NCBI GenBank assembly: GCA_963832165.1
Contig: CAWHTE010000004.1
Coordinates: 288,001 to 352,000, forward strand
Source of the DNA: an uncultured delta proteobacterium
Lineage (GTDB): Bacteria; Myxococcota_A; UBA9160; SMWR01
Length of the DNA stretch: 64,000 nucleotides
Reading direction: 5' to 3'
The notes under the pieces are model-generated. The model did no database searches. It had not been told where the DNA came from and saw only the letters and a program-made list of their open reading frames with translations. Positions 1 through 64,000 of the stretch are shown here, piece by piece (the stretch's first letter is position 1; every line of letters begins with the position of its first letter). The translations under genes and the position numbers were made by a program.

Positions 1-1
1 C

Positions 2-1132
2 GACGCGCTCGAGCGGCTGCGCGACGCCGACGGACCGGCGCTCCTGCACGTGAAGACGCGCAAGGGTATGGGCTATGCGCCGGCCGAGGCCGATCCCTAC
101 CGCTGGCACGCGACCGTACCGTTCGACCGCGCGCGCGGTGTCCGGCGCGCGAGCGGCGCCGGGCCGCCGAGCTGGACGACGGCATTCGCCGACGCGCTCG
201 CGCGGCTCGCGGATCGCGACCCGCGCGTGGTCGCGCTGACTGCGGCGATGCCCGACGGCACGGGGCTCGATCGCTTTGCGGCGCGGCATCCGGACCGCAT
301 GTACGACGTCGGGATCGCCGAGCAGCACGCGGTGACGTTCGCGGCCGGGCTTGCGAGCGAGGGGCTGCGGCCCGTCTGCGCGATCTACTCGAGCTTCCTG
401 CAGCGCGGCTTCGACCAGATCGTGCACGACGTGGCGCTGCAGGGCCTGCCGGTGACGTTCGCGCTCGATCGCGCAGGCGTGGTCGGCGCCGACGGGCCGA
501 CGCATCACGGCGCGTTCGACCTCGCCTACCTGCGCCTGATCCCGCACCTCGTGGTGGCCGCTCCGCGCGACGAGAACGAGCTGCAGCACCTGCTCGCGAC
601 CGCGGTCGAGAGCGGCGTGCCGTTCGCGCTGCGCTTCCCGCGCGGCGCCGCGACCGGCTGCGCGATCGATCCGGACGCGAAGCCGCTTCCGATCGGCCGC
701 GGCGAGCTGCTGCGCGACGGCAGCGACCTCGCGATCGCGGCGATCGGCAAGACGGTGCCCGCGGCGCTCGCGGCGGCCGATCTGCTCGCGCGCGACGGGA
801 TCTCCGCGGCGGTCGTCGACGCGCGCTTCGTCAAGCCGCTCGACGCGCCGATGTTCTGCGCGCTCGCGCGGCGGCTCGGCCTCGTCGTCACGGCAGAGGA
901 TCACGCGCTCGCGGGCGGCTTCGGCAGCGCTCTGCTCGAGCTGCTCGCGGAGCGCGCGCCCGGGACCCAGGTCGTGCGGCTCGGCCTGCCGGACCGCTTC
1001 CTCGACCACGCGGAGCAGGACGCGCAGTGGAAGGAGGCGGGCATCGACGCGGACGCGATCGCACACGCAGCCGCGCAGGCGCTGCGCGCGTGCGCGCGTC
1101 CCGGAGCGCAGCGACCGGAGGCCGCGGCATGA
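2..1132 (+). CDS. dxs: 1-deoxy-D-xylulose-5-phosphate synthase, 5'-truncated by window edge
   Basis: Motifs LHVKTRKGMGY, DVGIAEQHAVTFAAG, AIYSSFLQRGFDQIVHDV, GADGPTHHG, DARFVKPLD; frame open from position 2. Confidence 0.95.
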   Translation, partial: DALERLRDADGPALLHVKTRKGMGYAPAEADPYRWHATVPFDRARGVRRASGAGPPSWTTAFADALARLADRDPRVVALTAAMPDGTGLDRFAARHPDRMYDVGIAEQHAVTFAAGLASEGLRPVCAIYSSFLQRGFDQIVHDVALQGLPVTFALDRAGVVGADGPTHHGAFDLAYLRLIPHLVVAAPRDENELQHLLATAVESGVPFALRFPRGAATGCAIDPDAKPLPIGRGELLRDGSDLAIAAIGKTVPAALAAADLLARDGISAAVVDARFVKPLDAPMFCALARRLGLVVTAEDHALAGGFGSALLELLAERAPGTQVVRLGLPDRFLDHAEQDAQWKEAGIDADAIAHAAAQALRACARPGAQRPEAAA

Positions 1133-2082
1133 CTTATGGCCTTCGCTCGCCTTCGGCTCGCTGCGCGAAACTTGCCGGCGCGACGCCTTCGCCGGCCGTA
1201 CTCGACGCGTACGCGCACTGCGCAGGGATCGCGCGGCGCAGCGGCTCGAGCTTCCTCGCGGCGTTCTGGATGTTCCCGCGCGCGGAGCGGCGCGCGCTGC
1301 ACGCGATCTACGCGTTCTGCCGGCTCGTCGACGACATCGCCGACGACCCCGCGCTGCGCGGCGACCGCGCGATGCTGCTCGAGCGCTGGCACGAAGAGCT
1401 CGTCGACGCCTACCGGGGCAAGGCGCGCCACCCGGTCGGAATCGCGCTGGGCGACGCGGTGCACCGCTTCCGTCTGCCCGAGGACTGCTTCCTCGATCTG
1501 CTCTCGGGCATCGAGGCCGACCTGCGCGGCGGCGAGATCGAGACGTTCGCGGAGCTCGAGCACTACTGCTACTGCGTCGCGTCGACGATCGGCCTGCTCG
1601 TGTGCGGCGTGCGCGGGCTGCGCGGCGCGCACGTGCGCGACTACGCGGTACACCTCGGCATCGCGGTCCAGCTCACCAACGTGCTGCGCGACGTGGGCGA
1701 GGACGCCGCGGGCGGGCGCGTCTATCTCGCGCGCGAGGATCGCGAGGCGTTCGGCGTCACGACGGAGTCGCTGCGCGCGGGCGTTCACAGCGAGCCGCTC
1801 GCGCGCCTGCTCTCGCTCTACGCCGCGCGTGCGCGCGAGCGCTACCGCCAGGCGCAGCGCGCGCTGCCCGCCGAGCTGCGCCGCCGGCTGCGCCCGGCGC
1901 AGGCGATGGGCGCGATCTACCGCGAGCTGCTCGAGGCGCTCGAGCGGCGCGACTTCCCGTACGACGGCCCCGCGCTGCGCCTCTCGAAGGCGCACCGTAT
2001 CGCGATCGCCGCGCGCGAGTGGGTCGGCATCGGAGCCCACACGAGCCGCGCGCAGCGAAGCGCACCCGAGCGAAGGCCATGA
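1129..2082 (+). CDS. hpnD: Presqualene diphosphate synthase HpnD (squalene/phytoene synthase family)
   Basis: SGSSF, YAFCRLVDDIADD, TNVLRDVGED, GRVYL motifs; ATG overlaps dxs stop (ATGA). Confidence 0.9.
   Translation: MTYGLRSPSARCAKLAGATPSPAVLDAYAHCAGIARRSGSSFLAAFWMFPRAERRALHAIYAFCRLVDDIADDPALRGDRAMLLERWHEELVDAYRGKARHPVGIALGDAVHRFRLPEDCFLDLLSGIEADLRGGEIETFAELEHYCYCVASTIGLLVCGVRGLRGAHVRDYAVHLGIAVQLTNVLRDVGEDAAGGRVYLAREDREAFGVTTESLRAGVHSEPLARLLSLYAARARERYRQAQRALPAELRRRLRPAQAMGAIYRELLEALERRDFPYDGPALRLSKAHRIAIAAREWVGIGAHTSRAQRSAPERRP
1133..1175 (-). repeat. 43-bp junction repeat, copy A
   Basis: Reverse complement GCAAGTTTCGCGCAGCGAGCCGAAGGCGAGCGAAGGCCATAAG matches 3144-3186 at 41/43 positions. 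Confidence 0.9.
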
Positions 2083-2083
2083 G
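2049..2083 (+). repeat. Junction repeat, degenerate copy D
   Basis: CGCGCAGCGA-N8-CGAGCGAAGGCCAT: same flanks and spacing as copy A, central 8 nt replaced; ends in the fni ATG. Confidence 0.65.
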
Positions 2084-3134
2084 CGAAGTCAGCGCGCGCA
2101 AGCAGGCACACCTCGATCTGTGCGCGCACGGCGACGTCGAGGCGCGCGGCACGACACTGCTCGAGGAGGTGCACCTGCTGCACCAGGCGCTGCCCGAGCT
2201 GTCGGCCGCCGACGTCGACCCGTCGATCTGGCTGTTCGGGCGGCGGCTCGCCGCGCCCGTGTACATCTCGGGCATGACCGGTGGCACAGAACGCGCCGGC
2301 GCGATCAACCGCGCGCTCGCGGCCGCGGCCCAGAAGGCCGGCTTCGGCTTCGGGCTCGGCTCGCAGCGCGCGATGTGGACCGACCCCGAGCTCGCCGCGA
2401 GCTATCGCGTGCGCGACGAAGCGCCCGACGTCGTGCTGCTCGGCAACGTCGGCGTCGTGCAGGCGCGCGGGTACGGGGCGGCCGCCGTGGCGGAGCTGGT
2501 CGAGGCGGTCGGCGCCGACGCGCTCTGCGTGCACCTGAATGCCGCCCAGGAGCTCGCGCAGGACGAGGGCGACCGCGATTTCCGCGGCGGCGTCGAGACG
2601 ATCGCCACGCTGGTCGAATCGCTGCACGTGCCCGTGATCGCGAAGGAGACCGGCTGCGGCCTGTCGCCCGCCGCGCTCGCACGGCTGCGCGAGGCGGGCG
2701 TCGAGTGGGTGGACGCGTCGGGCGCGGGCGGCACGACCTGGCCGGGCGTGGAGGCGCTGCGCGGATCGGCGCGCCAGCGCGCGCTCGGTTCGCTGCTGCG
2801 CGAGTGGGGCATTCCGACGGCCGCGAGCATCGCGTATGCGCACCGCGCAGGACTCTCGACGCTGGCCTCGGGCGGGATCCGGAGCGCACTCGACGTCGTG
2901 CGCGCGCTCGCGCTGGGGGCGCGCGCAGCGGGGATGGCGCTGCCGTTCCTGCGCGCGTACGAGCGCGGCGGGGCGAACGCGGTCGCGGCGCTGTGCGAAG
3001 AGCTCAGCGAGGGAGTGCGTGCGTTGCTGTTGCTCTCGGGCGCGTCTCGCCCGGAGCAGCTCGCGCTTGCGCCCCGCGCGCTCGGGCCGCGGCTTCGCGC
3101 CTGGCTCGATGTTGCCGATGGCGCGCAGGGCTGA
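2079..3134 (+). CDS. fni: Type 2 (FMN-dependent) isopentenyl-diphosphate delta-isomerase
   Basis: RKQAHLDLC, ISGMTGG, GLGSQR, HLNAAQELAQDEGD, KETGCG, GAGGTTW, WGIPTA, ASGGIR; ATG overlaps hpnD stop. Confidence 0.93.
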   Translation: MSEVSARKQAHLDLCAHGDVEARGTTLLEEVHLLHQALPELSAADVDPSIWLFGRRLAAPVYISGMTGGTERAGAINRALAAAAQKAGFGFGLGSQRAMWTDPELAASYRVRDEAPDVVLLGNVGVVQARGYGAAAVAELVEAVGADALCVHLNAAQELAQDEGDRDFRGGVETIATLVESLHVPVIAKETGCGLSPAALARLREAGVEWVDASGAGGTTWPGVEALRGSARQRALGSLLREWGIPTAASIAYAHRAGLSTLASGGIRSALDVVRALALGARAAGMALPFLRAYERGGANAVAALCEELSEGVRALLLLSGASRPEQLALAPRALGPRLRAWLDVADGAQG

Positions 3135-3135
3135 G

Positions 3136-3810
3136 ATGCTCGTGCAAGTTTCGCGCAGCGAGCCGAAGGCGAGCGGAGTCCATAAGGGGGGAGGCACGTC
3201 GACTGATCCGCCGGACCCTGTGCCCGCGCGCGGGCGCAAGGAGGAGACGCAGGAGCGGATCGTCGCCGCTGCGCTCGCGCTGTTCGCCACTCGCGGGTAC
3301 GAGGGCACGAGCATCTCCGCGATCGCGGCCCACGCGCGCGTCTCGCGCGCTGCCGTGTTCTGGCACTTCGGCGACAAGGAGGGTCTGTTCCGCGAGACCT
3401 TCCGGCGCATGCTCGTGCCGTTCTTCGCCGAGCTCCAGGCCAGCCTCGAGCACATCCCGCCGCGCGAGCGCGTGTTCGAGATCCTCTCCGCCTACGAGCG
3501 CGTGGTGGAGGAGAACGAGGAAGCGATCCGCTCGATCGTGCGCTGGCTGCTCGAGAGCGAGAAGCTGCGCGCGTCTTTGCGCGAGACGCTGTTCGCGCTC
3601 CACGACGCGCTCGTGAAGGACATCGGCGAGACGCTGGCGGCCGCGGGCGGCGGCACCGATGCGAGCGAGCAGCTCGGTGCTGCGCTCGTGGCGATGCTCG
3701 ACGGAAACCTCCTGCTCGCGCTGCTCGATCCGAATGCGCGCAACCGCGAGCTGCGGCGCGCCGGGCTCCGGCGCCTCGTGGAGCTCGCGATCGGAGCCGA
3801 CCGTGAGTGA
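3136..3810 (+). CDS. TetR/AcrR family transcriptional regulator
   Basis: HTH signature ERIVAAALALFATRGYEGTSISAIAAHARVSRAAVFWHFGDKEGL; start codon uncertain. Confidence 0.88.
   Translation: MLVQVSRSEPKASGVHKGGGTSTDPPDPVPARGRKEETQERIVAAALALFATRGYEGTSISAIAAHARVSRAAVFWHFGDKEGLFRETFRRMLVPFFAELQASLEHIPPRERVFEILSAYERVVEENEEAIRSIVRWLLESEKLRASLRETLFALHDALVKDIGETLAAAGGGTDASEQLGAALVAMLDGNLLLALLDPNARNRELRRAGLRRLVELAIGADRE
3144..3186 (+). repeat. 43-bp junction repeat, copy B
   Basis: GCAAGTTTCGCGCAGCGAGCCGAAGGCGAGCGGAGTCCATAAG, inverted relative to copy A. Confidence 0.9.
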
Positions 3811-4699
3811 GCGCGCGCTCGCGCTCGCAGGCGTGCCGGTTGGGAGCGATCGGCTCGCCGCGCGGGAGCTCTCGCCCGACGCGGTGCTGAGTCGGCTCCG
3901 CGGCGAGAACTTTCCCGTGGCGCTCCGCTGGCTGCCGCGCGCGCTGCGCGCCGACCTGATCGCGATCTACGGGGCGGCTCGTCTGATCGACGAGGCCGGC
4001 GACGCCGCGGGCGGCGATCGCAACGCGCTGCTCGACGAGGTCGAGAGGGACGTGCTTGCGGCGTTCGCGGGTGGGGCGCGTCATCCCCTGCTGCGCCGGC
4101 TCACGCCGCTCGCGGCCGCGCACGACCTCACTCCCGATCCGTTCCTGCGGCTGATCGCGGCGAACCGCTTCGATCAGCGGGCGCCCGACCTCGCGAGCTG
4201 GAGTGAGCTGTGCGACTACTGCCGACTCTCGGCAGAGCCGGTCGGTGAGCTCGTGCTGCGCATCTTCGACCAGGCGAGCGAGGAGAACCTGCGCGATTCG
4301 GGCGCCGTCTGCACCGCGCTGCAGGTGCTCGAGCACTGCCAGGACGTGGCCGAAGATGCGCGCGCAGGGCGCTGCTATCTGCCGCGCGACGACCGCGGGC
4401 GCTTCGGCTGCCGCGCGGAGGACCTGGTCGCGGAGCCCGCGCCCGAGCAGCTGCGGCGTTGCGTTGCGGTACAGGTCGAGCGCGCGCGCGATCTGCTCGC
4501 GTACGGCGATCTCCTGTGCGCGCGTCTGCGCGGATTCGCGCGCCCGGTCGTGGCCGCCTACGCCGCAGGAGGCTGGGCCACCGCCGCCGCGCTCGAGCGC
4601 GCGGAGTTCGATCCGAACCAGCGGCCGGTGCGGCCGCGCCGGATCGCCACGGTCAGCCACGCACTGCGAATCATGTGGGGGCGCGGAGGTCGCGCGTGA
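3803..4699 (+). CDS. hpnC: Hydroxysqualene synthase HpnC
   Basis: ENFPVA motif, IYGAARLIDEAGD, YCRLSAEPVGELVL, CTALQVLEHCQDVAED; GTG overlaps TetR end. Confidence 0.9.
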   Translation: MSERALALAGVPVGSDRLAARELSPDAVLSRLRGENFPVALRWLPRALRADLIAIYGAARLIDEAGDAAGGDRNALLDEVERDVLAAFAGGARHPLLRRLTPLAAAHDLTPDPFLRLIAANRFDQRAPDLASWSELCDYCRLSAEPVGELVLRIFDQASEENLRDSGAVCTALQVLEHCQDVAEDARAGRCYLPRDDRGRFGCRAEDLVAEPAPEQLRRCVAVQVERARDLLAYGDLLCARLRGFARPVVAAYAAGGWATAAALERAEFDPNQRPVRPRRIATVSHALRIMWGRGGRA

Positions 4700-6045
4700 G
4701 CACCGCACCGCACATCGCGGTGGTGGGCGGCGGGCTCGCGGGGATCACCGCAGCGCTCGCGTGCGCCGACGTGGGTGCGCGCGTGAGCCTGTTCGAGGCG
4801 CGCGCGTGCCTGGGTGGCGCAACGTACTCGATCGAGAAGCGCGGGCTCTCCATCGACAACGGCCAGCACGTGTTCATGCGCTGCTGCACGGCCTACCGCG
4901 GGCTGCTCGCACGCCTGAGCGTCGAGCGGCTCGCGCCGCTCCAGCCGCGCCTCGCGGTGCCGGTGGCGGCACCGGGGCGTCCGCTCGCGTGGATCCGGCG
5001 CCACCCGCTGCCCGCGCCGGCGCACCTCGCGCCGAGCCTGCTCGGCTTTCCCCACCTTCCGTTCGCGGCGCGGCTGCGCGCCGCGAACGTGGCGCGAACG
5101 TTCGCAGCGCTCGATCCCGACGATGCGCGCCTCGACGAGATCTCGCTCGGCTCCTGGCTCGGCGAGCGCGGCGTTCGTGACGAGGCATCGCTCGCGTTCT
5201 GGGATCTGCTGATCCGGCCCACGCTCAACGTGCGGGCTGCGGACGCGTCGCTCGCGCTCGTCGCGCGCGTGCTGCGCACGGGCTTCCTCGACCGCGCCGA
5301 CGCCGCGGACATCGGGCTGCCCGCAGTGCCGTTCTCCGTTCTGCACGACGGTCCCGCGCGGCGTGCGCTGCGCGCGAGGGGCGCCGCGGTGGAGCTGCGC
5401 GCCGCGGTGCGCGGGCTGGCTGCCGATACGCGGGGCGTGTCGCTGCAGGTCGGCGGGGAGTCGCTGCGCGCCGACGCCGTGATCCTCGCGGTGCCGCCCG
5501 ACGCGGCTGCGCGCCTCGCGCCCGCCGAGGCGGGGCTCGACGCGGTGGCGCTCGAGCGGCTCGGCGCATCGCCGATCGTGAACCTGCACGTGTGGTTCGA
5601 CCGGCCCGTGATGGACCGCCCGTTCGTGGCGGGCTGGGGCACGCCGCTTCAGTGGATCTTCGACCGCACGCGCGCGGCGGGCGCCGAACGCGGTCAGCTG
5701 CTCACGGTGTCGTTGTCGGCCGCGCGCGAGTGGATCGGGTGCAGCCGCGCCGAGCTGCGCGCGCACTTCCTGCCCGCGTTCTGCGCACTGTTTCCGGCCG
5801 CGCGCGACGCCGAGGTGCTCGACTTCTTCGCGCTCTCGGATCCCGCCGCGACCTTCCTCCAGGTGCCCGGCACGCGCCGGCTGCGGCCCGCCGTCGCGAC
5901 ACGACATACTTCGGTGTACCTCGCGGGCGCCTGGACCGACACGGGATGGCCGGCCACGATGGAAGGCGCGGTGCGCAGTGGCACCGCGGCCGCACATGCC
6001 GCGCTGCGCGCGCTCGCGCGCGTACCGCACGCGGAGGCTGCATGA
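4696..6045 (+). CDS. hpnE: Hydroxysqualene dehydroxylase HpnE (FAD-dependent)
   Basis: VVGGGLAG Rossmann motif, IDNGQHVFMRCC, LAGAWTDTGWPATMEGAVRSG. Confidence 0.93.
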   Translation: MSTAPHIAVVGGGLAGITAALACADVGARVSLFEARACLGGATYSIEKRGLSIDNGQHVFMRCCTAYRGLLARLSVERLAPLQPRLAVPVAAPGRPLAWIRRHPLPAPAHLAPSLLGFPHLPFAARLRAANVARTFAALDPDDARLDEISLGSWLGERGVRDEASLAFWDLLIRPTLNVRAADASLALVARVLRTGFLDRADAADIGLPAVPFSVLHDGPARRALRARGAAVELRAAVRGLAADTRGVSLQVGGESLRADAVILAVPPDAAARLAPAEAGLDAVALERLGASPIVNLHVWFDRPVMDRPFVAGWGTPLQWIFDRTRAAGAERGQLLTVSLSAAREWIGCSRAELRAHFLPAFCALFPAARDAEVLDFFALSDPAATFLQVPGTRRLRPAVATRHTSVYLAGAWTDTGWPATMEGAVRSGTAAAHAALRALARVPHAEAA

Positions 6046-7954
6046 GACGCGAACCCGAGACGGCGTGGGGCAGCGCGGCGCGCGGCGCCGGCGCACGCAG
6101 CGCCGCAAGCGAGGCGCTCGACCGCGCGGTCGCGCACCTGCTCGAGCTCCAGAACGCCGAGGGCTGGTGGAAGGGCGAGCTCGAGACGAACGTGACGATG
6201 GACGCCGAGGACCTGCTCATGCGCGAGTTCCTCGGGATCCGCACGCGCGAGGAGACGGCGCTCGCGGCGAACTGGATCCGCAGCAAGCAGCGCGAGGACG
6301 GGAGCTGGGCGACCTACTACGGCGGACCGGCCGATCTCTCGACGACGATCGAAGCCTACGCGGCGCTGCGGCTCGCGGGCGACCCGCCCGAGGCCGAGCA
6401 TATGAAGCGCGCGCGCGAGGTGGTTCTGGGCCTGGGCGGGATCGAGCACTCCCGCGTGTTCACGCGGATCTGGCTCGCGCTGTTCGGCGAATGGAGCTGG
6501 GACGACCTGCCCGCGCTGCCGCCCGAGGTGATGCTTCTGCCCTCGTGGTTCCCGCTCAACGTGTACGACTTCGCGTGCTGGGCGCGCCAGACGATCGTGC
6601 CGCTCACGATCGTGGGCTCGCACCGGCCCGTGCGTCCGCTGCCGTTCTCGCTCTCCGAGCTGCGCATGGGCGAGCGGCGCGAGACCGTCCACCCTCTTTC
6701 GACCTGGAAGGGCCGGCTGCAGCGCCTCGATCGCGCACTCCAGTGGTACGAGCGGCGCCCGATCCGGAAGCTGCGCGAGCTGTCCCGCCGGCTCGCGTGC
6801 GAGTGGATCCTCCAGAGGCAGGAAGCCGACGGCTCGTGGGGGGGATCCAGCCGCCCTGGGTGTACTCGGTGCTCGCGCTGCACCTCGAGGGCTATCCGCT
6901 CGACCATCCCGCGCTTGCGCGCGCGCTGCACGGCTTCCGGCGCTTCACGATCGAGCAGGGCGACGGTCGCCGGCTCGAGGCATGTCAGTCGCCGGTCTGG
7001 GACACCGCGCTCGCGATGATCGCGCTGCGCGACGCGGGCACACCGCCCGATCACCCGGCGCTGGTCCGGGCGGCGCAGTGGACGCTGCGCGAAGAAGTGC
7101 GCATCCCGGGTGACTGGTGCGTGCGGCGCCCGGCGCTCGAGCCCTCCGGATGGGCGTTCGAGTTCGACAACGACCGCTATCCCGACGTCGACGACACCGC
7201 CGAGGTGATCCTCGCGCTGCGAGCGGCGCGCTCGGGCGACGACGCCGCGCAGGACGCCTCGCTCGCGCGCGCGATCGCGTGGACCTGGGGCATGCAGTCC
7301 TCCGATGGAGGCTTCGCCGCGTTCGACGCCGACAACACGCGCGAACTCTGCCGCCAGCTCCCGTTCTGCGATTTCGGCGAGGTGATCGACCCGCCGTCGG
7401 CCGACGTCACTGCGCACGTCGTCGAGATGCTCGCACTCGAGGGGCACGCGGACCACGCGCGCGTGCAGAGTGCGGTCGACTGGCTGCTGCGCGCGCAGGA
7501 GCCGGGCGGGTCGTGGTTCGGGCGCTGGGGCGCGAACCACATCTACGGGACGGGCGCGGTCGTGCCCGCGCTGATCGCGGCGGGTCTGCCCGCTGATCAT
7601 CTCGCGATCCGGCGCGCCGTGCGCTGGCTCCATTCGGTGCAGAACGCCGACGGGGGATTCGGCGAGGACCTGCGTTCGTACACGCCGGAGGGCGCGCCCG
7701 GGCTCGGCGACTCGACCGCATCGCAGACCGCGTGGGCGCTGCTCGCGCTGCTCGCGGCCGGCGAGCGCGGGCGCTCGGTCGAACGAGCGGTGGAGTGGCT
7801 CTCGAGCACACAGCGCGCCGACGGCGACTGGGACGAGCCGCAGTTCACGGGCACCGGCTTCCCGGGCGACTTCTACATCCGCTATCACCTGTATCGGCTC
7901 GTATTCCCGATCCAGGCGCTAGGGCGCTATCTGTCCCTAGAGGTCGGTGAATGA
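6042..7954 (+). CDS. shc: Squalene-hopene cyclase, split by a one-base deletion at the G7 run 6838-6844
   Basis: QW repeats (QNAEGWW, QREDGSW, QEADGSW, QSSDGGF, QEPGGSW, QNADGGF, QRADGDW), catalytic DVDDTA, GTGFPGDFY; N-half in ORF 5592-7019, C-half in ORF 5978-7954. Confidence 0.93.
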
Positions 7955-8538
7955 CGAATGCGGCATCGCTCGTGGTGTTCGCGCCGCTCGCGGTCGAGGC
8001 GATCGCGCTGCGCGCGGGGGCGCGCGAGCTGCGGATCGAGCGCACGGGCATGGGGCCGCGCCGCGCGCGTGCGGCGGCGAAGCGCCACGATCCGACCTGC
8101 GCGAGCGCACTCGCGGTCGCGGGCGTGTGCGGCGCGCTCGATCCCGAGCTCGCACCCGGCAGCGTGTTCGTGCCCGCGGAGCTGCGCACCGGCGACGGTC
8201 GTACGTTCGCGGCCGATGCGGAGGGTCTTGCCGAGGCGCTTCTCGCGCGCGGCATTCCCGTGTACTCCGGCGTCCTGGTCGGCGCCGATCACATCCTGCG
8301 CGCCGAGGAGCGACCCGCGCTGCTCGCGAGCGGTGCGCGCTGCGTCGACATGGAGTCGCCGTGGCTCGCTGTCGCGGCGGCTGGGCGGCCGTTCGCGGTG
8401 CTGCGCGTGGTGTCGGATGGACCCGGCGCAGAGCTGTGGAGCCCGAACGTCCTGCGCAACGGCTGGCTCGCGCTCGCGGCGCTGCGCCGCGCCGCGCCCG
8501 CGCTCGTCGACTGGGCGCGCTCCAGAAATCTGAATTGA
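7951..8538 (+). CDS. hpnG: Hopanoid-associated phosphorylase/nucleosidase HpnG
   Basis: PNP/MTAN-like TGMGP, AGVCGALDPEL, VDMES, LRVVSD; position between shc and hpnH. Confidence 0.82.
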   Translation: MTNAASLVVFAPLAVEAIALRAGARELRIERTGMGPRRARAAAKRHDPTCASALAVAGVCGALDPELAPGSVFVPAELRTGDGRTFAADAEGLAEALLARGIPVYSGVLVGADHILRAEERPALLASGARCVDMESPWLAVAAAGRPFAVLRVVSDGPGAELWSPNVLRNGWLALAALRRAAPALVDWARSRNLN

Positions 8539-8547
8539 GGTGACGTG

Positions 8548-9870
8548 ATGCCGGTCCCGATCTCGCAGATGGCCACGGTGGCGACCTACCTGCTGCGCCA
8601 GAAGCTGCGCGGCGTCGAGCGCTACCCGCTCGTGCTGATGCTCGAGCCGCTCTACCGCTGCAACCTCGCATGCGGGGGCTGTGGGAAGATCCAGTACCCG
8701 GGACGCGTGCTGCGCAAGCACCTCTCGGTGGAAGAGTGCATGGCCGCCGTGGACGAGTGCCCGGCGCCGATGGTGAGCATCCCGGGCGGAGAGCCGCTGC
8801 TGCACCCCGAGATCGACAAGATCGTCGAGGGGCTCGTGGCGCGGAAGAAGTACATCTACCTGTGCACGAACGCGATCCTGCTCGAGGAGAAGCTGCACCT
8901 GTTCCAGCCGAGCAAGTACCTCTCGTTCAGCGTGCACCTCGACGGGCTGCGCGACGAGCACGACGCGGCGGTGTGCCGCGACGGCGTCTTCGACGTGGCG
9001 GTTTCGGCGATCAAGGCGGCGCTCGAGCGCGGCTTCCGCGTCACGACCAACACGACGCTGTTCGACAACTCCGACCCCGAACGCACCGCGGAGTTCTTCG
9101 ACTTCGCGATGGACCTCGGCGTCGAGGGGTTCATGGTGTCGCCGGGCTATGCCTACGCGAAAGCACCCGACCAGGAGCACTGGCTCGGGCGCCAGCGCAC
9201 GGTGGATTTCTTCCGCAAGCTGCTTCACCGCCCCGGCGCGCGGCGCTGGCGCTTCAACCAGTCGCCGCTGTTCATCGAGTTCCTCGCCGGCGCCCAGGAC
9301 TACGAGTGCACGCCCTGGGGCATGCCCGCCTACTCGATCTTCGGTTGGCAGAAGCCCTGCTATTTGATCCAGGACGGCTACGCGCAGAGCTTCCGCGAGC
9401 TGGTCGATGAGACGCGCTGGGAGAACTACGGCCCGAAGAGCGGCAACCCGGCCTGCCAGAACTGCATGGTTCACTGCGGCTTCGAGGCGAGCGCGGTCGA
9501 GGCGGCGTTCTCGACGCCCAAGGGCATGCTCGCGATGCTGCGCGCGATGTTCCGCGGTCCCAAGGTGTCCGCACCGACGGGCATCGTCGCCGGTGGGGCG
9601 CACGTCCCGCAGGTCGCACCCGGGCTCGCGCGCGGCTGGTCGGCGGAGGCGAGTTCGGAATCCCTGCGCGCCGCGTTCGACTACCGCGGCGATGCCACGC
9701 TCACGCTCGACGACGGCCGCGAGATCGAGGGCTACGTGGTCGACGCGCGCGAGGGCGAAGTGCGCGTGTGGGAGAAGAAGGGCACCGGAACCACGCGCAT
9801 CGACAGCTCGCGGATCCGCCGGGTCGCGCTGTCGGGTCGCGATCCGACGCACACGGTGGCCGCGAACTAG
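8548..9870 (+). CDS. hpnH: Adenosyl-hopene transferase HpnH (radical SAM) with extra C-terminal domain
   Basis: YPLVLMLEPLYRCNLACGGCGKI (CxxxCxxC), GGEPLLH, CTPWG, WQKPCY, CQNCMVHCGFE. Confidence 0.95.
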   Translation: MPVPISQMATVATYLLRQKLRGVERYPLVLMLEPLYRCNLACGGCGKIQYPGRVLRKHLSVEECMAAVDECPAPMVSIPGGEPLLHPEIDKIVEGLVARKKYIYLCTNAILLEEKLHLFQPSKYLSFSVHLDGLRDEHDAAVCRDGVFDVAVSAIKAALERGFRVTTNTTLFDNSDPERTAEFFDFAMDLGVEGFMVSPGYAYAKAPDQEHWLGRQRTVDFFRKLLHRPGARRWRFNQSPLFIEFLAGAQDYECTPWGMPAYSIFGWQKPCYLIQDGYAQSFRELVDETRWENYGPKSGNPACQNCMVHCGFEASAVEAAFSTPKGMLAMLRAMFRGPKVSAPTGIVAGGAHVPQVAPGLARGWSAEASSESLRAAFDYRGDATLTLDDGREIEGYVVDAREGEVRVWEKKGTGTTRIDSSRIRRVALSGRDPTHTVAAN

Positions 9871-9951
9871 TCGCGAGCAGCCCGGAGATCGCTGCGGGCA
9901 AGCCGAGCGATGAAGAGCACGCCGATCGGCTCGGTGCGCAGCGCAAACGGG

Positions 9952-11160
9952 CTAGATGACGCCGCGTTCGCGCAGCCCGCTCACTTCGTCCCAGTCGTAG
10001 CCGAGCAGCTCCGTGAGCAGGATCTCGGTGTGCTGCCCGTGCTCGGGCGCAGGCGCTCGGATCGATCCCGGAGTCTCGGAGAGCCGCACGGGAATGCCCA
10101 CGTACTGGGTCTTGCCATGCGTCGGGTGGTCGAAGTCGACGATGTAGTCGTTCGCGAGCATCTGCGGGTCGGTGGGCAGATCGTTCAGGCTGTTCACGAT
10201 CGTGAAGATGAAGTCGCCTCCCTTGCGCAGGATGTCGAGCCACTCGGCACGCGGCTTCGACGCGAACAGCTGATCCATGATCTCGATCAGCGCCGCGCAG
10301 TTGCCCGCGCGCGCGCCCATCGTCGCGAAGCGCGGGTCGGTCTCCAGATCCGGCCGGCCGATCGCGCGCGCGAAGTCGGCCCAGTAGCGGTCGGGCTGGA
10401 GCATGGCCAGCGCGAGCCACTTGTCGTCGCCGCAGCGGTAGTGGTTCCAGAGCGGGTTGAACGCGCGCGCGCGCGGCATGCGCGGGAACGCGGCGCCATT
10501 GATCAGCCGCGACGTGAGAGAGAGGCCCTGGAGGAAGCTCATGCTGCCGAGATGCGACGCGTCGACCACCTGGCCGATGCCATAGCGCTCGCGCGAGATC
10601 ACGGCCGCGAGCACGCCGTAGGCGAGCAGGATCGCGCCCATCTGATCGGCGACTCCGCCGCCGATCGCCTGCGGCGGCATGTCCGGCTCGCCCGCGGCGA
10701 ACATGATGCCCGAGCGCGCGAGTCCGAGGTGGTCGAACGACGGGTCGCCGCTCTCGGGACCCTCGGGCCCGTAGCCGGTTGCGTTCGCGTAGATCAGGCG
10801 CGGGTTGCGCCCGCGCAGCTCGTCCGCGCCGAGGCCGAGCCGGTCGGCGACGCCCTTGCGGAAGTTCTGGACGAACACGTCCGAGACCGCGGCGAGCCGG
10901 TAGATGATCTCGCGCGCCTCGGGCTGCTTCAGGTCGAGCGCGATGCTCTGCTTGTTGCGGTTGTTGGCCTCGAAGTAGAAGTTCAGGCGGTCCGACTTCT
11001 GACCCGCGATCGCCACGATGCCGCGGCCCGGATCGCCGCCCTCCTTGTTCTCGATCTTGATCACCTCGGCACCGAGATCGCCGAGCATCGCGCTCGCCAC
11101 CGGCCCCTGCTGCCAGATCGTCCAGTCGATCACGCGCAGACCTTCGAGCGGCATCGGCAT
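9952..11160 (-). CDS. CaiB/BaiF family (class III) CoA transferase
   Basis: PLEGLRVID, LGDLGAEVIKIE, NRNKQSIALDLK, DVFVQNFR, APEHGQHT; GAGGAGG RBS. Confidence 0.92.
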   Translation of the reverse strand: MPMPLEGLRVIDWTIWQQGPVASAMLGDLGAEVIKIENKEGGDPGRGIVAIAGQKSDRLNFYFEANNRNKQSIALDLKQPEAREIIYRLAAVSDVFVQNFRKGVADRLGLGADELRGRNPRLIYANATGYGPEGPESGDPSFDHLGLARSGIMFAAGEPDMPPQAIGGGVADQMGAILLAYGVLAAVISRERYGIGQVVDASHLGSMSFLQGLSLTSRLINGAAFPRMPRARAFNPLWNHYRCGDDKWLALAMLQPDRYWADFARAIGRPDLETDPRFATMGARAGNCAALIEIMDQLFASKPRAEWLDILRKGGDFIFTIVNSLNDLPTDPQMLANDYIVDFDHPTHGKTQYVGIPVRLSETPGSIRAPAPEHGQHTEILLTELLGYDWDEVSGLRERGVI

Positions 11161-11310
11161 GGACAAACCCTCCTCGTAGCCGGGGGTCACAATCTACGGC
11201 GCGGGGCGTAGCGGTGTCTACCAAACGAAATCGGATGCGCGACGTTCCGGTTCTGGGGTACAGGCGCAGCTCTGGGCAGTCGATACCCACGCCTGGAAGG
11301 GGCAGGTCCC

Positions 11311-11976
11311 ATGCGAAGCGAGCTTTCGAGGTATGGCTTCTGGTTCGAACACACCCGGCCGGGTCCGCGCGGGTCGTGGCGGGTCGCGGTCGCCGCGCTC
11401 GTGGCCCTCGCGGGGTGCGCGGGCGTCCTCCCGGCGAAGCAGGAGCCCTTCGATCTCACTCCGCTGATCGAGGCCCAGACCGACCCATCGATCGGCTTGT
11501 CCGCCGCGTTTCCGGATTACGACGCGGTGGTGGTGGGCGGGGTCAACATGGCGGACGGTCGGGATGCGCAGGACGGCGTCGTGGACCTCGTCACGGAGAC
11601 CTACGACTCGGAGCTCGATCCCGCCCAGTCGTGGCTCGTCGATGTGAGTGTGACGCGGTTCGATACGCCGGCGCGAGCGGCTCGAGAAATCGATGCCTCG
11701 TGCAGCTCGTTCTCGCGCGGCGGCGCGTCGGGCCACCCGGTTCGCTGGCGAGATGGCGTCTACTGCATCTCGTCGGTCGTTCACCAGCGCAACGATCCGC
11801 ACAACATGTACCTGCCCGCGAACTTCTATGCGTCGTGGCTGTTCGTGCGCAGCGACCGGATCGTGGTGCGCATGTACGAGCGGCAGAGGCGCTCGGCGAA
11901 GAGCGCCAAGGGCGAGATCATCGCGGAGATCGCCGACCGACTATCGAACGAGATGGCCACCCCGGCCGCAGAGTGA
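11311..11976 (+). CDS. Hypothetical lipoprotein
   Basis: Hydrophobic stretch ending in lipobox LAGC; normal amino-acid composition; no family recognised. Confidence 0.6.
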   Translation: MRSELSRYGFWFEHTRPGPRGSWRVAVAALVALAGCAGVLPAKQEPFDLTPLIEAQTDPSIGLSAAFPDYDAVVVGGVNMADGRDAQDGVVDLVTETYDSELDPAQSWLVDVSVTRFDTPARAAREIDASCSSFSRGGASGHPVRWRDGVYCISSVVHQRNDPHNMYLPANFYASWLFVRSDRIVVRMYERQRRSAKSAKGEIIAEIADRLSNEMATPAAE

Positions 11977-11986
11977 CCCGCGCGTC

Positions 11987-14152
11987 TCACCGGAGTACGC
12001 GCAGCAGGTCGCTGTAGTCGTCGGTCCAGAGCGGAGCGCTCGCGATCATCTCGGGCGTCGGCCAGGTCACCGCGGGCCGGTCCAGGCGGATCCCGCGTGA
12101 GCGCGCGCGCAACGCCGCCGCGCGGGCGAGCTCGCGCAGGCGCGGCTCGCTCCGCGAGAGGAACACCCACGTCGAGGGGTTCGACAGGTGCCTCGGCGCC
12201 TGGGCGTTGAACAGCCTCACCGCGTGGACGTCGGCGTCGAGCGCGAGGCGGAAGAGCAACGGCATCAGTTCGAAGTAGCGGCTCGAGATGTGGACCGCGA
12301 GCAGTCCCTCTGGCGCGAGCGAGCCCAGATAGAGCGCGAGCGCCTCGCGCGTGAGCAGGTGCACCGGCACGGCATCGCTGCTGTAGGCGTCCACGATCAG
12401 GAAGTCGAAGAGCGGCGCGTTGCGCGCGCGCTCGGCCGCGAGCGAGATGCGACCATCCCCCTGGATGACCTCGACCTGCGCCGGGCTGCGCGTGAGGAAC
12501 GTGAAGAAGCCCCCGGCGCGAGAGAGACGGATCACCGCCGGGTCGATCTCGAAGAAGCGGAAGTGATCGCCCGGGCGACCGTAGGCCGCGAGCGTGCCCA
12601 CGCCGAGACCGACCACGCCGACCTCGCTCGGTACGTCCGGCTCGCGGAGACCGAGCGCGATCTCGATTCCCGTGTGGATGCCGTAATAGGTGGTGGGCTT
12701 GTCCTCCTGCCCCGCGATCTGCGCGCCGTGCATCGTCGATCCATTCATGAGCGCGCGATAGTTGTGGAAGTCTCCCTGCCTCGCGACGACGCGAAGCACC
12801 CCGAAGAAGCTCCGCTCCTGATGCAGCGCCGGAGCGCGGTCGAAGAGCTGCGCGCCGTAGTATCCGAGCGCGAGCGACACGAGCGCTGCCGCCGTACCGA
12901 ACCGCCACGTCGGTGCGGATCGTCCGAGCCATCCCGTCGGTGTGGCGCGACACGCCGCGAGCAGCAGCACGCACGCGAGCGCGAGCCCGATCGGCACCTC
13001 GTAGAAGCGGTCGAACACGCGCGGTGCGGCGAGACCGACGGCGAGTCCACCGAGTGCACCGCCGCCCGAAGTGCACAGGTAGAACGACGTGAGCGAATGG
13101 GCCGGAGGGCGCAGCCGGTAGAGCTCGCCGTGCAGCACCATGCACGCGCCGAACAGGAGCGCGCTGAACCTGGCGATCTGGAACGGGAGCTGCCCAATCA
13201 GCGCAGCGATCGCGGTGCCTCGGATTCCGAGCGCCTCCGGGAGAACCTGCGCGAGGAAGGCCAGCAGCGCGATCACCGCGAACGGCACGCGCCGATAGAT
13301 CCACGGCGCGCCGAAGCAGAGGATCAGGCTCGCGAGGTAGATCGCGAGCGGCACGATCCACAGGAACGGAATGCTCGCGGTGTCGAGGCACAGCTGATTG
13401 GTGACACCCATGAGGAGCATCACCGCGCACGCCGAGAGCAGCACCCAGAGCGCGAAGCGCGCGGGCTGCGCCCGCTCGATCGGATCGCCCGCGGGCGCGT
13501 CCGCGGCCGGAATGGACGCGGTACCGGCGCGGCGGGCCAGGGCCGCGCACGCGACCACCGCCACAGCCGTCGCCGCGAACGCGGCAGACCAGACCCGGCT
13601 CGTCGTCGAGACCGGCAGACGCGGCTCGAGCGCGAGGGGATAGGCGAGCAGCGCAACCAGCGATCCGAGATTCGAGACCGCGTAGAGCGGGTAGGGCGAA
13701 CGCTTGGGATAGGAGCGCGCGAACCAGACCGCGACGAGGGGCCCGGTCGCCGCGAGCGCGAAGAACGGCAGCGCGACGTTCGCGAAGAGCATCGCGAGGA
13801 TCTGCCCACTCGGATCCCCGCTGCCGTCGGGTCGCCAGGCGTCGCCGGGCAGCACGGGCAGCGCCAGCACGGCCAGGGCGACGACGCCGGCGTGGATCCA
13901 GAGCTGCGCCGCCGCGCTCGCTCGCGCGATCAGCAGATAGGCGTATGCGTAGCCCGCGAACAGCGTCACCTGGTAGAACGCGAGACAGAGCGACCAGACC
14001 GCGGGCACGCCGCCGAACCACGGCACGATCCGCTTCGCGACGAGCGGCTGGACCAGGAAGATCAGATAGGCCGAGGCGAACGTGGTGACGAGGAAGAGCA
14101 ACGCGCCCGACCGGATCGCTTCACTTCTCGGCGGAATCTCCGCGGCGTCCAC
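11987..14152 (-). CDS. Multi-TM membrane protein fused to spermidine-synthase-like SAM-binding domain, paralog 1
   Basis: LIFLVQPLVAK..PWFGG, PYPLYAVSNLGS, HGELYRLRP, VGLGVGT, FEIDPAV, GDGR, VDAYSSDAVPVHLLTREA, WTDDYS. Confidence 0.88.
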   Translation of the reverse strand: MDAAEIPPRSEAIRSGALLFLVTTFASAYLIFLVQPLVAKRIVPWFGGVPAVWSLCLAFYQVTLFAGYAYAYLLIARASAAAQLWIHAGVVALAVLALPVLPGDAWRPDGSGDPSGQILAMLFANVALPFFALAATGPLVAVWFARSYPKRSPYPLYAVSNLGSLVALLAYPLALEPRLPVSTTSRVWSAAFAATAVAVVACAALARRAGTASIPAADAPAGDPIERAQPARFALWVLLSACAVMLLMGVTNQLCLDTASIPFLWIVPLAIYLASLILCFGAPWIYRRVPFAVIALLAFLAQVLPEALGIRGTAIAALIGQLPFQIARFSALLFGACMVLHGELYRLRPPAHSLTSFYLCTSGGGALGGLAVGLAAPRVFDRFYEVPIGLALACVLLLAACRATPTGWLGRSAPTWRFGTAAALVSLALGYYGAQLFDRAPALHQERSFFGVLRVVARQGDFHNYRALMNGSTMHGAQIAGQEDKPTTYYGIHTGIEIALGLREPDVPSEVGVVGLGVGTLAAYGRPGDHFRFFEIDPAVIRLSRAGGFFTFLTRSPAQVEVIQGDGRISLAAERARNAPLFDFLIVDAYSSDAVPVHLLTREALALYLGSLAPEGLLAVHISSRYFELMPLLFRLALDADVHAVRLFNAQAPRHLSNPSTWVFLSRSEPRLRELARAAALRARSRGIRLDRPAVTWPTPEMIASAPLWTDDYSDLLRVLR

Positions 14153-14154
14153 CG

Positions 14155-15801
14155 TCAGCGCAGGTACACCCCGCCCGACAGGCGTGTCGCCTTCGGGTCG
14201 ACGCGCACGTGCACGACCGACACGCGGCCGGACGCGAGCGCGCGGTCGAGCGCCGGCCGGATCTGGCCCGGCTGGTCGACGCGCTCGGCGTGGCCGTCGA
14301 CGAACTCGGCGAACTTCTCGTAGTGAGCGGGCAGCAGCGAGGCGATCCGCGGCGCGCCGGGCGGGAACATGCCGTCCTGGATCGAGTGCCCGGCGATTCC
14401 CTCGTTGTTCGCGACCACGAAGACCACGGGTGCGCCCACGCGCGCAGCGGTCTCCACTTCGAGCGCGGCCGCTCCGAATGCGTAGTCGCCCAGGATCGCC
14501 ACCGACGGTGCTTCGGGGCGCGCGAGCTTCGCGCCGATCGCGTAGGGCACCCCCGTGCCCATGCAGCCCGTGGTGCCCGCGTTGAACAGGCGCCGCTCTC
14601 CGTAGCTGGGCATGATCTGCCGCGCGATGCCCATGATCGTCTCACCGTCGATCGCGATCGACGACTCACGCGGCACCGCCGCGCGCACCTCGGCGACGAG
14701 GCGGTGCGGATCGATCGGCATCGAGTCCGACTCCATCGACGCGCGCAGCTTCGCCTCGTTCTCTTCGCGTGCTGTCGCAAGCGAGGCGAGCCAGCGCCCG
14801 TCGGCGCTCTTCAGTTTTCGACCGGAGAGCGCAGTCAGGAGCGCCTGCGCAGCCGCGCGTGCGTCGGCGACCACGCCGAGCTCGATATCCGCGCCGCTGT
14901 AGAACTCACCGGCCTCGAGATCGATCTGGGCGAGGCGCACTCCGGCTGCGAAGCCGCGCGCGCCGCCGTAGCCGAAGATCCAGTTGAAGCGCCCGCCGAT
15001 CATCACGATCGCATCCGCGGTCTTGAGCGCCGTGGAGCGCGCGCTGTTCATGAAGCAGCGGTGATCGTCGGGGATCGTGCCGCGCGCCATCGGCGAAGTG
15101 ACGTAGGGAATGCCGAGGTCGGCGATCTGTGCGAGCGCCTCGCCGGCGCCCGCCCATGCGGCGCCCTTGCCGACGAGCAGCAGCGGGCGCTCGGCGCGCG
15201 CGAGCAGATCGGCAATGCGCTCGATCGCCTCCGGCGCCGGGTGGGGCGGCGCAATTTCGGGCGGCCGCTCGCGCAGCGGTGCGCGAGCCGACTCGACGCG
15301 CCGCGCGACCCAGTGGCCCGGGAAATCGATGTACACCGCGCCGGGTCGTCCGCTCGCGGCCTTGCCCAGCGCGAGGTGCACGATCTCGGGGATGCGCTCG
15401 GTGCTGTCGACCTCGAGCGTCCACTTGCACGCGGGCCGCGCGAACGCGCGCTGGTCCGCCTCCTGGAAGCCGCCGAGGCCGCGCATCATCCCGTACGCCG
15501 AGCCGCCGAGCACCACGAGCGGCATCGCGCTCTCGGTGGCGACGTGCATCGGCGTCACCGCGTTGGTCATGCCCGGGCCCGAGCCCACGACGCACACGCC
15601 GGGCTTGCGCTTCACCCAACCCCAGCCGGAGGCCATCAATCCCGCGGAAACCTCGTGCCGGCAGTTGACGACCGTGAGGCCTTCCTCGACGGCGCCCGAC
15701 AGGATCTCGATCATCGGCCCTGCGACGACGCCGAATATCGTGTCGATCCCTGCGGCCTTCAGCTGCCGGGCCGCGAGCTGGCCCCCGTTGCGCTCGGTCA
15801 T
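14155..15801 (-). CDS. Thiamine diphosphate-dependent enzyme, oxalyl-CoA decarboxylase / 2-hydroxyacyl-CoA lyase-like
   Basis: NCRHE, GSGPGMTNA, GGFQEADQ, GRPGAVYIDFP, NAGTTGCMGTG, ThDP motif GDYAFG...NNEG; GAGGAG RBS. Confidence 0.88.
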   Translation of the reverse strand: MTERNGGQLAARQLKAAGIDTIFGVVAGPMIEILSGAVEEGLTVVNCRHEVSAGLMASGWGWVKRKPGVCVVGSGPGMTNAVTPMHVATESAMPLVVLGGSAYGMMRGLGGFQEADQRAFARPACKWTLEVDSTERIPEIVHLALGKAASGRPGAVYIDFPGHWVARRVESARAPLRERPPEIAPPHPAPEAIERIADLLARAERPLLLVGKGAAWAGAGEALAQIADLGIPYVTSPMARGTIPDDHRCFMNSARSTALKTADAIVMIGGRFNWIFGYGGARGFAAGVRLAQIDLEAGEFYSGADIELGVVADARAAAQALLTALSGRKLKSADGRWLASLATAREENEAKLRASMESDSMPIDPHRLVAEVRAAVPRESSIAIDGETIMGIARQIMPSYGERRLFNAGTTGCMGTGVPYAIGAKLARPEAPSVAILGDYAFGAAALEVETAARVGAPVVFVVANNEGIAGHSIQDGMFPPGAPRIASLLPAHYEKFAEFVDGHAERVDQPGQIRPALDRALASGRVSVVHVRVDPKATRLSGGVYLR

Positions 15802-15875
15802 CGCTGTCTCCTCTGTGGAGCCCCATGATGCGTCGCCTGCGCACCACACGGCAAGCTCGGGTCGATTCGCCTCGC

Positions 15876-18077
15876 CTACTTCAGCACGCGGAGGAGATCG
15901 CTGTAGTCGTCGGTCCACAGAGGTGCACGCGCAAGCAGCTCCGGGGTCGGCCGGTTCACGGCATTTCCGCGCAGACCTCGCGCGCGGTGGCGCTTCTGCG
16001 CGGCGCGCGCGAGCGCGTCCAGGCGCGACTCGTCCTCGCTGAAGAAGACCCACTGCGATCCCTGCGAGCGCTGCCTCGGGGCCCCGGGGTTCTGGAGGCT
16101 CAGCACAGGCATGCCCGCGTCGTCGGCCAGGCGGAACAGCAGCGGGATCAGATTGAACGTTCGGCTCGAAACATGGATCGCGAGCAGCCCGCTCGGCGCG
16201 AGCGATTCGCGGTAGAGCGCGAGCGCTTCTCGCGTGAGCAGGTGGACGGGCACGGAGTCGCTGCTGTAGCCGTCGACGATCAGGTAATCGAAGAGCGGGG
16301 CGTTGCGCGCGCGCTCGCGCGCGATCGAGATGCGGCCATCTCCCTGGATGATCTCGACCTTCGCCTTGCTGAGCTCGAGGAAGGTGAAGTACTTGTCGTC
16401 GCGGTCCATCCGGATCACCGCGGGGTCGATCTCGAAGAACCGCATGTGATCGCCCTCGCGACCGTAGACGGCGAGCGTGCCGGTTCCGAGCCCGACCACG
16501 CCGATCTCCGCCGGTACGCCTTCCTCGCGCAGCCCCAGCGCGATCTCGATGCCCGTGTGCATCCCGTAATAGGTGGTGGGTTTGTTCTCGAGGCCCACGA
16601 TCTGCAAGCCATGCAACGTGGAACCGTGCATGAGGGTCCGGATCGGACGCGTTCGCATCCCATCGCGCTTCTGCTCGACCCGCAGCACGCCGAAGAAGCT
16701 CCGCTCCTGATGCAGGACGGTGGAACGAGCTGCGAAGCTCCACGTACCGGCATAGCCGACTCCGAGACACGTGAGCGCGAGAGCGACAGCGAAGCGCCAC
16801 CGCGGCCCGCCGTGGCGCAGCCATCCGCGCGCGTCGCTGCGCCACGCGGCGAGCAGGAGCAGGCATCCCAGCAGGAGCCCGAGCTGCAGCTCGCGGAATT
16901 CGTCGAACACGCGCGGTGCGACGAGGCCGACGGCGAGACCGCCGAGCGCTCCACCGCCCGACGTGCACAGGTAGTACGTGGCGAGCCTGTGCGCTGGCGG
17001 ACGCAGCCGGAACAGCTCGCCGTGCAGGACCATGCACGACGCGAACAGCAAGAGGCCGTATTTCGCAACCAGGTACGGCACCTGCCCACCCGCCGCCTCG
17101 GTCAGCGTGGCGTACGTCCACACCTTCAGCGCGAGGTCTGGCGCGAAGTGAGCGAACGCCGCGAGCGCCACGAACGGCCATCGGCTGTACAACCGCTCCG
17201 AGCTGAAGCACAGGATCAGCGTGGAGAGATAGATCGCGAGCGGCACGATCCAGAGGAACGGCACGCTCGCGAGATCGAGACAGAGCGTGTTCGTGAGGCC
17301 CATCAGCAGCACCACGGCACACGCCGGGAGCAGGATCCAGAGGGCGATCCGGCCCGCGCGCAGATCGGACCCGGACGAGGTCGCGTCGAGCTCCGCCGCT
17401 GTCACCGCGGCAGTCGTCCCGGTGCGCCTCGCGAGAAAGCCGCAGCCGATCACGGCGAGGCCCGCTGCGATGAAGGCGCCGGACCAGATGCGGCCGGTTG
17501 CGGACAGCGGCAGGCGCGGCTCGAGCGCGAACGGGTAGGCGAGCAGCGCCAGCAGCGACCCGAGATTCGAGACCGCGTAGAGGGGGTAGGGCGAGCGGTC
17601 GGGGTAGCGCCGCGAGAACCAGACGGAGATCAGCGTTCCGGTCGCCGAGAGCGCGAAGAACGGCAGCGCGACGTTGGCGAGCAGCATCGCGAGAATCTCC
17701 GCGACGGGATCGCCGCTCCCGTCGGGCCGCGACGCATCGGTGGGCAGCACGGGGAGGGCGAGCACGGCGGCCGCGATCGCGACGGCGTGGACGATCCACT
17801 GTGTGCGAGCGCTCGCACGCGTGGTCAGCAGATACGCATACGCGTACCCAGCAAACAGAGTGGTCTGGTAGAACGCCAAGCACAGCGACCAGACCGCGGG
17901 AACGCCTCCGAACCAGGGCAGGATCCGCTTCGCGACCAGGGGCTGGACCAGGAAGATCAGGAAAGCCGAGGCGAACGTGGTCGCAACGAACAGCGAAACG
18001 CCCGGCGGGATCGCGGCGCTCGCCGCGGGTTCGATGCGATCCGCGGGCTCCGAGATCGGCAGCTGCGCAGCGTCCAT
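15876..18077 (-). CDS. Multi-TM membrane protein fused to spermidine-synthase-like domain, paralog 2
   Basis: Colinear with 11987-14152, many identical blocks; VGLGTGT, FEIDPAV, VDGYSSDSVPVHLLTREA. Confidence 0.88.
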   Translation of the reverse strand: MDAAQLPISEPADRIEPAASAAIPPGVSLFVATTFASAFLIFLVQPLVAKRILPWFGGVPAVWSLCLAFYQTTLFAGYAYAYLLTTRASARTQWIVHAVAIAAAVLALPVLPTDASRPDGSGDPVAEILAMLLANVALPFFALSATGTLISVWFSRRYPDRSPYPLYAVSNLGSLLALLAYPFALEPRLPLSATGRIWSGAFIAAGLAVIGCGFLARRTGTTAAVTAAELDATSSGSDLRAGRIALWILLPACAVVLLMGLTNTLCLDLASVPFLWIVPLAIYLSTLILCFSSERLYSRWPFVALAAFAHFAPDLALKVWTYATLTEAAGGQVPYLVAKYGLLLFASCMVLHGELFRLRPPAHRLATYYLCTSGGGALGGLAVGLVAPRVFDEFRELQLGLLLGCLLLLAAWRSDARGWLRHGGPRWRFAVALALTCLGVGYAGTWSFAARSTVLHQERSFFGVLRVEQKRDGMRTRPIRTLMHGSTLHGLQIVGLENKPTTYYGMHTGIEIALGLREEGVPAEIGVVGLGTGTLAVYGREGDHMRFFEIDPAVIRMDRDDKYFTFLELSKAKVEIIQGDGRISIARERARNAPLFDYLIVDGYSSDSVPVHLLTREALALYRESLAPSGLLAIHVSSRTFNLIPLLFRLADDAGMPVLSLQNPGAPRQRSQGSQWVFFSEDESRLDALARAAQKRHRARGLRGNAVNRPTPELLARAPLWTDDYSDLLRVLK

Positions 18078-18231
18078 GGGCCTCCCTGATCGAGCCGGCC
18101 ATGATGCACGTCAGGAGCCCCGCCCGGCAAGGGAAGCGCCCACGACATCTTTCGGGGTGTCGTCGCGATCCGCACGACCTATTCTCGGCGGGGGCGGTGT
18201 GAGGTTTCCAAATCCATCTGGAGGAATGTCC

Positions 18232-18864
18232 ATGTCCCTACAGCTCGGCGACGTCGCCCCGGACTTCGAGTCCGACTCCACCGAGGGTCGGATCCGCTTC
18301 CACGACTGGATCGGCAAGGGCTGGGCCGTGCTCTTCTCCCACCCGAAAGACTTCACTCCCGTCTGCACGACCGAGCTCGGCGAGGTCGCTCGGCTCAAGC
18401 CCGAGTTCGAGAAGCGCGGCGTGAAGGTGATCGGCCTCTCCGTCGATCCCGTGAGCGATCACAAGAAGTGGGCCGTGGACATCGAGGAGACGCAGGGAAC
18501 CGCGCTCAATTTTCCGCTGATCGGCGACCCGGAGCGCACGGTGTCGGGCCTCTACGACATGATCCACCCGAACGCGAACGACACGCTCACGGTGCGATCG
18601 GTGTTCGTGATCGGACCCGACAAGAAGATCAAGCTCACGATCACCTATCCCGCGAGCACGGGGCGCAACTTCGACGAGGTGCTGCGCGTGATCGATTCGC
18701 TGCAGCTCACGGCGAAGTACCAGGTGGCGACACCCGTGAACTGGCATCGAGGCGACGACGTGATCATCGTCCCCTCGGTCTCCGACGAGGACGCGAAGAA
18801 GAAGTTCCCGCAGGGTTGGAAGGCGGTGAAGCCGTACCTGCGGATCGTGAAACAGCCGCAGTAA
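18232..18864 (+). CDS. 1-Cys peroxiredoxin (Prx6 family)
   Basis: FSHPKDFTPVCTTE, YPASTGRNFDEVLRVIDSLQLT, VATPVNW; GGAGGA RBS. Confidence 0.95.
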   Translation: MSLQLGDVAPDFESDSTEGRIRFHDWIGKGWAVLFSHPKDFTPVCTTELGEVARLKPEFEKRGVKVIGLSVDPVSDHKKWAVDIEETQGTALNFPLIGDPERTVSGLYDMIHPNANDTLTVRSVFVIGPDKKIKLTITYPASTGRNFDEVLRVIDSLQLTAKYQVATPVNWHRGDDVIIVPSVSDEDAKKKFPQGWKAVKPYLRIVKQPQ

Positions 18865-18895
18865 CGCACTACTCGCAGTCGCACCGCGTCCCAAT

Positions 18896-19281
18896 CAGTA
18901 GGCCGGGCGGACTGATTACGCGGCTTGGTTGCTCTGGGCCGGGCCGATGTTTGTCGCTCCGGCCTGCGCGCGAGTGGGGCCACGAGCCATGCAGCGTTCC
19001 GGGCCAACACCCGACGCGGCGGTTCGCATCATCCGCGACTCGCGCTCGGCCTGCGCGACATAACATCGCGCCCGGCCCCCACGGTTGGGAGGCTCAACGC
19101 CCTGAGCGAGCAGGCACTCAACCAGTAGGCCGGGTGGACCGATTACGTCGCGGAGGCCGAGCGCGAGTCGGAAACGGTGCGAACCAGTCGGCGTATATCC
19201 GGCTGGAGTTTCGCGCAGCTCGGGTTCCCACTCGCGCGCAGGCCGGAGCCGACGAATCGGCCGCCCGGCCAGGGCAACCAA
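18896..19281. repeat. Structured intergenic element 1 (inverted doublet of a ~155-bp unit)
   Basis: 18925-18978 complementary to 19227-19281; 19022-19059 complementary to 19147-19184; direct repeat CAGTAGGCCGGGYGGACYGATTACG at 18896 and 19123. Confidence 0.8.
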
Positions 19282-19303
19282 AGCCAATGCCGCAGCCGAC
19301 GAA

Positions 19304-19717
19304 TCAGCCGCTGGGCCGCGGACGGAAATAGGGCAGGGTGATCTCCTCGGACATCTCGCGGAAGGTCACCTCGATCGGCATTCCCACGCAGACCTCGGCG
19401 GGATCGCAGTCGACGAGGTTCGAGAGCATGTACCAGCCCTCGGCGAGCTCCGCGATCACCACGATGTAGGGCACCGCGAATACGGGTCGCTGCGGCCGGT
19501 GCACGACGGTGTAGCTGTACACGGTGCCGAGTCCCGAGCTCGTCACCCATTCGAGCTGATCCCCGAAGCAGCCCGTGCACACGGGCTGCGGGATGAACAC
19601 GGCCGCGCTGCAGTCACGGCAGCGCTGGAAGCGCAGCACGCCCGCGCGGCAGCCGTCCCAGTGCGGCCGCGACAGCTCCGTCGGACGCGGCAGCGGAATG
19701 CTCACGCTCGTGCTCAC
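19304..19717 (-). CDS. Zn-ribbon/OB-fold protein (DUF35 family)
   Basis: QRCRDC...PVCTGC, GTVYSYTVVH, ELAEG, VGMPIEVTF; GTG overlaps thiolase stop. Confidence 0.9.
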   Translation of the reverse strand: MSTSVSIPLPRPTELSRPHWDGCRAGVLRFQRCRDCSAAVFIPQPVCTGCFGDQLEWVTSSGLGTVYSYTVVHRPQRPVFAVPYIVVIAELAEGWYMLSNLVDCDPAEVCVGMPIEVTFREMSEEITLPYFRPRPSG

Positions 19718-20868
19718 GGCTTCTCCTTGCCGAGCAACATCACGTCGCAGAACAGCGCACCCGCTCCGCCGTTGCTCGTCATCGCGACCTCGGCTCCCGG
19801 CACCGTGAGCTCCGCGGGATAGGCGCCCTGGAGCTGGAGCACCGAGCTCGTGACCTTCTGCAGGAGCTGGGCGGTACCGGGGTGGCTGAACGAGAGCAGC
19901 CCGCCGTTGGTGACGAGCGGGCACTCACCGTCGATCTCGATCCGACCCCCCATCACGAAATCTCCACCTTCGCCCTCTTTGCAGAAGCCGAACGCCTCGA
20001 GCTGTCGGATCAGCTCGAACGAGAACGGGTCGTAGAACTCGCACACGTCGACGTCGGCGGGTGTGAGCCCGCACTGCTCGAACGCGCGCTGTGCGGCGCG
20101 CCGGCCGCTCCAGCCGTAGCGGTCCCAGACCGGTGCGGTGACGTAGGCCATGCCCTGGCGCTCGATCGCGCCGCCGAGCAGCCAGATCGGTTGGATGCCG
20201 AGATCCGCGGCGCGCGCGGCGGTCGTGAGCACGAGCCCCGCGCCGCCTTCGGAGTTGATCGCGCAGTCGAGCAGGTGATAGGGGTCGGCGACCAGGCGCG
20301 ACGCGAGCACGTCCTGCGGCGTCACGTGTCGTCCGTAGAAGACCGCATCCGGGTGCCGCGCGCCGTGATTGCGGATCGTCGCGGCCACCTCGGCGAGCGA
20401 CTCGGGCCGTGTTCCGTACAGGTGCATGTGGCGGCGCGCGATCAGCGCGAACTCGGCCGCGGTGTAGAGGCCCCAGCTCGCGACGAACTCGTTGGTGGGG
20501 CGCGTCCACGGCGACGTCGAGTCGCGCTCGGTGTACTCGCCGGCCTGAGCGTCCGCGATCACGACGGTTTCGCATTGGCCCGTTGCGATCGCGAGCGCGG
20601 CCTCGATCACGCCTTCGATCCCGAGCGCGACGCCGGTCCACACGGGGCGCCCGCCGAACCACGCCGCTGACTCGCGCGGATTGAGCCTCCACACCGACGA
20701 GCGCACGTTCACGCCGTCGACGTCGGCCGGGCGCAGATTCGCGGCCGCGAGCGCACCGCGCACCGCGTCGAGCACGAGGTCGAGCTCGCTGACTCCTTCG
20801 ATCACCTTGGCCTGGCGCGTGTGGTAGGCGCCCACGAGCGCGACGTCGTGGAACGGGTGACGGGGCAT
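19714..20868 (-). CDS. Thiolase-superfamily protein (SCP2/Ltp2-like)
   Basis: VADPYHLLDCAINSEGGAG, EFYDPFS, TNGGLLSFSHPG; coupled to DUF35 gene. Confidence 0.88.
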   Translation of the reverse strand: MPRHPFHDVALVGAYHTRQAKVIEGVSELDLVLDAVRGALAAANLRPADVDGVNVRSSVWRLNPRESAAWFGGRPVWTGVALGIEGVIEAALAIATGQCETVVIADAQAGEYTERDSTSPWTRPTNEFVASWGLYTAAEFALIARRHMHLYGTRPESLAEVAATIRNHGARHPDAVFYGRHVTPQDVLASRLVADPYHLLDCAINSEGGAGLVLTTAARAADLGIQPIWLLGGAIERQGMAYVTAPVWDRYGWSGRRAAQRAFEQCGLTPADVDVCEFYDPFSFELIRQLEAFGFCKEGEGGDFVMGGRIEIDGECPLVTNGGLLSFSHPGTAQLLQKVTSSVLQLQGAYPAELTVPGAEVAMTSNGGAGALFCDVMLLGKEKP

Positions 20869-20946
20869 CGGGCCTTCCGGGTTTCGGGAAACGCGCATCG
20901 TATCACTACGCCCCGTCGGTTACAGTGACCGGCGAAGGGCATTGGG

Positions 20947-21735
20947 ATGGGCGAACCCACGTCGATCGACACGGTGCAGCCGCGGATCGTCGATTGGATC
21001 GTGACGCCGCTGTTCCTGATCGGTTTCGCAGGCACGCTGCTCTTCTTCGATCCGCTGCTGCGGATCTCGCGCTGCTTCGGGCTGCGCCCCGAGGAGATCG
21101 TCGCGGGCGCGCTGCAGTGGACGCTCGTGCGCGTGTTCGGGATCGCGGGCACGCGGCTCGCGGTCGAGCGTGAGCCAGGTCTCGTGCCGGGTGCGCCCGC
21201 GCTCGTGATCGCGAACCACCAGAGCATGTTCGATATCCCGATCTTCGCGGCGCTCTTGTTCCGCAACTATCCGAAGTACATCTCGAAGCGCGAGCTCGCG
21301 AAGTGGCTGCCGAGCATCTCGTACAACCTGCGTCGCGGCGGCCACGCGATCATCGACCGCGACGACCGCGCGGGCTCCGTCGCGGCAATCCGCGCGCTCG
21401 CCGATCAGGTCAACGAACGCGGCGTCACCGCCGTGATCTTTCCGGAGGGCACGCGCGCGCGGTTCGGCGAGCTCCGCACGTTCAAGACCGCGGGCGCGCT
21501 CGCGCTGCTCGACGCGGCGCCCGACGTCCCCGTGGTGATCGTGGCGATCGACGAGTCGTGGCGCCTGCTGCGCTGGAATCTCATGCCGATCCCGTACGGC
21601 ACGCGCGTGCGCGTGCGGATCGGCGCGCCGATCGCGCGCCGACCCGACGAGGATCAGCACGCGCTGGTCGTGGGCGCGCGCGCCGAAATCGAGAAGACGC
21701 TCGCGCGCTGGCGCGCGGAGGCACCTCGGCGCTGA
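20947..21735 (+). CDS. Lysophospholipid acyltransferase (PlsC family)
   Basis: NHQSMFD (HX4D), FPEGTR motifs. Confidence 0.9.
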   Translation: MGEPTSIDTVQPRIVDWIVTPLFLIGFAGTLLFFDPLLRISRCFGLRPEEIVAGALQWTLVRVFGIAGTRLAVEREPGLVPGAPALVIANHQSMFDIPIFAALLFRNYPKYISKRELAKWLPSISYNLRRGGHAIIDRDDRAGSVAAIRALADQVNERGVTAVIFPEGTRARFGELRTFKTAGALALLDAAPDVPVVIVAIDESWRLLRWNLMPIPYGTRVRVRIGAPIARRPDEDQHALVVGARAEIEKTLARWRAEAPRR

Positions 21736-21739
21736 CCCG

Positions 21740-24589
21740 CTAGTCGGCGGGATGCTCGTAGCCGTCGTTCCACGACGCGGGGAAGCGGCCGGTATCCGCG
21801 TAGCTCTGCGCGTCGCGCAGACCCCGCTCGCAGAACGGGCCGAACCCGCCCTGTTCCCGGCAGTGCCGCCACAGCGCCGCGATCGTCTGCGGAGGGAAGG
21901 GCAGCGCGGGGTAGTAGCGATCGAGGTACGCGCTCGTCTGCCGCGTCATCTCGGCCGGGGATCCGCCCACGCCGCCTGCGGCGGGTGCGCCGTAGAGGAA
22001 GCGCAGCAGTCCCAGCAGATCGTCCGAGAGCTCGTCCTTCGACTTCGCGCGCCAGATCGCGATCTGCCCGTCGACGTCCGGCTGCGCCTCGCGCTGCGAC
22101 GCCCACGCGGCGATCAGCGTCGGGCAGTGGGGAAGCCGGACCGAGCAGGCGCGCGAGATCATCGCATCCCAGATCGGCTCGGGCGGTCCGTGCTCGAAGC
22201 GATCCAGATAGCGGCGCAGCAGCGACCGCTGCGGTCCCTCGACGGCGGCCCTTCCGTAACCCAGGAACGGCAGCCGCGCGAGTCTGCCGGCGAAGAAGCC
22301 GCGCCCGGCTTCGTAGCTCAGGCGCGGATGCAGGAGCGAATGCGCGAACCCCGCGCGCGACGGGACGCGGAGCACGCCGAGCGGCGCGCTCTCGTGCACG
22401 AGCAGCTCGGAGAGATCACGCACGCCGATCCGCGCGAGAGCCGCGGCGAAATCGGGCTGCTTTGCGCGCGCCTCGATGCGCGCGAGGTCGAGCGCTCCCG
22501 CTCCGCGCACACCGACCAGCAGGAGATCCGTCGAACGCGCGCGCCAGAGGGCCGCCTGATCGAACGCCTCGGTGAAGTTCTGGAGCACGAGCTGGATGCT
22601 GCGGTTGTTGTTCTCGTAGGTGTGGAACCACTGGACGTACACGCCACCGGGTGTGAGTCGGTCGCGGGCCGCACGCAGGAACTCCCGGCTGAACAGCATC
22701 TCGACGCCCGCGACCCAGGGGTTGCTCGGCTCCGAGACGATCACGTCGAAGCGGTCGTCGCTGCGCAGCAGCGCGCGATAGGCGTCGCTGCGCAGGTGTC
22801 GGATCTTGGGGTGGTGTGAGGCGCCGTTGTTCGCGAAGTCGAACCACGGCGCCGCGCCGAGCACGCCCGACGAGATCTCCGCCACCGTCACCGAGCGCAT
22901 GCCGTCGAGCGCAGCCAGATACCCCGCCGTGATCCCCGTGCCGTAGCCGATCACGAAGGCGCGCTCGGGCTCGTCGCAGAGAAGCGCCGGGATCAGCGCG
23001 GCCATCGCCATCGTGTAGAGGTCGGCGCTCGTGTTTCCGTCGGACTTGCCGTTCACCACGATCGAGACGCTGTCGCCGCTGCCTTTCGCCGCCACCACCG
23101 AGCTGGTCGGATCGTCGTCGTGGAACAGGATCGTCTCGCGCGGCGCGGCATCCGGTCCCAGAGAGGTCCAGGGCCGCGGCGTCGGAACCCGGAACAGGCC
23201 CGCGGAGAGCCGGGCGGGATCCCACGGCGGAAGCCACAGCAGCGCGAGCAGTGCGGCGGCGCCCGCGATCGAGCCGCCGAGGCGGTGACGCGTCACGAGT
23301 GCCGCAGCCAGCACGAACGCGGCCAACGCGATCCGGAACACGTGATGGAGATCGAGCCAGAACAACAGCGCGTAGCCGCCGGCCAGTGCGCCGAGCAGCG
23401 AGCCGATCGTGTTCTGGCTGTACAGGCGGCCTGCGTTCGCACCGAGCTCGCCGAAGCTCCGGCGCAGCGCATCGAACAAGAGCGGCAGTACGGCACCCGA
23501 GAGCGCGATCACGGGGCCGATCGAGAGCAGCGTGGCGAGGAACGCCGCGCCGTAGAAGCGATGGAAGTTCACCTCGCTGCTTTCGAACTGCGTGCGCAGC
23601 ACGTGGCCCCAATAGGGCGCCTCGTCGACGCGCGTGTAGAGGAGTCCGAAGCCGAGCACGAGCGTCCAGAGGGTTGCCGGAAGGACTGTGCGCCCGATCC
23701 GCGGCAGCGCAGAGACCACGAGACTGCCGGCCGCGATCGCGAGCACGAACGCGGCGACGACGATCGCGAAGGTGAACTCCGAGGATCCGAGCGTGAGGCC
23801 GCCGACCCGGATCAGGACCGCCTGACACGTCATCGAGCCGAAGCCGACCAGCAGCGCGGCGAACGCGTACGCGCGCGATCCCGCCGGGGCAGGGCGATCC
23901 GACTCGGAGCGCGCATCGAGCGGTGCTGCGGCGCGGTGGCGCACGCCGAGCAGCGCGAAGATCGCGCCGGCACCCAGGTTGATCACGCCCATCGCGCGCG
24001 CGACGCCGTCCAGCCCGATCCACGGCACGAGCGCGAAGCCCGCGACGAGCGCCCCCGCGAACGCGCCCGCGGTGTTGGTCGCGTACACGAGTGCGTGGAG
24101 CCGGGTCGAGTCTTCGACGCTGCGCGCGAGCGCCTGGGTCAGGACCGGGATCGTCGCGCCCATCAACACGGATGGCGGGCCGATCAGCGCGGCCGCGAGC
24201 GCGACATCCGCGGAGAACGCGACGAGCCCACCGCCCGTGGGAAGCCAGAGCGAAACCTGCTGCGCGGCGCGAAACAGCCACGGGAACAGCAGCGCGTAGA
24301 CGCCGATCGCGCCCTCGACGCCGCCGTAGAAGAGGAGCAGCGCGGGCGGGCGCTCGTTCTCGCGCGCACGCGCCACGAGCGCGCGCGTGATCGTGCCGAA
24401 CAGCCGGTAGCCCGCGGACAGGCCGCCCAGGAAGATCGCGAGCACCGCCGCGGTGGCCTCGCTGTGCGCGCCCAGCAGCGTGGCCAGATAGCGCTGCCAG
24501 GTCACCTCGTAGGCGAGCCCCGCGAAGCCTGTGAGTGCCGTGAGCAGCAGCGCGAGAACGCGGATCAGGGATTGACTCTCGCGCTGCAA
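21740..24589 (-). CDS. Large membrane-fused spermidine-synthase-like protein (divergent subfamily)
   Basis: GFAGLAYEVTW, LMGATIP, YATNTAGA, NGKSDG, IGYGTGIT, EISSGV, FDVIVSEPSNPW; start uncertain. Confidence 0.85.
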   Translation of the reverse strand: MQRESQSLIRVLALLLTALTGFAGLAYEVTWQRYLATLLGAHSEATAAVLAIFLGGLSAGYRLFGTITRALVARARENERPPALLLFYGGVEGAIGVYALLFPWLFRAAQQVSLWLPTGGGLVAFSADVALAAALIGPPSVLMGATIPVLTQALARSVEDSTRLHALVYATNTAGAFAGALVAGFALVPWIGLDGVARAMGVINLGAGAIFALLGVRHRAAAPLDARSESDRPAPAGSRAYAFAALLVGFGSMTCQAVLIRVGGLTLGSSEFTFAIVVAAFVLAIAAGSLVVSALPRIGRTVLPATLWTLVLGFGLLYTRVDEAPYWGHVLRTQFESSEVNFHRFYGAAFLATLLSIGPVIALSGAVLPLLFDALRRSFGELGANAGRLYSQNTIGSLLGALAGGYALLFWLDLHHVFRIALAAFVLAAALVTRHRLGGSIAGAAALLALLWLPPWDPARLSAGLFRVPTPRPWTSLGPDAAPRETILFHDDDPTSSVVAAKGSGDSVSIVVNGKSDGNTSADLYTMAMAALIPALLCDEPERAFVIGYGTGITAGYLAALDGMRSVTVAEISSGVLGAAPWFDFANNGASHHPKIRHLRSDAYRALLRSDDRFDVIVSEPSNPWVAGVEMLFSREFLRAARDRLTPGGVYVQWFHTYENNNRSIQLVLQNFTEAFDQAALWRARSTDLLLVGVRGAGALDLARIEARAKQPDFAAALARIGVRDLSELLVHESAPLGVLRVPSRAGFAHSLLHPRLSYEAGRGFFAGRLARLPFLGYGRAAVEGPQRSLLRRYLDRFEHGPPEPIWDAMISRACSVRLPHCPTLIAAWASQREAQPDVDGQIAIWRAKSKDELSDDLLGLLRFLYGAPAAGGVGGSPAEMTRQTSAYLDRYYPALPFPPQTIAALWRHCREQGGFGPFCERGLRDAQSYADTGRFPASWNDGYEHPAD

Positions 24590-24613
24590 TTCACGGCCTC
24601 GGCGCCACCTCCG

Positions 24614-25495
24614 TCAGCTGCGGAGCGCGAAGGCGGCGTTCGAGATGACGGGCGTGCCGCGGTCCACGCTCTGCACCTCGACGAGCAGCTTGTCCTTCTC
24701 GCGCCACCACGACGTGCGCAGGGTCTCGCCCGGGAACACGACGCCCGCGAAGCGCGCCGAATAACGCGACACCCGCGTGGGATCTCCATCGAGCGCCGCG
24801 TCGACGACGGCCTTGCACACGATCCCGAACGAGCACAGTCCGTGCAGGATCGGGCGGTCGAACCCGCCGCGCTTTGCGAACTCGGGATCGGCGTGGAGCG
24901 GATTCTTGTCGCCGTTCAGGCGATAGAGCAACGCCTGCTGGGGCAGCGTCTGCGAGTCGACGGTGCCGTCGGCGGCGCGCTCGGGGCGCTGGTTCGCGGG
25001 CGGAGGTCCCGAAGGTCCGCCGAAGCCGCCTTCGCCGCGCATGAACAGCGACATGCGGTTGGTGAACAACGGACCCTGCGCGTCGCTCGACGCGTACTCC
25101 ATCACCACGAGCGCGGCCTTGCCCTTGTCCCAGATCTCCGCGACACGTCCGCGCGTGGAGAGCTCCGCCGCGGTCGGCAGCGGGCGATGGATCTCCACGT
25201 CCTGCTCGCCGTGCAGGAGCATCGCGGGGTTGTAGTCGAGGCCGGGTACCTTGACGAACCCGCCGCCTCCTCCCTTCTCGCGCCGCGCGCGCGCGGTCAT
25301 CCCGGCGGAGGCGACCACCGCGAAGCTCGGCAGCACCTTGAGGTTCTTTTCGAACGTGTACTCGAGCTCGGCGGGCTCGGTGGCGCTGAAGCCCGCGCCG
25401 ATTCCGAGGTGGTAGAGGATCACATCGTCGGGGCCGTAGCTTCCCGTGGTCTCGCCGAGCGTGGCGCCCAGCGCTTTCTCGCGATCGATCGGCAT
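24614..25495 (-). CDS. MaoC-like double-hotdog (R)-enoyl-CoA hydratase
   Basis: LLHGEQ, YRLNGDKNPLHADP, PILHGLCSFG, RFAGVVFPGETL. Confidence 0.92.
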   Translation of the reverse strand: MPIDREKALGATLGETTGSYGPDDVILYHLGIGAGFSATEPAELEYTFEKNLKVLPSFAVVASAGMTARARREKGGGGGFVKVPGLDYNPAMLLHGEQDVEIHRPLPTAAELSTRGRVAEIWDKGKAALVVMEYASSDAQGPLFTNRMSLFMRGEGGFGGPSGPPPANQRPERAADGTVDSQTLPQQALLYRLNGDKNPLHADPEFAKRGGFDRPILHGLCSFGIVCKAVVDAALDGDPTRVSRYSARFAGVVFPGETLRTSWWREKDKLLVEVQSVDRGTPVISNAAFALRS

Positions 25496-25575
25496 CGAGA
25501 GCTCCTGGATGGGTTTCGGGGCGCGAGCATACACTTCAACCACCGCCGCCCTAGGCGATTCGCGGAGGCATGCTG

Positions 25576-25899
25576 CCCCGACGTGACAGCGCCCCGTCGG
25601 GGGCTAGAGTCAGCTTCCGGACCGAGCTGCAGCTGTGGTGCACGTGATTACCCGGTCGCGGGATCAGTCGCAACCCACTGATCTCACTGTGAAATCGGAT
25701 TCGAGGGAGATGGATAAATCCCTCTTCAGCGCTTCGGGAGTCCGGCCGAAGAGAGCGGCGTGGTGCGATTCCGTCGTCACCGCGAGTGCCCGAAGGGGCA
25801 CTGACCTCGGATAGAAGCGGCCGATGTGGTGTCGGGCCGCACCCCCCAACTGGAAATCCGACAAACCGTCGGGCCGCTCGATTGAAAATGGAGAACACG
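25576..25899 (+). promoter_or_regulatory. Hairpin-rich upstream region of the flp/tad operon
   Basis: Stems at 25576-25602, 25662-25683, 25703-25724, 25785-25802, 25817-25840; lower GC than flanking genes. Confidence 0.4.
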
Positions 25900-26082
25900 A
25901 TGCTGAACGTGATGAAGCGCCTGGTCCGTGAGGACGCGGGCATGGAAATGGTGGAATGGTCGATCGTGGGCGTGGTCTTCGCGCTCGCGGGCGCGCTCCT
26001 CTGGAGCACGCTGAAGGACGACATCGACACCGCGCTCACGAACATCGGCGACTGCGTCAAGGACAGCACGGCCTGCCCGTAG
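25900..26082 (+). CDS. flp: Flp family type IVb/c pilin
   Basis: 60 aa, REDAG|MEMVEW prepilin site with E+5 and hydrophobic helix; first gene of tad locus. Confidence 0.85.
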   Translation: MLNVMKRLVREDAGMEMVEWSIVGVVFALAGALLWSTLKDDIDTALTNIGDCVKDSTACP

Positions 26083-26110
26083 TCGTTGCCGTGAACCCGT
26101 CTCTCACCCC

Positions 26111-26758
26111 GTGAACCCGGAACTGGCACTGGATCGTTCGGATCTCCCGTCCGGCGTGATCTCGAGGTTCGGTGTATCCGCGGCCATCGCGGCAAGTGTG
26201 AGTGCGGGTTTTCTGTGGAGCGCACAGGAATCGCCGCTGCCCGCCACTGTGTGGGCAGCGGCCTTCCTTTTTCTGGCGATCGAGTACGACGTGCGGAGTC
26301 TGCGCATCCCGAACTGGCTCACGGGCGGCGGCCTGGTCGTCGCGCTCGCGCTCGCGGGGTCCACTCGCGGCTCGGTCGGACTGCTGCATGCGCTCGCGGG
26401 CGCGGGCGTCGCACTCGCGGTGCTGCTCGTTCCCTTCGCGTTGCGCTGGCTCGGCGCCGGTGACGTCAAGGCGCTGATGGTGCTCGGCGCGCTGTGGGGG
26501 CGCGAGTTCGTGCTCCCCACCTTGTTCTGGATGTTCGTGGCAGGGGGTGTCCTCGCGATCGCGCTCGTGGTGGCGCGTGGCGAGCTCCGCGATCTCTGTA
26601 CGCGCTGGGGGAGGAGCCTCTGGATCACCCTCTCCACGCGCCGACTCACCTTTTTTGCGCCCGCTCCCGGGTCCGCTGCCGGAGGAGGTTTGCCCTTCGC
26701 CGTCGCGATCGGGGTCGGTGCGTCGATCCATCAGATCTGGGGGTTCCCGTGGGCATGA
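26111..26758 (+). CDS. cpaA: Prepilin peptidase TadV/CpaA (A24)
   Basis: YDVRSLRIPNW, LGAGDVK, LPFAVAI; start uncertain. Confidence 0.88.
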   Translation: MNPELALDRSDLPSGVISRFGVSAAIAASVSAGFLWSAQESPLPATVWAAAFLFLAIEYDVRSLRIPNWLTGGGLVVALALAGSTRGSVGLLHALAGAGVALAVLLVPFALRWLGAGDVKALMVLGALWGREFVLPTLFWMFVAGGVLAIALVVARGELRDLCTRWGRSLWITLSTRRLTFFAPAPGSAAGGGLPFAVAIGVGASIHQIWGFPWA

Positions 26759-27178
26759 CAGGCACTCGAGCGCTCAAACGGCGCACGCGCGGCATGGCAA
26801 TGGTGGAGATGGTATTCGTGCTCCCGTTGCTCCTGTTGCTCGTCTTCGCGATTGCGCAATTCGGTCTCATGTTCAGCCGCTGGCTGACGCTAAGCAACGC
26901 AGTGCGCGAAGGTGCGCGCGAGGGTGTTGCATTCCGCGGGCTCGTTTGTCCTGCGGCGGCAGCCACGGTCGAGGCGAACGTGAGGGACAAGGTCGTGACC
27001 TACGCGAACGCGGGCGGAGTCGGCATCTCGGCCGCCGACGTGAACGTGGCGGGCGCGTGCGGCGCCGCCGGCACTCCGCTCACAGGTCGACGCCGACTTC
27101 GACTTCCAGCTCAACATCCCGTTCGCGTCGCTCAACACCATCACCCTGACATATTCATCCACGATGCGTAACGAGTAG
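26755..27178 (+). CDS. tadE: TadE-like minor pilin, frameshifted by one extra base near 27084-27086
   Basis: RG|MAMVEMVFVLPLLLLLVFAIAQFG, AVREGAR; removing one base gives a C-terminus VDADFDFQLNIPF...STMRNE* at 27178. Confidence 0.78.
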
Positions 27179-27215
27179 GCTCGCCGAGCCGATTCGATCC
27201 ATCGGAGGGGTCAAC

Positions 27216-28031
27216 ATGCAGAATCGCCGGGCCTTGATGTTTCTGGTCCTCGCCGTCGCGCTCGGCGTGGGTGCCGCGTTCACCGCGCAGCGCTGGCTCG
27301 AGGACGCGCGGCGCCAGCCCATGGCGGGCGAATCCAACACGCGGCCCGTGGCCGTGATGCGCCAGGATCTCCAGGTGGGGCAGGTCGTGCACGCGCGCGA
27401 GCTCACCACCGTCGACTGGCCGGCCAACCTGGTGCCGCCGGGCGCGCACTCGGATCTCTCGAAGCTCGAGGGACGCGTGGTGCGCCGGCCGCTCGCCGCG
27501 GGCGAGCCGGTGCTCGAGAGCGCGCTGTTGCCCGAGGGCTCGCGCGCAGGCCTGGTCTCGGTGATCGACCCGTCGCGCCGTGCGATCTCGGTGAAGGTGG
27601 ATCCGGTGGTCGGCGTGGCCGGCTTCATCGTGCCGGGCGCGCACGTGGACGTACTCGTGACGATCGACCGCATCGACACCGACGGCAACCCCGTCAGCAA
27701 GGTGATCCTGCAGGACGTCCAGGTGCTCGCGATCGACCAGAAGGTCGAAGAGGCCAAGGAAGGCGAACCGGAGCTCGTGCAGGTCGTGACGCTCGAGACG
27801 AGCCCGCAGGAGGCCGAAAAGCTCACGCATGCCGCCCACGAGGGACGGCTGCAGCTCGCGTTGCGCAACCCGACCGATCGCGAGATCGTCGAGACGCACA
27901 GCGTGGGAGTCGGAGACGTGCTCGGCGATCGCAAGCCGGCGCCGCGCGTCGCTTCGCGGCCGGTACAGCGCTCCGCGGGCGCGGCCGTCGAAGTGATCAA
28001 GGGTTCGCAGGTTTCGGTGCAGAGCTTCTGA
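27216..28031 (+). CDS. cpaB: Flp pilus assembly protein CpaB/RcpC
   Basis: SAF domain; RAISVKVD, GVAGFIVPGAHVDV, ILQDVQVLAIDQ, LQLALRNP. Confidence 0.93.
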   Translation: MQNRRALMFLVLAVALGVGAAFTAQRWLEDARRQPMAGESNTRPVAVMRQDLQVGQVVHARELTTVDWPANLVPPGAHSDLSKLEGRVVRRPLAAGEPVLESALLPEGSRAGLVSVIDPSRRAISVKVDPVVGVAGFIVPGAHVDVLVTIDRIDTDGNPVSKVILQDVQVLAIDQKVEEAKEGEPELVQVVTLETSPQEAEKLTHAAHEGRLQLALRNPTDREIVETHSVGVGDVLGDRKPAPRVASRPVQRSAGAAVEVIKGSQVSVQSF

Positions 28032-28078
28032 GCTCTGCGCTTCGTCGTCCAGTCCACCCCCACGTGGAGTTTCACACC

Positions 28079-29629
28079 ATGATCACTGAATACCCGGGGC
28101 GCCGCCGAGCACCCCTGTGCGCGGCCGGGCCGATCGCGGGGATGGCCGCCGCGCTGTGCCTGTTCGCAACGACTGCGTTCGCCGTCGAGACCGAGGCGCG
28201 CGCGACGCGCGAGCTGATCCCGAGCGGCGCGTTCGGCACGATCGATCTCGAGGCCGCGACCTCGGCCGAGGACGCCGTGCGATCGCTCGCGCTCGAGAAG
28301 GGCAAGTCGGTGATCGTGCGCACGGGCTACGGCGTGACGCGCGTCGCCATGGGCGATCCGCGCATCGCCGACGTCGTGGTGCTGCGCACGCAGGAGATCC
28401 AGATCGTCGCGAAGGAAGTCGGATCGACGAACATCGTGCTCTGGGGCGGCGGCGAGATCCAGGCCGCGATCGACCTCCACGTCGGCGGCGCCTACTCGGC
28501 GATCGAGAGCGAGATCCGGCGCGTGATCGAGGTCGGCGACGTGCACGTCGGTGCGGCGGGCAAGTCGGTGATGCTGACGGGCTCGGTTCCCGATGCGGCC
28601 GCGCTCGAGCGCGTGATGGCCGTGGCGAGTGCGCACTTCGCCGCAGAGAAGGATGATGGCGGGATCGTGAACCTGCTCGAGGTGGGCGGCAACCAGCAGG
28701 TGATGCTCGAGGTGACGGTTTCCGAGATCAACCGCACCAAGAACCGCGGCATCGCGACCAACTTCTTTGGCGAAGTCGTCAGCAACGGGAAGAACTTCCG
28801 GTTCATGAACCGCGTCGACGGTCTGACCAGGCCGATCTTCAACGAGTCGACCGGCGAGATCACGGCCTTCGAGTTCGCGGACAAGATCAACTTCCTCGGC
28901 TCCGCGTTCCCGATCGGTACCGGCGCCTACGAGCTGTTCGTGCACGCGCTCGAAGAGAACGGCGTGGGCAAGATCCTGGCCGAGCCGACACTCGTCGCGC
29001 GCACGGGTGAGACCGCGCGCTTCCTGTCGGGCGGCGAGGTGCCGATCCCGGTCGCGCAGAGCCTCGACCGGATCACCGTGGACTACAAGGAGTTCGGCGT
29101 GGGGGTCGCGTTCACCCCGACCGTGCTCAGCGACAACCGCATCCACATCGACGTGAGCACCGAGGTGAGCCAGATCGACTTCGGCCTCGGCACCGCGGTG
29201 TCGGGTACGACGGCGCCGGGCTTTCGCACGCGGCGCGCGTCGACGGGCGTCGAGGTAGGCGAGGGCCAGACTTTCGCGATCGCGGGCCTGCTGCGCGACG
29301 AGCTGACCGAGAACGTCGCGATGTACCCGTTCCTCGGGCAGATCCCGATCATCGGGGTGCTGTTCCGCAGCTCGACCTACGAGAAGACCTCGACCGAGCT
29401 GGTGCTGCTCGTGCGGCCGCGGCTCGTGAAGCCGCTCGACGCGCGCGCGCTGCCGCCGGTGCCGACCGATTACTTCGACGAGCCGAACTGGTTCGAGTTC
29501 TACCTGCTCGGCCGCGCCGAGGGTTTCAACAATCTCGTCGCGACCGCCGAGCCGCAGGCCGGCTTCGTCGGCGACGCGGGCTACCGTCTCCCGGCCAGCC
29601 CCGAGGAAGATCAGGAGGAGGGGGAATGA
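28079..29629 (+). CDS. cpaC: Tad secretin CpaC/RcpA
   Basis: QQVMLEVTVSEI, ILAEPTL, ARFLSGGEVPIP, YKEFGV, GQTFAIAGLL, PFLGQIPIIGVLFRS; start uncertain (28064/28079). Confidence 0.93.
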   Translation: MITEYPGRRRAPLCAAGPIAGMAAALCLFATTAFAVETEARATRELIPSGAFGTIDLEAATSAEDAVRSLALEKGKSVIVRTGYGVTRVAMGDPRIADVVVLRTQEIQIVAKEVGSTNIVLWGGGEIQAAIDLHVGGAYSAIESEIRRVIEVGDVHVGAAGKSVMLTGSVPDAAALERVMAVASAHFAAEKDDGGIVNLLEVGGNQQVMLEVTVSEINRTKNRGIATNFFGEVVSNGKNFRFMNRVDGLTRPIFNESTGEITAFEFADKINFLGSAFPIGTGAYELFVHALEENGVGKILAEPTLVARTGETARFLSGGEVPIPVAQSLDRITVDYKEFGVGVAFTPTVLSDNRIHIDVSTEVSQIDFGLGTAVSGTTAPGFRTRRASTGVEVGEGQTFAIAGLLRDELTENVAMYPFLGQIPIIGVLFRSSTYEKTSTELVLLVRPRLVKPLDARALPPVPTDYFDEPNWFEFYLLGRAEGFNNLVATAEPQAGFVGDAGYRLPASPEEDQEEGE

Positions 29630-29916
29630 CGGGCTGGACCTCGATTCTTCGCGGCGCGGCAGCGGCGTGTCTCGCGCTGACCGTCGGTACACCGCTGATC
29701 GGTTGTCAGACGCCGCTCGAGCGCGCCTGGGGCCGCTCGCAGAGTGCTCACACGGCGCAGATGACGGCGAATCCGAAGGCGGGGCTCGACGACAACGAGG
29801 CGCGGCGCCCCGACGGCACGAGCACCGATGCGGCGCTCGTGCGGTGGCGCACCAAGGAGACCAAGCCGGAGACGCCGGCGCCGCCGCCGGTGATCAACAT
29901 CAACTCCGGAGGCTAG
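29626..29916 (+). CDS. Small lipoprotein coupled to the secretin (possible pilotin)
   Basis: Signal peptide with LIGC lipobox; ATG overlaps secretin stop. Confidence 0.65.
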   Translation: MTGWTSILRGAAAACLALTVGTPLIGCQTPLERAWGRSQSAHTAQMTANPKAGLDDNEARRPDGTSTDAALVRWRTKETKPETPAPPPVININSGG

Positions 29917-29918
29917 GC

Positions 29919-31184
29919 GTGGTCGAGCGGCCGACGACAGAGCGACGCGCGGAGCGCGGGTCGGTGATGGTGATCGCCGCACTCGCGATCGTGGCGCTCG
30001 TGTTGTTCATGGCGCTCGCGGTCGACGTCGGCTTCATCTGGGCGAGCCGCACGCAGAGCCAGAACGCGGGCGACGCCGCGGCGCTCGCAGCCGCCGCGAA
30101 GATGATCGCGCAGACGGGCACCGACAAGGCCACGGTCACGCTCAACGATGCGATCACGGAAGGGACCGACTACGCGGCCGACAACGCCACCGTGGCCAAC
30201 GAGTCGGTCACCGTGGTGCCCGGGGACTTCACGTTCGGGAACTGGGATCTGAACACCCGCACGCTCGATACGTCGGTCGACCTGTCCAACCCGGACCAGG
30301 TCACCGCGGTGCGCGTGAACGTGGAGATGGACGGCGCGAAGAACGAGCGCTCGCCTGGGATGCTGTCGCGCATCCTCGAGCGCGGTAACGGCTCGCGGCC
30401 CTACGCCGCCGGCTTCGACATCGCGAACACGTCGGTCGCCTACAAGGGCTTCCAGGGGCACTTCGGAGGGGGAGATTTCGACCTGCCGATCGCGGTCGAC
30501 AGCTGCGAGCTGTCCTCGGACAACGGCTGCGGCAGCGACTTCTGCACGAAGATCGAGAGCAAGACCAAGTGCACGCTCACCAAGCCTCAATCCTCCGACA
30601 ACGGACTGATCTGCGGAGAGTTCGCCAACACCGGCGATCAGAACCTGTGCTTCACGGCGTTCGACGGCGAGAGTGCGTCGATCAGCAACAAGACCCTCCA
30701 GGACTACATCGACTCCGGGAACCCCGGGGACGTCGACGTGGGCGACGACGTCTACCTCGACAACGGCAGCCGTGCGAGCGTGGTCCAGTACCTGCGCGAC
30801 AACTTCTACGGCTGCGGCAAGATCAAGACGGCCCAGGGCAGCAAGCGCTACGGAAGCAGCTACGCCGCCGACTCGTGGGTGGTGTTGCTGCCCGTCGTCG
30901 AGTGCCAGGACAGCGCGCACTGCGCGGGCGGCACGCCGTTCGGGCTCACGGGCGGTGTGTGCTTCGAGATCCGCGAGGTGAGTGCGCCCGGAACCGGGAA
31001 GAGCTGCAATGCTCCCGATTCCAGCACCGGCACGTTCGTCAAGGGCCGCGCGCTGTGCCCGAACTCCTCGGACGCGAACGTCCGCGCTCTCTTCGATCAG
31101 TACTGCCGCAAGGATGATGGCCCCACGGATCCGGGCGGATGTAACTTCGGTCTGCGCGCCGATCGGGTCGTCCTCGTCGAATAG
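29919..31184 (+). CDS. TadG-like pilin-domain protein with Cys-rich C-terminal domain
   Basis: ERG|SVMVI hydrophobic helix, LAVDVG, QNAGDAAALAAA (Tad N-terminal motif); 14 Cys in C-terminal half. Confidence 0.8.
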   Translation: MVERPTTERRAERGSVMVIAALAIVALVLFMALAVDVGFIWASRTQSQNAGDAAALAAAAKMIAQTGTDKATVTLNDAITEGTDYAADNATVANESVTVVPGDFTFGNWDLNTRTLDTSVDLSNPDQVTAVRVNVEMDGAKNERSPGMLSRILERGNGSRPYAAGFDIANTSVAYKGFQGHFGGGDFDLPIAVDSCELSSDNGCGSDFCTKIESKTKCTLTKPQSSDNGLICGEFANTGDQNLCFTAFDGESASISNKTLQDYIDSGNPGDVDVGDDVYLDNGSRASVVQYLRDNFYGCGKIKTAQGSKRYGSSYAADSWVVLLPVVECQDSAHCAGGTPFGLTGGVCFEIREVSAPGTGKSCNAPDSSTGTFVKGRALCPNSSDANVRALFDQYCRKDDGPTDPGGCNFGLRADRVVLVE

Positions 31185-31209
31185 CTGCTCAGCCATTGAG
31201 AGAAATTCC

Positions 31210-32427
31210 ATGCCGAATCCGTCGTGCATCTTCCTCGCCGCCACCAACGGCACCCTGCGCCGGCACGCGCTCCGCCTCGAGGCGGAGGGCACGATCGTGC
31301 TCGATCACGTGACCATCGACCCGTCGGAGCTCCTGGCGGCGGTGGGCGCGCAGTGCCCCGATCTCGTGGTCGCGGACCTCGGCGAAGATGCCGAGTCCGT
31401 CCTCGACATGCTCGACAAGCTGCCGACGCCGCGTCCGCGCCTGATCGTGATCGGGCCCAAGGAACACAGCGCCACGATCCTGCGCGCAATGCGCATGGGC
31501 GTGCGCGACTACTTCGATGCCGAGCCGTCCGAGGACGATCTGCGCAGCGCGATCCTGCGCGCGGCCGCGGAGCTGGCGCCGCGCGCGGCAGGAGGGGCCG
31601 AGAAGGCCCGCAGCCATCCTGCGCGCGTGGTGGCGGTGATGGGCGCGAAGGGCGGCGTCGGCGCGACCGTGGTCGCCTGCCAGCTCGCCGCGAGCCTGCG
31701 CGCGGGCGGCGCACGCACCGCCGTGGTCGACTTGAACCTGCCGCTCGGTGACGCGGCGCTCTACTTCGACATCCAGCCCAACTACACGCTCGCGAACATC
31801 GCGCGCGAGAGCGACCGCCTCGATGCGACCTACCTGCGCACGCTGCTCGCGGGCCGCCCGGACGGCGTGCAGATCCTGGCCTCGCCCGCGAACGCCGAGG
31901 ATGCGGAGCTCGTGCGCGGCGTGCACGTGGAGCGCGCGCTCACCGTGATGCGCGACGACTTCGACTGGGTGGTGCTCGACCTGTCGCGCACCTGGAGCGA
32001 GCCGACCGTGCGCGCGCTCGACCTCGCCGACCTGATCCTGCTCGTGACGCTGATGGACGTGCCCACGCTCCACCACACGCGTAAGCACCTCGACCTTCTC
32101 GAGCGGCTCGGGCACACGGGAGCCCGGATCCGGCTGATCGCGAACCGGGCGTCGTCGGTCGACGCGGTCACGGACAAGGACGTCGCCGACTTCCTGTCGC
32201 GCAAGCCCGACTTCCGGATTCCCAACGACTTCCCCACCACGCTCGCCGCGGTCAATCGCGGCGTTTCGGTGGCCGAGATCTCGGCGCGCAGCTCGCTCGC
32301 GCGCGCCTACACCGACCTAACGCATACACTGCACGGCTGGTTCGGAGCCGGCCAGGCGGCTGCGCAGGCCGATTCCGCTCCCGCCGGCGCGCTTGCGCGC
32401 GTGCGCGGCATGTTCAGGAGGTCGTAA
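31210..32427 (+). CDS. cpaE: CpaE/TadZ (receiver-like domain + MinD-like ATPase)
   Basis: [33 protein letters not shown]. Confidence 0.88.
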
Positions 32428-33794
32428 TGGCGTTGCTGGATCGCTTGCGCCGAGAGCCCGAGCAGATGAAGGCGCTCGACAAGGTCGCGAAGCGCGCGCA
32501 GTCCGAGGCCGACCACGGACCGGAGACGGCGTATCAGGAGCTCAAGTCGGGCGTGCACAACCGCCTGTTCGAGCTGATCGACCTCTCCAAGCTCTCCAAG
32601 GTCTCCGAGGAGCGCGTTCGCCAGGACATCGCGCTGGCCACGCGCCGGATCCTCGACGAGCTGCGCGTTCTGCTCACGCTCGAGGAGCGCGAGCGCGTCG
32701 TCACGGAGATCCAGGACGAGGTGTTCGGCCTCGGCCCCCTCGAGCCGCTGCTCGCCGACCCGACCGTCTCCGACGTGCTCGTGAACGGGCACAACAAGAT
32801 CTACGTGGAGCGCCACGGCCGCCTCGAGCGCACGGTCGCGCGCTTCAAGGACGATTCGCACCTGATGCGCATCATCGAGAAGATCGTGTCGAGCGTCGGA
32901 CGGCGCGTCGACGAGCTGAATCCGATGGTCGACGCTCGGCTCCAGGACGGCTCGCGCGTGAACGCGATCATTCCGCCGCTCGCGCTCGACGGTCCGCTGC
33001 TCTCGATCCGGCGATTCCCGGCCGACCCGCTGCTCGCCGACGACCTGATCGAGAAGGGCTCGCTCACGGCGCCAATCGTGGAGATCCTGCGCGGCGTCGT
33101 GGGCTCGCGCCTCAACGTGCTGATCTCGGGCGGTACGGGCTCGGGCAAGACGACGCTCTTGAACGTGCTGTCGAGCTTCATCGGCTCGACCGAGCGCGTC
33201 GTCACGATCGAGGACTCGGCCGAGCTCCAGCTCAAGCAGGAGCACGTGGGGCGGCTCGAGACGCGGCCCGCGAGCATCGAGGGCAAGGGCGAGGTCACCC
33301 AGCGCCAGCTCGTGATCAACGCCCTGCGCATGCGCCCCGACCGCATCGTGGTGGGTGAGGTCCGCGGACCCGAAGCGTTCGACATGCTCCAGGCCATGAA
33401 CACGGGCCACGACGGCTCGCTGACCACCGTGCACGCGAACTCCGCGCGTGACGCGCTGTCGCGCATCGAGAACATGGTGGCGATGTCGGGCCTCGACATC
33501 CCGCAGCGCGCGGTGCGCAGCCAGATCGCCTCGGCGATCCACGTGGTCGTGCAGCTCTCGCGTCTGGCCGACGGCCGCCGCCGCCTGATGAGCCTCCAGG
33601 AGATCACCGGCATGGAAGGTGACATCGTGAGCATGCAGGAGATCTTCACGCTCGAGCGCAAAGGCCTCGACAGCGATGGCAAGCTCAAGGTCGAGCTCGT
33701 GGCGACCGGCATCCGGCCGCGCTTCGCCGAGCACCTGCGCGCGAACGGCGTGGAGCTGTCTCCGGGCATCTTCGAGCCGCGTTCGTCGTATTAG
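32427..33794 (+). CDS. cpaF: Tad ATPase CpaF/TadA
   Basis: [51 protein letters not shown]. Confidence 0.96.
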
Positions 33795-33808
33795 TCCAGG
33801 GGATCGCG

Positions 33809-34789
33809 ATGCCTCCGATGCTCTACGTGCTGATCTTCCTCGCCGCATTCCTGGCCGTGGAAGGCGTGGCGATGATCATGAGCGAGCGGCGCTCGGGTAC
33901 GCGCGCCACCGCGCGCAAGCGCCTGCGCCAGATCGCGCTGGGCCTCCAGGATCCGGACGTCCAGAGCGAGGACTCGATTCTGCGCGCGCGGCGCGAGGTG
34001 AAGAAGCGGCTGCTCGACCTCGCCCACTACCTGCCGGGCGGCGTCGAGCTCGAGCGGCGCCTGTACCAGGCCGGCCTCACGATCACGCCGGGCCGCTTCA
34101 CGATGCTGTGCATCGCGATCGGCGTGGGCGCATGGATGGTGGCTGCGGTCGTGTTCTACAACCCGGCCACGGCGTTTCCGTTCCTGCTCGCGGGATTCCT
34201 CCCGTTCATCCAGATCGCGCGGCTGCGCTCGCAGCGCATGTACAAGTTCGAGGAGCAGTTCCCGGAGGCGCTCGACCTGATCACGCGCGCGATGCGCGCG
34301 GGCCACTCGCTGACCTTCGGCTTCCAGATGGTGGGCGACGAGATGCCCGACCCGATCGGCTCCGAGTTCGGCCAGGTGGCCGAGGAGATCAAGCTCGGCC
34401 GCGAGCTCAGGGTCGCACTCGCGAACCTCGCCTACCGCGTCGAGGCGGGCGATCTGCCGTTCTTCGTCACCGCGATCACGATCCAGCGCGAGACGGGCGG
34501 CAATCTCGCCGAGGTGCTGGAGAAGCTCGGCACGCTGATCCGCGAGCGCTTCGCGCTCTACGGCAAGGTGCGCGCGCTCACGGCGATCGGGAAGGCGTCC
34601 GCGAACCTGCTCGCGTCGATGCCCTTCCTGCTGGTCTTCCTGCTCTACACCTGTGGCGGTGAGGGCGGGCGCTCGTACGTGGAGCCGCTATACACCACGA
34701 GCGCGGGGTTGATGCTGTCAGCAGTGGCGGTGGGGCTGGTCGTGATCGGCTACATCATGTGCCGCCGCATGGCGCAGATCGAGGTCTAG
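33809..34789 (+). CDS. tadB: TadB inner-membrane platform protein
   Basis: FEEQFPEALD, RAGHSL, IQRETGGNLAEVL. Confidence 0.92.
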   Translation: MPPMLYVLIFLAAFLAVEGVAMIMSERRSGTRATARKRLRQIALGLQDPDVQSEDSILRARREVKKRLLDLAHYLPGGVELERRLYQAGLTITPGRFTMLCIAIGVGAWMVAAVVFYNPATAFPFLLAGFLPFIQIARLRSQRMYKFEEQFPEALDLITRAMRAGHSLTFGFQMVGDEMPDPIGSEFGQVAEEIKLGRELRVALANLAYRVEAGDLPFFVTAITIQRETGGNLAEVLEKLGTLIRERFALYGKVRALTAIGKASANLLASMPFLLVFLLYTCGGEGGRSYVEPLYTTSAGLMLSAVAVGLVVIGYIMCRRMAQIEV

Positions 34790-34798
34790 GGGGAAGCG

Positions 34799-35728
34799 AT
34801 GGAGCTCGTGCTCGCGCTGATCTTCGCGTCAGTCGTGTCCGTGGGATACGCGTTGATGAATCTCGGGCAGCGCCCCGAGCAGGCGCGGCTCGCGAAGCTC
34901 GCGGGCGCCGGCGTCGCCAAGCAGTCCAACGCCGAATCGCAGGGCGTGCTCGCGCGTCAGGACCTCTCCTGGTTCGACCGGCTCATGCAGCCGTTCGCGG
35001 GCAACCGCGAGAGGGCGACCGGGGAGGCCCTCGCTCCGGTCCGGCGCCGGCTCACGTATGCGGGCTACCGGCGCGAGACGTCGGTGATGACCTACATGGG
35101 CAGCCGCGTCGTGTTCGCGGTGCTTCTGCCGATCGCGGTTCTGATCACGCCCGCGGCGTGGGAGCTCGAGCAGCTCCAGCTCGTCACGGGGCTGTGCGCC
35201 GCGGCCGGGATCGGCCTGATCGGCCCGAGCTACTGGCTCGACCAGAAGGTCAAGGCGCGACAGAAGTCGCTCCGGCTCGCGCTTCCCGACGCGCTCGACC
35301 TGATGGTGGTGTGCGTGGAGGCGGGCCTCGGCATCAACGCGAGCCTCAAGCGCGTGGCGGAGGACTTCCGCAACACGCATCCGATCCTCTCCTCCGAGTT
35401 CGAGCTGGCGAACTTCGAGACGCGCGCGGGCAAGAGCACCACCGAGGCGCTGCGCGGACTCGCCGATCGCACGGGTGTCTCGGAAGTGAGCTCGCTCGTG
35501 GCGATGCTGATCCAGACCGAGCGCTTCGGTACGGGCCTCGCGGACACGCTGCGTGTGCACGCGGACGGCATGCGGCTGCGCCGGCTGCAGAGCGCCGAGG
35601 AGCAGGCCAACAAGGCACCGCTCAAGATGCTGTTCCCGACCGTGTTCATCTTCGTCGCCGTCATCATCATCGTCGTGGGCCCTGGCTTCCTGCAGATGTC
35701 GCAGTACTTCGGCAAGGCCAACGGATGA
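34799..35728 (+). CDS. tadC: TadC inner-membrane platform protein
   Basis: LPDALDLMVVCVEAGL, LIQTERFGT, AEEQANKAPLKMLFP. Confidence 0.93.
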   Translation: MELVLALIFASVVSVGYALMNLGQRPEQARLAKLAGAGVAKQSNAESQGVLARQDLSWFDRLMQPFAGNRERATGEALAPVRRRLTYAGYRRETSVMTYMGSRVVFAVLLPIAVLITPAAWELEQLQLVTGLCAAAGIGLIGPSYWLDQKVKARQKSLRLALPDALDLMVVCVEAGLGINASLKRVAEDFRNTHPILSSEFELANFETRAGKSTTEALRGLADRTGVSEVSSLVAMLIQTERFGTGLADTLRVHADGMRLRRLQSAEEQANKAPLKMLFPTVFIFVAVIIIVVGPGFLQMSQYFGKANG

Positions 35729-36846
35729 CGCTGAGCCCCGTGGCTCCCACAGGTCGGGGATTCGCAGCATGGTTCGGGCGCGCCGCGCAGGTCGCGCTCG
35801 TCGTGCTGCCGATGCTCGGCTGCCAGACGCTCGGCTTCGGCGAGAAGGATCCGATGCGCGCGGAGCTGCGCCGGCTCGAGAAGGAGCAGCGCGCGCGCGC
35901 GAGCAAGGAGCAGCTGATCGAGGAGTCGAGGGAGCAGGAGCGCAAGAAGAAGCCGGAGACGATGGAGCAGCGGCTCGCACGCGGTGACGCCGCGCTTGCC
36001 GAGGGAAAGGTGGCCTCTGCGCTCTGGGAATACGCAGCCGCTCACCAGATCAAACCGAAGGCCGCCGCACCACGCGAGCGGCTCGGCTACGTGCACCTGC
36101 GCCAGAACCCCGAGCGCGCTCAGCCGCTGTTCGAGAGCGCGCTCGAGCTCGAGCCGGACTCGGTCTCGGGCCACATCGGTCTCGGGCTCTCGATGCTCGC
36201 GGGCGGGAATCGCGACGAGGGCCTGAAACACCTCGAGCGCGCCGTCGAGATCGATCCGAAGTCGCCGAAGGCGCGCGCGGCGCTCGGCGTGTCGCTCGAT
36301 CAGCTCGGCCGGGGCGAGGAGGCACTCGTGCAGCTGGAGGCGGCGCGCGAGCTGCGTCCGCACGACGCACGGATCTTGAACAACCTCGCGGTCGCCAACC
36401 TGCGGGCGGGAAAGCCCGAGCGGGCCGAGGAGCTGCTGCGCGCAGCGCTGCGCGAAGATCAGCAGGACTTGGAGCTGCGCGAGAACAATCTCGGCATGGC
36501 GCTCGCGATGCAGGGCCGCTTCGACGCGGCGCTCGAGGCGTTCCGGCGCGTGGGCGACGAGCAGAGCGCGCGCTCGAACCTCGGCTACGCGCACTACGTG
36601 CGCGGCGAGTACGACCGCGCGATCGCGCAATACGAGAAGGCGCTGCTCGCCGGCGGTGACGCGAACGTGCAGGTGGTGCGCAACCTCGAAGCCGCGCGCA
36701 AAGCGCAGGAGATCGCGAAGCGCGCTCCCGCGCAGCCGCCCGTCGCGGGTGCGCCCCCGGTGCTGCCGGCGCCCCAGGTCGATCCGGGCGCGATCGCGGA
36801 CCAGGTCAGCCCGGCCGCACCGCCCGCGAGCGACGCGCCGAACTGA
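35725..36846 (+). CDS. TPR lipoprotein, TadD-like
   Basis: MLGC lipobox, multiple TPR repeats, last gene of tad operon. Confidence 0.82.
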   Translation: MTLSPVAPTGRGFAAWFGRAAQVALVVLPMLGCQTLGFGEKDPMRAELRRLEKEQRARASKEQLIEESREQERKKKPETMEQRLARGDAALAEGKVASALWEYAAAHQIKPKAAAPRERLGYVHLRQNPERAQPLFESALELEPDSVSGHIGLGLSMLAGGNRDEGLKHLERAVEIDPKSPKARAALGVSLDQLGRGEEALVQLEAARELRPHDARILNNLAVANLRAGKPERAEELLRAALREDQQDLELRENNLGMALAMQGRFDAALEAFRRVGDEQSARSNLGYAHYVRGEYDRAIAQYEKALLAGGDANVQVVRNLEAARKAQEIAKRAPAQPPVAGAPPVLPAPQVDPGAIADQVSPAAPPASDAPN

Positions 36847-36898
36847 CCGATTCCACGCGATTCGGATACGATCGACCGCCTCCGTGAGGGAGGCTCCG

Positions 36899-37753
36899 AT
36901 GTCGGTCGAGATTCCGCATCTGTCCGCGCGTGACTCCAGAGCCGACGTGGTGGCCGCGCTCGATGAGCAGGGCGCCGTGATCGTCGAAGATCTGCTCGAC
37001 GCCGCGCTGCTCGCGCGCTTCAACGCCGAGCTCGATCCGCTGCTCGACGCCGCGCAGCCCGATCGCCAGTTCCTGAACCCCGCGATCGACTGGTTCTTCG
37101 GCAAGCGCACGCGGCACGTCTCCGCGGTGGCCGCGCACTCGCGCACGTTCGCGACCGACGTGCTGTGCCACCCGCTGCTGCTCGGCGTCTGCGACGCGGT
37201 GCTCGGACCCGCGTGCGCGAGCTATCAGCTCAACATCGCGCACGTGCTCGACCGCGGCCCCGGCGCCGAGGCGCAGTTCCTGCACCGCGACGAGCTGGTC
37301 TGGGTGCACGTGCCGCGCCCGCACCCGGAGCTCCAGGTCGCGTCGGTGATCGCGCTCGAGGACTTCCGCGCCGAGAACGGCGCCACGCGCGTGGTGCCGG
37401 GCAGCCACCGCTGGCCGCTCGACCGCAAGCCCGAGGAGCGCGAGATCACGGAGGCCGTAATGCCCCCGGGCGCGGCCGTGATCTATCTCGGATCGACGAT
37501 CCACGGCGCGGGCGCCAACACCACGGTGGATCGGCGCCGCCGCGGCATGCACGTCTCCTACGTGGTGGGTTGGCTGCGCACCGAGGAGAACCAGTACCTC
37601 TCGGTGCCCGTCGAGGTCGTGCGCGAGCTGCCGCGCCGCGCGCAGGAGCTCCTGGGTTGGGCGGCGCACGACGCGCTCGCGTCCGGCGGCGGCTATCTCG
37701 GCACGGTCGATCTGCGCAGCCCCGTGGACCTGCTCGCGGAAGGATCCCTCTGA
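36899..37753 (+). CDS. Phytanoyl-CoA dioxygenase (PhyH) family Fe/2OG oxygenase
   Basis: QFLHRD (HxD), NGATRVVPGSH, HGAGAN, LRTEENQ. Confidence 0.92.
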   Translation: MSVEIPHLSARDSRADVVAALDEQGAVIVEDLLDAALLARFNAELDPLLDAAQPDRQFLNPAIDWFFGKRTRHVSAVAAHSRTFATDVLCHPLLLGVCDAVLGPACASYQLNIAHVLDRGPGAEAQFLHRDELVWVHVPRPHPELQVASVIALEDFRAENGATRVVPGSHRWPLDRKPEEREITEAVMPPGAAVIYLGSTIHGAGANTTVDRRRRGMHVSYVVGWLRTEENQYLSVPVEVVRELPRRAQELLGWAAHDALASGGGYLGTVDLRSPVDLLAEGSL

Positions 37754-37757
37754 GCCC

Positions 37758-38762
37758 GTGCGACGACTGCGCGACGTCGCCAATCCCAACGCACTGCGGC
37801 TCCAGCTCAACCGCTGGCTGCGGCCGCTCGACCTCGGGCTGTATCGGCCGTCGCTCGTCGAAGCGGAGCAGGGCATCCCGGAGCGCACGCCGCTGCCCGA
37901 GGGCGCCGCAGAGGTGCTGCGCGCGTCGAACCCGCACCTCGTCGAGCTCGCGCGGCGCTACCGCGGGCATCCGGCCGCGGCGCGCTCGGGCTGGTCCGAT
38001 CTGCGCCTGCAGGGACAGATCGACCTGTGTTATTTCCGCGGCGACAGCCAATATCTCTACCAGCGGCGCGGTACCCCCGAAGCGGCGTTCGCGCTCGCGG
38101 CCGACTACGTCGCGCGGCACGGTGTGCTCGGGCTCCTCGAGGCATTCTCCGAGGACGGCGCGTTCGGCGCGCTCACGTTCGAGGCCTTTGGCCGGCGCGT
38201 GAGCCGCGACCTGCTCGACTCCGCGCTCGAGATCGAGGCGCTCGCTGCCTGGCTCGGCGCCGACCGGCTGGCCGCGGCGCGCGTGCTCGACGTGGGCGCA
38301 GGCTACGGGCGGCTCGCGCATCGCCTGTGCACGTGGTCACCGCGCGCTCGCGTGGTCGCGACCGACGCCGTCCCGCTCTCGACCTTTCTGTGCGAGTACT
38401 ACCTGGGCTACCGCGGCTGTACGAACGCCAAGGTGATCCCGCTCGACGAGGCCGAGGCCGCGATCGGCCGCGGCGGCTTCGACCTCGCCGTGAACGTGCA
38501 CAGCTTCGCCGAGGCGCCGCGCGCCGCCGTCACGTGGTGGCTCGAGCGGATCGCGGCCGCGCGCGTTCCGCGCCTCTGGATCGTGCACAACGAACGCGAG
38601 CTGTTCGCGCTCGAAGCGGACCTCTCGCGCAAGAGCTACGACGACGTGCTCACGAAGCTCGGCTATCGGCGCGTCGATCTGCGCGCGAAGTACGCGCACT
38701 CCGACACCGTGCAGCGGCTCGGCGCGTTCCCGGCCTGGTATCACGCGTTCGAGCTCGCTTGA
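37758..38762 (+). CDS. SAM-dependent methyltransferase, putative sugar O-methyltransferase type
   Basis: VSRDLLDS, VLDVGAGYGRLAH, LAVNVHSFAE. Confidence 0.72.
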   Translation: MRRLRDVANPNALRLQLNRWLRPLDLGLYRPSLVEAEQGIPERTPLPEGAAEVLRASNPHLVELARRYRGHPAAARSGWSDLRLQGQIDLCYFRGDSQYLYQRRGTPEAAFALAADYVARHGVLGLLEAFSEDGAFGALTFEAFGRRVSRDLLDSALEIEALAAWLGADRLAAARVLDVGAGYGRLAHRLCTWSPRARVVATDAVPLSTFLCEYYLGYRGCTNAKVIPLDEAEAAIGRGGFDLAVNVHSFAEAPRAAVTWWLERIAAARVPRLWIVHNERELFALEADLSRKSYDDVLTKLGYRRVDLRAKYAHSDTVQRLGAFPAWYHAFELA

Positions 38763-38781
38763 GCGGCGATCGGCGTCTGGC

Positions 38782-38891
38782 CGCAGAAGGCGGGATCCGC
38801 TCGCTGCGCTCGCTTCTCCCGCCCTACGAAACGCGTAGGGCGGGAGGAGCCGAGGCGCCGCAGGCGCCGAGAGCGGATCCCGCCTCCTGCG
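38782..38891. repeat. Inverted REP-like doublet (GTAG type) forming a long hairpin between convergent genes
   Basis: 38782-38802 pairs with 38871-38891; 38813-38828 pairs with 38834-38849 (CGTAGGGCGGGAG). Confidence 0.75.
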
Positions 38892-38907
38892 CGCCCGCGT
38901 CGCGTCT

Positions 38908-40005
38908 TCAGGCCAGCGCCGGGATCACCCGCTCGCCGAGCAGCTCGATCGACCGCATCACGGACTTGTGCGGGATCTTGTAGGGGTTGACCAGGCAGAA
39001 CAGCATGTCGCAGCCCGACGCCGCATAGCGCGCGCCGATCTCGATGCAGCGCTCGGGGTCGCCCACCATCGCGGCCCCCGAGTCGCGGATGTAGTCGAAG
39101 TTCATCTGGTCGAGCGTGCCGGCGTCGCGGCTCTTCTGGATGTCGCCCGCGTAGGCGTAGTTGCCGAGGTCGCGGCCCTCCATCCAGTCGGCGAGCGAGG
39201 CGATCTGCTTCGCGCCGACCGTCGGATACCAGACCATCGACTCGGCCGCGTCGCTGAACGCGCGATCGTTCGTGTCGGCGCAGTGCACCATCGTGAACGT
39301 CGCGGCCCGGTTGTTCATGAACTTGCCGACCGGCTTCTGGCACTCCGCGATGCCTTTGCGGTACTCGGCGACCTTCTCCTCGAACGACTCGGGCGGGAGC
39401 CCGACGCTGAACGAGCACAGACCGATGCCGAGGCGTCCGACCTGCCGGTGCCCCTCGAGGCTCGTCGTCGCGCCCCAGATCGGCGGGTGCGGGTCCTGGA
39501 GCGGCTTCGGCAGCACACGCCGGCGCGGCATCGACCAGTAGGTTCCGTGGAACGAGTACTCGTCGTTGGTCCAGCAGCCGACGATGTGCTCGAGCGCCTC
39601 GTGCCACATCGCGCGCGTGTGCTTCGGGTCGATGCCGAAGCCCTCGAGCTCGGCGCGCGTCGCCGAGCGGCCGGTGCCGAACTCGACGCGCCCGTCGGAG
39701 AGCAGGTCGAGCACCGCCACCGACTCCGCGGTGCGCACGGGGTGGTTGTACGGCCGCGGCAGCAGGCGCACGCCGTAGCCGAGCCGCAGCTTCGACGTCT
39801 TCGCGGCGATGTGCCCGTACAGGATCTCCGGGTTCGAGCAGTGCGAGAACTCCTCGAGGAAGTGGTGCTCGACGGTCCACAGGCTGTGGAAGCCCGCCTG
39901 CTCGCCGAGCACGGCCTGCTCGACGACGTTCTTGTACGCCTCGTGCTCGCTGTGGCGGCTCCAGGGCCGCGCCACCGGAATCTCGTAGAACAGGGCAAGC
40001 TTCAT
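38908..40005 (-). CDS. Luciferase-like (LLM) flavin-dependent oxidoreductase
   Basis: WTVEHHF, HPVRTAESVAVLDLLSDGRVEFGTGRS, PKPLQDPHPPIW. Confidence 0.92.
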   Translation of the reverse strand: MKLALFYEIPVARPWSRHSEHEAYKNVVEQAVLGEQAGFHSLWTVEHHFLEEFSHCSNPEILYGHIAAKTSKLRLGYGVRLLPRPYNHPVRTAESVAVLDLLSDGRVEFGTGRSATRAELEGFGIDPKHTRAMWHEALEHIVGCWTNDEYSFHGTYWSMPRRRVLPKPLQDPHPPIWGATTSLEGHRQVGRLGIGLCSFSVGLPPESFEEKVAEYRKGIAECQKPVGKFMNNRAATFTMVHCADTNDRAFSDAAESMVWYPTVGAKQIASLADWMEGRDLGNYAYAGDIQKSRDAGTLDQMNFDYIRDSGAAMVGDPERCIEIGARYAASGCDMLFCLVNPYKIPHKSVMRSIELLGERVIPALA

Positions 40006-40652
40006 TTCTGGACCTTCAATTTGGGTGGAGAAGACCTGCGCGCGAGCGCGTTGCGCCCCACCTCGGCGAGCTGGAGCAGTCGCTCGCGCAGGGGATAGTT
40101 CGGGAGCGTGACCCAGTTGATCAGGATTCCGAGGTACGTGGCCACGGCGAGCTCGGCGTAGAACTCGAGGTTGTGATCCGGATCGATGTCTCCGCGCGCG
40201 ACGCCGTCTTCGAGCATGGATCGGATCGCAACGTGGAGCCTGAGCGTGCGCTCGGAGCCCTCGCCATCCACCTGCGCCACGCGCACGAACTCGAGCAGCA
40301 CCTCGCGCGTGAACTGCCGCGAGACGCGCTCCGCCGCGTCCGCGGTGAGCTCGAAGAAGTGGCGGAACCGCTCGGCGGTGGACCCGGGATGAATGCGCGC
40401 TTCCGCGAGCATGCGCGCCGTCTCGTCGAGCGAGCGGTTCGCGAGCTCTTCGATCAGGTGCTGCTTGGTCGGGAAGTGGTTGTAGAACGTCTTCTCGGCC
40501 ACGTCGGCGGTGTCGGCGATCTCGAGCGCCGTGGTGGCCGCGAAGCCCTTCTGCTCGAAGAGCGCGATTCCCGCCTCGAGGATCCGCTCGTGGATCTCGC
40601 GACGGCGTCGCTCGCGCCGGCTCGGCAAGAGATCGGGGGTCGCCGACGTCAT
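40002..40652 (-). CDS. TetR/AcrR family regulator
   Basis: RRERRR, ILEAGIALFEQKGF, TFYNHFPTK; stop overlaps LLM start. Confidence 0.9.
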   Translation of the reverse strand: MTSATPDLLPSRRERRRREIHERILEAGIALFEQKGFAATTALEIADTADVAEKTFYNHFPTKQHLIEELANRSLDETARMLAEARIHPGSTAERFRHFFELTADAAERVSRQFTREVLLEFVRVAQVDGEGSERTLRLHVAIRSMLEDGVARGDIDPDHNLEFYAELAVATYLGILINWVTLPNYPLRERLLQLAEVGRNALARRSSPPKLKVQK

Positions 40653-40708
40653 GGGCAGTCTCCGGTACCGTGGGCGCGTCGAGGGTGTGAACCCGGAGAG
40701 GGGAGTGA

Positions 40709-40724
40709 GCTGTAATCCTACAGC
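40709..40724. promoter_or_regulatory. Palindrome, candidate TetR operator
   Basis: GCTGTA-ATCC-TACAGC in divergent intergenic region upstream of TetR. Confidence 0.4.
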
Positions 40725-40770
40725 CCGCGGCATGATGCGTCGGATCGCCGCGCGAGTCCAGAGGGAAGGG

Positions 40771-40983
40771 ATGACGATCGAGATCGGGAAGCTGTGGGCG
40801 TGGTGCCGCAGGCATCCGGTCGCGTGCGCGGCGTTCGTGATCGGAACGGCCGCGGGATCGGTGTCGGCGGTGGCGTTCGAGATCGGACCCGAGGAGATGG
40901 CGACCTGGAAGCGCGCGCTCGGCGGCGCGGTTGCGGGTGCGTGGCTGGCGATGTTCCCGCTCGGCGCGCGGCTGTTCGACTGA
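40771..40983 (+). CDS. Small (70 aa) two-TM membrane protein, hypothetical
   Basis: Purine-rich RBS, two hydrophobic segments, stop overlaps SDR start (TGATG). Confidence 0.6.
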   Translation: MTIEIGKLWAWCRRHPVACAAFVIGTAAGSVSAVAFEIGPEEMATWKRALGGAVAGAWLAMFPLGARLFD

Positions 40984-41786
40984 TGGATCTCGGACTCGAC
41001 GAACGCGTCGCGCTCGTGACGGGCGCCTGGCGAGGCACCGGACGCGGCATCGCGACCGTGCTCGCCGAGGAGGGCGCTCGCGTGTGGCTGCACGGCTTCG
41101 ATCTCGCGCTGGCCGAGCGCGAGGCGGCCGCGCTGCGCGCGGAGGGCTGCGACGTGCGCGCGGTGGCGGGCGACATCCGAAGCGATGCGGGCGCGGCGCA
41201 GGTGTGCGAGGAGCTGCTGCGCGACGGCGGTCGCGTCGACGTGCTCGTGAACAACTACGGAATCGCCGAGGGGCCGGGCTGGTTCGATGGCACTACCGAC
41301 GATTGGATCGAGAGCTACCAGAACAACGTGCTCGGGGGCGTGCGGCTCGTGCGCGGTCTCGTCCCGGGCATGCGCGAGCGCGGCTTCGGGCGCGTGATCT
41401 TCGTGGGCACGGTCGGATCGCTGCGGCCCGGCTCGCGCACACCGCACTATTACGCCGCGAAGGCGGCGCTGCCCAATCTCACGGTCGGGCTCGCGAAGGA
41501 GCTCGCCGGCAGCGGGATCACCGTGAACACGGTGAGCCCGGGCATCATCGCCACCGACGAGGTGCGCGAGAGCTTCCGGCGCCGGGCTGCAAAGCGGGGA
41601 TGGAGCGGCGACGACGTCGAGCTCGAGCAGCGCGCGGTTGCGGAGTTCATGCCGAATCCGAGCGCGCGCGCGGGGCGAGTCGAGGAGGTGGGTGCGCTCG
41701 TGGCGTTCCTGGCGAGCCGCCATGCGGGATACATCAACGGAGCGAATCTGCGCATCGACGGCGGGGCTGCTGACGCGGGGGTTTGA
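40983..41786 (+). CDS. SDR family oxidoreductase
   Basis: VTGAWRGTG, VLVNN, YYAAK, VNTVSPG, NLRIDGG. Confidence 0.9.
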   Translation: MDLGLDERVALVTGAWRGTGRGIATVLAEEGARVWLHGFDLALAEREAAALRAEGCDVRAVAGDIRSDAGAAQVCEELLRDGGRVDVLVNNYGIAEGPGWFDGTTDDWIESYQNNVLGGVRLVRGLVPGMRERGFGRVIFVGTVGSLRPGSRTPHYYAAKAALPNLTVGLAKELAGSGITVNTVSPGIIATDEVRESFRRRAAKRGWSGDDVELEQRAVAEFMPNPSARAGRVEEVGALVAFLASRHAGYINGANLRIDGGAADAGV

Positions 41787-41804
41787 AGTTGTCACCCAGG
41801 CCAC

Positions 41805-42037
41805 CCGGTGTCCGTTGCCTGGGCCGGGCGGATGTTTGTCGCTCCGGCCCGGGCTTCGGCAGTGAACGTCAGCCGCGCAGGGTTCGAGCCGGTGACCGAC
41901 GGGTCGTTCGCACCCCCCGCTTGCCTGCGCCCGTGCCTGCGCGACTAAATCATCCGCCCGGCCTAGGTCAGTGAGAGGCTCACGCTTCCAGAGCGTAAGG
42001 GTGGCTTGCTGCGGCAAGCCAACCGCCCCGGCCGCAC
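41805..42037. repeat. Structured intergenic element 2
   Basis: 41805-41830 identical to 50541-50566; terminal stem GGCCGGGCGGATG...CATCCGCCCGGCC; homologous to 18925-19100. Confidence 0.8.
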
Positions 42038-42052
42038 TTCATTGAGAGCCGC

Positions 42053-42634
42053 CTACGCGGCACCTCGCGCATCCCAGCCGCGGCGCAGCGCGCGGAGGAT
42101 GGACGGGTAGACGATCCAGTGCCGGAACGGGTCGATCGCCATCATGTACGCGCGCGTGATCGCGCCGACCGGACGCACGTAGATCGCCCAGTAGAAGCGG
42201 TAGCCGCCGGGCCGCGGCACGAGCGCCTGTACAGACCACGCCGCGACGGTCGCGTTCTCGATCTCCGACACGGCCTCGCGCGCGAACACGTAGACGACGC
42301 GGAACGGGCCGTCGCGCGTGCCGGGCGCCACCTCGGACGCGGCGCGATCCGCGTCGCCGAGCGCGGGCAGCAGGCTGTGAGGCGAAGCGCTCGGCGCGAC
42401 GGGCCGCTCGCGATCCCAGCCCAGCACGCGCCCGATCGCGAGCCGCAGCGCGAACAGCGCGCGCGTCGCGCGGTTCGCGGCCCCGAGGTCGACCAATGCG
42501 CGCACGTCGGCGATCCGACGGTCGGTGCCGCCGCCGGGCAGATCGAGCGCCCACACGTCGTGCAGCGGCACGTCCGCGAGCAGCGCGTGCGCGCGGAGAT
42601 CGAGCCGCCGGTACTCGGCGGGGTCGATCCGCAC
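42053..42634 (-). CDS. DUF2867-like protein
   Basis: LADVPLHDVW, LFALRLAIG, EIENATV, YMMAIDPFRHWIVYP. Confidence 0.6.
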   Translation of the reverse strand: MRIDPAEYRRLDLRAHALLADVPLHDVWALDLPGGGTDRRIADVRALVDLGAANRATRALFALRLAIGRVLGWDRERPVAPSASPHSLLPALGDADRAASEVAPGTRDGPFRVVYVFAREAVSEIENATVAAWSVQALVPRPGGYRFYWAIYVRPVGAITRAYMMAIDPFRHWIVYPSILRALRRGWDARGAA

Positions 42635-42643
42635 GCGGGCGCG

Positions 42644-45031
42644 CTACTTCGCCGGCTCGGGCGGCACTTCGAGTGCGCCGTCCGCGATCAGCCGATCGAT
42701 CGTCGCGTCGTCGAGTCGCAGCAGGTTTCGACAGATCTCGCGCGTGTGCTGGCCGTGGCGCGGCGCCTGCTTGATCACGAGGTCCTGCGTGCCCGTGGCG
42801 CGGAATGCCGGGCCCTCGAACGCCATCTTTCCGACGACCTGCTGGTCGATCCAGCGCACGTAGCCGCGCGCGAGGAAGTGCGGATCCTCGAGCTGATCGC
42901 TGCCCGTGAACACGGGACCACACGGGACGCCGTGGCCCTGCAGGAGCGCGGCGATCTCGTTCTTGTTGCGCTCGCGCGTCCACGCGCCGAGCTGCGCGTC
43001 GATCGCGTCGTGCGCGGCGCGGCGTCCGTCCACGTGCGCGAGCGCGGGGTCGGCCGCCCAGGCCGGGCTGCCGAGCGCGGTCACGAGGTTGCGCCAGTCG
43101 GCGTCGTCGCGGATCGAGATCACGCACCACTGCTGCTCGCCCGCGCACGGATACGCGCCAAAGGGCGCGCCGCGTTCGCTGCGATTGCCGCGCGGCTTCA
43201 CCGACCCGGGCTCGAGCCCCGCCTTCCAGAGCAGGTCGCCGAGGATCCCCGTCACCACCTCGACCTGCGCCACCTCGCCGTGCGCGCCCTCCTGCGTCTC
43301 TTCGCGCGAGTGGAGCAGCGCGAGCGCGTTGATCGCGGCGAGCCGGCCCGCGAGATGGTCGGGGAAGATCGACGTCGAGCCGGCCGGGGCTTCCTGATCG
43401 GAATAGCTCCAGAGATGGGAGAGGCCGCCGACCGGCTGCGTGCTCGGCCCGTAGCCGATCCAGTCGCTCCAGGCGCCGCGCGACCCGAGCAGCTGGCTGC
43501 TCACCATCACGCAGTAGGGATTCCATTTCTTGATCGTCTCCCAGCCGATCCCCATTCCCTGCATCGCGCCGGTCTTGCTGTTCTCGATCATCACGTCGCA
43601 CGCCTCGATCAGGCGCTTCACGATCGCGAAGCCCTCGGGCTTCTTGATGTTCACGCCGAAGCTGCGCTTGGAGCGCGACGACGACGCGTACGACGGCGAC
43701 AGCTCGGTGCTGAGCACGACGCGGATGAAGTCGGGGTAGGTCTGCGACTCGATCTTGATCACGTCGGCGCCGTACTCGGCAAACAGACGCCCGGCTTCCA
43801 CGCCGACGCCGCCGATCCCGAAGTCGAGCACGCGCAGGCCCGACAGCGGCAGCGACGGGTCGGGGCGCAGGTCGCTGGGTTGGGACTTCGGCATCACGCG
43901 CGTCTCGAGCACCTCGTCGGTGTGCTCTCCGAGCTGCGGCGCGCGGCGGCGCGGGCCCTGCCGCACACCGTCGATCTCGAAGAAGCCCGCCGCCATCGGT
44001 CCGGACACGCCCGGCACGACCTCCATGTCGACGAACGTCTTGCGCGAGAGCAGGTGCTCGTTCGCGAGCACTTCCTCGGGGCGCAGCACGGGCGTACACA
44101 CGATGCCGCGCCGCTGCGCTTCGGCGGAAACCTCCTCCATCGTCATCGTGCTGAAGTGCTCGGTGTAGAGCGGCATCAGGACGTCGGCGTTCTGGAGCCG
44201 CGCGATGAACGACTCGAAGAACGGGTCGGCGAACGCCTCGGGCTTGCCGAGCCATTCCCACATCGCGCGCCACTGGCGCGGCGAGAGCACCACCAGGCGC
44301 ACGTAGCCGCCCTTGCACGCGTAGATCGTGTAGAGCGGGCCCGAGCCCATGCGCACCTCGGTCGGGCGGATCCCCTGGCCGACCGAAACCGCGGCACTCG
44401 ACATCGACCAGTCGGTGGTCTGTGCGACCGCTTCGAGCACGGAGAAGTCGATGATCTGTCCGTAGCCCGAGCGCCGCTGCTCGCGCAGCGTCGCGAGCGT
44501 GGCGAACGTGGCCATGATTCCCGCGATGTCATACGCCATCGGAGAGGGCGCGATCAGCGGCGGCTTCGACGCGATGCCGGCCTTCCAGACCATGCCGCTC
44601 ATCGCTTCGAGCACGGCGTCGGTGCCGACCCAGTCGCGGTAGGGCCCGGTCTGTCCGAAATCGCTGATGCGCAGGATCAAGAGCTTCGGGTAGCGCTCGA
44701 TCAGATCCGCGAAATCGAAGCCGAGCGACTCGAGGTAGCCCGGCCCGAACGACTCGATCCAGACGTCGGCGCAGCGCAGCTGCGCGTGCAGCGCCTCGAC
44801 TCCGTACTCCGCCGTGAGATCGAGCGTGATCCCGCGCTTGCCCGCGTTTCGGAATGCGTAGTAGAGGCTCTCGCCCGCGTGGAACGGCGGTAGTCGCCGC
44901 GAGCGCGCTCCCTCGGGCGGCTCGACGCGGATCACGTCGGCGCCCAGGTCGGCGAGCAGGCGGCCGCACAGCTCGCCCTTCTCGTCGGCGAAATCGAGTA
45001 CGCGCAGGCCTCTGAGGGGTTGATCGGTCAT
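42644..45031 (-). CDS. Double-domain CaiB/BaiF CoA transferase
   Basis: Two copies of PLxGLRVLDF...GADVIxxE and APxxGxHT. Confidence 0.9.
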   Translation of the reverse strand: MTDQPLRGLRVLDFADEKGELCGRLLADLGADVIRVEPPEGARSRRLPPFHAGESLYYAFRNAGKRGITLDLTAEYGVEALHAQLRCADVWIESFGPGYLESLGFDFADLIERYPKLLILRISDFGQTGPYRDWVGTDAVLEAMSGMVWKAGIASKPPLIAPSPMAYDIAGIMATFATLATLREQRRSGYGQIIDFSVLEAVAQTTDWSMSSAAVSVGQGIRPTEVRMGSGPLYTIYACKGGYVRLVVLSPRQWRAMWEWLGKPEAFADPFFESFIARLQNADVLMPLYTEHFSTMTMEEVSAEAQRRGIVCTPVLRPEEVLANEHLLSRKTFVDMEVVPGVSGPMAAGFFEIDGVRQGPRRRAPQLGEHTDEVLETRVMPKSQPSDLRPDPSLPLSGLRVLDFGIGGVGVEAGRLFAEYGADVIKIESQTYPDFIRVVLSTELSPSYASSSRSKRSFGVNIKKPEGFAIVKRLIEACDVMIENSKTGAMQGMGIGWETIKKWNPYCVMVSSQLLGSRGAWSDWIGYGPSTQPVGGLSHLWSYSDQEAPAGSTSIFPDHLAGRLAAINALALLHSREETQEGAHGEVAQVEVVTGILGDLLWKAGLEPGSVKPRGNRSERGAPFGAYPCAGEQQWCVISIRDDADWRNLVTALGSPAWAADPALAHVDGRRAAHDAIDAQLGAWTRERNKNEIAALLQGHGVPCGPVFTGSDQLEDPHFLARGYVRWIDQQVVGKMAFEGPAFRATGTQDLVIKQAPRHGQHTREICRNLLRLDDATIDRLIADGALEVPPEPAK

Positions 45032-45089
45032 GGCTTTCCTCGCGCGAATGCGGGTCGGCGCAGTGTACGCCGATGGGGGTCGCGGCCGC

Positions 45090-45956
45090 TCACATGGGCG
45101 GCCGGTAGCGGATCATGCCTTCCTGCGCGCACGACGCCACGAGCCGCTCGTCGCGTGTGTAGAACGCGCCGCGCGCGAAGCCGCGCGCTCGGTCGGTGAT
45201 CGGGCTGTCCTGGTCGAAGTAGAGCCACTCGTCGGCGCGGAACGGACGGTGGAACCACATCGCGTGGTCGAGGCTCGCCGACCGGAAGCCCGGGGCGGCC
45301 ATCCCGATCGGGTGTGGCAGCACCGCGGAGACGAGCAGCGTGAAGTCCGACGCATAGGCGAGCAGCGCCTGGTGCAGGCTCACCTCATCGGGCAGCGCGC
45401 CCTTCGCGCGCATCCAGGTGCGCGTGCGCGGCGGGCGCGCAGTGCGGTCGAACAGGTGGAGCCCGCCGACCGAGCGCAGCTCGATCGGAAGGTCGAAGCG
45501 GCGGTCGTCGCGCTGGATCGCGGGCGCGTGGCGCTCGAGCTCGGCGCGGATCTCGTCTTCGTAAGGCAAGCCTTCCGGCTCACCCGGCAGCTCGATCGGA
45601 ATCTGGTGCGACAGGCCCTCCTCGGCCACACAGAACGATGCCTCGAAGTGGAAGATCGCCTCGCCGTGCTGGATCGCGATCACGCGCCGCGTCGAGTAGC
45701 TCTGTCCGTCGCGGATCCGATCGACCTGATACACGATCGGCACGGTCGGATCGCCCGGGCGCAGGAAGTAGCTGTGGAACGAGTGGGCGCTGCGACCCTC
45801 GACGGTGCGATAGGCCGCGATCAGCGCCTGCGCCATCACCTGGCCGCCGAAGATGCGATCGCGCCCGTTCTTCGGGCTCGTGCCGCGGAACCAGTTGCGC
45901 TCGAGCGTCTCGATGTCGAGCAGCTCGAGCAGCTGTTCCAGTTGTTGGCCGATCAC
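45090..45956 (-). CDS. tesB: Acyl-CoA thioesterase II
   Basis: IFGGQVMAQAL, HSYFLRPGD, LAYASD, ASLDHAMWFHRP, SCAQEG. Confidence 0.93.
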   Translation of the reverse strand: MIGQQLEQLLELLDIETLERNWFRGTSPKNGRDRIFGGQVMAQALIAAYRTVEGRSAHSFHSYFLRPGDPTVPIVYQVDRIRDGQSYSTRRVIAIQHGEAIFHFEASFCVAEEGLSHQIPIELPGEPEGLPYEDEIRAELERHAPAIQRDDRRFDLPIELRSVGGLHLFDRTARPPRTRTWMRAKGALPDEVSLHQALLAYASDFTLLVSAVLPHPIGMAAPGFRSASLDHAMWFHRPFRADEWLYFDQDSPITDRARGFARGAFYTRDERLVASCAQEGMIRYRPPM

Positions 45957-46000
45957 GGGGGGTTCCTCGCAGGGGGGCGCGGCCCGTACACTAGCCGTTG

Positions 46001-47251
46001 ATGGCGATTCACATCGACGACCTCGGCAGACCGCGGCTGCCGCTCGCGCTCCGCGCGCTGAATGCGCTCGGCGGCCCGATCGCGCGTCGGGTCGTGTCCC
46101 TCGATCTGGACGCTCTGCTCGCGACGGCGCGCCAGCGCACGGGGCTAGCCGACTACGGCGACGCGAGCTTTCGCGAGCCGCTGGCCGTGCTGCTCGAGGC
46201 GTTCGAGCGCGACGCCGAGCTCTCCGCGCTGGGCCGGATCGCCTCGCGCGGTCTCGTGCTGCAGCTGCTCGCGAACCGGCTGCGCATCGAGGATCTGTTC
46301 CGGCGCCATCCCGAGATCGAGCGGGAGCGGATCGAGCGGCCGATCATCATCGCGGGGCTCCCGCGCACAGGCACCACGCATCTGCACAACCTGCTCTCGC
46401 AGGACCCCTCGCTGCGCTCGCTGCCGTACTGGGAGAGCCTCGAGCCGGTGCCCGACCCGCGTGAGCCCGAGGTGGGCGGCCGCGATCCGCGCGTCGCGCG
46501 CTGCGAGAAGGCGCTCGCGACCGTGCACCGCGTGATGCCGCTGTTCCCGCTCATGCACGAGATGACTGCCGACGCGCGGCACGAGGAGATCCAGCTGCTC
46601 GCGATCGAGTTCTCGACGATGCTGTTCGAGTCGAGCTACTTCGTGCCGAGCTATGCGGCGTGGTACAAGAAGAGCGATCAGCGGCCCGCCTACCGCTATC
46701 TGCGCCGCTGTCTCCAGGCGCTCCAATGGCTGCGTGGGCCGAAGCGCTGGGTACTCAAGAGCCCCCAGCACCTCGAGCAGCAGCGCGCGCTGATCGAGAT
46801 CTTCCCCGACGCGACGTTCGTCCAGACGCACCGCGACCCGCTCCGGATCACCGCGTCGCTGTGCACGATGATCGCGTATGGCAACCGCATGAACGCGCGG
46901 CGCGTCGATCCGGTGGCGGTCGGGCGCTACTGGGCTGCGCGCACCGAGGATCTGCTGCGCGGCTCGATCGAGGGGCGCGCGGCTCTGCCTCCCGCGCAGG
47001 TGATCGACGTGCATTTCAAGCAGTTCATGAAGGATGACGTCGCGACCGCGGAGCGCGTGCTCGAGTTCGCGGGGCAACCCGCGAGCGATGGCGCGCGCGC
47101 GGCGATCCGCGCGTTCATGGATGCGAACCCGCGCGGCAAGCACGGCACGATCGACTACCGGCTCGAGGACGTCGGGCTCGATGCGGCCGAGCGCCGCGCC
47201 GCGCTGCGCTTCTACTCCGAGCACTTCGGCGTCGAAGAGGAGCGCGCGTGA
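46001..47251 (+). CDS. Sulfotransferase family protein
   Basis: PAPS-binding GLPRTGTT, RWVLKSPQH, THRDP. Confidence 0.9.
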   Translation: MAIHIDDLGRPRLPLALRALNALGGPIARRVVSLDLDALLATARQRTGLADYGDASFREPLAVLLEAFERDAELSALGRIASRGLVLQLLANRLRIEDLFRRHPEIERERIERPIIIAGLPRTGTTHLHNLLSQDPSLRSLPYWESLEPVPDPREPEVGGRDPRVARCEKALATVHRVMPLFPLMHEMTADARHEEIQLLAIEFSTMLFESSYFVPSYAAWYKKSDQRPAYRYLRRCLQALQWLRGPKRWVLKSPQHLEQQRALIEIFPDATFVQTHRDPLRITASLCTMIAYGNRMNARRVDPVAVGRYWAARTEDLLRGSIEGRAALPPAQVIDVHFKQFMKDDVATAERVLEFAGQPASDGARAAIRAFMDANPRGKHGTIDYRLEDVGLDAAERRAALRFYSEHFGVEEERA

Positions 47252-48063
47252 ACGGGCGTCTCGACGGCCGCGTCGCGCTCGTGACCGGCGGCGGCGGCGG
47301 GATCGGCCGCGCGGTGGCCGAGCGGCTCGCGCGCGAGGGCGCGCTGGTCGAGATCGCCGAGATCGACGCGGCGCGCGGTGACGACACGGCTGCGGCGATC
47401 GCACAGCAGGGCGGCGAGGCACACGCGGAGCGCATCGACGTGTGCGAGTCCGGCGAGGTCGGGCGTTGGATCGAGGGAGTGCTCGCGCGCCGCGCGCGCA
47501 TCGACGTGGTCGTGAACAACGTCGGGCACTATCTGCGCTCGCAGCCGTTCGCGGAGTCGGGTCCGGATCACTGGGCCGCGCTGCACCGGATCAACCTCGA
47601 GCACGTGTTCCACGTCACGCGCGCGGCGCTGCCGGCGCTGCGCGTCCACCGCGCGGGCTCGATCGTGAACGTGGCCTCGGTCGAGGGGCTGCGCGGCTAT
47701 CCGCCCGATCCGGTCTACGGAGCCTACAAGGCCGCGGTCGTGCACTTCAGCCGGTGTCTCGCTCTCGAGCTCGCGCCCGAGGTGCGCGTGAACGCGATCG
47801 CACCCGACCTCACGCAGTCGCTCCAGGTGGACTACGAGCGCTGGGTGCCCGCGGCCGAGCGCCACAAGTGGAGCTTGTGGGCGCCGCTGGGCCGGCCCGG
47901 CACCGGCGCCGATCAGGCCGACGTGGTGGCGTTCCTGGCCTCCGACGACGCGCGCTTCGTGACGGGGCAGGTGATCGCCACCGACGGCGGCTCGCTCGCG
48001 GCGGGCGGCTGGTTCCGCTCCGCGCGCGCAGGCCGCTGGGTGAACCGGCCGTTCGATCCGTGA
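47248..48063 (+). CDS. SDR family oxidoreductase
   Basis: VTGGGGGIG, NNVG, YGAYK, VNAIAPD. Confidence 0.9.
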   Translation: MNGRLDGRVALVTGGGGGIGRAVAERLAREGALVEIAEIDAARGDDTAAAIAQQGGEAHAERIDVCESGEVGRWIEGVLARRARIDVVVNNVGHYLRSQPFAESGPDHWAALHRINLEHVFHVTRAALPALRVHRAGSIVNVASVEGLRGYPPDPVYGAYKAAVVHFSRCLALELAPEVRVNAIAPDLTQSLQVDYERWVPAAERHKWSLWAPLGRPGTGADQADVVAFLASDDARFVTGQVIATDGGSLAAGGWFRSARAGRWVNRPFDP

Positions 48064-48065
48064 CT

Positions 48066-48109
48066 GCAAGTTTCGCGCAGCGAGCCGAAAGGCGAGCGAA
48101 GTCCATGAG
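48066..48109 (+). repeat. Junction repeat, copy C (44 bp)
   Basis: GCAAGTTTCGCGCAGCGAGCCGAAAGGCGAGCGAAGTCCATGAG; contains ATG of next gene. Confidence 0.9.
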
Positions 48110-49010
48110 ACTCGGTTGGATCGGCCTGGGCGTGATGGGCGCGTCGATGTGCGCGCACCTGCGCCGCGCGGGCCACGAGATGACCGTGTACACGCGCACG
48201 CCCGCGCGCGCGGACGGCGTGATCGGCGAGGGTGCGGTGTGGGCCGACTCGCCGCGCGCGGTGGCGGAGGCCTCCGACGTCGTGTTCACGATGGTCGGCT
48301 TTCCGCGCGACGTGCGAGAGGTCGCGCTCGGGGAGCGCGGCGCGCTCGCGGGCCTGCGCGCGGGAGGGATCTTCGTCGACATGACCACGAGCGAGCCCGC
48401 GCTCGCGGTCGACCTCGCGGCGGCCGCGCGCGCGCGCGGCGCGCACTCGCTCGATGCGCCCGTGTCGGGCGGCGACGTGGGCGCGCGCGAGGCGCGCCTC
48501 TCGATCATGGTCGGTGGTGACGCCGCGGCGTTCGCGACGGTGCGCCCGCTGTTCGAGCTTCTCGGCAAGACGATCGTGCACCACGGCGCGCCCGGAACCG
48601 GGCAGCACGCGAAGCTCGTCAACCAGACGCTGATCGCGTCCAACATGATCGGCGTGTGCGAGGGGCTGCTCTACGCGCATCGCGCGGGGCTCGACCCCGA
48701 GCGCGTGCTCGCGTCGGTGTCGGGCGGCGCCGCGGGCAGCTGGTCGCTCGTGAACCTCGCGCCGCGCATGCTCGCGGGCGATTTCGCTCCGGGCTTCTAC
48801 GTGGAGCACTTCGTGAAGGACATGGAGATCGCGCTGCGCGAGGCCGAGCGCATGAAGCTCGATCTGCCGGGCCTCGCGCTCGCGAAGCGGCTCTACGAGT
48901 CGCTCGCGCAGCGGGGCCACGCGCGCTCGGGCACCCAGGCGCTGATCCTCGCGGTCGCGGAGATCTCGCAGACCGAATGGTCACGGCTGCGCGACAAGAA
49001 ACATCAATGA
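48105..49010 (+). CDS. NAD(P)-dependent beta-hydroxyacid dehydrogenase (3-hydroxyisobutyrate/tartronate semialdehyde reductase family)
   Basis: WIGLGVMG, DAPVSGGDVGA, GQHAKLVNQ, FVKDM; alternative in-frame GTG at 48060. Confidence 0.92.
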   Translation: MRLGWIGLGVMGASMCAHLRRAGHEMTVYTRTPARADGVIGEGAVWADSPRAVAEASDVVFTMVGFPRDVREVALGERGALAGLRAGGIFVDMTTSEPALAVDLAAAARARGAHSLDAPVSGGDVGAREARLSIMVGGDAAAFATVRPLFELLGKTIVHHGAPGTGQHAKLVNQTLIASNMIGVCEGLLYAHRAGLDPERVLASVSGGAAGSWSLVNLAPRMLAGDFAPGFYVEHFVKDMEIALREAERMKLDLPGLALAKRLYESLAQRGHARSGTQALILAVAEISQTEWSRLRDKKHQ

Positions 49011-49157
49011 ATAAAGCGGCTTAGTGCTGACTTCTGCATGTTTCTTGCGCATCTCGAGAAATCCACGCGCGCCTGTGGGAAAGATCTGATGATCCGTCAG
49101 AAGTGGCGTATCCTGGCGGCGCATCTGGGCTGAGCCGTTGCCAGGAGGTTGGATTCC

Positions 49158-50525
49158 GTGAAGATCGACGACCTGATCCTCGTGAGCGTCGACGACCACG
49201 TCGTCGAGCCGCCTGACATGTGGCGGGACCATCTCCCCGCGCGCTGGAAGGACCGCGCGCCCCGGCTCGTGCACAAGCCCGACGGGACCGACGTCTGGGT
49301 GTTCGAGGGCCAGCAGATCCCCAACATCGGGCTCAACGCGGTCGCGGGCCGCCCGCCCGAGGAATACGGCATGGAGCCCACCGCGCTCTCCCAGCTGCGC
49401 GAGGGCAACTTCGACATCCACCGCCGCGTCGACGACATGAACGCCGCGGGCATCCTGGGCTCGATGTGCTTCGCGTCGATGACGGGCTTCTGCGGCGAGC
49501 TGTTCGCGCGCCAGCCCGACAAAGAGCTCGCGCGCGTGATGATCCAGGCCTACAACGACTGGCACATCGAGAACTGGTGCGGTTCCTACCCGGGCCGCTT
49601 CATCCCGCTCGCGCTGCCGATGCTCTGGGATCCGAAGCTGATGGCCGACGAGATCCGGCGCGTCGCGCGCAAGGGCTGTCACGCGATCTGTTTCGCCGAC
49701 AACCCGACCGGTCTCGGCTTTCCGAGCCTGCACAACGAGTTCTGGGAGCCGGTCTGGCAGGCCGCGTGCGAAGAGGGCACGGTGATCGCGATCCACATCG
49801 GGTCGGGCACCGGCATGAAGCTCCAGGACGTGCAGGCGCCCGTCGAGATCATGATCACGTCGTCGCCGATCAGCCTGTTCGGCTGCGCCGCGGAGCTCGT
49901 GTTCTCGAAGTTCCTGCGCGAGTACCCCGGGCTCAAGATCGCGCTCTCCGAGGGCGGGATCGGCTGGGTGCCTTACTTCCTCGAGCGCGCCGACTACGTC
50001 TACAAGCACCACCACCACTGGACGCACCAGGATTTCGGGGGTCAGCTGCCGAGCGATGTGTTCCGCGAGCACATCATCACGTGCTTCATCGACGATCCGA
50101 TCGGCGTGAAGAACCGCGCCGCGGTCGGGATCGACACGATCACCTGGGAGAGCGACTACCCGCACTCCGACACGACCTGGCCGCACGCGCCCGAGGCGCT
50201 CGCGAAGTCGCTCGAGGGCGTGCCGGATGAGGACGTACGCAAGATCACGCACGAGAACGCGATGCGTCACTTCCGCTACGACCCGTTCGCGCACATCCCC
50301 AAGGAGAAGTGCACGGTGGGCGCGCTGCGCGCACAGGCGAAGCACGTCGACCTGTCGCTCAAGTCGACGGGCGGCGCGCCGCCCGCGCCCGAAGACGCGC
50401 CGTTCGTGACGATCGGGCACATCATGAAGCAGCTCGCGCAGGCATTCGCGACGCCGTTCGAGGGCAGCGGGCCGAAACAGCAGATCGATCCGGCGGAGCT
50501 CAAGAAGCGCTGGGACCGGAGTTAG
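49158..50525 (+). CDS. Amidohydrolase family 2 protein
   Basis: SVDDHVVEPP, AYNDW, IHIGS, SEGGIGW, WESDYPHSD; AGGAGG RBS. Confidence 0.9.
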   Translation: MKIDDLILVSVDDHVVEPPDMWRDHLPARWKDRAPRLVHKPDGTDVWVFEGQQIPNIGLNAVAGRPPEEYGMEPTALSQLREGNFDIHRRVDDMNAAGILGSMCFASMTGFCGELFARQPDKELARVMIQAYNDWHIENWCGSYPGRFIPLALPMLWDPKLMADEIRRVARKGCHAICFADNPTGLGFPSLHNEFWEPVWQAACEEGTVIAIHIGSGTGMKLQDVQAPVEIMITSSPISLFGCAAELVFSKFLREYPGLKIALSEGGIGWVPYFLERADYVYKHHHHWTHQDFGGQLPSDVFREHIITCFIDDPIGVKNRAAVGIDTITWESDYPHSDTTWPHAPEALAKSLEGVPDEDVRKITHENAMRHFRYDPFAHIPKEKCTVGALRAQAKHVDLSLKSTGGAPPAPEDAPFVTIGHIMKQLAQAFATPFEGSGPKQQIDPAELKKRWDRS

Positions 50526-50540
50526 TTCACGCGTTTGGGG

Positions 50541-50994
50541 CCGGTGTCCGTTGCCTGGGCCGGGCGTTGATTCGCCGCGTCGGCTCGGTATCCGCCGTGT
50601 CCATTGCATGGGGCCGGGCGTTGATTCGCCGCGTCGGCGTTGTGGCTCCGTCGGCGTGCACGACGGTGCACCGGAGCACAACGGTTGCCGGCTCGGAGAC
50701 GCATATCCTCCAGGATCACCAACGCCTCCGGCGGCGAATTCAAGCGCCCGGCCTAGCGCATCGCGAGGTTCACGCCTCCGAGGCGTACGAGTTCGAGTGC
50801 CGGGGTGGTTGGCTTGCTGCGGCGAAGTAAAGCGGAGCCGGCCACGGGCCGTCGCAGGGCTCGTGGCAACTTGGTTGGACCGGCAACCTGAAAGCCTGAA
50901 GCCATCGCTGGCTTCGGACTCTTCGGGCGAGAGAGAACGTCACCCCCAGGCCGGCGAGCCATGAGCCGCAGCAAGCCAACCACTCCGGCCGCAC
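50541..50994. repeat. Structured intergenic element 3
   Basis: Tandem ~41-bp repeat (50544, 50597) complementary to 50731-50753; 50799-50823 complementary to 50965-50989. Confidence 0.8.
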
Positions 50995-51016
50995 ACCCCC
51001 TGTCCGCACGAAACGA

Positions 51017-51439
51017 TCAATGCGGCTCGAGCACCACGACGGGAATCTCGCGGTCGGTGCGGCCCTCGTACGCGCGGTAGTCGGGGTTCAGCGCAACGAT
51101 GCGTTGCCACAGCTGCGCGCGCTCGTCGCCGTGAGCCTCGTGCGACGCAACTGCGATCTGGCGCGCGCCCACCTGGACCGTGGCGCGCGGCTGCGCGCGC
51201 AGGTTGTGCACCCAGGCCGGATGGCGCGGCTCGCCCAGGAACGATCCGATCACCACGTACGCGCCCTCGGCGTCGAGATAGGTGAGGGCGGTGGTGCGCG
51301 ATACGCCGCTCTTCGCGCCCGTCGTCGTGAGCAGCAGCACGGGCATCCCGACCAGCTTGCCGAGCAGCCGCCCGCCGCTGATCCGGTACAGGAACGGGTG
51401 CAGCTTCCAGAACAGCTCGACGATCGGCGTCCTACGCAC
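51017..51439 (-). CDS. Deazaflavin (F420)-dependent nitroreductase family (Ddn-like)
   Basis: LLLTTTGAKSG, HPAWVHNLRAQP, YEGRTDREIPVVVL. Confidence 0.9.
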   Translation of the reverse strand: MRRTPIVELFWKLHPFLYRISGGRLLGKLVGMPVLLLTTTGAKSGVSRTTALTYLDAEGAYVVIGSFLGEPRHPAWVHNLRAQPRATVQVGARQIAVASHEAHGDERAQLWQRIVALNPDYRAYEGRTDREIPVVVLEPH

Positions 51440-52172
51440 GATCGCGCTCGGGCGGGGTCTCGGCCAGCAGAGCCTCGGGTCGATCCGTGTAATCGCGCTT
51501 GGAGCCGCGCTGGCGCTCGGCGCGCTGGGCAGTCCCGTCGGTGTACGTGAAGCACTGGCCCGCGATCGGGGTCACGTCGCCCGGGCGCTCATACCCGTCG
51601 AGATCGTAGAAGCGCACGGGCGCGATATAGGCCGCGCGGCGCAGCACGATCGCGGCCTCGGCCAGATCGGGATCGAGCTCGGCCTCCGCCCACGCCTGGA
51701 ACTCACCCTTGAGCGACCGGCCATCGAACGGCGCCGCGCCGTGAATCGTCATGCCGTCGAGGCGCCAGACCAGGAGCGGCTCGCCGTCGCGCTCGAGCGT
51801 GGCCGTGGCGGTCTCGCCGGGCGGTCCCCAGACCGCGCATCGGTACTCGCGACTCGCGCGCCCCGCGGCCGCGTGCGCCACGGCCAGCCCGGCGAGGTCG
51901 AACCAGTGCGTGCAGTGCAGGCGCGCGTTCGACACCTCGCCCACGGCGGTGCAGCGCCGCGACAGCCGCATGCCCTCGAGCTCGCGCAGCGGCTCGCGCG
52001 CCTCGGCGCAGGTCGACCAGGGATGCCGCACCGCCTCGCCGTCGATCGCGATCACGCGCGAGCCGTCGTGGCGAAGCCGGACGCGGAAGTGCTGTGCGTC
52101 GTCGGCGAGCTCGCCCGCCACCTGGCGCCCGTGGGCGTCGAGTCGGACGTGGCGGCGATACACGAGTTCCAT
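51432..52172 (-). CDS. DUF2889-like protein
   Basis: LADDAQHF, RHPWSTC, HCTHWFDLA, C-terminal CFTY. Confidence 0.6.
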   Translation of the reverse strand: MELVYRRHVRLDAHGRQVAGELADDAQHFRVRLRHDGSRVIAIDGEAVRHPWSTCAEAREPLRELEGMRLSRRCTAVGEVSNARLHCTHWFDLAGLAVAHAAAGRASREYRCAVWGPPGETATATLERDGEPLLVWRLDGMTIHGAAPFDGRSLKGEFQAWAEAELDPDLAEAAIVLRRAAYIAPVRFYDLDGYERPGDVTPIAGQCFTYTDGTAQRAERQRGSKRDYTDRPEALLAETPPERDRA

Positions 52173-52185
52173 CTTGTCCGATCTG

Positions 52186-52209
52186 CGCTCGGCTTCGCCT
52201 CGTGGCGCG
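52186..52209 (-). repeat. Junction repeat, degenerate copy E
   Basis: CGCTCGGCTTCGCCTCGTGGCGCG vs copy A CGCTCGCCTTCGGCTCGCTGCGCG; compensatory swap in mini-hairpin. Confidence 0.45.
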
Positions 52210-52260
52210 CACCCTTCAGGTGCTTGCGGCGACGGCGCGGTTCTCCACGAACCGCGCGAG

Positions 52261-52266
52261 TATAAT
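52261..52266 (+). promoter_or_regulatory. Candidate sigma70 -10 box
   Basis: Perfect TATAAT in GC-rich DNA, 9 nt before ATG 52276. Confidence 0.55.
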
Positions 52267-52275
52267 GCTCTCCGC

Positions 52276-53361
52276 ATGCCGCACCCCGAGAAGCGCGACC
52301 TCGAGCTCGCACGCACCCGTCTCGAGGCATTCCTCGCGCGCGGGCGCCCCGGCGCCGAGGGGCTTTCGATCGCGAACCTGCGCTCGCCGTCGACCACGGG
52401 GTTCTCGAGCGAGACGCTGCTCTTCGAAGTGAGCTGGCGCGAGAGCGGACAGGCGCGAAACGAGAGGCTCGTGGCGCGCATCGAGCCGCGCGGCTTCAAC
52501 GTATTCCCGAGCTACGACCTCACCGTGCAGTTTCGCGTGCTCGAGGCGCTCGCGCAGACGAGTGTGCCGGTCCCCGCGGTGGGCGAGCACGACTGGAGCG
52601 ACGCGACGCTGGGCGCCCCGTTCTACACGATGGAGTTCCTCGACGGCTGGGTGCCGTCCGACAACCCGCCGATGCACGCGGCTGGACGCATTGCCGAGGA
52701 GCTCACGCCCGCGGAGCGCGAGCAGGTGTGGTGGAGCGGCGTCGAGGCGATGTGCCGCGTGCACGATCTCGATCCCGAGAAGCTCGGGCTCGGCTTCCTC
52801 GACGAGCCGCAGCGCGGTGCCGACGCGCTCGCGCAACAGCTCCAATACTGGGACGAATATCTCGGCTGGGGGCTCATCGAGCGCGCGCGCTATCCGCTTC
52901 TCGAACGAGCCCTCGGCTGGCTTCGGGACCGCGCGCCCGCGAACCAGCCCGTGGCGCTGTGCTGGGGCGATTCACGGCTCGCCAACCAGATCTTCAGCGG
53001 CGTCGAGTGCATCGGCGTGCTCGATTGGGAGATGGTGCGGCTCGGCAATCCGCTCCAGGACGCCGCGTGGTGGGTGGCGCTCGACCGCTGCTTCTGGGAG
53101 GGCATTGGTCTCTCGCGTCTCGCTGGGCTGCCGGGCCGCGACGAGACGCTCGCGCACTGGCGCGACCGCACGGGCCGCAGCCTCGACGACATCGACTACT
53201 ACGAGGTGCTCGCGCTCATGAAGTTCGCCGCGATCATCGCGCGCCTCGGCCGCCAGATGAAGCACTACGAGATCCTGCCTGCGGATCACGAGATGGACGT
53301 GACCAACATGGCCTCGCTCACTCTTGCGCGGAAGCTCGATGAGCTGGGAGTTCCGACATGA
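52276..53361 (+). CDS. Phosphotransferase (APH/ACAD10-like kinase) family protein
   Basis: GFSSET, GAPFYTM, CWGDSRLAN, VLDWEM. Confidence 0.88.
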   Translation: MPHPEKRDLELARTRLEAFLARGRPGAEGLSIANLRSPSTTGFSSETLLFEVSWRESGQARNERLVARIEPRGFNVFPSYDLTVQFRVLEALAQTSVPVPAVGEHDWSDATLGAPFYTMEFLDGWVPSDNPPMHAAGRIAEELTPAEREQVWWSGVEAMCRVHDLDPEKLGLGFLDEPQRGADALAQQLQYWDEYLGWGLIERARYPLLERALGWLRDRAPANQPVALCWGDSRLANQIFSGVECIGVLDWEMVRLGNPLQDAAWWVALDRCFWEGIGLSRLAGLPGRDETLAHWRDRTGRSLDDIDYYEVLALMKFAAIIARLGRQMKHYEILPADHEMDVTNMASLTLARKLDELGVPT

Positions 53362-54440
53362 ACGACGCCCGCATCTACTCGTGCGACGACCACCTCGACA
53401 TCTTCAGCGTGCCCCCGGATCTCTGGACCCGACGATTGCCCGAGAAGTATCGCGAGCGCGGCCCGCGCGTCGTCGAGCGCAACGGCATGCCGCTGTGGAT
53501 GGTCGGCGATCAGGCGTTCGGGATGAGCGGCAGCATGGAAGGGGTTCCCACGGCGCTCGATCGCGTGCCGGGGCTCGAGGGCGGTGGATTCCGCCCGAGC
53601 AACCCCAAGCTCCGCATGGAGGACATGGAGCGCGACGGGATCTGGTCGTCGATCGTGTACGGCCCCGCTGCGCTGTTCCGCTTCCCGATCGACGAGCGGG
53701 AGCACCTGATCTCGGTGCTGCGCGCCTGGAACGACTGGGCGGCCGAAGAGTTCAACAGCCATTCGCCCGACCGCCTGTCCGCGCTGCCGTTCCTGCCCGC
53801 GACCTCGCCCGAGGACGCGGTCGCGGAGCTCGCGCGCTGCGCCGCGATCGGCCACCGCGGCGCGATCCTGTCGCCGTTCGAAGCCGACGTGCGCGATCCG
53901 ATCTGGGATCGGCTCTGGGCCGCGGCGCAGGAGGCGCAGATCCCGATCTCGTTCCACATCGGCGGCGGCTCGAAGTTCGATCCGCGCAAGCGCGGCTGGC
54001 AGATCGCGGCCTTCGCGGCCGTGGCGCCGATGCAGATGGACGAGCCGCTCGCGGCAATGGTGTACTCGGGCGCACTCGAGCGGCACCCCGGGCTGCAGCT
54101 CGTGCTCGCGGAATCGGGCATCGGCTGGGTGCCGTACTTCGTCGCGCGCATGGACGCGACGTTCGAGAAGCACTGCAAGCACGAGGGTGCGATCCGCACG
54201 CGCCCGAGCGAGCTGTTCGCACGCCAGGTGTATGCGACGTTCGAGGAGGAGCCGTTCGGCCCCGAGCTGATCCCGCTGCTGGGTCCGGGCAACTTCATGT
54301 GGGCCTGCGACTATCCGCATCCCGACAGCACCTGGCCGCACTCGCGCGAGGCGATCGACCACGCGCTCGGCAAGCTCTCGCCCGAGGCCGTGCGCCTCGT
54401 GACGGGCGAGAACTGCCGGCGCCTCTACCGGCTGCCCTGA
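53358..54440 (+). CDS. Amidohydrolase family 2 protein
   Basis: SCDDHL, AWNDW, FHIG, AESGIGW, WACDYPHPD. Confidence 0.9.
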   Translation: MNDARIYSCDDHLDIFSVPPDLWTRRLPEKYRERGPRVVERNGMPLWMVGDQAFGMSGSMEGVPTALDRVPGLEGGGFRPSNPKLRMEDMERDGIWSSIVYGPAALFRFPIDEREHLISVLRAWNDWAAEEFNSHSPDRLSALPFLPATSPEDAVAELARCAAIGHRGAILSPFEADVRDPIWDRLWAAAQEAQIPISFHIGGGSKFDPRKRGWQIAAFAAVAPMQMDEPLAAMVYSGALERHPGLQLVLAESGIGWVPYFVARMDATFEKHCKHEGAIRTRPSELFARQVYATFEEEPFGPELIPLLGPGNFMWACDYPHPDSTWPHSREAIDHALGKLSPEAVRLVTGENCRRLYRLP

Positions 54441-54454
54441 GGAGATCAGAGATC

Positions 54455-55318
54455 ATGCGATTCACGTTTGCCGAGTCGATGTGCGACCCCCACCAGCTGA
54501 TCCCGCTCGCGCAGGCGGCAGAGGACGCCGGCTACACGTCGTTCACGGTGCCCGACAGCATCTGCTTCCCGCAGTACTCGGACACCCTGTACCCGTACAA
54601 CCAGGACGGCAACCGCGAGTTCCTCGAAGGCAAGCCGTTCATCGATCCGTTCGCGTTGATGGCGGCGCTCGGCGCGTCGACGACGAAGCTGCGGTTCACG
54701 ACGTTCGTGATCAAGCTGCCGATCCGCCACCCGGTGCTCGTCGCGAAGCAGGCCACGTCGGTCGCCTATCTCACGCGCAACCGCATCTCGCTGGGCGTCG
54801 GGCTGTCGCCGTGGCCCGAGGACTATCTGATCACGAATACCGAGTGGAAGGATCGCGGCGCGCGGCTCGACGAGATGATCGAGATCCTGTACGGCCTCTC
54901 TACGGGCGAGTTCTTCGAGTACCACGGCCGCTTCTACGACATTCCCGCACTCAAGCTGTGTCCGGTGCCCGATTCGATGCCGATCCTGCTCGGCGGACAC
55001 GCCGACGCGGCTCTGCGCCGCGCCGCGCGTCTGTGCGACGGCTGGATGCACGGCGGCGGCAAGGACGACCTCGACGCGCTGCTCGTCAAGCTCGCGCAGC
55101 ACCGCAAGAACGAGGGCACCAAGAAGAACTTCGAGATCCACGTGATCTCGATGGACGCGTACACCGTCGATGGTGTCCGCCGGCTCGAGGACAAGGGCGT
55201 GACCGACGCGATCGTCGGCTTCCGCAACGCCTACCAGACCGACACCACCACGCTGCAGCAGAAGCTCGACGCGCTGCGCGGTTACGCGGATCGCGTGATT
55301 TCGAAGATGGGCGGCTGA
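54455..55318 (+). CDS. LLM-class oxidoreductase, probable F420-dependent
   Basis: [52 protein letters not shown]. Confidence 0.85.
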
Positions 55319-55355
55319 TTCCGGTCGGTCCATTCGGCGTGGCCGGGTTCCGCGG

Positions 55356-56008
55356 TCACAGCGGGCCTGGGGCGTGCCCGAGCGCGCGCGCCAGTACTCG
55401 ATCACGGCCGGCATCACCGAGAGGACGATGATGGCCAGGATCACGAGCGTGAAGTTGTTCTTCACGATGGGGATGTTGCCGAAGAAGTACCCCGCGTAGA
55501 TGAACGCGACGATCCAGACGATTCCGCCGATCACGTTGTAGGCCAGGAAGCGCGCGTAGGTCATGCGTCCGATGCCCGCCACGAACGGCGCGAACGTGCG
55601 AATGATCGGGATGAAGCGCGCGATGATGATCGTCTTGCCGCCGTACTTCTCGTAGAAACGGTGCGTGCGCTCGAGGTGCTCCTTGTTGAGCAGCCGCGAG
55701 TTCTCGCGGTGGAACACGACGGGTCCGATCCAGTAGCCCGCGGCATAGTTGACCGTGTCGCCGAGGATCGCCGCGATCGCGAGCAGCGCAGAGGCCGCGA
55801 GCGGGTCGAGCGCGCCGGTGGCGGCGACCGCGCCGACCGCGAACAGGAGCGAGTCGCCGGGCAGGAACGGCGTCACGACCAGGCCGGTCTCGCAGAAGAT
55901 GATCGTGAACAGGATCCCATAGGTCCACGCGCCGTAGTCGTGCACGAGCGCCACGAGGTGCACGTCGAGGTGGAGCACGAAGTCGATGAACTGCTGGATC
56001 CACTCCAC
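55356..56008 (-). CDS. dedA: DedA family membrane protein (3' end uncertain)
   Basis: [49 protein letters not shown]; no in-frame stop until 54446, nearest TGA (55356) is in another frame. Confidence 0.85.
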
Positions 56009-56013
56009 CGCGA

Positions 56014-57000
56014 TCAGCTCCGCGCACGCAGGACCGGCAGCACCTTGGTCTCGAACAGCCGCAGCGATGCCCACGAGAGCTCCGGGTCCATGCCGCCCAT
56101 GAGCGGGTGGAACAGGATCGTGTCGAGCGGTGCCATGCCGCGCGCGACCTCGATCAGTTCCTCGGGCGTCATCAGCACGTAGTTGCCCGCAGCGCGCAGC
56201 GCGTCGGCGCTGTCGACCGGCTGATAGGGGCCCGTGGCACCGGCCTCGGCCATCCACTGCCCGTACGCGTTCATCTCGTGCATCGCGTAGGGTGCGATCC
56301 GCTCCCACGCGGCATCGGGGTCCTCCGCGAGGTAGAGGAAGTTGCCGGTCGTGCGCGGAAGCGGGCCCGGATCGGGCTTGCCGAGCTTCGCGCGCTCGTC
56401 GCGGTAGATCGAGTAGAACTGCGGCACCGTCGGAATGAAGTGATCTGCGTGGCGTGCCGCGCGGCGCGCCGCCGCCTCGGAGGCGCCGCCCATGAAGATC
56501 GGGGGGCGCGGCCGCTGCACCGGGCGCGGCGTCACGCGCACGGTGGTGCCGTTGTGCTCGAAGGGCTCGCCCGTCCACGCGCGCGTGAGCCACGGGACGA
56601 TCTCCTCCATCACGCGCGCGCGGTCGGACAGGCGTTTGCCGAACGCGCGGAACTCGGACTCGACGTAGCCGCCCGAGACCACTGGGATCACGCGTCCGCC
56701 GCTCACCACGTCGAGCACGGCGATGTCCTCGGCGAGCCGGACCGGGTCGTGGAGCGGCGCGATCAGCGCCGCGATCACGAGCCGCAGGCTGCGCGTGCGC
56801 GCGGCGATCGCGGCGCCGAACACGAGCGGGGAGGGGAGGTAGCCGTCGGGGGAGCCGTGGTGTTCCGAGAGCGTCACGGTCGCGAATCCGAGCCGGTCGG
56901 CCCACTCGCATTGGTCGAGCGCGACCGCCACGAGGTCGGCCGAGGTCGTGGTGTCGAAGGGCGCGCAGCGCAGGTCGTAGCGCAGGGAGAAGATCGGCAT
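56014..57000 (-). CDS. LLM-class flavin-dependent oxidoreductase
   Basis: [39 protein letters not shown]. Confidence 0.9.
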
Positions 57001-57136
57001 GCGGAGACTCCCGGTGGGCGGCGAGGGCCCGCGAACATAGAGGACTCTGAGTCACCGGCGCACCGCCGCGGCGACCGGAGGGGCCCCCCTCGCGCACGGT
57101 GATCGGAGTATCATGGCCGGGCCACGGAGGCGTTCG

Positions 57137-58234
57137 ATGAACTTCGATTTCTCGGAAGACCAGAAGCTGCTCCAGAAGACCGCGCGCGATTATCTCGCCG
57201 AGCACTGCGGACTCGACGTGTGTCGCAGCGTGCTCGAGAGCGGCGGCACCCACAGCGACGCGCTCTGGAAGGGCGTCGCCGAGATGGGATGGCTAGGCGC
57301 TGCAGTGCCGGAGGAGTACGGGGGCGCCGGCTTCGGGCGGCTCGAGCTCGCGCTGATCGCGCAGGAGCTCGGCCGCGCGCTCGCGCCGATCCCGTTCGGA
57401 CCCACGGCGTACCTCGTGAACGAGGCGCTGCTCGAATTCGGCAGCGAAGAGCAGAAGCGCAAGTACCTGCCGCGGCTGACCTCGGGCGAGCTGATCGGCA
57501 CGTTCGCGCACAGCGAGCGGCCCGGGCGCAGCGCGGTGGGCGATGTCTCGACCCGGCTGTCGGGCGGCGCGCTCACGGGCGTGAAGTTTCCGGTTCTCGA
57601 CGGCGCGATCGCGGGGCTCGCGCTCGTGGTGGCGAAGGGCGATCGAGGTCCTGTGCTCGCGCTCGCCGAGCTCGATCAATCGGGCGTCGAGGTGACGCCG
57701 GTCGGCTCGATCGATCCGTCGCGCACCGCGAGCCGGATCTCGTTCGACGGCGCGCGCGCCGAGGCGCTCGCGAACGGCGCGGGCGAGGACGCGATCCTGC
57801 ATCTACTCGATCGCGCGGCCGTGCTCACGGCGTTCGAGCAGATCGGCGGTGCGGAGCGCGCGCTCGAGGTGACCAAGGAGTTCACGCTGCACCGCTATGC
57901 GTTCGGCCGGCCCGTCGCGTCGTTCCAGGCGATCAAGCACCGGCTCGCCGACGTGTACGCGGCGATCCAGCTCGCCACGTCGAACGCCTACTACGGCGCC
58001 TGGGCGCTCTCGACCGGTGCGAGCGAGCTCGCGGTCGCCGCGTGCGGCGCGCGGATCTCGGCCAGCGAGGCGTTCGACCTCGCGGGCAAGGAGATCATCC
58101 AGATGCACGGCGGCGTCGGCTTCACGTGGGAGTACGACTGCCACCTCTTCTATCGCCGCGCGAAGCTGCTCTCGCTCGCGATCGGCACACCCGGCGAATG
58201 GCGCGACCGCCTGATCGACCGGCTGGAGGCCTGA
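57137..58234 (+). CDS. Acyl-CoA dehydrogenase, short subunit of a tandem pair
   Basis: [45 protein letters not shown]. Confidence 0.9.
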
Positions 58235-58235
58235 G

Positions 58236-59486
58236 ATGGACTTCAACGACACCCCCGAAGAAGCTGCGTTCCGCGCCGAAGCGCGCGCGTGGCTCGATGC
58301 CAACGCGAAGCTGCGCGAGCCCGGAAAGTCCCGCGCGGGCCTGCTCGACGCCGAGGCCAACGAGGTGGGGCTGCTCGCGCGCGCGAAACAGTGGCAGAAC
58401 AAGAAGGCCGACGCGAAGTGGGCCTGCATCACATGGCCGGTCGAGTACGGCGGCCGCGGCGCGTCGAGCATCCAGAACGTGATCTTCAACCAGGAAGAGT
58501 CGAAGTACGACGTGCCGCCGAATATGTTCGGCATCGGTCAGGGCATGCTCGGCCCCACGATCATGGCGCACGGCACGCCCGAACAGAAGAAGCGCTACCT
58601 CGAGCCGATGCTGCGCGCCGACGAGGTGTGGAGCCAGCTGTTCAGCGAGCCGGCCGCGGGCTCCGACCTCGCGGGCCTGCGCACGACCGCGGTGAAGGAC
58701 GGCGACAGCTGGATCCTGAACGGCCAGAAGATCTGGACCACGGGTGCGCACTACTCCGACTGGGGGATGATCGTCACGCGCACCGACCCGCGCGCGGCCA
58801 AGCACGCCGGCATCACGTACTTCATCATCGACATGAAGTCGCCCGGCATCGAGATCCGGCCGATCCACCAGATCAACGGCTCGAAGGACTTCAACGAGGT
58901 GTTCTTCAAGGACGTGCGGGTGCCGGACGCGAACCGCGTCGGTGCAGTGAACGACGGCTGGCGCGGTGCGATCACGACGCTCATGAACGAACGCGCGTCG
59001 ATCGGCAGCGGTGGGGGCATGGGCTTCGGAGTGCAGGAGCTCCTGCGCCTCGCGCGCGAGACCGACTGGAATGGGCGCCCCGCGATCGAGGATCCGTCCG
59101 TCCGCGAGCGGATCGCGGACTTCTACTGGAAGTTCAAGGGGCTCGAGTACACCGGCTACCGCACGCTCACCTCCCTTTCCCGCGGCGCGGCGCCGGGCCC
59201 CGAGAACTCGATCGGCAAGATGATCGGTGCGCCGCTGCGCCAGGAGCTCTGCGAGTTCGCGATGGAGCTCCAGGGTGCCGCGGGCGCGACGCTCGACGCC
59301 GAGCACACCTGGCGGCGCGGGCTCGCGCAGCAGGGCTGGCTCGGGTCGCCCGGGCTGCGGCTCGCGGGCGGCACCGACGAAATCCTGCACAACATTCTCG
59401 CCGAGCGCGTGCTCGGGCTGCCGGGCGAGATCCGCGTCGACAAGGACAAGGCGTTCCAGGACATCCCGTCCGGGACGATGAGGTAA
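58236..59486 (+). CDS. Acyl-CoA dehydrogenase, long subunit of a tandem pair
   Basis: WSQLFSEPAAGSDLA, NGQKIWTT, FNEVFF, LMNER, GGTDEILHNILAERVLGLP. Confidence 0.92.
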   Translation: MDFNDTPEEAAFRAEARAWLDANAKLREPGKSRAGLLDAEANEVGLLARAKQWQNKKADAKWACITWPVEYGGRGASSIQNVIFNQEESKYDVPPNMFGIGQGMLGPTIMAHGTPEQKKRYLEPMLRADEVWSQLFSEPAAGSDLAGLRTTAVKDGDSWILNGQKIWTTGAHYSDWGMIVTRTDPRAAKHAGITYFIIDMKSPGIEIRPIHQINGSKDFNEVFFKDVRVPDANRVGAVNDGWRGAITTLMNERASIGSGGGMGFGVQELLRLARETDWNGRPAIEDPSVRERIADFYWKFKGLEYTGYRTLTSLSRGAAPGPENSIGKMIGAPLRQELCEFAMELQGAAGATLDAEHTWRRGLAQQGWLGSPGLRLAGGTDEILHNILAERVLGLPGEIRVDKDKAFQDIPSGTMR

Positions 59487-59499
59487 CCGGAGGATCCGG

Positions 59500-60270
59500 G
59501 TGGAGCACCGCAATCTGCGTGTGCGCACGCGCGACGCGTTCGCGCACGTGACGCTCGCGCGGCCCGAGCGGCGCAACCCCCTCTCGCTCGAGACGATCGC
59601 GGAGCTCGACGCCGCGTTCGCGGAGATCGGCGCGGGCAAGACGCGCGGCGTCCTGCTCGATGCCGAGGGTCCCGTGTTCAGTGCGGGCCACGACTTCGGC
59701 GACATGGCCGGCCGCGATCTCGCCGGTATGCGCACGCTCTTGCTGCGCTGCGCGGAGATGATGCAGCGGATCCAGCGGATCCCTCAGCCCGTGCTCGCGA
59801 GCGTGAGCGGCCTCGCCACCGCGGCGGGCTGTCAGCTCGTGGCCACGTGCGATCTCGCCGTGGCGTCGAGCGAGGCGCGCTTCGCCACGCCGGGCGGACG
59901 CGGTGGCTGGTTCTGCCACACGCCGATGGTCGCGGTCTCCCGCGCGGTCGGGCGCAAGCGCGCGCTCGAGCTCCTGCTCACGGGCGATCCAATCGACGCG
60001 GCCACCGCGGCCGATTGGGGTCTCGTGAACCGCATCGTGCCGCCCGCGGAGCTCGAGGCGGCGTCGTGGGAGCTGCTCGAGCGCGCGACACGCGGCAGCG
60101 CGTTCTCGAAGGGGCTCGGCAAGCAGGCCTATTACGCGCAGATCGATCTCGATCAGCCCAAGGCGTACGACTACGCGACCGAGGTGATGGCCTCCGCTTC
60201 GCAGCATCCCGACGCGCAGGAGGGGATGCGCGCGTTCCTCGAGAAGCGCCGCCCCGTGTTCGAGGACTGA
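59500..60270 (+). CDS. Enoyl-CoA hydratase/isomerase (crotonase family)
   Basis: FSAGHD, ATAAGCQLVATCDL, FCHTP, EGMRAFLEKRRP. Confidence 0.92.
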   Translation: MEHRNLRVRTRDAFAHVTLARPERRNPLSLETIAELDAAFAEIGAGKTRGVLLDAEGPVFSAGHDFGDMAGRDLAGMRTLLLRCAEMMQRIQRIPQPVLASVSGLATAAGCQLVATCDLAVASSEARFATPGGRGGWFCHTPMVAVSRAVGRKRALELLLTGDPIDAATAADWGLVNRIVPPAELEAASWELLERATRGSAFSKGLGKQAYYAQIDLDQPKAYDYATEVMASASQHPDAQEGMRAFLEKRRPVFED

Positions 60271-60273
60271 GCC

Positions 60274-61596
60274 TCAGTTCCTGCGCGCGCGGCGCGCGAG
60301 CGCCACGATGCTCGCGATTCCGATCGCGAGCGGTATCGGGCCCGCGGGCTCCGGCAGCCGGAAGACGTCGCCGTCGACGAGATCGAGCACGTAGAGGTGG
60401 CCGTTCGCGTCCTCGCCGAACGAGCCGATGAACGTGAGGGTGCCGATATCCGGCGCCCAGAGCGGGTCGACCGAGTGATCGGTGAGGCCGGTGAAGTTGG
60501 TCCCGTTCGCGAGCGACGGCGCCGAGCCGTCCCAGACCAGCGACCAGACGTGTCCGACGACCCAGTCGCCGAAGAAATAACGCCCCTGCCGCGACGGGTT
60601 CGGGCCCCGGTAGACGTAGCCGCCGATGATCGCGTATCCGACGAAGGCGGGGCCGTGGTCCGGGCCGCCGCACACCTTTCCGAGGTGGGGGTAGTTGAAG
60701 ATCGGATCGATCGCGCCGGGCGGCTTCGGGCCGCCGATCCCGAGAAGCGGCTGCTCGATCAGGCCCTCGCGCAGCCGCCAGCCGTAGTTCTCGCCACCCG
60801 GGCTCGCGGCCGGCTGGACGTCGAGCTCCTCGCACGAGGCCTCGCCGGCGTCGGCGATGTAGAGATCCCCGGTCAGCCGGTCGATGCTCGGGCGCCACGG
60901 ATTGCGCAGGCCATAGGTCCAGATCTCGTCGTCGCCCTCGACGGCTCGGAACGGGTTGCTGGGCGGGATCGCGTAGTTCCGGGCCGGATCGAGCGGAAAG
61001 TCGTCGCCGGTGACGTCGATGCGCAGGATCTTGCCGAGCAGGTTGTCCGTGATGTCCTGCCCATTGCCGACCCCGGGCGTGTGTCCCGGGTCGTCGTCAT
61101 CACCGCCGCCGCCATCGCCCGTGGCGATGTACAGGAAGCCGTCGGGGCCGAAGCCCATCCACCCGCCGTTGTGATTGATCTGCGGCTGCACGATGGTCAG
61201 CACGGGCGTCGCGCTCGACGGATCGGCCACGTCGCCGGTAGGCGGCCATGCGCGGTAGCGGACCACCTGGGTGTCGGGGTTGGTGTAGTTCACGTAGAAG
61301 TAGCCGTTGGAGAAGTAGTTCGGATCGAAGGCGAGCCCGAGCAGTCCCTGTTCGCCCATTTGCGAAACGCCCGGCACGGTCAGGAACGGCGTGGGGAGCA
61401 GGGTGCGATCCGCGAGGCGCACGATGCGGATCGCCCCGGTGTGCTGCTCGAGGATGAAGACGCGCGTGGGATCTGCGCGCGGTGACGTCAGGAAGACGGG
61501 TTCTTGCAGGCCGGTGGCGATGCGCTCGGTGGCGAAGCCGTCGCCCGCTAACAGCAGGACGAGCGTCCCGATCCAAAGGGCAATCCGCGTCGACAT
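60274..61596 (-). CDS. PQQ-dependent sugar dehydrogenase (GSDH-like beta-propeller) with PEP-CTERM-like tail
   Basis: Signal peptide; GEQGLLGLAFDP, NHNGG, GKILRID, YGLRNPWR, NYGW; C-terminal LPEP-TM-RRARRN. Confidence 0.88.
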   Translation of the reverse strand: MSTRIALWIGTLVLLLAGDGFATERIATGLQEPVFLTSPRADPTRVFILEQHTGAIRIVRLADRTLLPTPFLTVPGVSQMGEQGLLGLAFDPNYFSNGYFYVNYTNPDTQVVRYRAWPPTGDVADPSSATPVLTIVQPQINHNGGWMGFGPDGFLYIATGDGGGGDDDDPGHTPGVGNGQDITDNLLGKILRIDVTGDDFPLDPARNYAIPPSNPFRAVEGDDEIWTYGLRNPWRPSIDRLTGDLYIADAGEASCEELDVQPAASPGGENYGWRLREGLIEQPLLGIGGPKPPGAIDPIFNYPHLGKVCGGPDHGPAFVGYAIIGGYVYRGPNPSRQGRYFFGDWVVGHVWSLVWDGSAPSLANGTNFTGLTDHSVDPLWAPDIGTLTFIGSFGEDANGHLYVLDLVDGDVFRLPEPAGPIPLAIGIASIVALARRARRN

Positions 61597-61647
61597 ATAC
61601 TGCCTCTCACGCCCCGACGAGACAGGTCTATCCGAAAAGCGGCCGAG

Positions 61648-62632
61648 CTACCACCAGCCCTGCCGGCGCGCCCAGTAGAGGACGGCGGCGGCCACGACAG
61701 CCATCGACGCGAGCACCCAGCCGAGCTCGACCGGTTGAGTCTCCGCGTTGACGATGATGTTCATGCCGTAGATGCCCGACATCAGCGTGAGCGGCAGCAG
61801 CACGGCCGACATCAGCGCGAGCCGCTCCATCGCGTGGTTCATCTTCGCGCTCGTGCGCGACTGGTAGAAGTCGACGACGCCCTGGAGGAACTCCCGTTCG
61901 CTGTCGCACACGCTGCGCACGCGCTCGAAGTGGTCCATGAGGTCCTCGATGAACGGCTGCGTCTCGGGCGGCAGGAAGCGCCGGAGCGCCGACATGCGCG
62001 CGTAGAGCTCGCGGCAGGCCGCCGCCATCGTGCGCAGCGTGAGCAGCTCATGGCGCACCTGGAACATCTCCTCGAGCGCTTCCTGGAAGTCGCCGTGGTG
62101 TCGCTCGATCACGCGGCGCTCCAGCGACGCGACCTTGCGCGTGAGCCCGTCCACGAAGTTCTCCATGCGCGCTGCGATCAGCTCCACGATCGCGTGCGAG
62201 AGCTCGGCGGGCGTGGTCGGCGCGAAGCGGCCATCGAGCAGGCGCTTCGCGACCGCGCGCGTCTCGCGCAGCGCCTTCTCGAGCGGCACCTCGGGGTTGA
62301 TCGGGCCGTGCACCGTCACCAGGTACCGGTGGCTGCCGAAGTAGTCGAGCTCGAGCAGGTGGATGTGCCCGGCGGGACCGGCCTCGGGCGCGTGCAGGAT
62401 CATGAGCAGATGGTCGGGGTAGGCGTGCAGCTTCGGGATGTGGCAGCGCTCGGTGCAGTCGCGGATCGCGAGCGGATGGAAGTGGAACACCTCGGTGAGC
62501 ACGCGCTTTGCCTCTGGCGTCGCACTCCGGGATGTCGACCCACAGGAGCCCGTCCGCGCGCGCGAGCAGCTCGGGGATCTCCGCGGGACTGCGCTGCTGC
62601 GTCTTCCCGTCCGAGATCCAGTAGACGTCCAC
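61648..62632 (-). CDS. corA: CorA family Mg2+/Co2+ transporter, frameshifted by one extra base near 62515
   Basis: WVDI then FHFHPLAIRD in adjacent frame; LPLTLMSGIYGMN signature. Confidence 0.85.
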
Positions 62633-62660
62633 GATCCCCTCCTCTCCCGCTGGAGACCCC

Positions 62661-62666
62661 TATAAT
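62661..62666 (+). promoter_or_regulatory. Candidate sigma70 -10 box
   Basis: TATAAT followed by GAGGAGG RBS and ATG 62696. Confidence 0.55.
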
Positions 62667-62695
62667 GCACCCATTCGCGCCCGAGGAGGCCCCAA

Positions 62696-64000
62696 ATGCT
62701 CGACGTCGTGATCACGGGTGGGACGCTGGTCGATGGCAGTGGAGGCCCCGCGCGGCGCGGCGACCTGGGCATCCGGGACGGCCGGATCGCGGCGATCGGC
62801 GAGGTCTCGGAGCGAGCGCGCACCTCGATCGACGCGAGCGGGAAGATCGTCGCCCCGGGCTTCGTCGACGTGCATACGCACTACGACGCGCAGGTGTTCT
62901 GGGACGGCACGCTCTCACCCTCGTCATTCCACGGCGTCACCTCGATCGTAGGCGGCAACTGCGGCTTCTCGATCGCGCCGCTGTCCGACACCGCGGGCGA
63001 CTACCTGATGCGCATGCTCGCGCGCGTGGAGGGCATGCCGCTCGAGAGCCTGCGCGTGGGCGTGCCCTGGGATTGGCGCTCGTTCGGCGAGTACCTCGAC
63101 CGGCTCGAGCGCAAGCTCGCCGTGAACGCGGGCTTCATGGTCGGCCACTCTGCGCTGCGCCGCGTGGTGATGGGCGAGCGCGCGGTCGGACACGAGGCGA
63201 GCACGGCCGAGCTCGACGCGATGCGCGAGCTGCTCGCGACCTCGCTGCGCGAGGGAGGCCTCGGCTTCTCCTCGACGATCTCCCCGACCCACAACGACGC
63301 CGAGGGACAACCGGTGCCGTCGCGCCACGCGAGCCGCGAGGAGCTGATCGCGCTCGCGCGCGTGGTGCGCGACTTCCCGGGCACGACGCTCGAGTTCCTT
63401 CCCGGCGTGTCGATGTTCAGCGACGAGCAGAAGGCGCTGATGACCGACCTCTCGCTCGCGGCGAACCGTCCGCTCAACTGGAACGTGCTCGCGCCGGGCG
63501 CGGGGAATGAGGATTACGTCGAAGCGCAGCTCTCCGCGACCGATTACGCGCGCGCGCGTGGCGCCGAGGTGATCGCGCTGACCGTGCCGCAGGCGATGAC
63601 GGTCCGGATCAACCTCCAGTCGGGCTTCGTGTTCGACGCGCTGCCGGGCTGGGCCGATCTGTTCCGGCTGCCGCTCGCGGAGCGCATGCGGAAGCTGCGC
63701 GAGCCGGGCTACCGCAAACAGCTCGACGAGGGCGCGAACTCGGAGAGCGCGGGCATGCTGCGCTTCCTCGCCAAGTGGCAGAACATTCGCGTGATCGAGA
63801 CGTTCGCCGAGCAGAACCGGGGTCTGGCCGGCAAGACGGTCGGAGAGATCGCCGAGGCGGAGGGCAAGGCGCCGTTCGACGCGATGATCGATCTCGCGAT
63901 TGCGGACGATCTCAAGACGCAGTTCTCGCCGCCCTCGGCAGGTGACACCGAGGCGGACTGGCAGGCGCGCGGTCGAGTCTGGAACGACGACCGCGCGGTG
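62696..64000 (+). CDS. N-acyl-D-amino-acid deacylase family amidohydrolase, 3'-truncated by window edge
   Basis: Manual translation MLDVVITGGTLVDGSG...APGFVDVHTHYDAQVFWD...HGVTSIVGGNCGFSIAP; absent from ORF track, presumably because no stop falls in the window. Confidence 0.9.
   Translation, partial: MLDVVITGGTLVDGSGGPARRGDLGIRDGRIAAIGEVSERARTSIDASGKIVAPGFVDVHTHYDAQVFWDGTLSPSSFHGVTSIVGGNCGFSIAPLSDTAGDYLMRMLARVEGMPLESLRVGVPWDWRSFGEYLDRLERKLAVNAGFMVGHSALRRVVMGERAVGHEASTAELDAMRELLATSLREGGLGFSSTISPTHNDAEGQPVPSRHASREELIALARVVRDFPGTTLEFLPGVSMFSDEQKALMTDLSLAANRPLNWNVLAPGAGNEDYVEAQLSATDYARARGAEVIALTVPQAMTVRINLQSGFVFDALPGWADLFRLPLAERMRKLREPGYRKQLDEGANSESAGMLRFLAKWQNIRVIETFAEQNRGLAGKTVGEIAEAEGKAPFDAMIDLAIADDLKTQFSPPSAGDTEADWQARGRVWNDDRAV

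Follow-up and report, generated by a model that had tools for sequence, protein, structure and literature searches.

A 42-nt non-palindromic repeat, probably spread between and within genes and predicted to be translated in frame, in an uncultured Myxococcota genome

The window analysed here, a 64,000-nucleotide stretch of one contig from an uncultured delta proteobacterium, carries five copies (A–E) of a short repeat, each of them at a gene boundary. The copies and the genes that they touch are as follows:

1129..2082, plus strand: squalene/phytoene synthase family (HpnD-like) gene (PF00494, E=4.7e-70, residues 36–287)
1134..1175, minus strand: copy A, an exact 42-nt unit, antisense to the genes and in frame after hpnD codon 2
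2045..2086, plus strand: copy D, a degenerate unit (nhmmer E=0.085) in the last codons of the HpnD-like gene
3144..3193, plus strand: copy B, a unit followed by the G-rich tail CCATAAGGGGGGAG
3220..3810, plus strand: TetR-family regulator (PF00440; alignment with the congeners G005 and G001)
48066..48115, plus strand: copy C, a unit with an extra A, filling the spacer from an SDR stop codon (48061–48063) to the next gene
48105..49010, plus strand: 3-hydroxyisobutyrate-dehydrogenase-like gene (PF03446, PF14833)
52173..52227, minus strand: copy E, a degenerate unit of the hairpin subtype, GCAAG-hairpin-CGCGCCACGAG-GGCGAAGCC-GAGCGCAG

Copies A and B were matched by pattern at 1133–1175 (minus strand) and 3144–3186 (plus strand) with 0 mismatches, as compared to 0 matches in 100 shuffled sequences, and copy C (48066–48109) has one extra A (GCCGAAAGGC). 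These are the three near-identical copies reported in an earlier note on this DNA, and the nhmmer E-values (9e-15, 1e-14 and 3e-13 for A, B and C, respectively) confirm them. The two copies described as degenerate are weak when taken alone, but both keep the architecture of the family; copy E was assigned by architecture only, because its nhmmer match (52180–52211, minus strand) has an E-value of 5.3. The compensatory swap to GGC-GAA-GCC in the mini-hairpin of copy E, also pointed out before, corresponds to the hairpin subtype with this core; 31 of 161 genome copies have the same core. The peptides quoted for the copies are correct translations as reading frames.

Copy A had been proposed to encode an N-terminal peptide of HpnD, and the data agree with this. 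The segment in the SQS_PSY (HpnD-like) gene reads YGLRSPSARCAKL; no alternative in-frame ATG, GTG or TTG occurs before 1270, which already lies inside the conserved domain. The dxs/hpnD ATGA overlap is kept in two genomes of the same genus (G004 and G005), from which the 42 nt of copy A are absent. The same gene carries copy D at its C-terminus, as had been claimed, directly before the ATGA overlap with a type-2 IDI-like gene; at this position the present genome (G000) is ~35 nt longer than G005, in which the CATGA junction is kept. Copy B had been read as the N-terminus of the TetR regulator, but is probably untranslated. It lies inside an 85-nt spacer between the fni-like stop (3132–3134) and GTG 3220; the GTG-CCC at 3220 also occurs in the orthologue from G005, and 14 residues after this GTG the TetR_N domain starts, so that the TetR start is probably located downstream of copy B. 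For copy C, a peptide is unlikely as the NAD_binding_2 domain starts at ATG 48105 (profile position 2 aligns two residues past it), but this ATG is indeed contained in the element tail, CCATGAG. True starts past the element, a possibility raised earlier, are thus probable for copies B and C and not for copy A. The end of copy E abuts the ATG (52172–52170) of a minus-strand gene.

Among sequencing runs, the best share of the sampled words of the stretch was 0.16 and none reached half. In runs X1, X2, X3 and X20, one of which is a metatranscriptome library, contigs piled up on two repeat copies (depth 35–1324, compared to ~0–38 beside them). The pile-up ends at 1136/1137 and 1175 agree with the repeat unit; one X1 contig skips 3143–3217, and metagenome contigs jump back 40 nt at the repeat. 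The pile-up contigs belong to other organisms and are uninformative on transcription or absence.

The 43-mer of the window is part of a genome-wide repeat family. A census by blastn-short and nhmmer over the genome (5.5 Mb; the assembly has an estimated completeness of 89%) yielded 191 nhmmer matches below an E-value of 0.01, and 137 of these were also below 1e-5; 185 copies were used for the analysis of placement. The repeat unit is 42 nt, equivalent to 14 codons, and occurs singly or in head-to-tail arrays. The basic unit is not palindromic, and its termini (GCAAG... and ...CCATCA) have no inverted-repeat relation. Unit positions 9–35 form a 27-nt core, CGCGCAGCGAG-G[C/G]C-GNA-G[G/C]C-GAGCGAAG, with an identity of 97–100% (148 copies). 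The only conserved hairpin is a 3-bp mini-hairpin with a GNA loop within this core; its stem pair covaries (C-G in 123, G-C in 31 and other combinations in 7 of 161 copies), and the GNA loop is found in 151/161 copies. About one third of the copies have an additional hairpin, which follows GCAAG, precedes the core and has 5–7 bp and a GNA triloop; its stems covary as in tagged REPs.

RNA folding of five basic units gave z-scores of +1.0, +1.3, +0.95, −0.59 and +0.74 relative to shuffled sequences, that is, no structure beyond the controls, and an Rfam cmscan of window positions 1000–3400 at E≤1 returned only a chance lncRNA match (E=0.52). The tail (CCAT...GTGG) was examined for a further hairpin, which was rejected: its minimum free energy did not exceed the level of shuffles, and the pairing was no better than with permuted partners. 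A larger parent element was rejected as well, since an all-against-all BLAST of the 2-kb flanks gave only paralogous genes of 66–77% identity. Neither terminal inverted repeats nor a target duplication were found at the two exact insertions (in hpnD and a TsaC-like gene). The copies do not qualify as MITEs, being without terminal inverted repeats, target-site duplication or a high-identity parent IS around them. A mobilising enzyme was found neither among the Y1 genes nor in the search for a parent element. An invariant core that is not linked to a transposase points to a separate copying activity.

The distribution of the copies over the genome is far from random. With gene calls and frames from a crude codon model of the analysis itself, in which start codons are especially uncertain, 119 of the 185 copies (64%) lie ≤60 nt from a predicted gene boundary, whereas 15.5% of random positions do; the random placement that had been named as a refutation of the junction preference was not seen. 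The claim that every copy sits at a gene boundary holds for the window but not for the genome, where 20 copies lie deep within genes, in frame. At least one of the 'internal' cases (rbfA-truB) is junction read-through. The copies crowd into short spacers between genes of the same direction. Thirty-five units begin 0–32 nt past a stop codon, and 34 copies are entered, at its C-terminus, by the reading frame of the upstream gene; of the 89 elements preceded by a sense gene, 54 are entered by the frame of that gene. Within 25 nt of the element end, the limit of the scan, a candidate start in the coding frame of the next gene is present in 55 of 87 contexts. Several junction copies have the stop one base after the start, an overlap of the ATGA/GTGA type just behind the element. 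Supply of a Shine-Dalgarno sequence by the tail was tried as an explanation and rejected; of the 55 element-associated starts, 25 have the motif, compared to 38% of all predicted genes, which is no enrichment.

The orientation is strongly biased, with 119 sense and 26 antisense copies (p=2e-15; sense contexts ++ 60,.+ 36 and +. 23; antisense contexts -- 11, -. 8 and.- 7). Upstream of start codons, 36 copies are sense and 8 antisense, and of the copies inside predicted genes 59/63 are sense. In other species, the orientation upstream of starts is again mainly sense (16 versus 5), and downstream of stops sense and antisense are similarly frequent (12 versus 19). A replication-strand bias was rejected, since the element direction tracks gene direction on both strands; at lagging-strand positions there are still 47 sense versus 14 antisense copies.

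The 54 copies predicted to be translated are distributed very unequally over the reading frames (22 ASF, 30 QVS and 2 KFR; p=3e-7 versus equal use). The two hydrophilic sense frames (ASFAQRAEGER and QVSRSEPKASE) thus take 52 of the 54, and the basic frame KFRAASRRRAK is used by 0/20 internal and 2/34 C-terminal copies. The in-frame copies of other species are sense in 5/5 cases and use the same two frames. In the frame census, antisense translation of the copy A type is rare, and the earlier statement that new termini arise in several frames and orientations does not hold. Where a copy is in frame, the predicted product is a hydrophilic peptide of 14 residues. Host genes include radA, atpG, purH, mfd and birA, all single-copy and intact. 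The insert in RadA is a gap relative to 5LKM, that in AtpG falls in a variable loop relative to 5DN6, and the predicted host-element junction in RadA reads ...LQLAAGAASFAQR. Presumably, the inserted peptide is tolerated in loops of the host proteins.

Comparison with orthologues, suggested as a check for empty sites, showed such sites at several genes. The hpnD site is empty by exactly 42 nt in G004 and G005, and the site in the TsaC-like gene by exactly 42 nt in 3/3 same-genus genomes. Within the same genus, the sites in radA (insert of 45 nt; 4/4 genomes), atpG (2/2), purH (2/2) and mfd (1/1) are also empty, and the element is absent from the spacer upstream of radA in 1/1 genome. One site is common to G000 and G004, and there both copies are decayed, including the core. 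Unit numbers vary: an orthologous junction has one unit in G000 and 4.5 units in the relative L024, read as QVSRSEPKASEDQR repeats, with four exact core matches at 42-nt spacing in L024; further arrays are found in G004. A 23-mer of the core is present in 26 of 41 relatives; in the phylum as a whole, 31 of 301 genomes have it, and these belong almost entirely to one class, in which core copy numbers run from 0 to more than 200. The core is near-invariant across two orders and identical in many species, and the distribution among congeners is patchy (1 to 139 core matches each), with a single core match in one 95%-complete congener. As judged from these comparisons, the copies are recent, lineage-specific insertions. 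The earlier proposal of a small mobile element that creates new termini at junctions is therefore borne out by the lineage-specific insertions and the frequent reading of upstream genes into the element, and the phenomenon is wider than was stated.

The explanation that we favour, and consider likely, is that of an interspersed, non-palindromic 42-base repeat of ~190 copies, which has recently inserted between and within genes, probably spreads by an activity acting in trans, and is predicted to be translated in frame. A unit that is 3n long, stop-free in five of the six frames and hydrophilic in two sense frames would restrict the survival of coding insertions to those frames, mostly in the sense orientation; the bias in orientation and frame would then stem from a selective filter and not from the insertion mechanism. 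At junctions, the tails CCATGAG or CCATAAG together with a G-rich run would supply both a stop and a start, and in some cases a run resembling a Shine-Dalgarno sequence; we propose that translational coupling is kept in this way. As to the putative copying activity, its recognition site is likely the invariant core together with the GNA mini-hairpin; alternatively, the near-invariance of the core across two orders could reflect selection for a host function.

The latter possibility can be taken further, by assuming that the repeat is a cis-acting RNA or DNA signal of the host, maintained by selection, which spread because it serves operon expression, the intragenic copies being by-products. 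Such a signal might act in intercistronic processing, stability or translational coupling, or might be bound by a conserved protein. The near-invariance of the 27-nt core in the genome and its identity in many species of two orders would fit, as would the mainly sense orientation upstream of starts, here and in other species, and spacers in which the element often takes up exactly the distance between stop and start. Congeners, however, do without the element at the equivalent junctions and genes, and the 95%-complete congener has one core match; the sole shared copy has a decayed core, the folding is no better than that of shuffles and Rfam gives no match, 20 copies lie inside unrelated genes, and the Shine-Dalgarno motif is not enriched. 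We therefore regard a host signal as rather unlikely. Another reading would be a domesticated 'operon punctuation and peptide cassette', in which a module of 14 residues, in phase with the codons and built on an invariant 27-nt core, would be recognised by a factor conserved across the class. Copying would be linked to transcription and sense-specific, possibly via an RNA intermediate. If true, stop/start junctions would have been re-written and flexible loops added to housekeeping proteins throughout a class of uncultured Myxococcota; we hold this to be an unlikely, speculative possibility.

That the repeat is of the REP/REPIN type and is moved by a RAYT-like transposase of the Y1 (HUH) family, with hairpins in single-stranded DNA as its substrate, is in our view very unlikely. 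The genome has 12 PF01797 (Y1_Tnp) genes, a target duplication is absent as predicted for HUH enzymes, and the GNA-triloop hairpins of about one third of the copies, with their covarying stems, are like those of tagged REPs. But 11 of the 12 Y1 genes have no repeat copy within 4 kb and possess their own, different inverted ends, so that the expectation of a RAYT/TnpA(REP) gene flanked by the repeat was not confirmed. The Y1 family was found in just 8 of 41 relatives: nine genomes with 23–139 core matches have no Y1 match with this query, and G015 has seven Y1 matches and no repeat. Moreover, the basic unit is no palindrome, and its orientation follows transcription and not the replication strand. 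Finally, the intragenic copies may go untranslated, being removed or bypassed at the level of the RNA or the ribosome, with the host proteins unchanged. The sense orientation of nearly all intragenic copies is what an RNA-level signal would need, and essential single-copy genes do carry copies. Length and frame should then be irrelevant, yet the inserts that were measured are 3n (45 nt in radA, and 42 nt both in hpnD and in the TsaC-like gene) and the KFRAASRRRAK frame is avoided; a ribozyme or intron-like structure was not detected in the Rfam scan or by folding. This explanation is highly improbable.

An interspersed repeat as favoured here means that the colonisation of coding sequences by repeats is not confined to Rickettsia: in this soil lineage, which is free-living and high in G+C, a module of 14 codons has recently made its way into the single-copy housekeeping genes radA, atpG, purH and mfd and into dozens of gene termini. 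The insertions amount to a natural experiment that tells which loops and termini of proteins accept a defined peptide, and the presence or absence and the unit number of the element could serve as a strain-typing marker for an uncultured clade. It is also a warning for annotation, because starts, C-termini and apparent gene fusions beside the units are easily miscalled.

Several known types of repeat can be compared with the present family. BOX elements of Streptococcus pneumoniae are modular, with one module tandemly repeated, and are intergenic and structured; they differ in modules, size and host. REP/REPIN sequences are imperfect palindromes of 20–40 nt that form a stable stem-loop, are extragenic and are accompanied by a RAYT gene flanked by the repeats. 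The basic unit described here has no stable stem-loop, a hairpin being present in the minority subtype only, and 20/185 copies lie in frame in genes and 34/185 are entered at C-termini. For the GTAG/CGTC REPs, the text of Di Nocera et al. (2013; PMC3733652) describes short repeats near or overlapping coding regions, some of which give stop codons and some of which lie inside replication or repair genes, with one super-family that lacks a dedicated transposase. By this description, the hairpin subtype resembles a tagged REP (tag GCAAG, stem of 5–7 bp and triloop), but its tag differs from both GTAG and CGTC, no stem-loop occupies this position in the majority subtype, the conserved part is the largely single-stranded 27-nt core, and neither a sense bias nor tandem 42-nt arrays are features of REPs.

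The closest parallels are with MIRU and RPE. According to Supply et al. (1997), as cited in PMC3184786, MIRU are units of 40–100 bp in 40–50 copies, co-transcribed in the spacers of polycistronic operons, with frames that overlap the ends of adjacent genes, filled and empty sites that differ between species, head-to-tail arrays of variable unit number, tetranucleotide direct repeats and G+C-rich internal inverted repeats. The present family shares the size range, the intercistronic location along transcription, the overlap of unit frames with the flanking stop or start (the junction copies, and the ATG of copy C), the filled and empty sites between species and the arrays of variable unit number. 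Its sequence is presumably different, and it further differs in phylum and copy number (~190), in having no tetranucleotide direct repeats at the exact hpnD and TsaC-like insertions, and in its many in-frame insertions in housekeeping genes and its GNA mini-hairpin core. The Rickettsia palindromic elements are ~100–150 bp and palindromic, with families RPE-1 to RPE-10, and are inserted in frame in many unrelated functional genes, where they encode a conserved peptide (Ogata et al. 2000, as cited in PMC10969869). In-frame insertion in functional genes (radA, atpG, purH and mfd) with a conserved predicted peptide is common to both; the unit of 42 nt is non-palindromic (a contrast by size and form), forms tandem arrays and is mostly intercistronic. 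The comparison with Rickettsia made in the earlier note thus fits the behaviour but not the anatomy, because the unit is not palindromic. A full-text literature search gave no description of the repeat or of such elements in Myxococcota. Overall, the family unites features of MIRU and RPE; elements of this kind are known from Rickettsia and mycobacteria, and the present family appears to be undescribed.

The repeat picked out in the earlier note as a 43-mer proved to be real and to represent one unit of an interspersed family of 42 nt (14 codons). Its IUPAC pattern matched the window with 0 mismatches at 1133-1175 (minus strand) and 3144-3186 (plus strand), and gave 0 matches in 100 shuffles; the third copy, at 48066-48109, has one A inserted relative to the 43-mer. 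Two degenerate copies scored low with nhmmer and kept the architecture of the family.

Copies of the repeat in the window.
Copy A, 1133-1175, minus strand: exact pattern match; predicted antisense translated copy in the HpnD-like gene.
Copy B, 3144-3186, plus strand: exact pattern match; probably untranslated, upstream of the TetR start.
Copy C, 48066-48109, plus strand: one extra A; spacer copy with ATG 48105 in its tail.
Copy D, 2045-2086, plus strand: degenerate (nhmmer E=0.085); HpnD C-terminus.
Copy E, 52173-52227, minus strand: degenerate (nhmmer E=5.3); G-C stem subfamily.

The peptides quoted for these copies are correct translations of their reading frames; as protein termini, they hold for copies A and D and are probably wrong for B and C, where starts at 3220 and 48105 fit the domains. 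The hpnD site is empty in the closest relative (G004): the source genome has exactly 42 nt extra, after codon 2. Since the dxs/hpnD ATGA overlap is kept in G004 and in a second relative (G005), and the next in-frame start lies only at 1270, within the SQS_PSY domain, copy A is predicted to be translated. It would be among the rare antisense translated copies, as 18 of the 24 opposite-strand genes facing the element end before it. Copy D is additional sequence at the HpnD C-terminus compared with G005; the CATGA junction is already present there, so, contrary to the earlier note, the fni start was not created by copy D. The frame across copy B is open from ATG 3136, which places the TetR_N start at residue 42; from GTG 3220 it is at residue 14. 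This position, and the GTG-CCC at 3220 shared with G005, indicate that copy B is probably untranslated. Copy C fills a spacer, and NAD_binding_2 starts two residues after ATG 48105; a 15-residue extension from GTG 48060 across the copy is possible though unnecessary. Copy E lies in sense orientation, its end abutting the ATG of a minus-strand gene. The spacer around it is divergent, and a phosphotransferase-like ORF on the plus strand probably starts near 52290 (MPHPEKRDL...).

The window occupies C4:288001-352000 of the source genome (5.54 Mb, 70% G+C, 11 contigs). This genome yielded 141 matches at E<1e-3 by blastn-short with the copy-B region, and 191 at E<0.01 (137 at E<1e-5) with an nhmmer profile of 65 copies. 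The core (positions 9-35) is 97-100% identical in 148 ungapped copies and reads CGCGCAGCGAG-G[C/G]C-GNA-G[G/C]C-GAGCGAAG; outside the core, conservation drops to 50-80%, in the 5' GCAAGTTT as in the tail at the 3' end (NCCATCAGGYGGGMG). The middle of the core is a 3-bp stem with a GNA loop in 151/161 copies. Its second pair covaries (C-G 123, G-C 31, other 7; n=161), and the "compensatory swap" reported for copy E corresponds to the G-C subfamily. The core is preceded by GCAAGTTTC in 108/185 copies, by an alternative sequence folding at -6 kcal/mol or better in 67, and by neither in 10. Among these 67, many form clean stems of 5-7 bp capped by a GAA, GCA, GTA or GGA triloop, and the sequence of the stem varies between copies; some of the 67 are surely chance folds of G+C-rich DNA. 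The basic unit folded no better than shuffles (z = +1.0, +1.3, +0.95, -0.59 and +0.74 for five units), is not palindromic, and had no match in Rfam. A supposed second hairpin, in the tail, failed its controls.

Gene calling relied on codon log-odds scores learned from long ORFs (4,841 genes, 87% of the genome; starts are crude). The 191 copies were intergenic (87), overlapped a gene end (41) or were internal (63, of which 59 lie in the direction of the gene). Copy centres fell 60 nt or less from a predicted gene boundary in 119/185 cases, against 15.5% of 20,000 random positions, and in coding sequence in 38%, against 87%. Independently of gene calls, the best of six frames was scored over 150 nt on each side of a copy, giving the contexts ++ 60,.+ 36, +. 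23, .. 23, -+ 11, -- 11, -. 8,.- 7 and +- 6 relative to the element. Where orientation was unambiguous, 119 copies were sense and 26 antisense (p=2e-15). This bias tracks transcription, not replication: it was 72 to 12 on the G-rich strand and 47 to 14 on the other, and only 56% of all genes are co-oriented with GC skew.

Translation was deduced from reading frames in those contexts, 89 in all, where a sense coding frame lies to the left of the element. A stop preceded the unit by 3-35 nt in 35; in 34 the frame entered the unit and stopped within or past it, often one base past the next gene's candidate start (ATGA-type overlap); and in the other 20 the frame carried on beyond the unit with a good coding score. 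The two hydrophilic frames, ASFAQRAEGER (22) and QVSRSEPKASE (30), were used far more than the basic KFRAASRRRAK (2; p=3e-7 against equal use). Four hosts, RadA, AtpG, PurH and Mfd, were examined in detail; their genes and birA are each single copy in the assembly. The RadA insert is a gap relative to 5LKM, after the Walker A helix (whole-protein match E=4e-109). AtpG has ~30 additional residues relative to 5DN6, in a variable loop; from a one-stretch alignment to 6fkf_g, this appears to be the loop holding the extra segment of chloroplast gamma. The atpG insert (L120:1395-1535, C7:395895-396035 in the source genome) is a ~100-nt composite that folds well (z=-3.4), and 93% identical sequence occurs at two further places in G004. 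At C3:410528-411895, rbfA-like and truB-like frames are joined without a stop via a partial unit, VSRSEPKASS, which may reflect a fusion mediated by the element, or else truB may start in that same frame.

Empty sites were found for several copies in relatives of the same genus: a TsaC-like gene (C3:161952) has exactly 42 nt extra against three congeners and radA has 45 nt extra, and the sites are empty for atpG (2/2 with an orthologous segment), purH (2/2), mfd (1/1) and the spacer upstream of radA (1/1). Together with frames entering units, these bear out the main idea of the earlier note, a small mobile element at junctions that adds protein termini. One site filled in both the source genome and G004 (C3:161382) carries copies that have diverged, core included, which argues against strong selection on an individual copy. 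The exact insertions (hpnD, TsaC-like gene) showed neither a target duplication nor terminal inverted repeats, and no larger parent element was found around copies. Head-to-tail arrays also occur in G004. A locus of another species, L024 (190-400), has four exact core matches at 42-nt spacing (4.5 units), read by the upstream gene as QVSRSEPKASEDQR repeats, and the orthologous junction in the source genome (C11:751603) has 1 unit, a VNTR-like difference. At C8:7733, one unit lies between direct repeats of a tRNA 3' half (GGTTCGACTCCAGTCCCGGGCACCA on each side).

A search for the 23-mer core (≤1 mismatch; reversed control 0 in all genomes) found it in 26/41 relatives and in 31/301 genomes of an even sample of the phylum. 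Matches in congeners ranged from 1 (G001, 95% complete) to 139 (G004), and G014 had 216. Within the class, families f1 (6/9), f7 (6/6), f12 (7/9), f11 (1/1) and f13 (7/10) have it and f10 (0/18) does not; outside it were f33 (2/18) and one single-mismatch match. The exact 26-mer core occurs at at least 111 loci in metagenome-assembled genomes, with titles mostly Myxococcota/Deltaproteobacteria and a few others. At window 1068-1235 and 3084-3251, around two of the copies, contigs accumulate from three metagenomes of soil and from a metatranscriptome library of rhizosphere (over the four runs, depth is 35-1324 there and roughly 0-38 alongside); the family is thus abundant in soil data sets, though contigs of other organisms are no evidence of transcription.

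The sense bias could arise at insertion or by selection afterwards. Among 104 copies in other genomes scorable by the codon model, 48 were sense and 26 antisense, and the five in-frame copies were all sense, in the same two frames. The sense excess was seen upstream of starts (16 to 5) and was absent downstream of stops (12 to 19), a pattern that fits selection on copies overlapping translation signals and does not fit a sense-specific mode of insertion. As to a mobiliser, the earlier note had advised looking for a RAYT, a Y1 (HUH) transposase linked to REPs. PF01797 (Y1_Tnp) gave 12 matches in the source genome, genes of ~230 aa that are pairwise 53-86% identical.

Y1 transposase genes outside the window (seven more complete the set).
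C3:43921-44604
C11:62776-63459
C11:917885-918553
C11:229610-230293
C6:7437-8107

No repeat copy lies within 4 kb of 11 of the 12, and all 12 genes have their own inverted ends (TTTGAGGGAAGG / CCCTCAAAGCC) and, upstream, A+T-rich sequence resembling a promoter. Searched for with a single paralogue, the Y1 family was patchy (8/41 relatives); nine genomes with 23-139 core matches (G003, G004, G005, G009, G016, G025, G029, G034, G037) had none, and G015 had 7 with the repeat absent. A RAYT as mobiliser is therefore unsupported. The Y1 genes resemble the TIR-flanked tyrosine transposases (TIRYT) named in PMC3733652.

Full-text searching of the literature found no description of this family. REPs are at times intragenic and able to provide stop codons, and their CGTC super-family is without transposase (PMC3733652); going by the features named in that account, they share no defining anatomy with the present repeat. 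Rickettsia palindromic elements (RPE) form in-frame insertions in many Rickettsia genes (PMC10969869), and the likeness is in behaviour inside genes, again without defining anatomy in common as far as that text describes it. MIRUs, with units of 40-100 bp and 40-50 copies, lie in polycistronic spacers, with frames overlapping adjacent genes and empty sites in related species (PMC3184786); as portrayed there, they behave at junctions much as the present family does.
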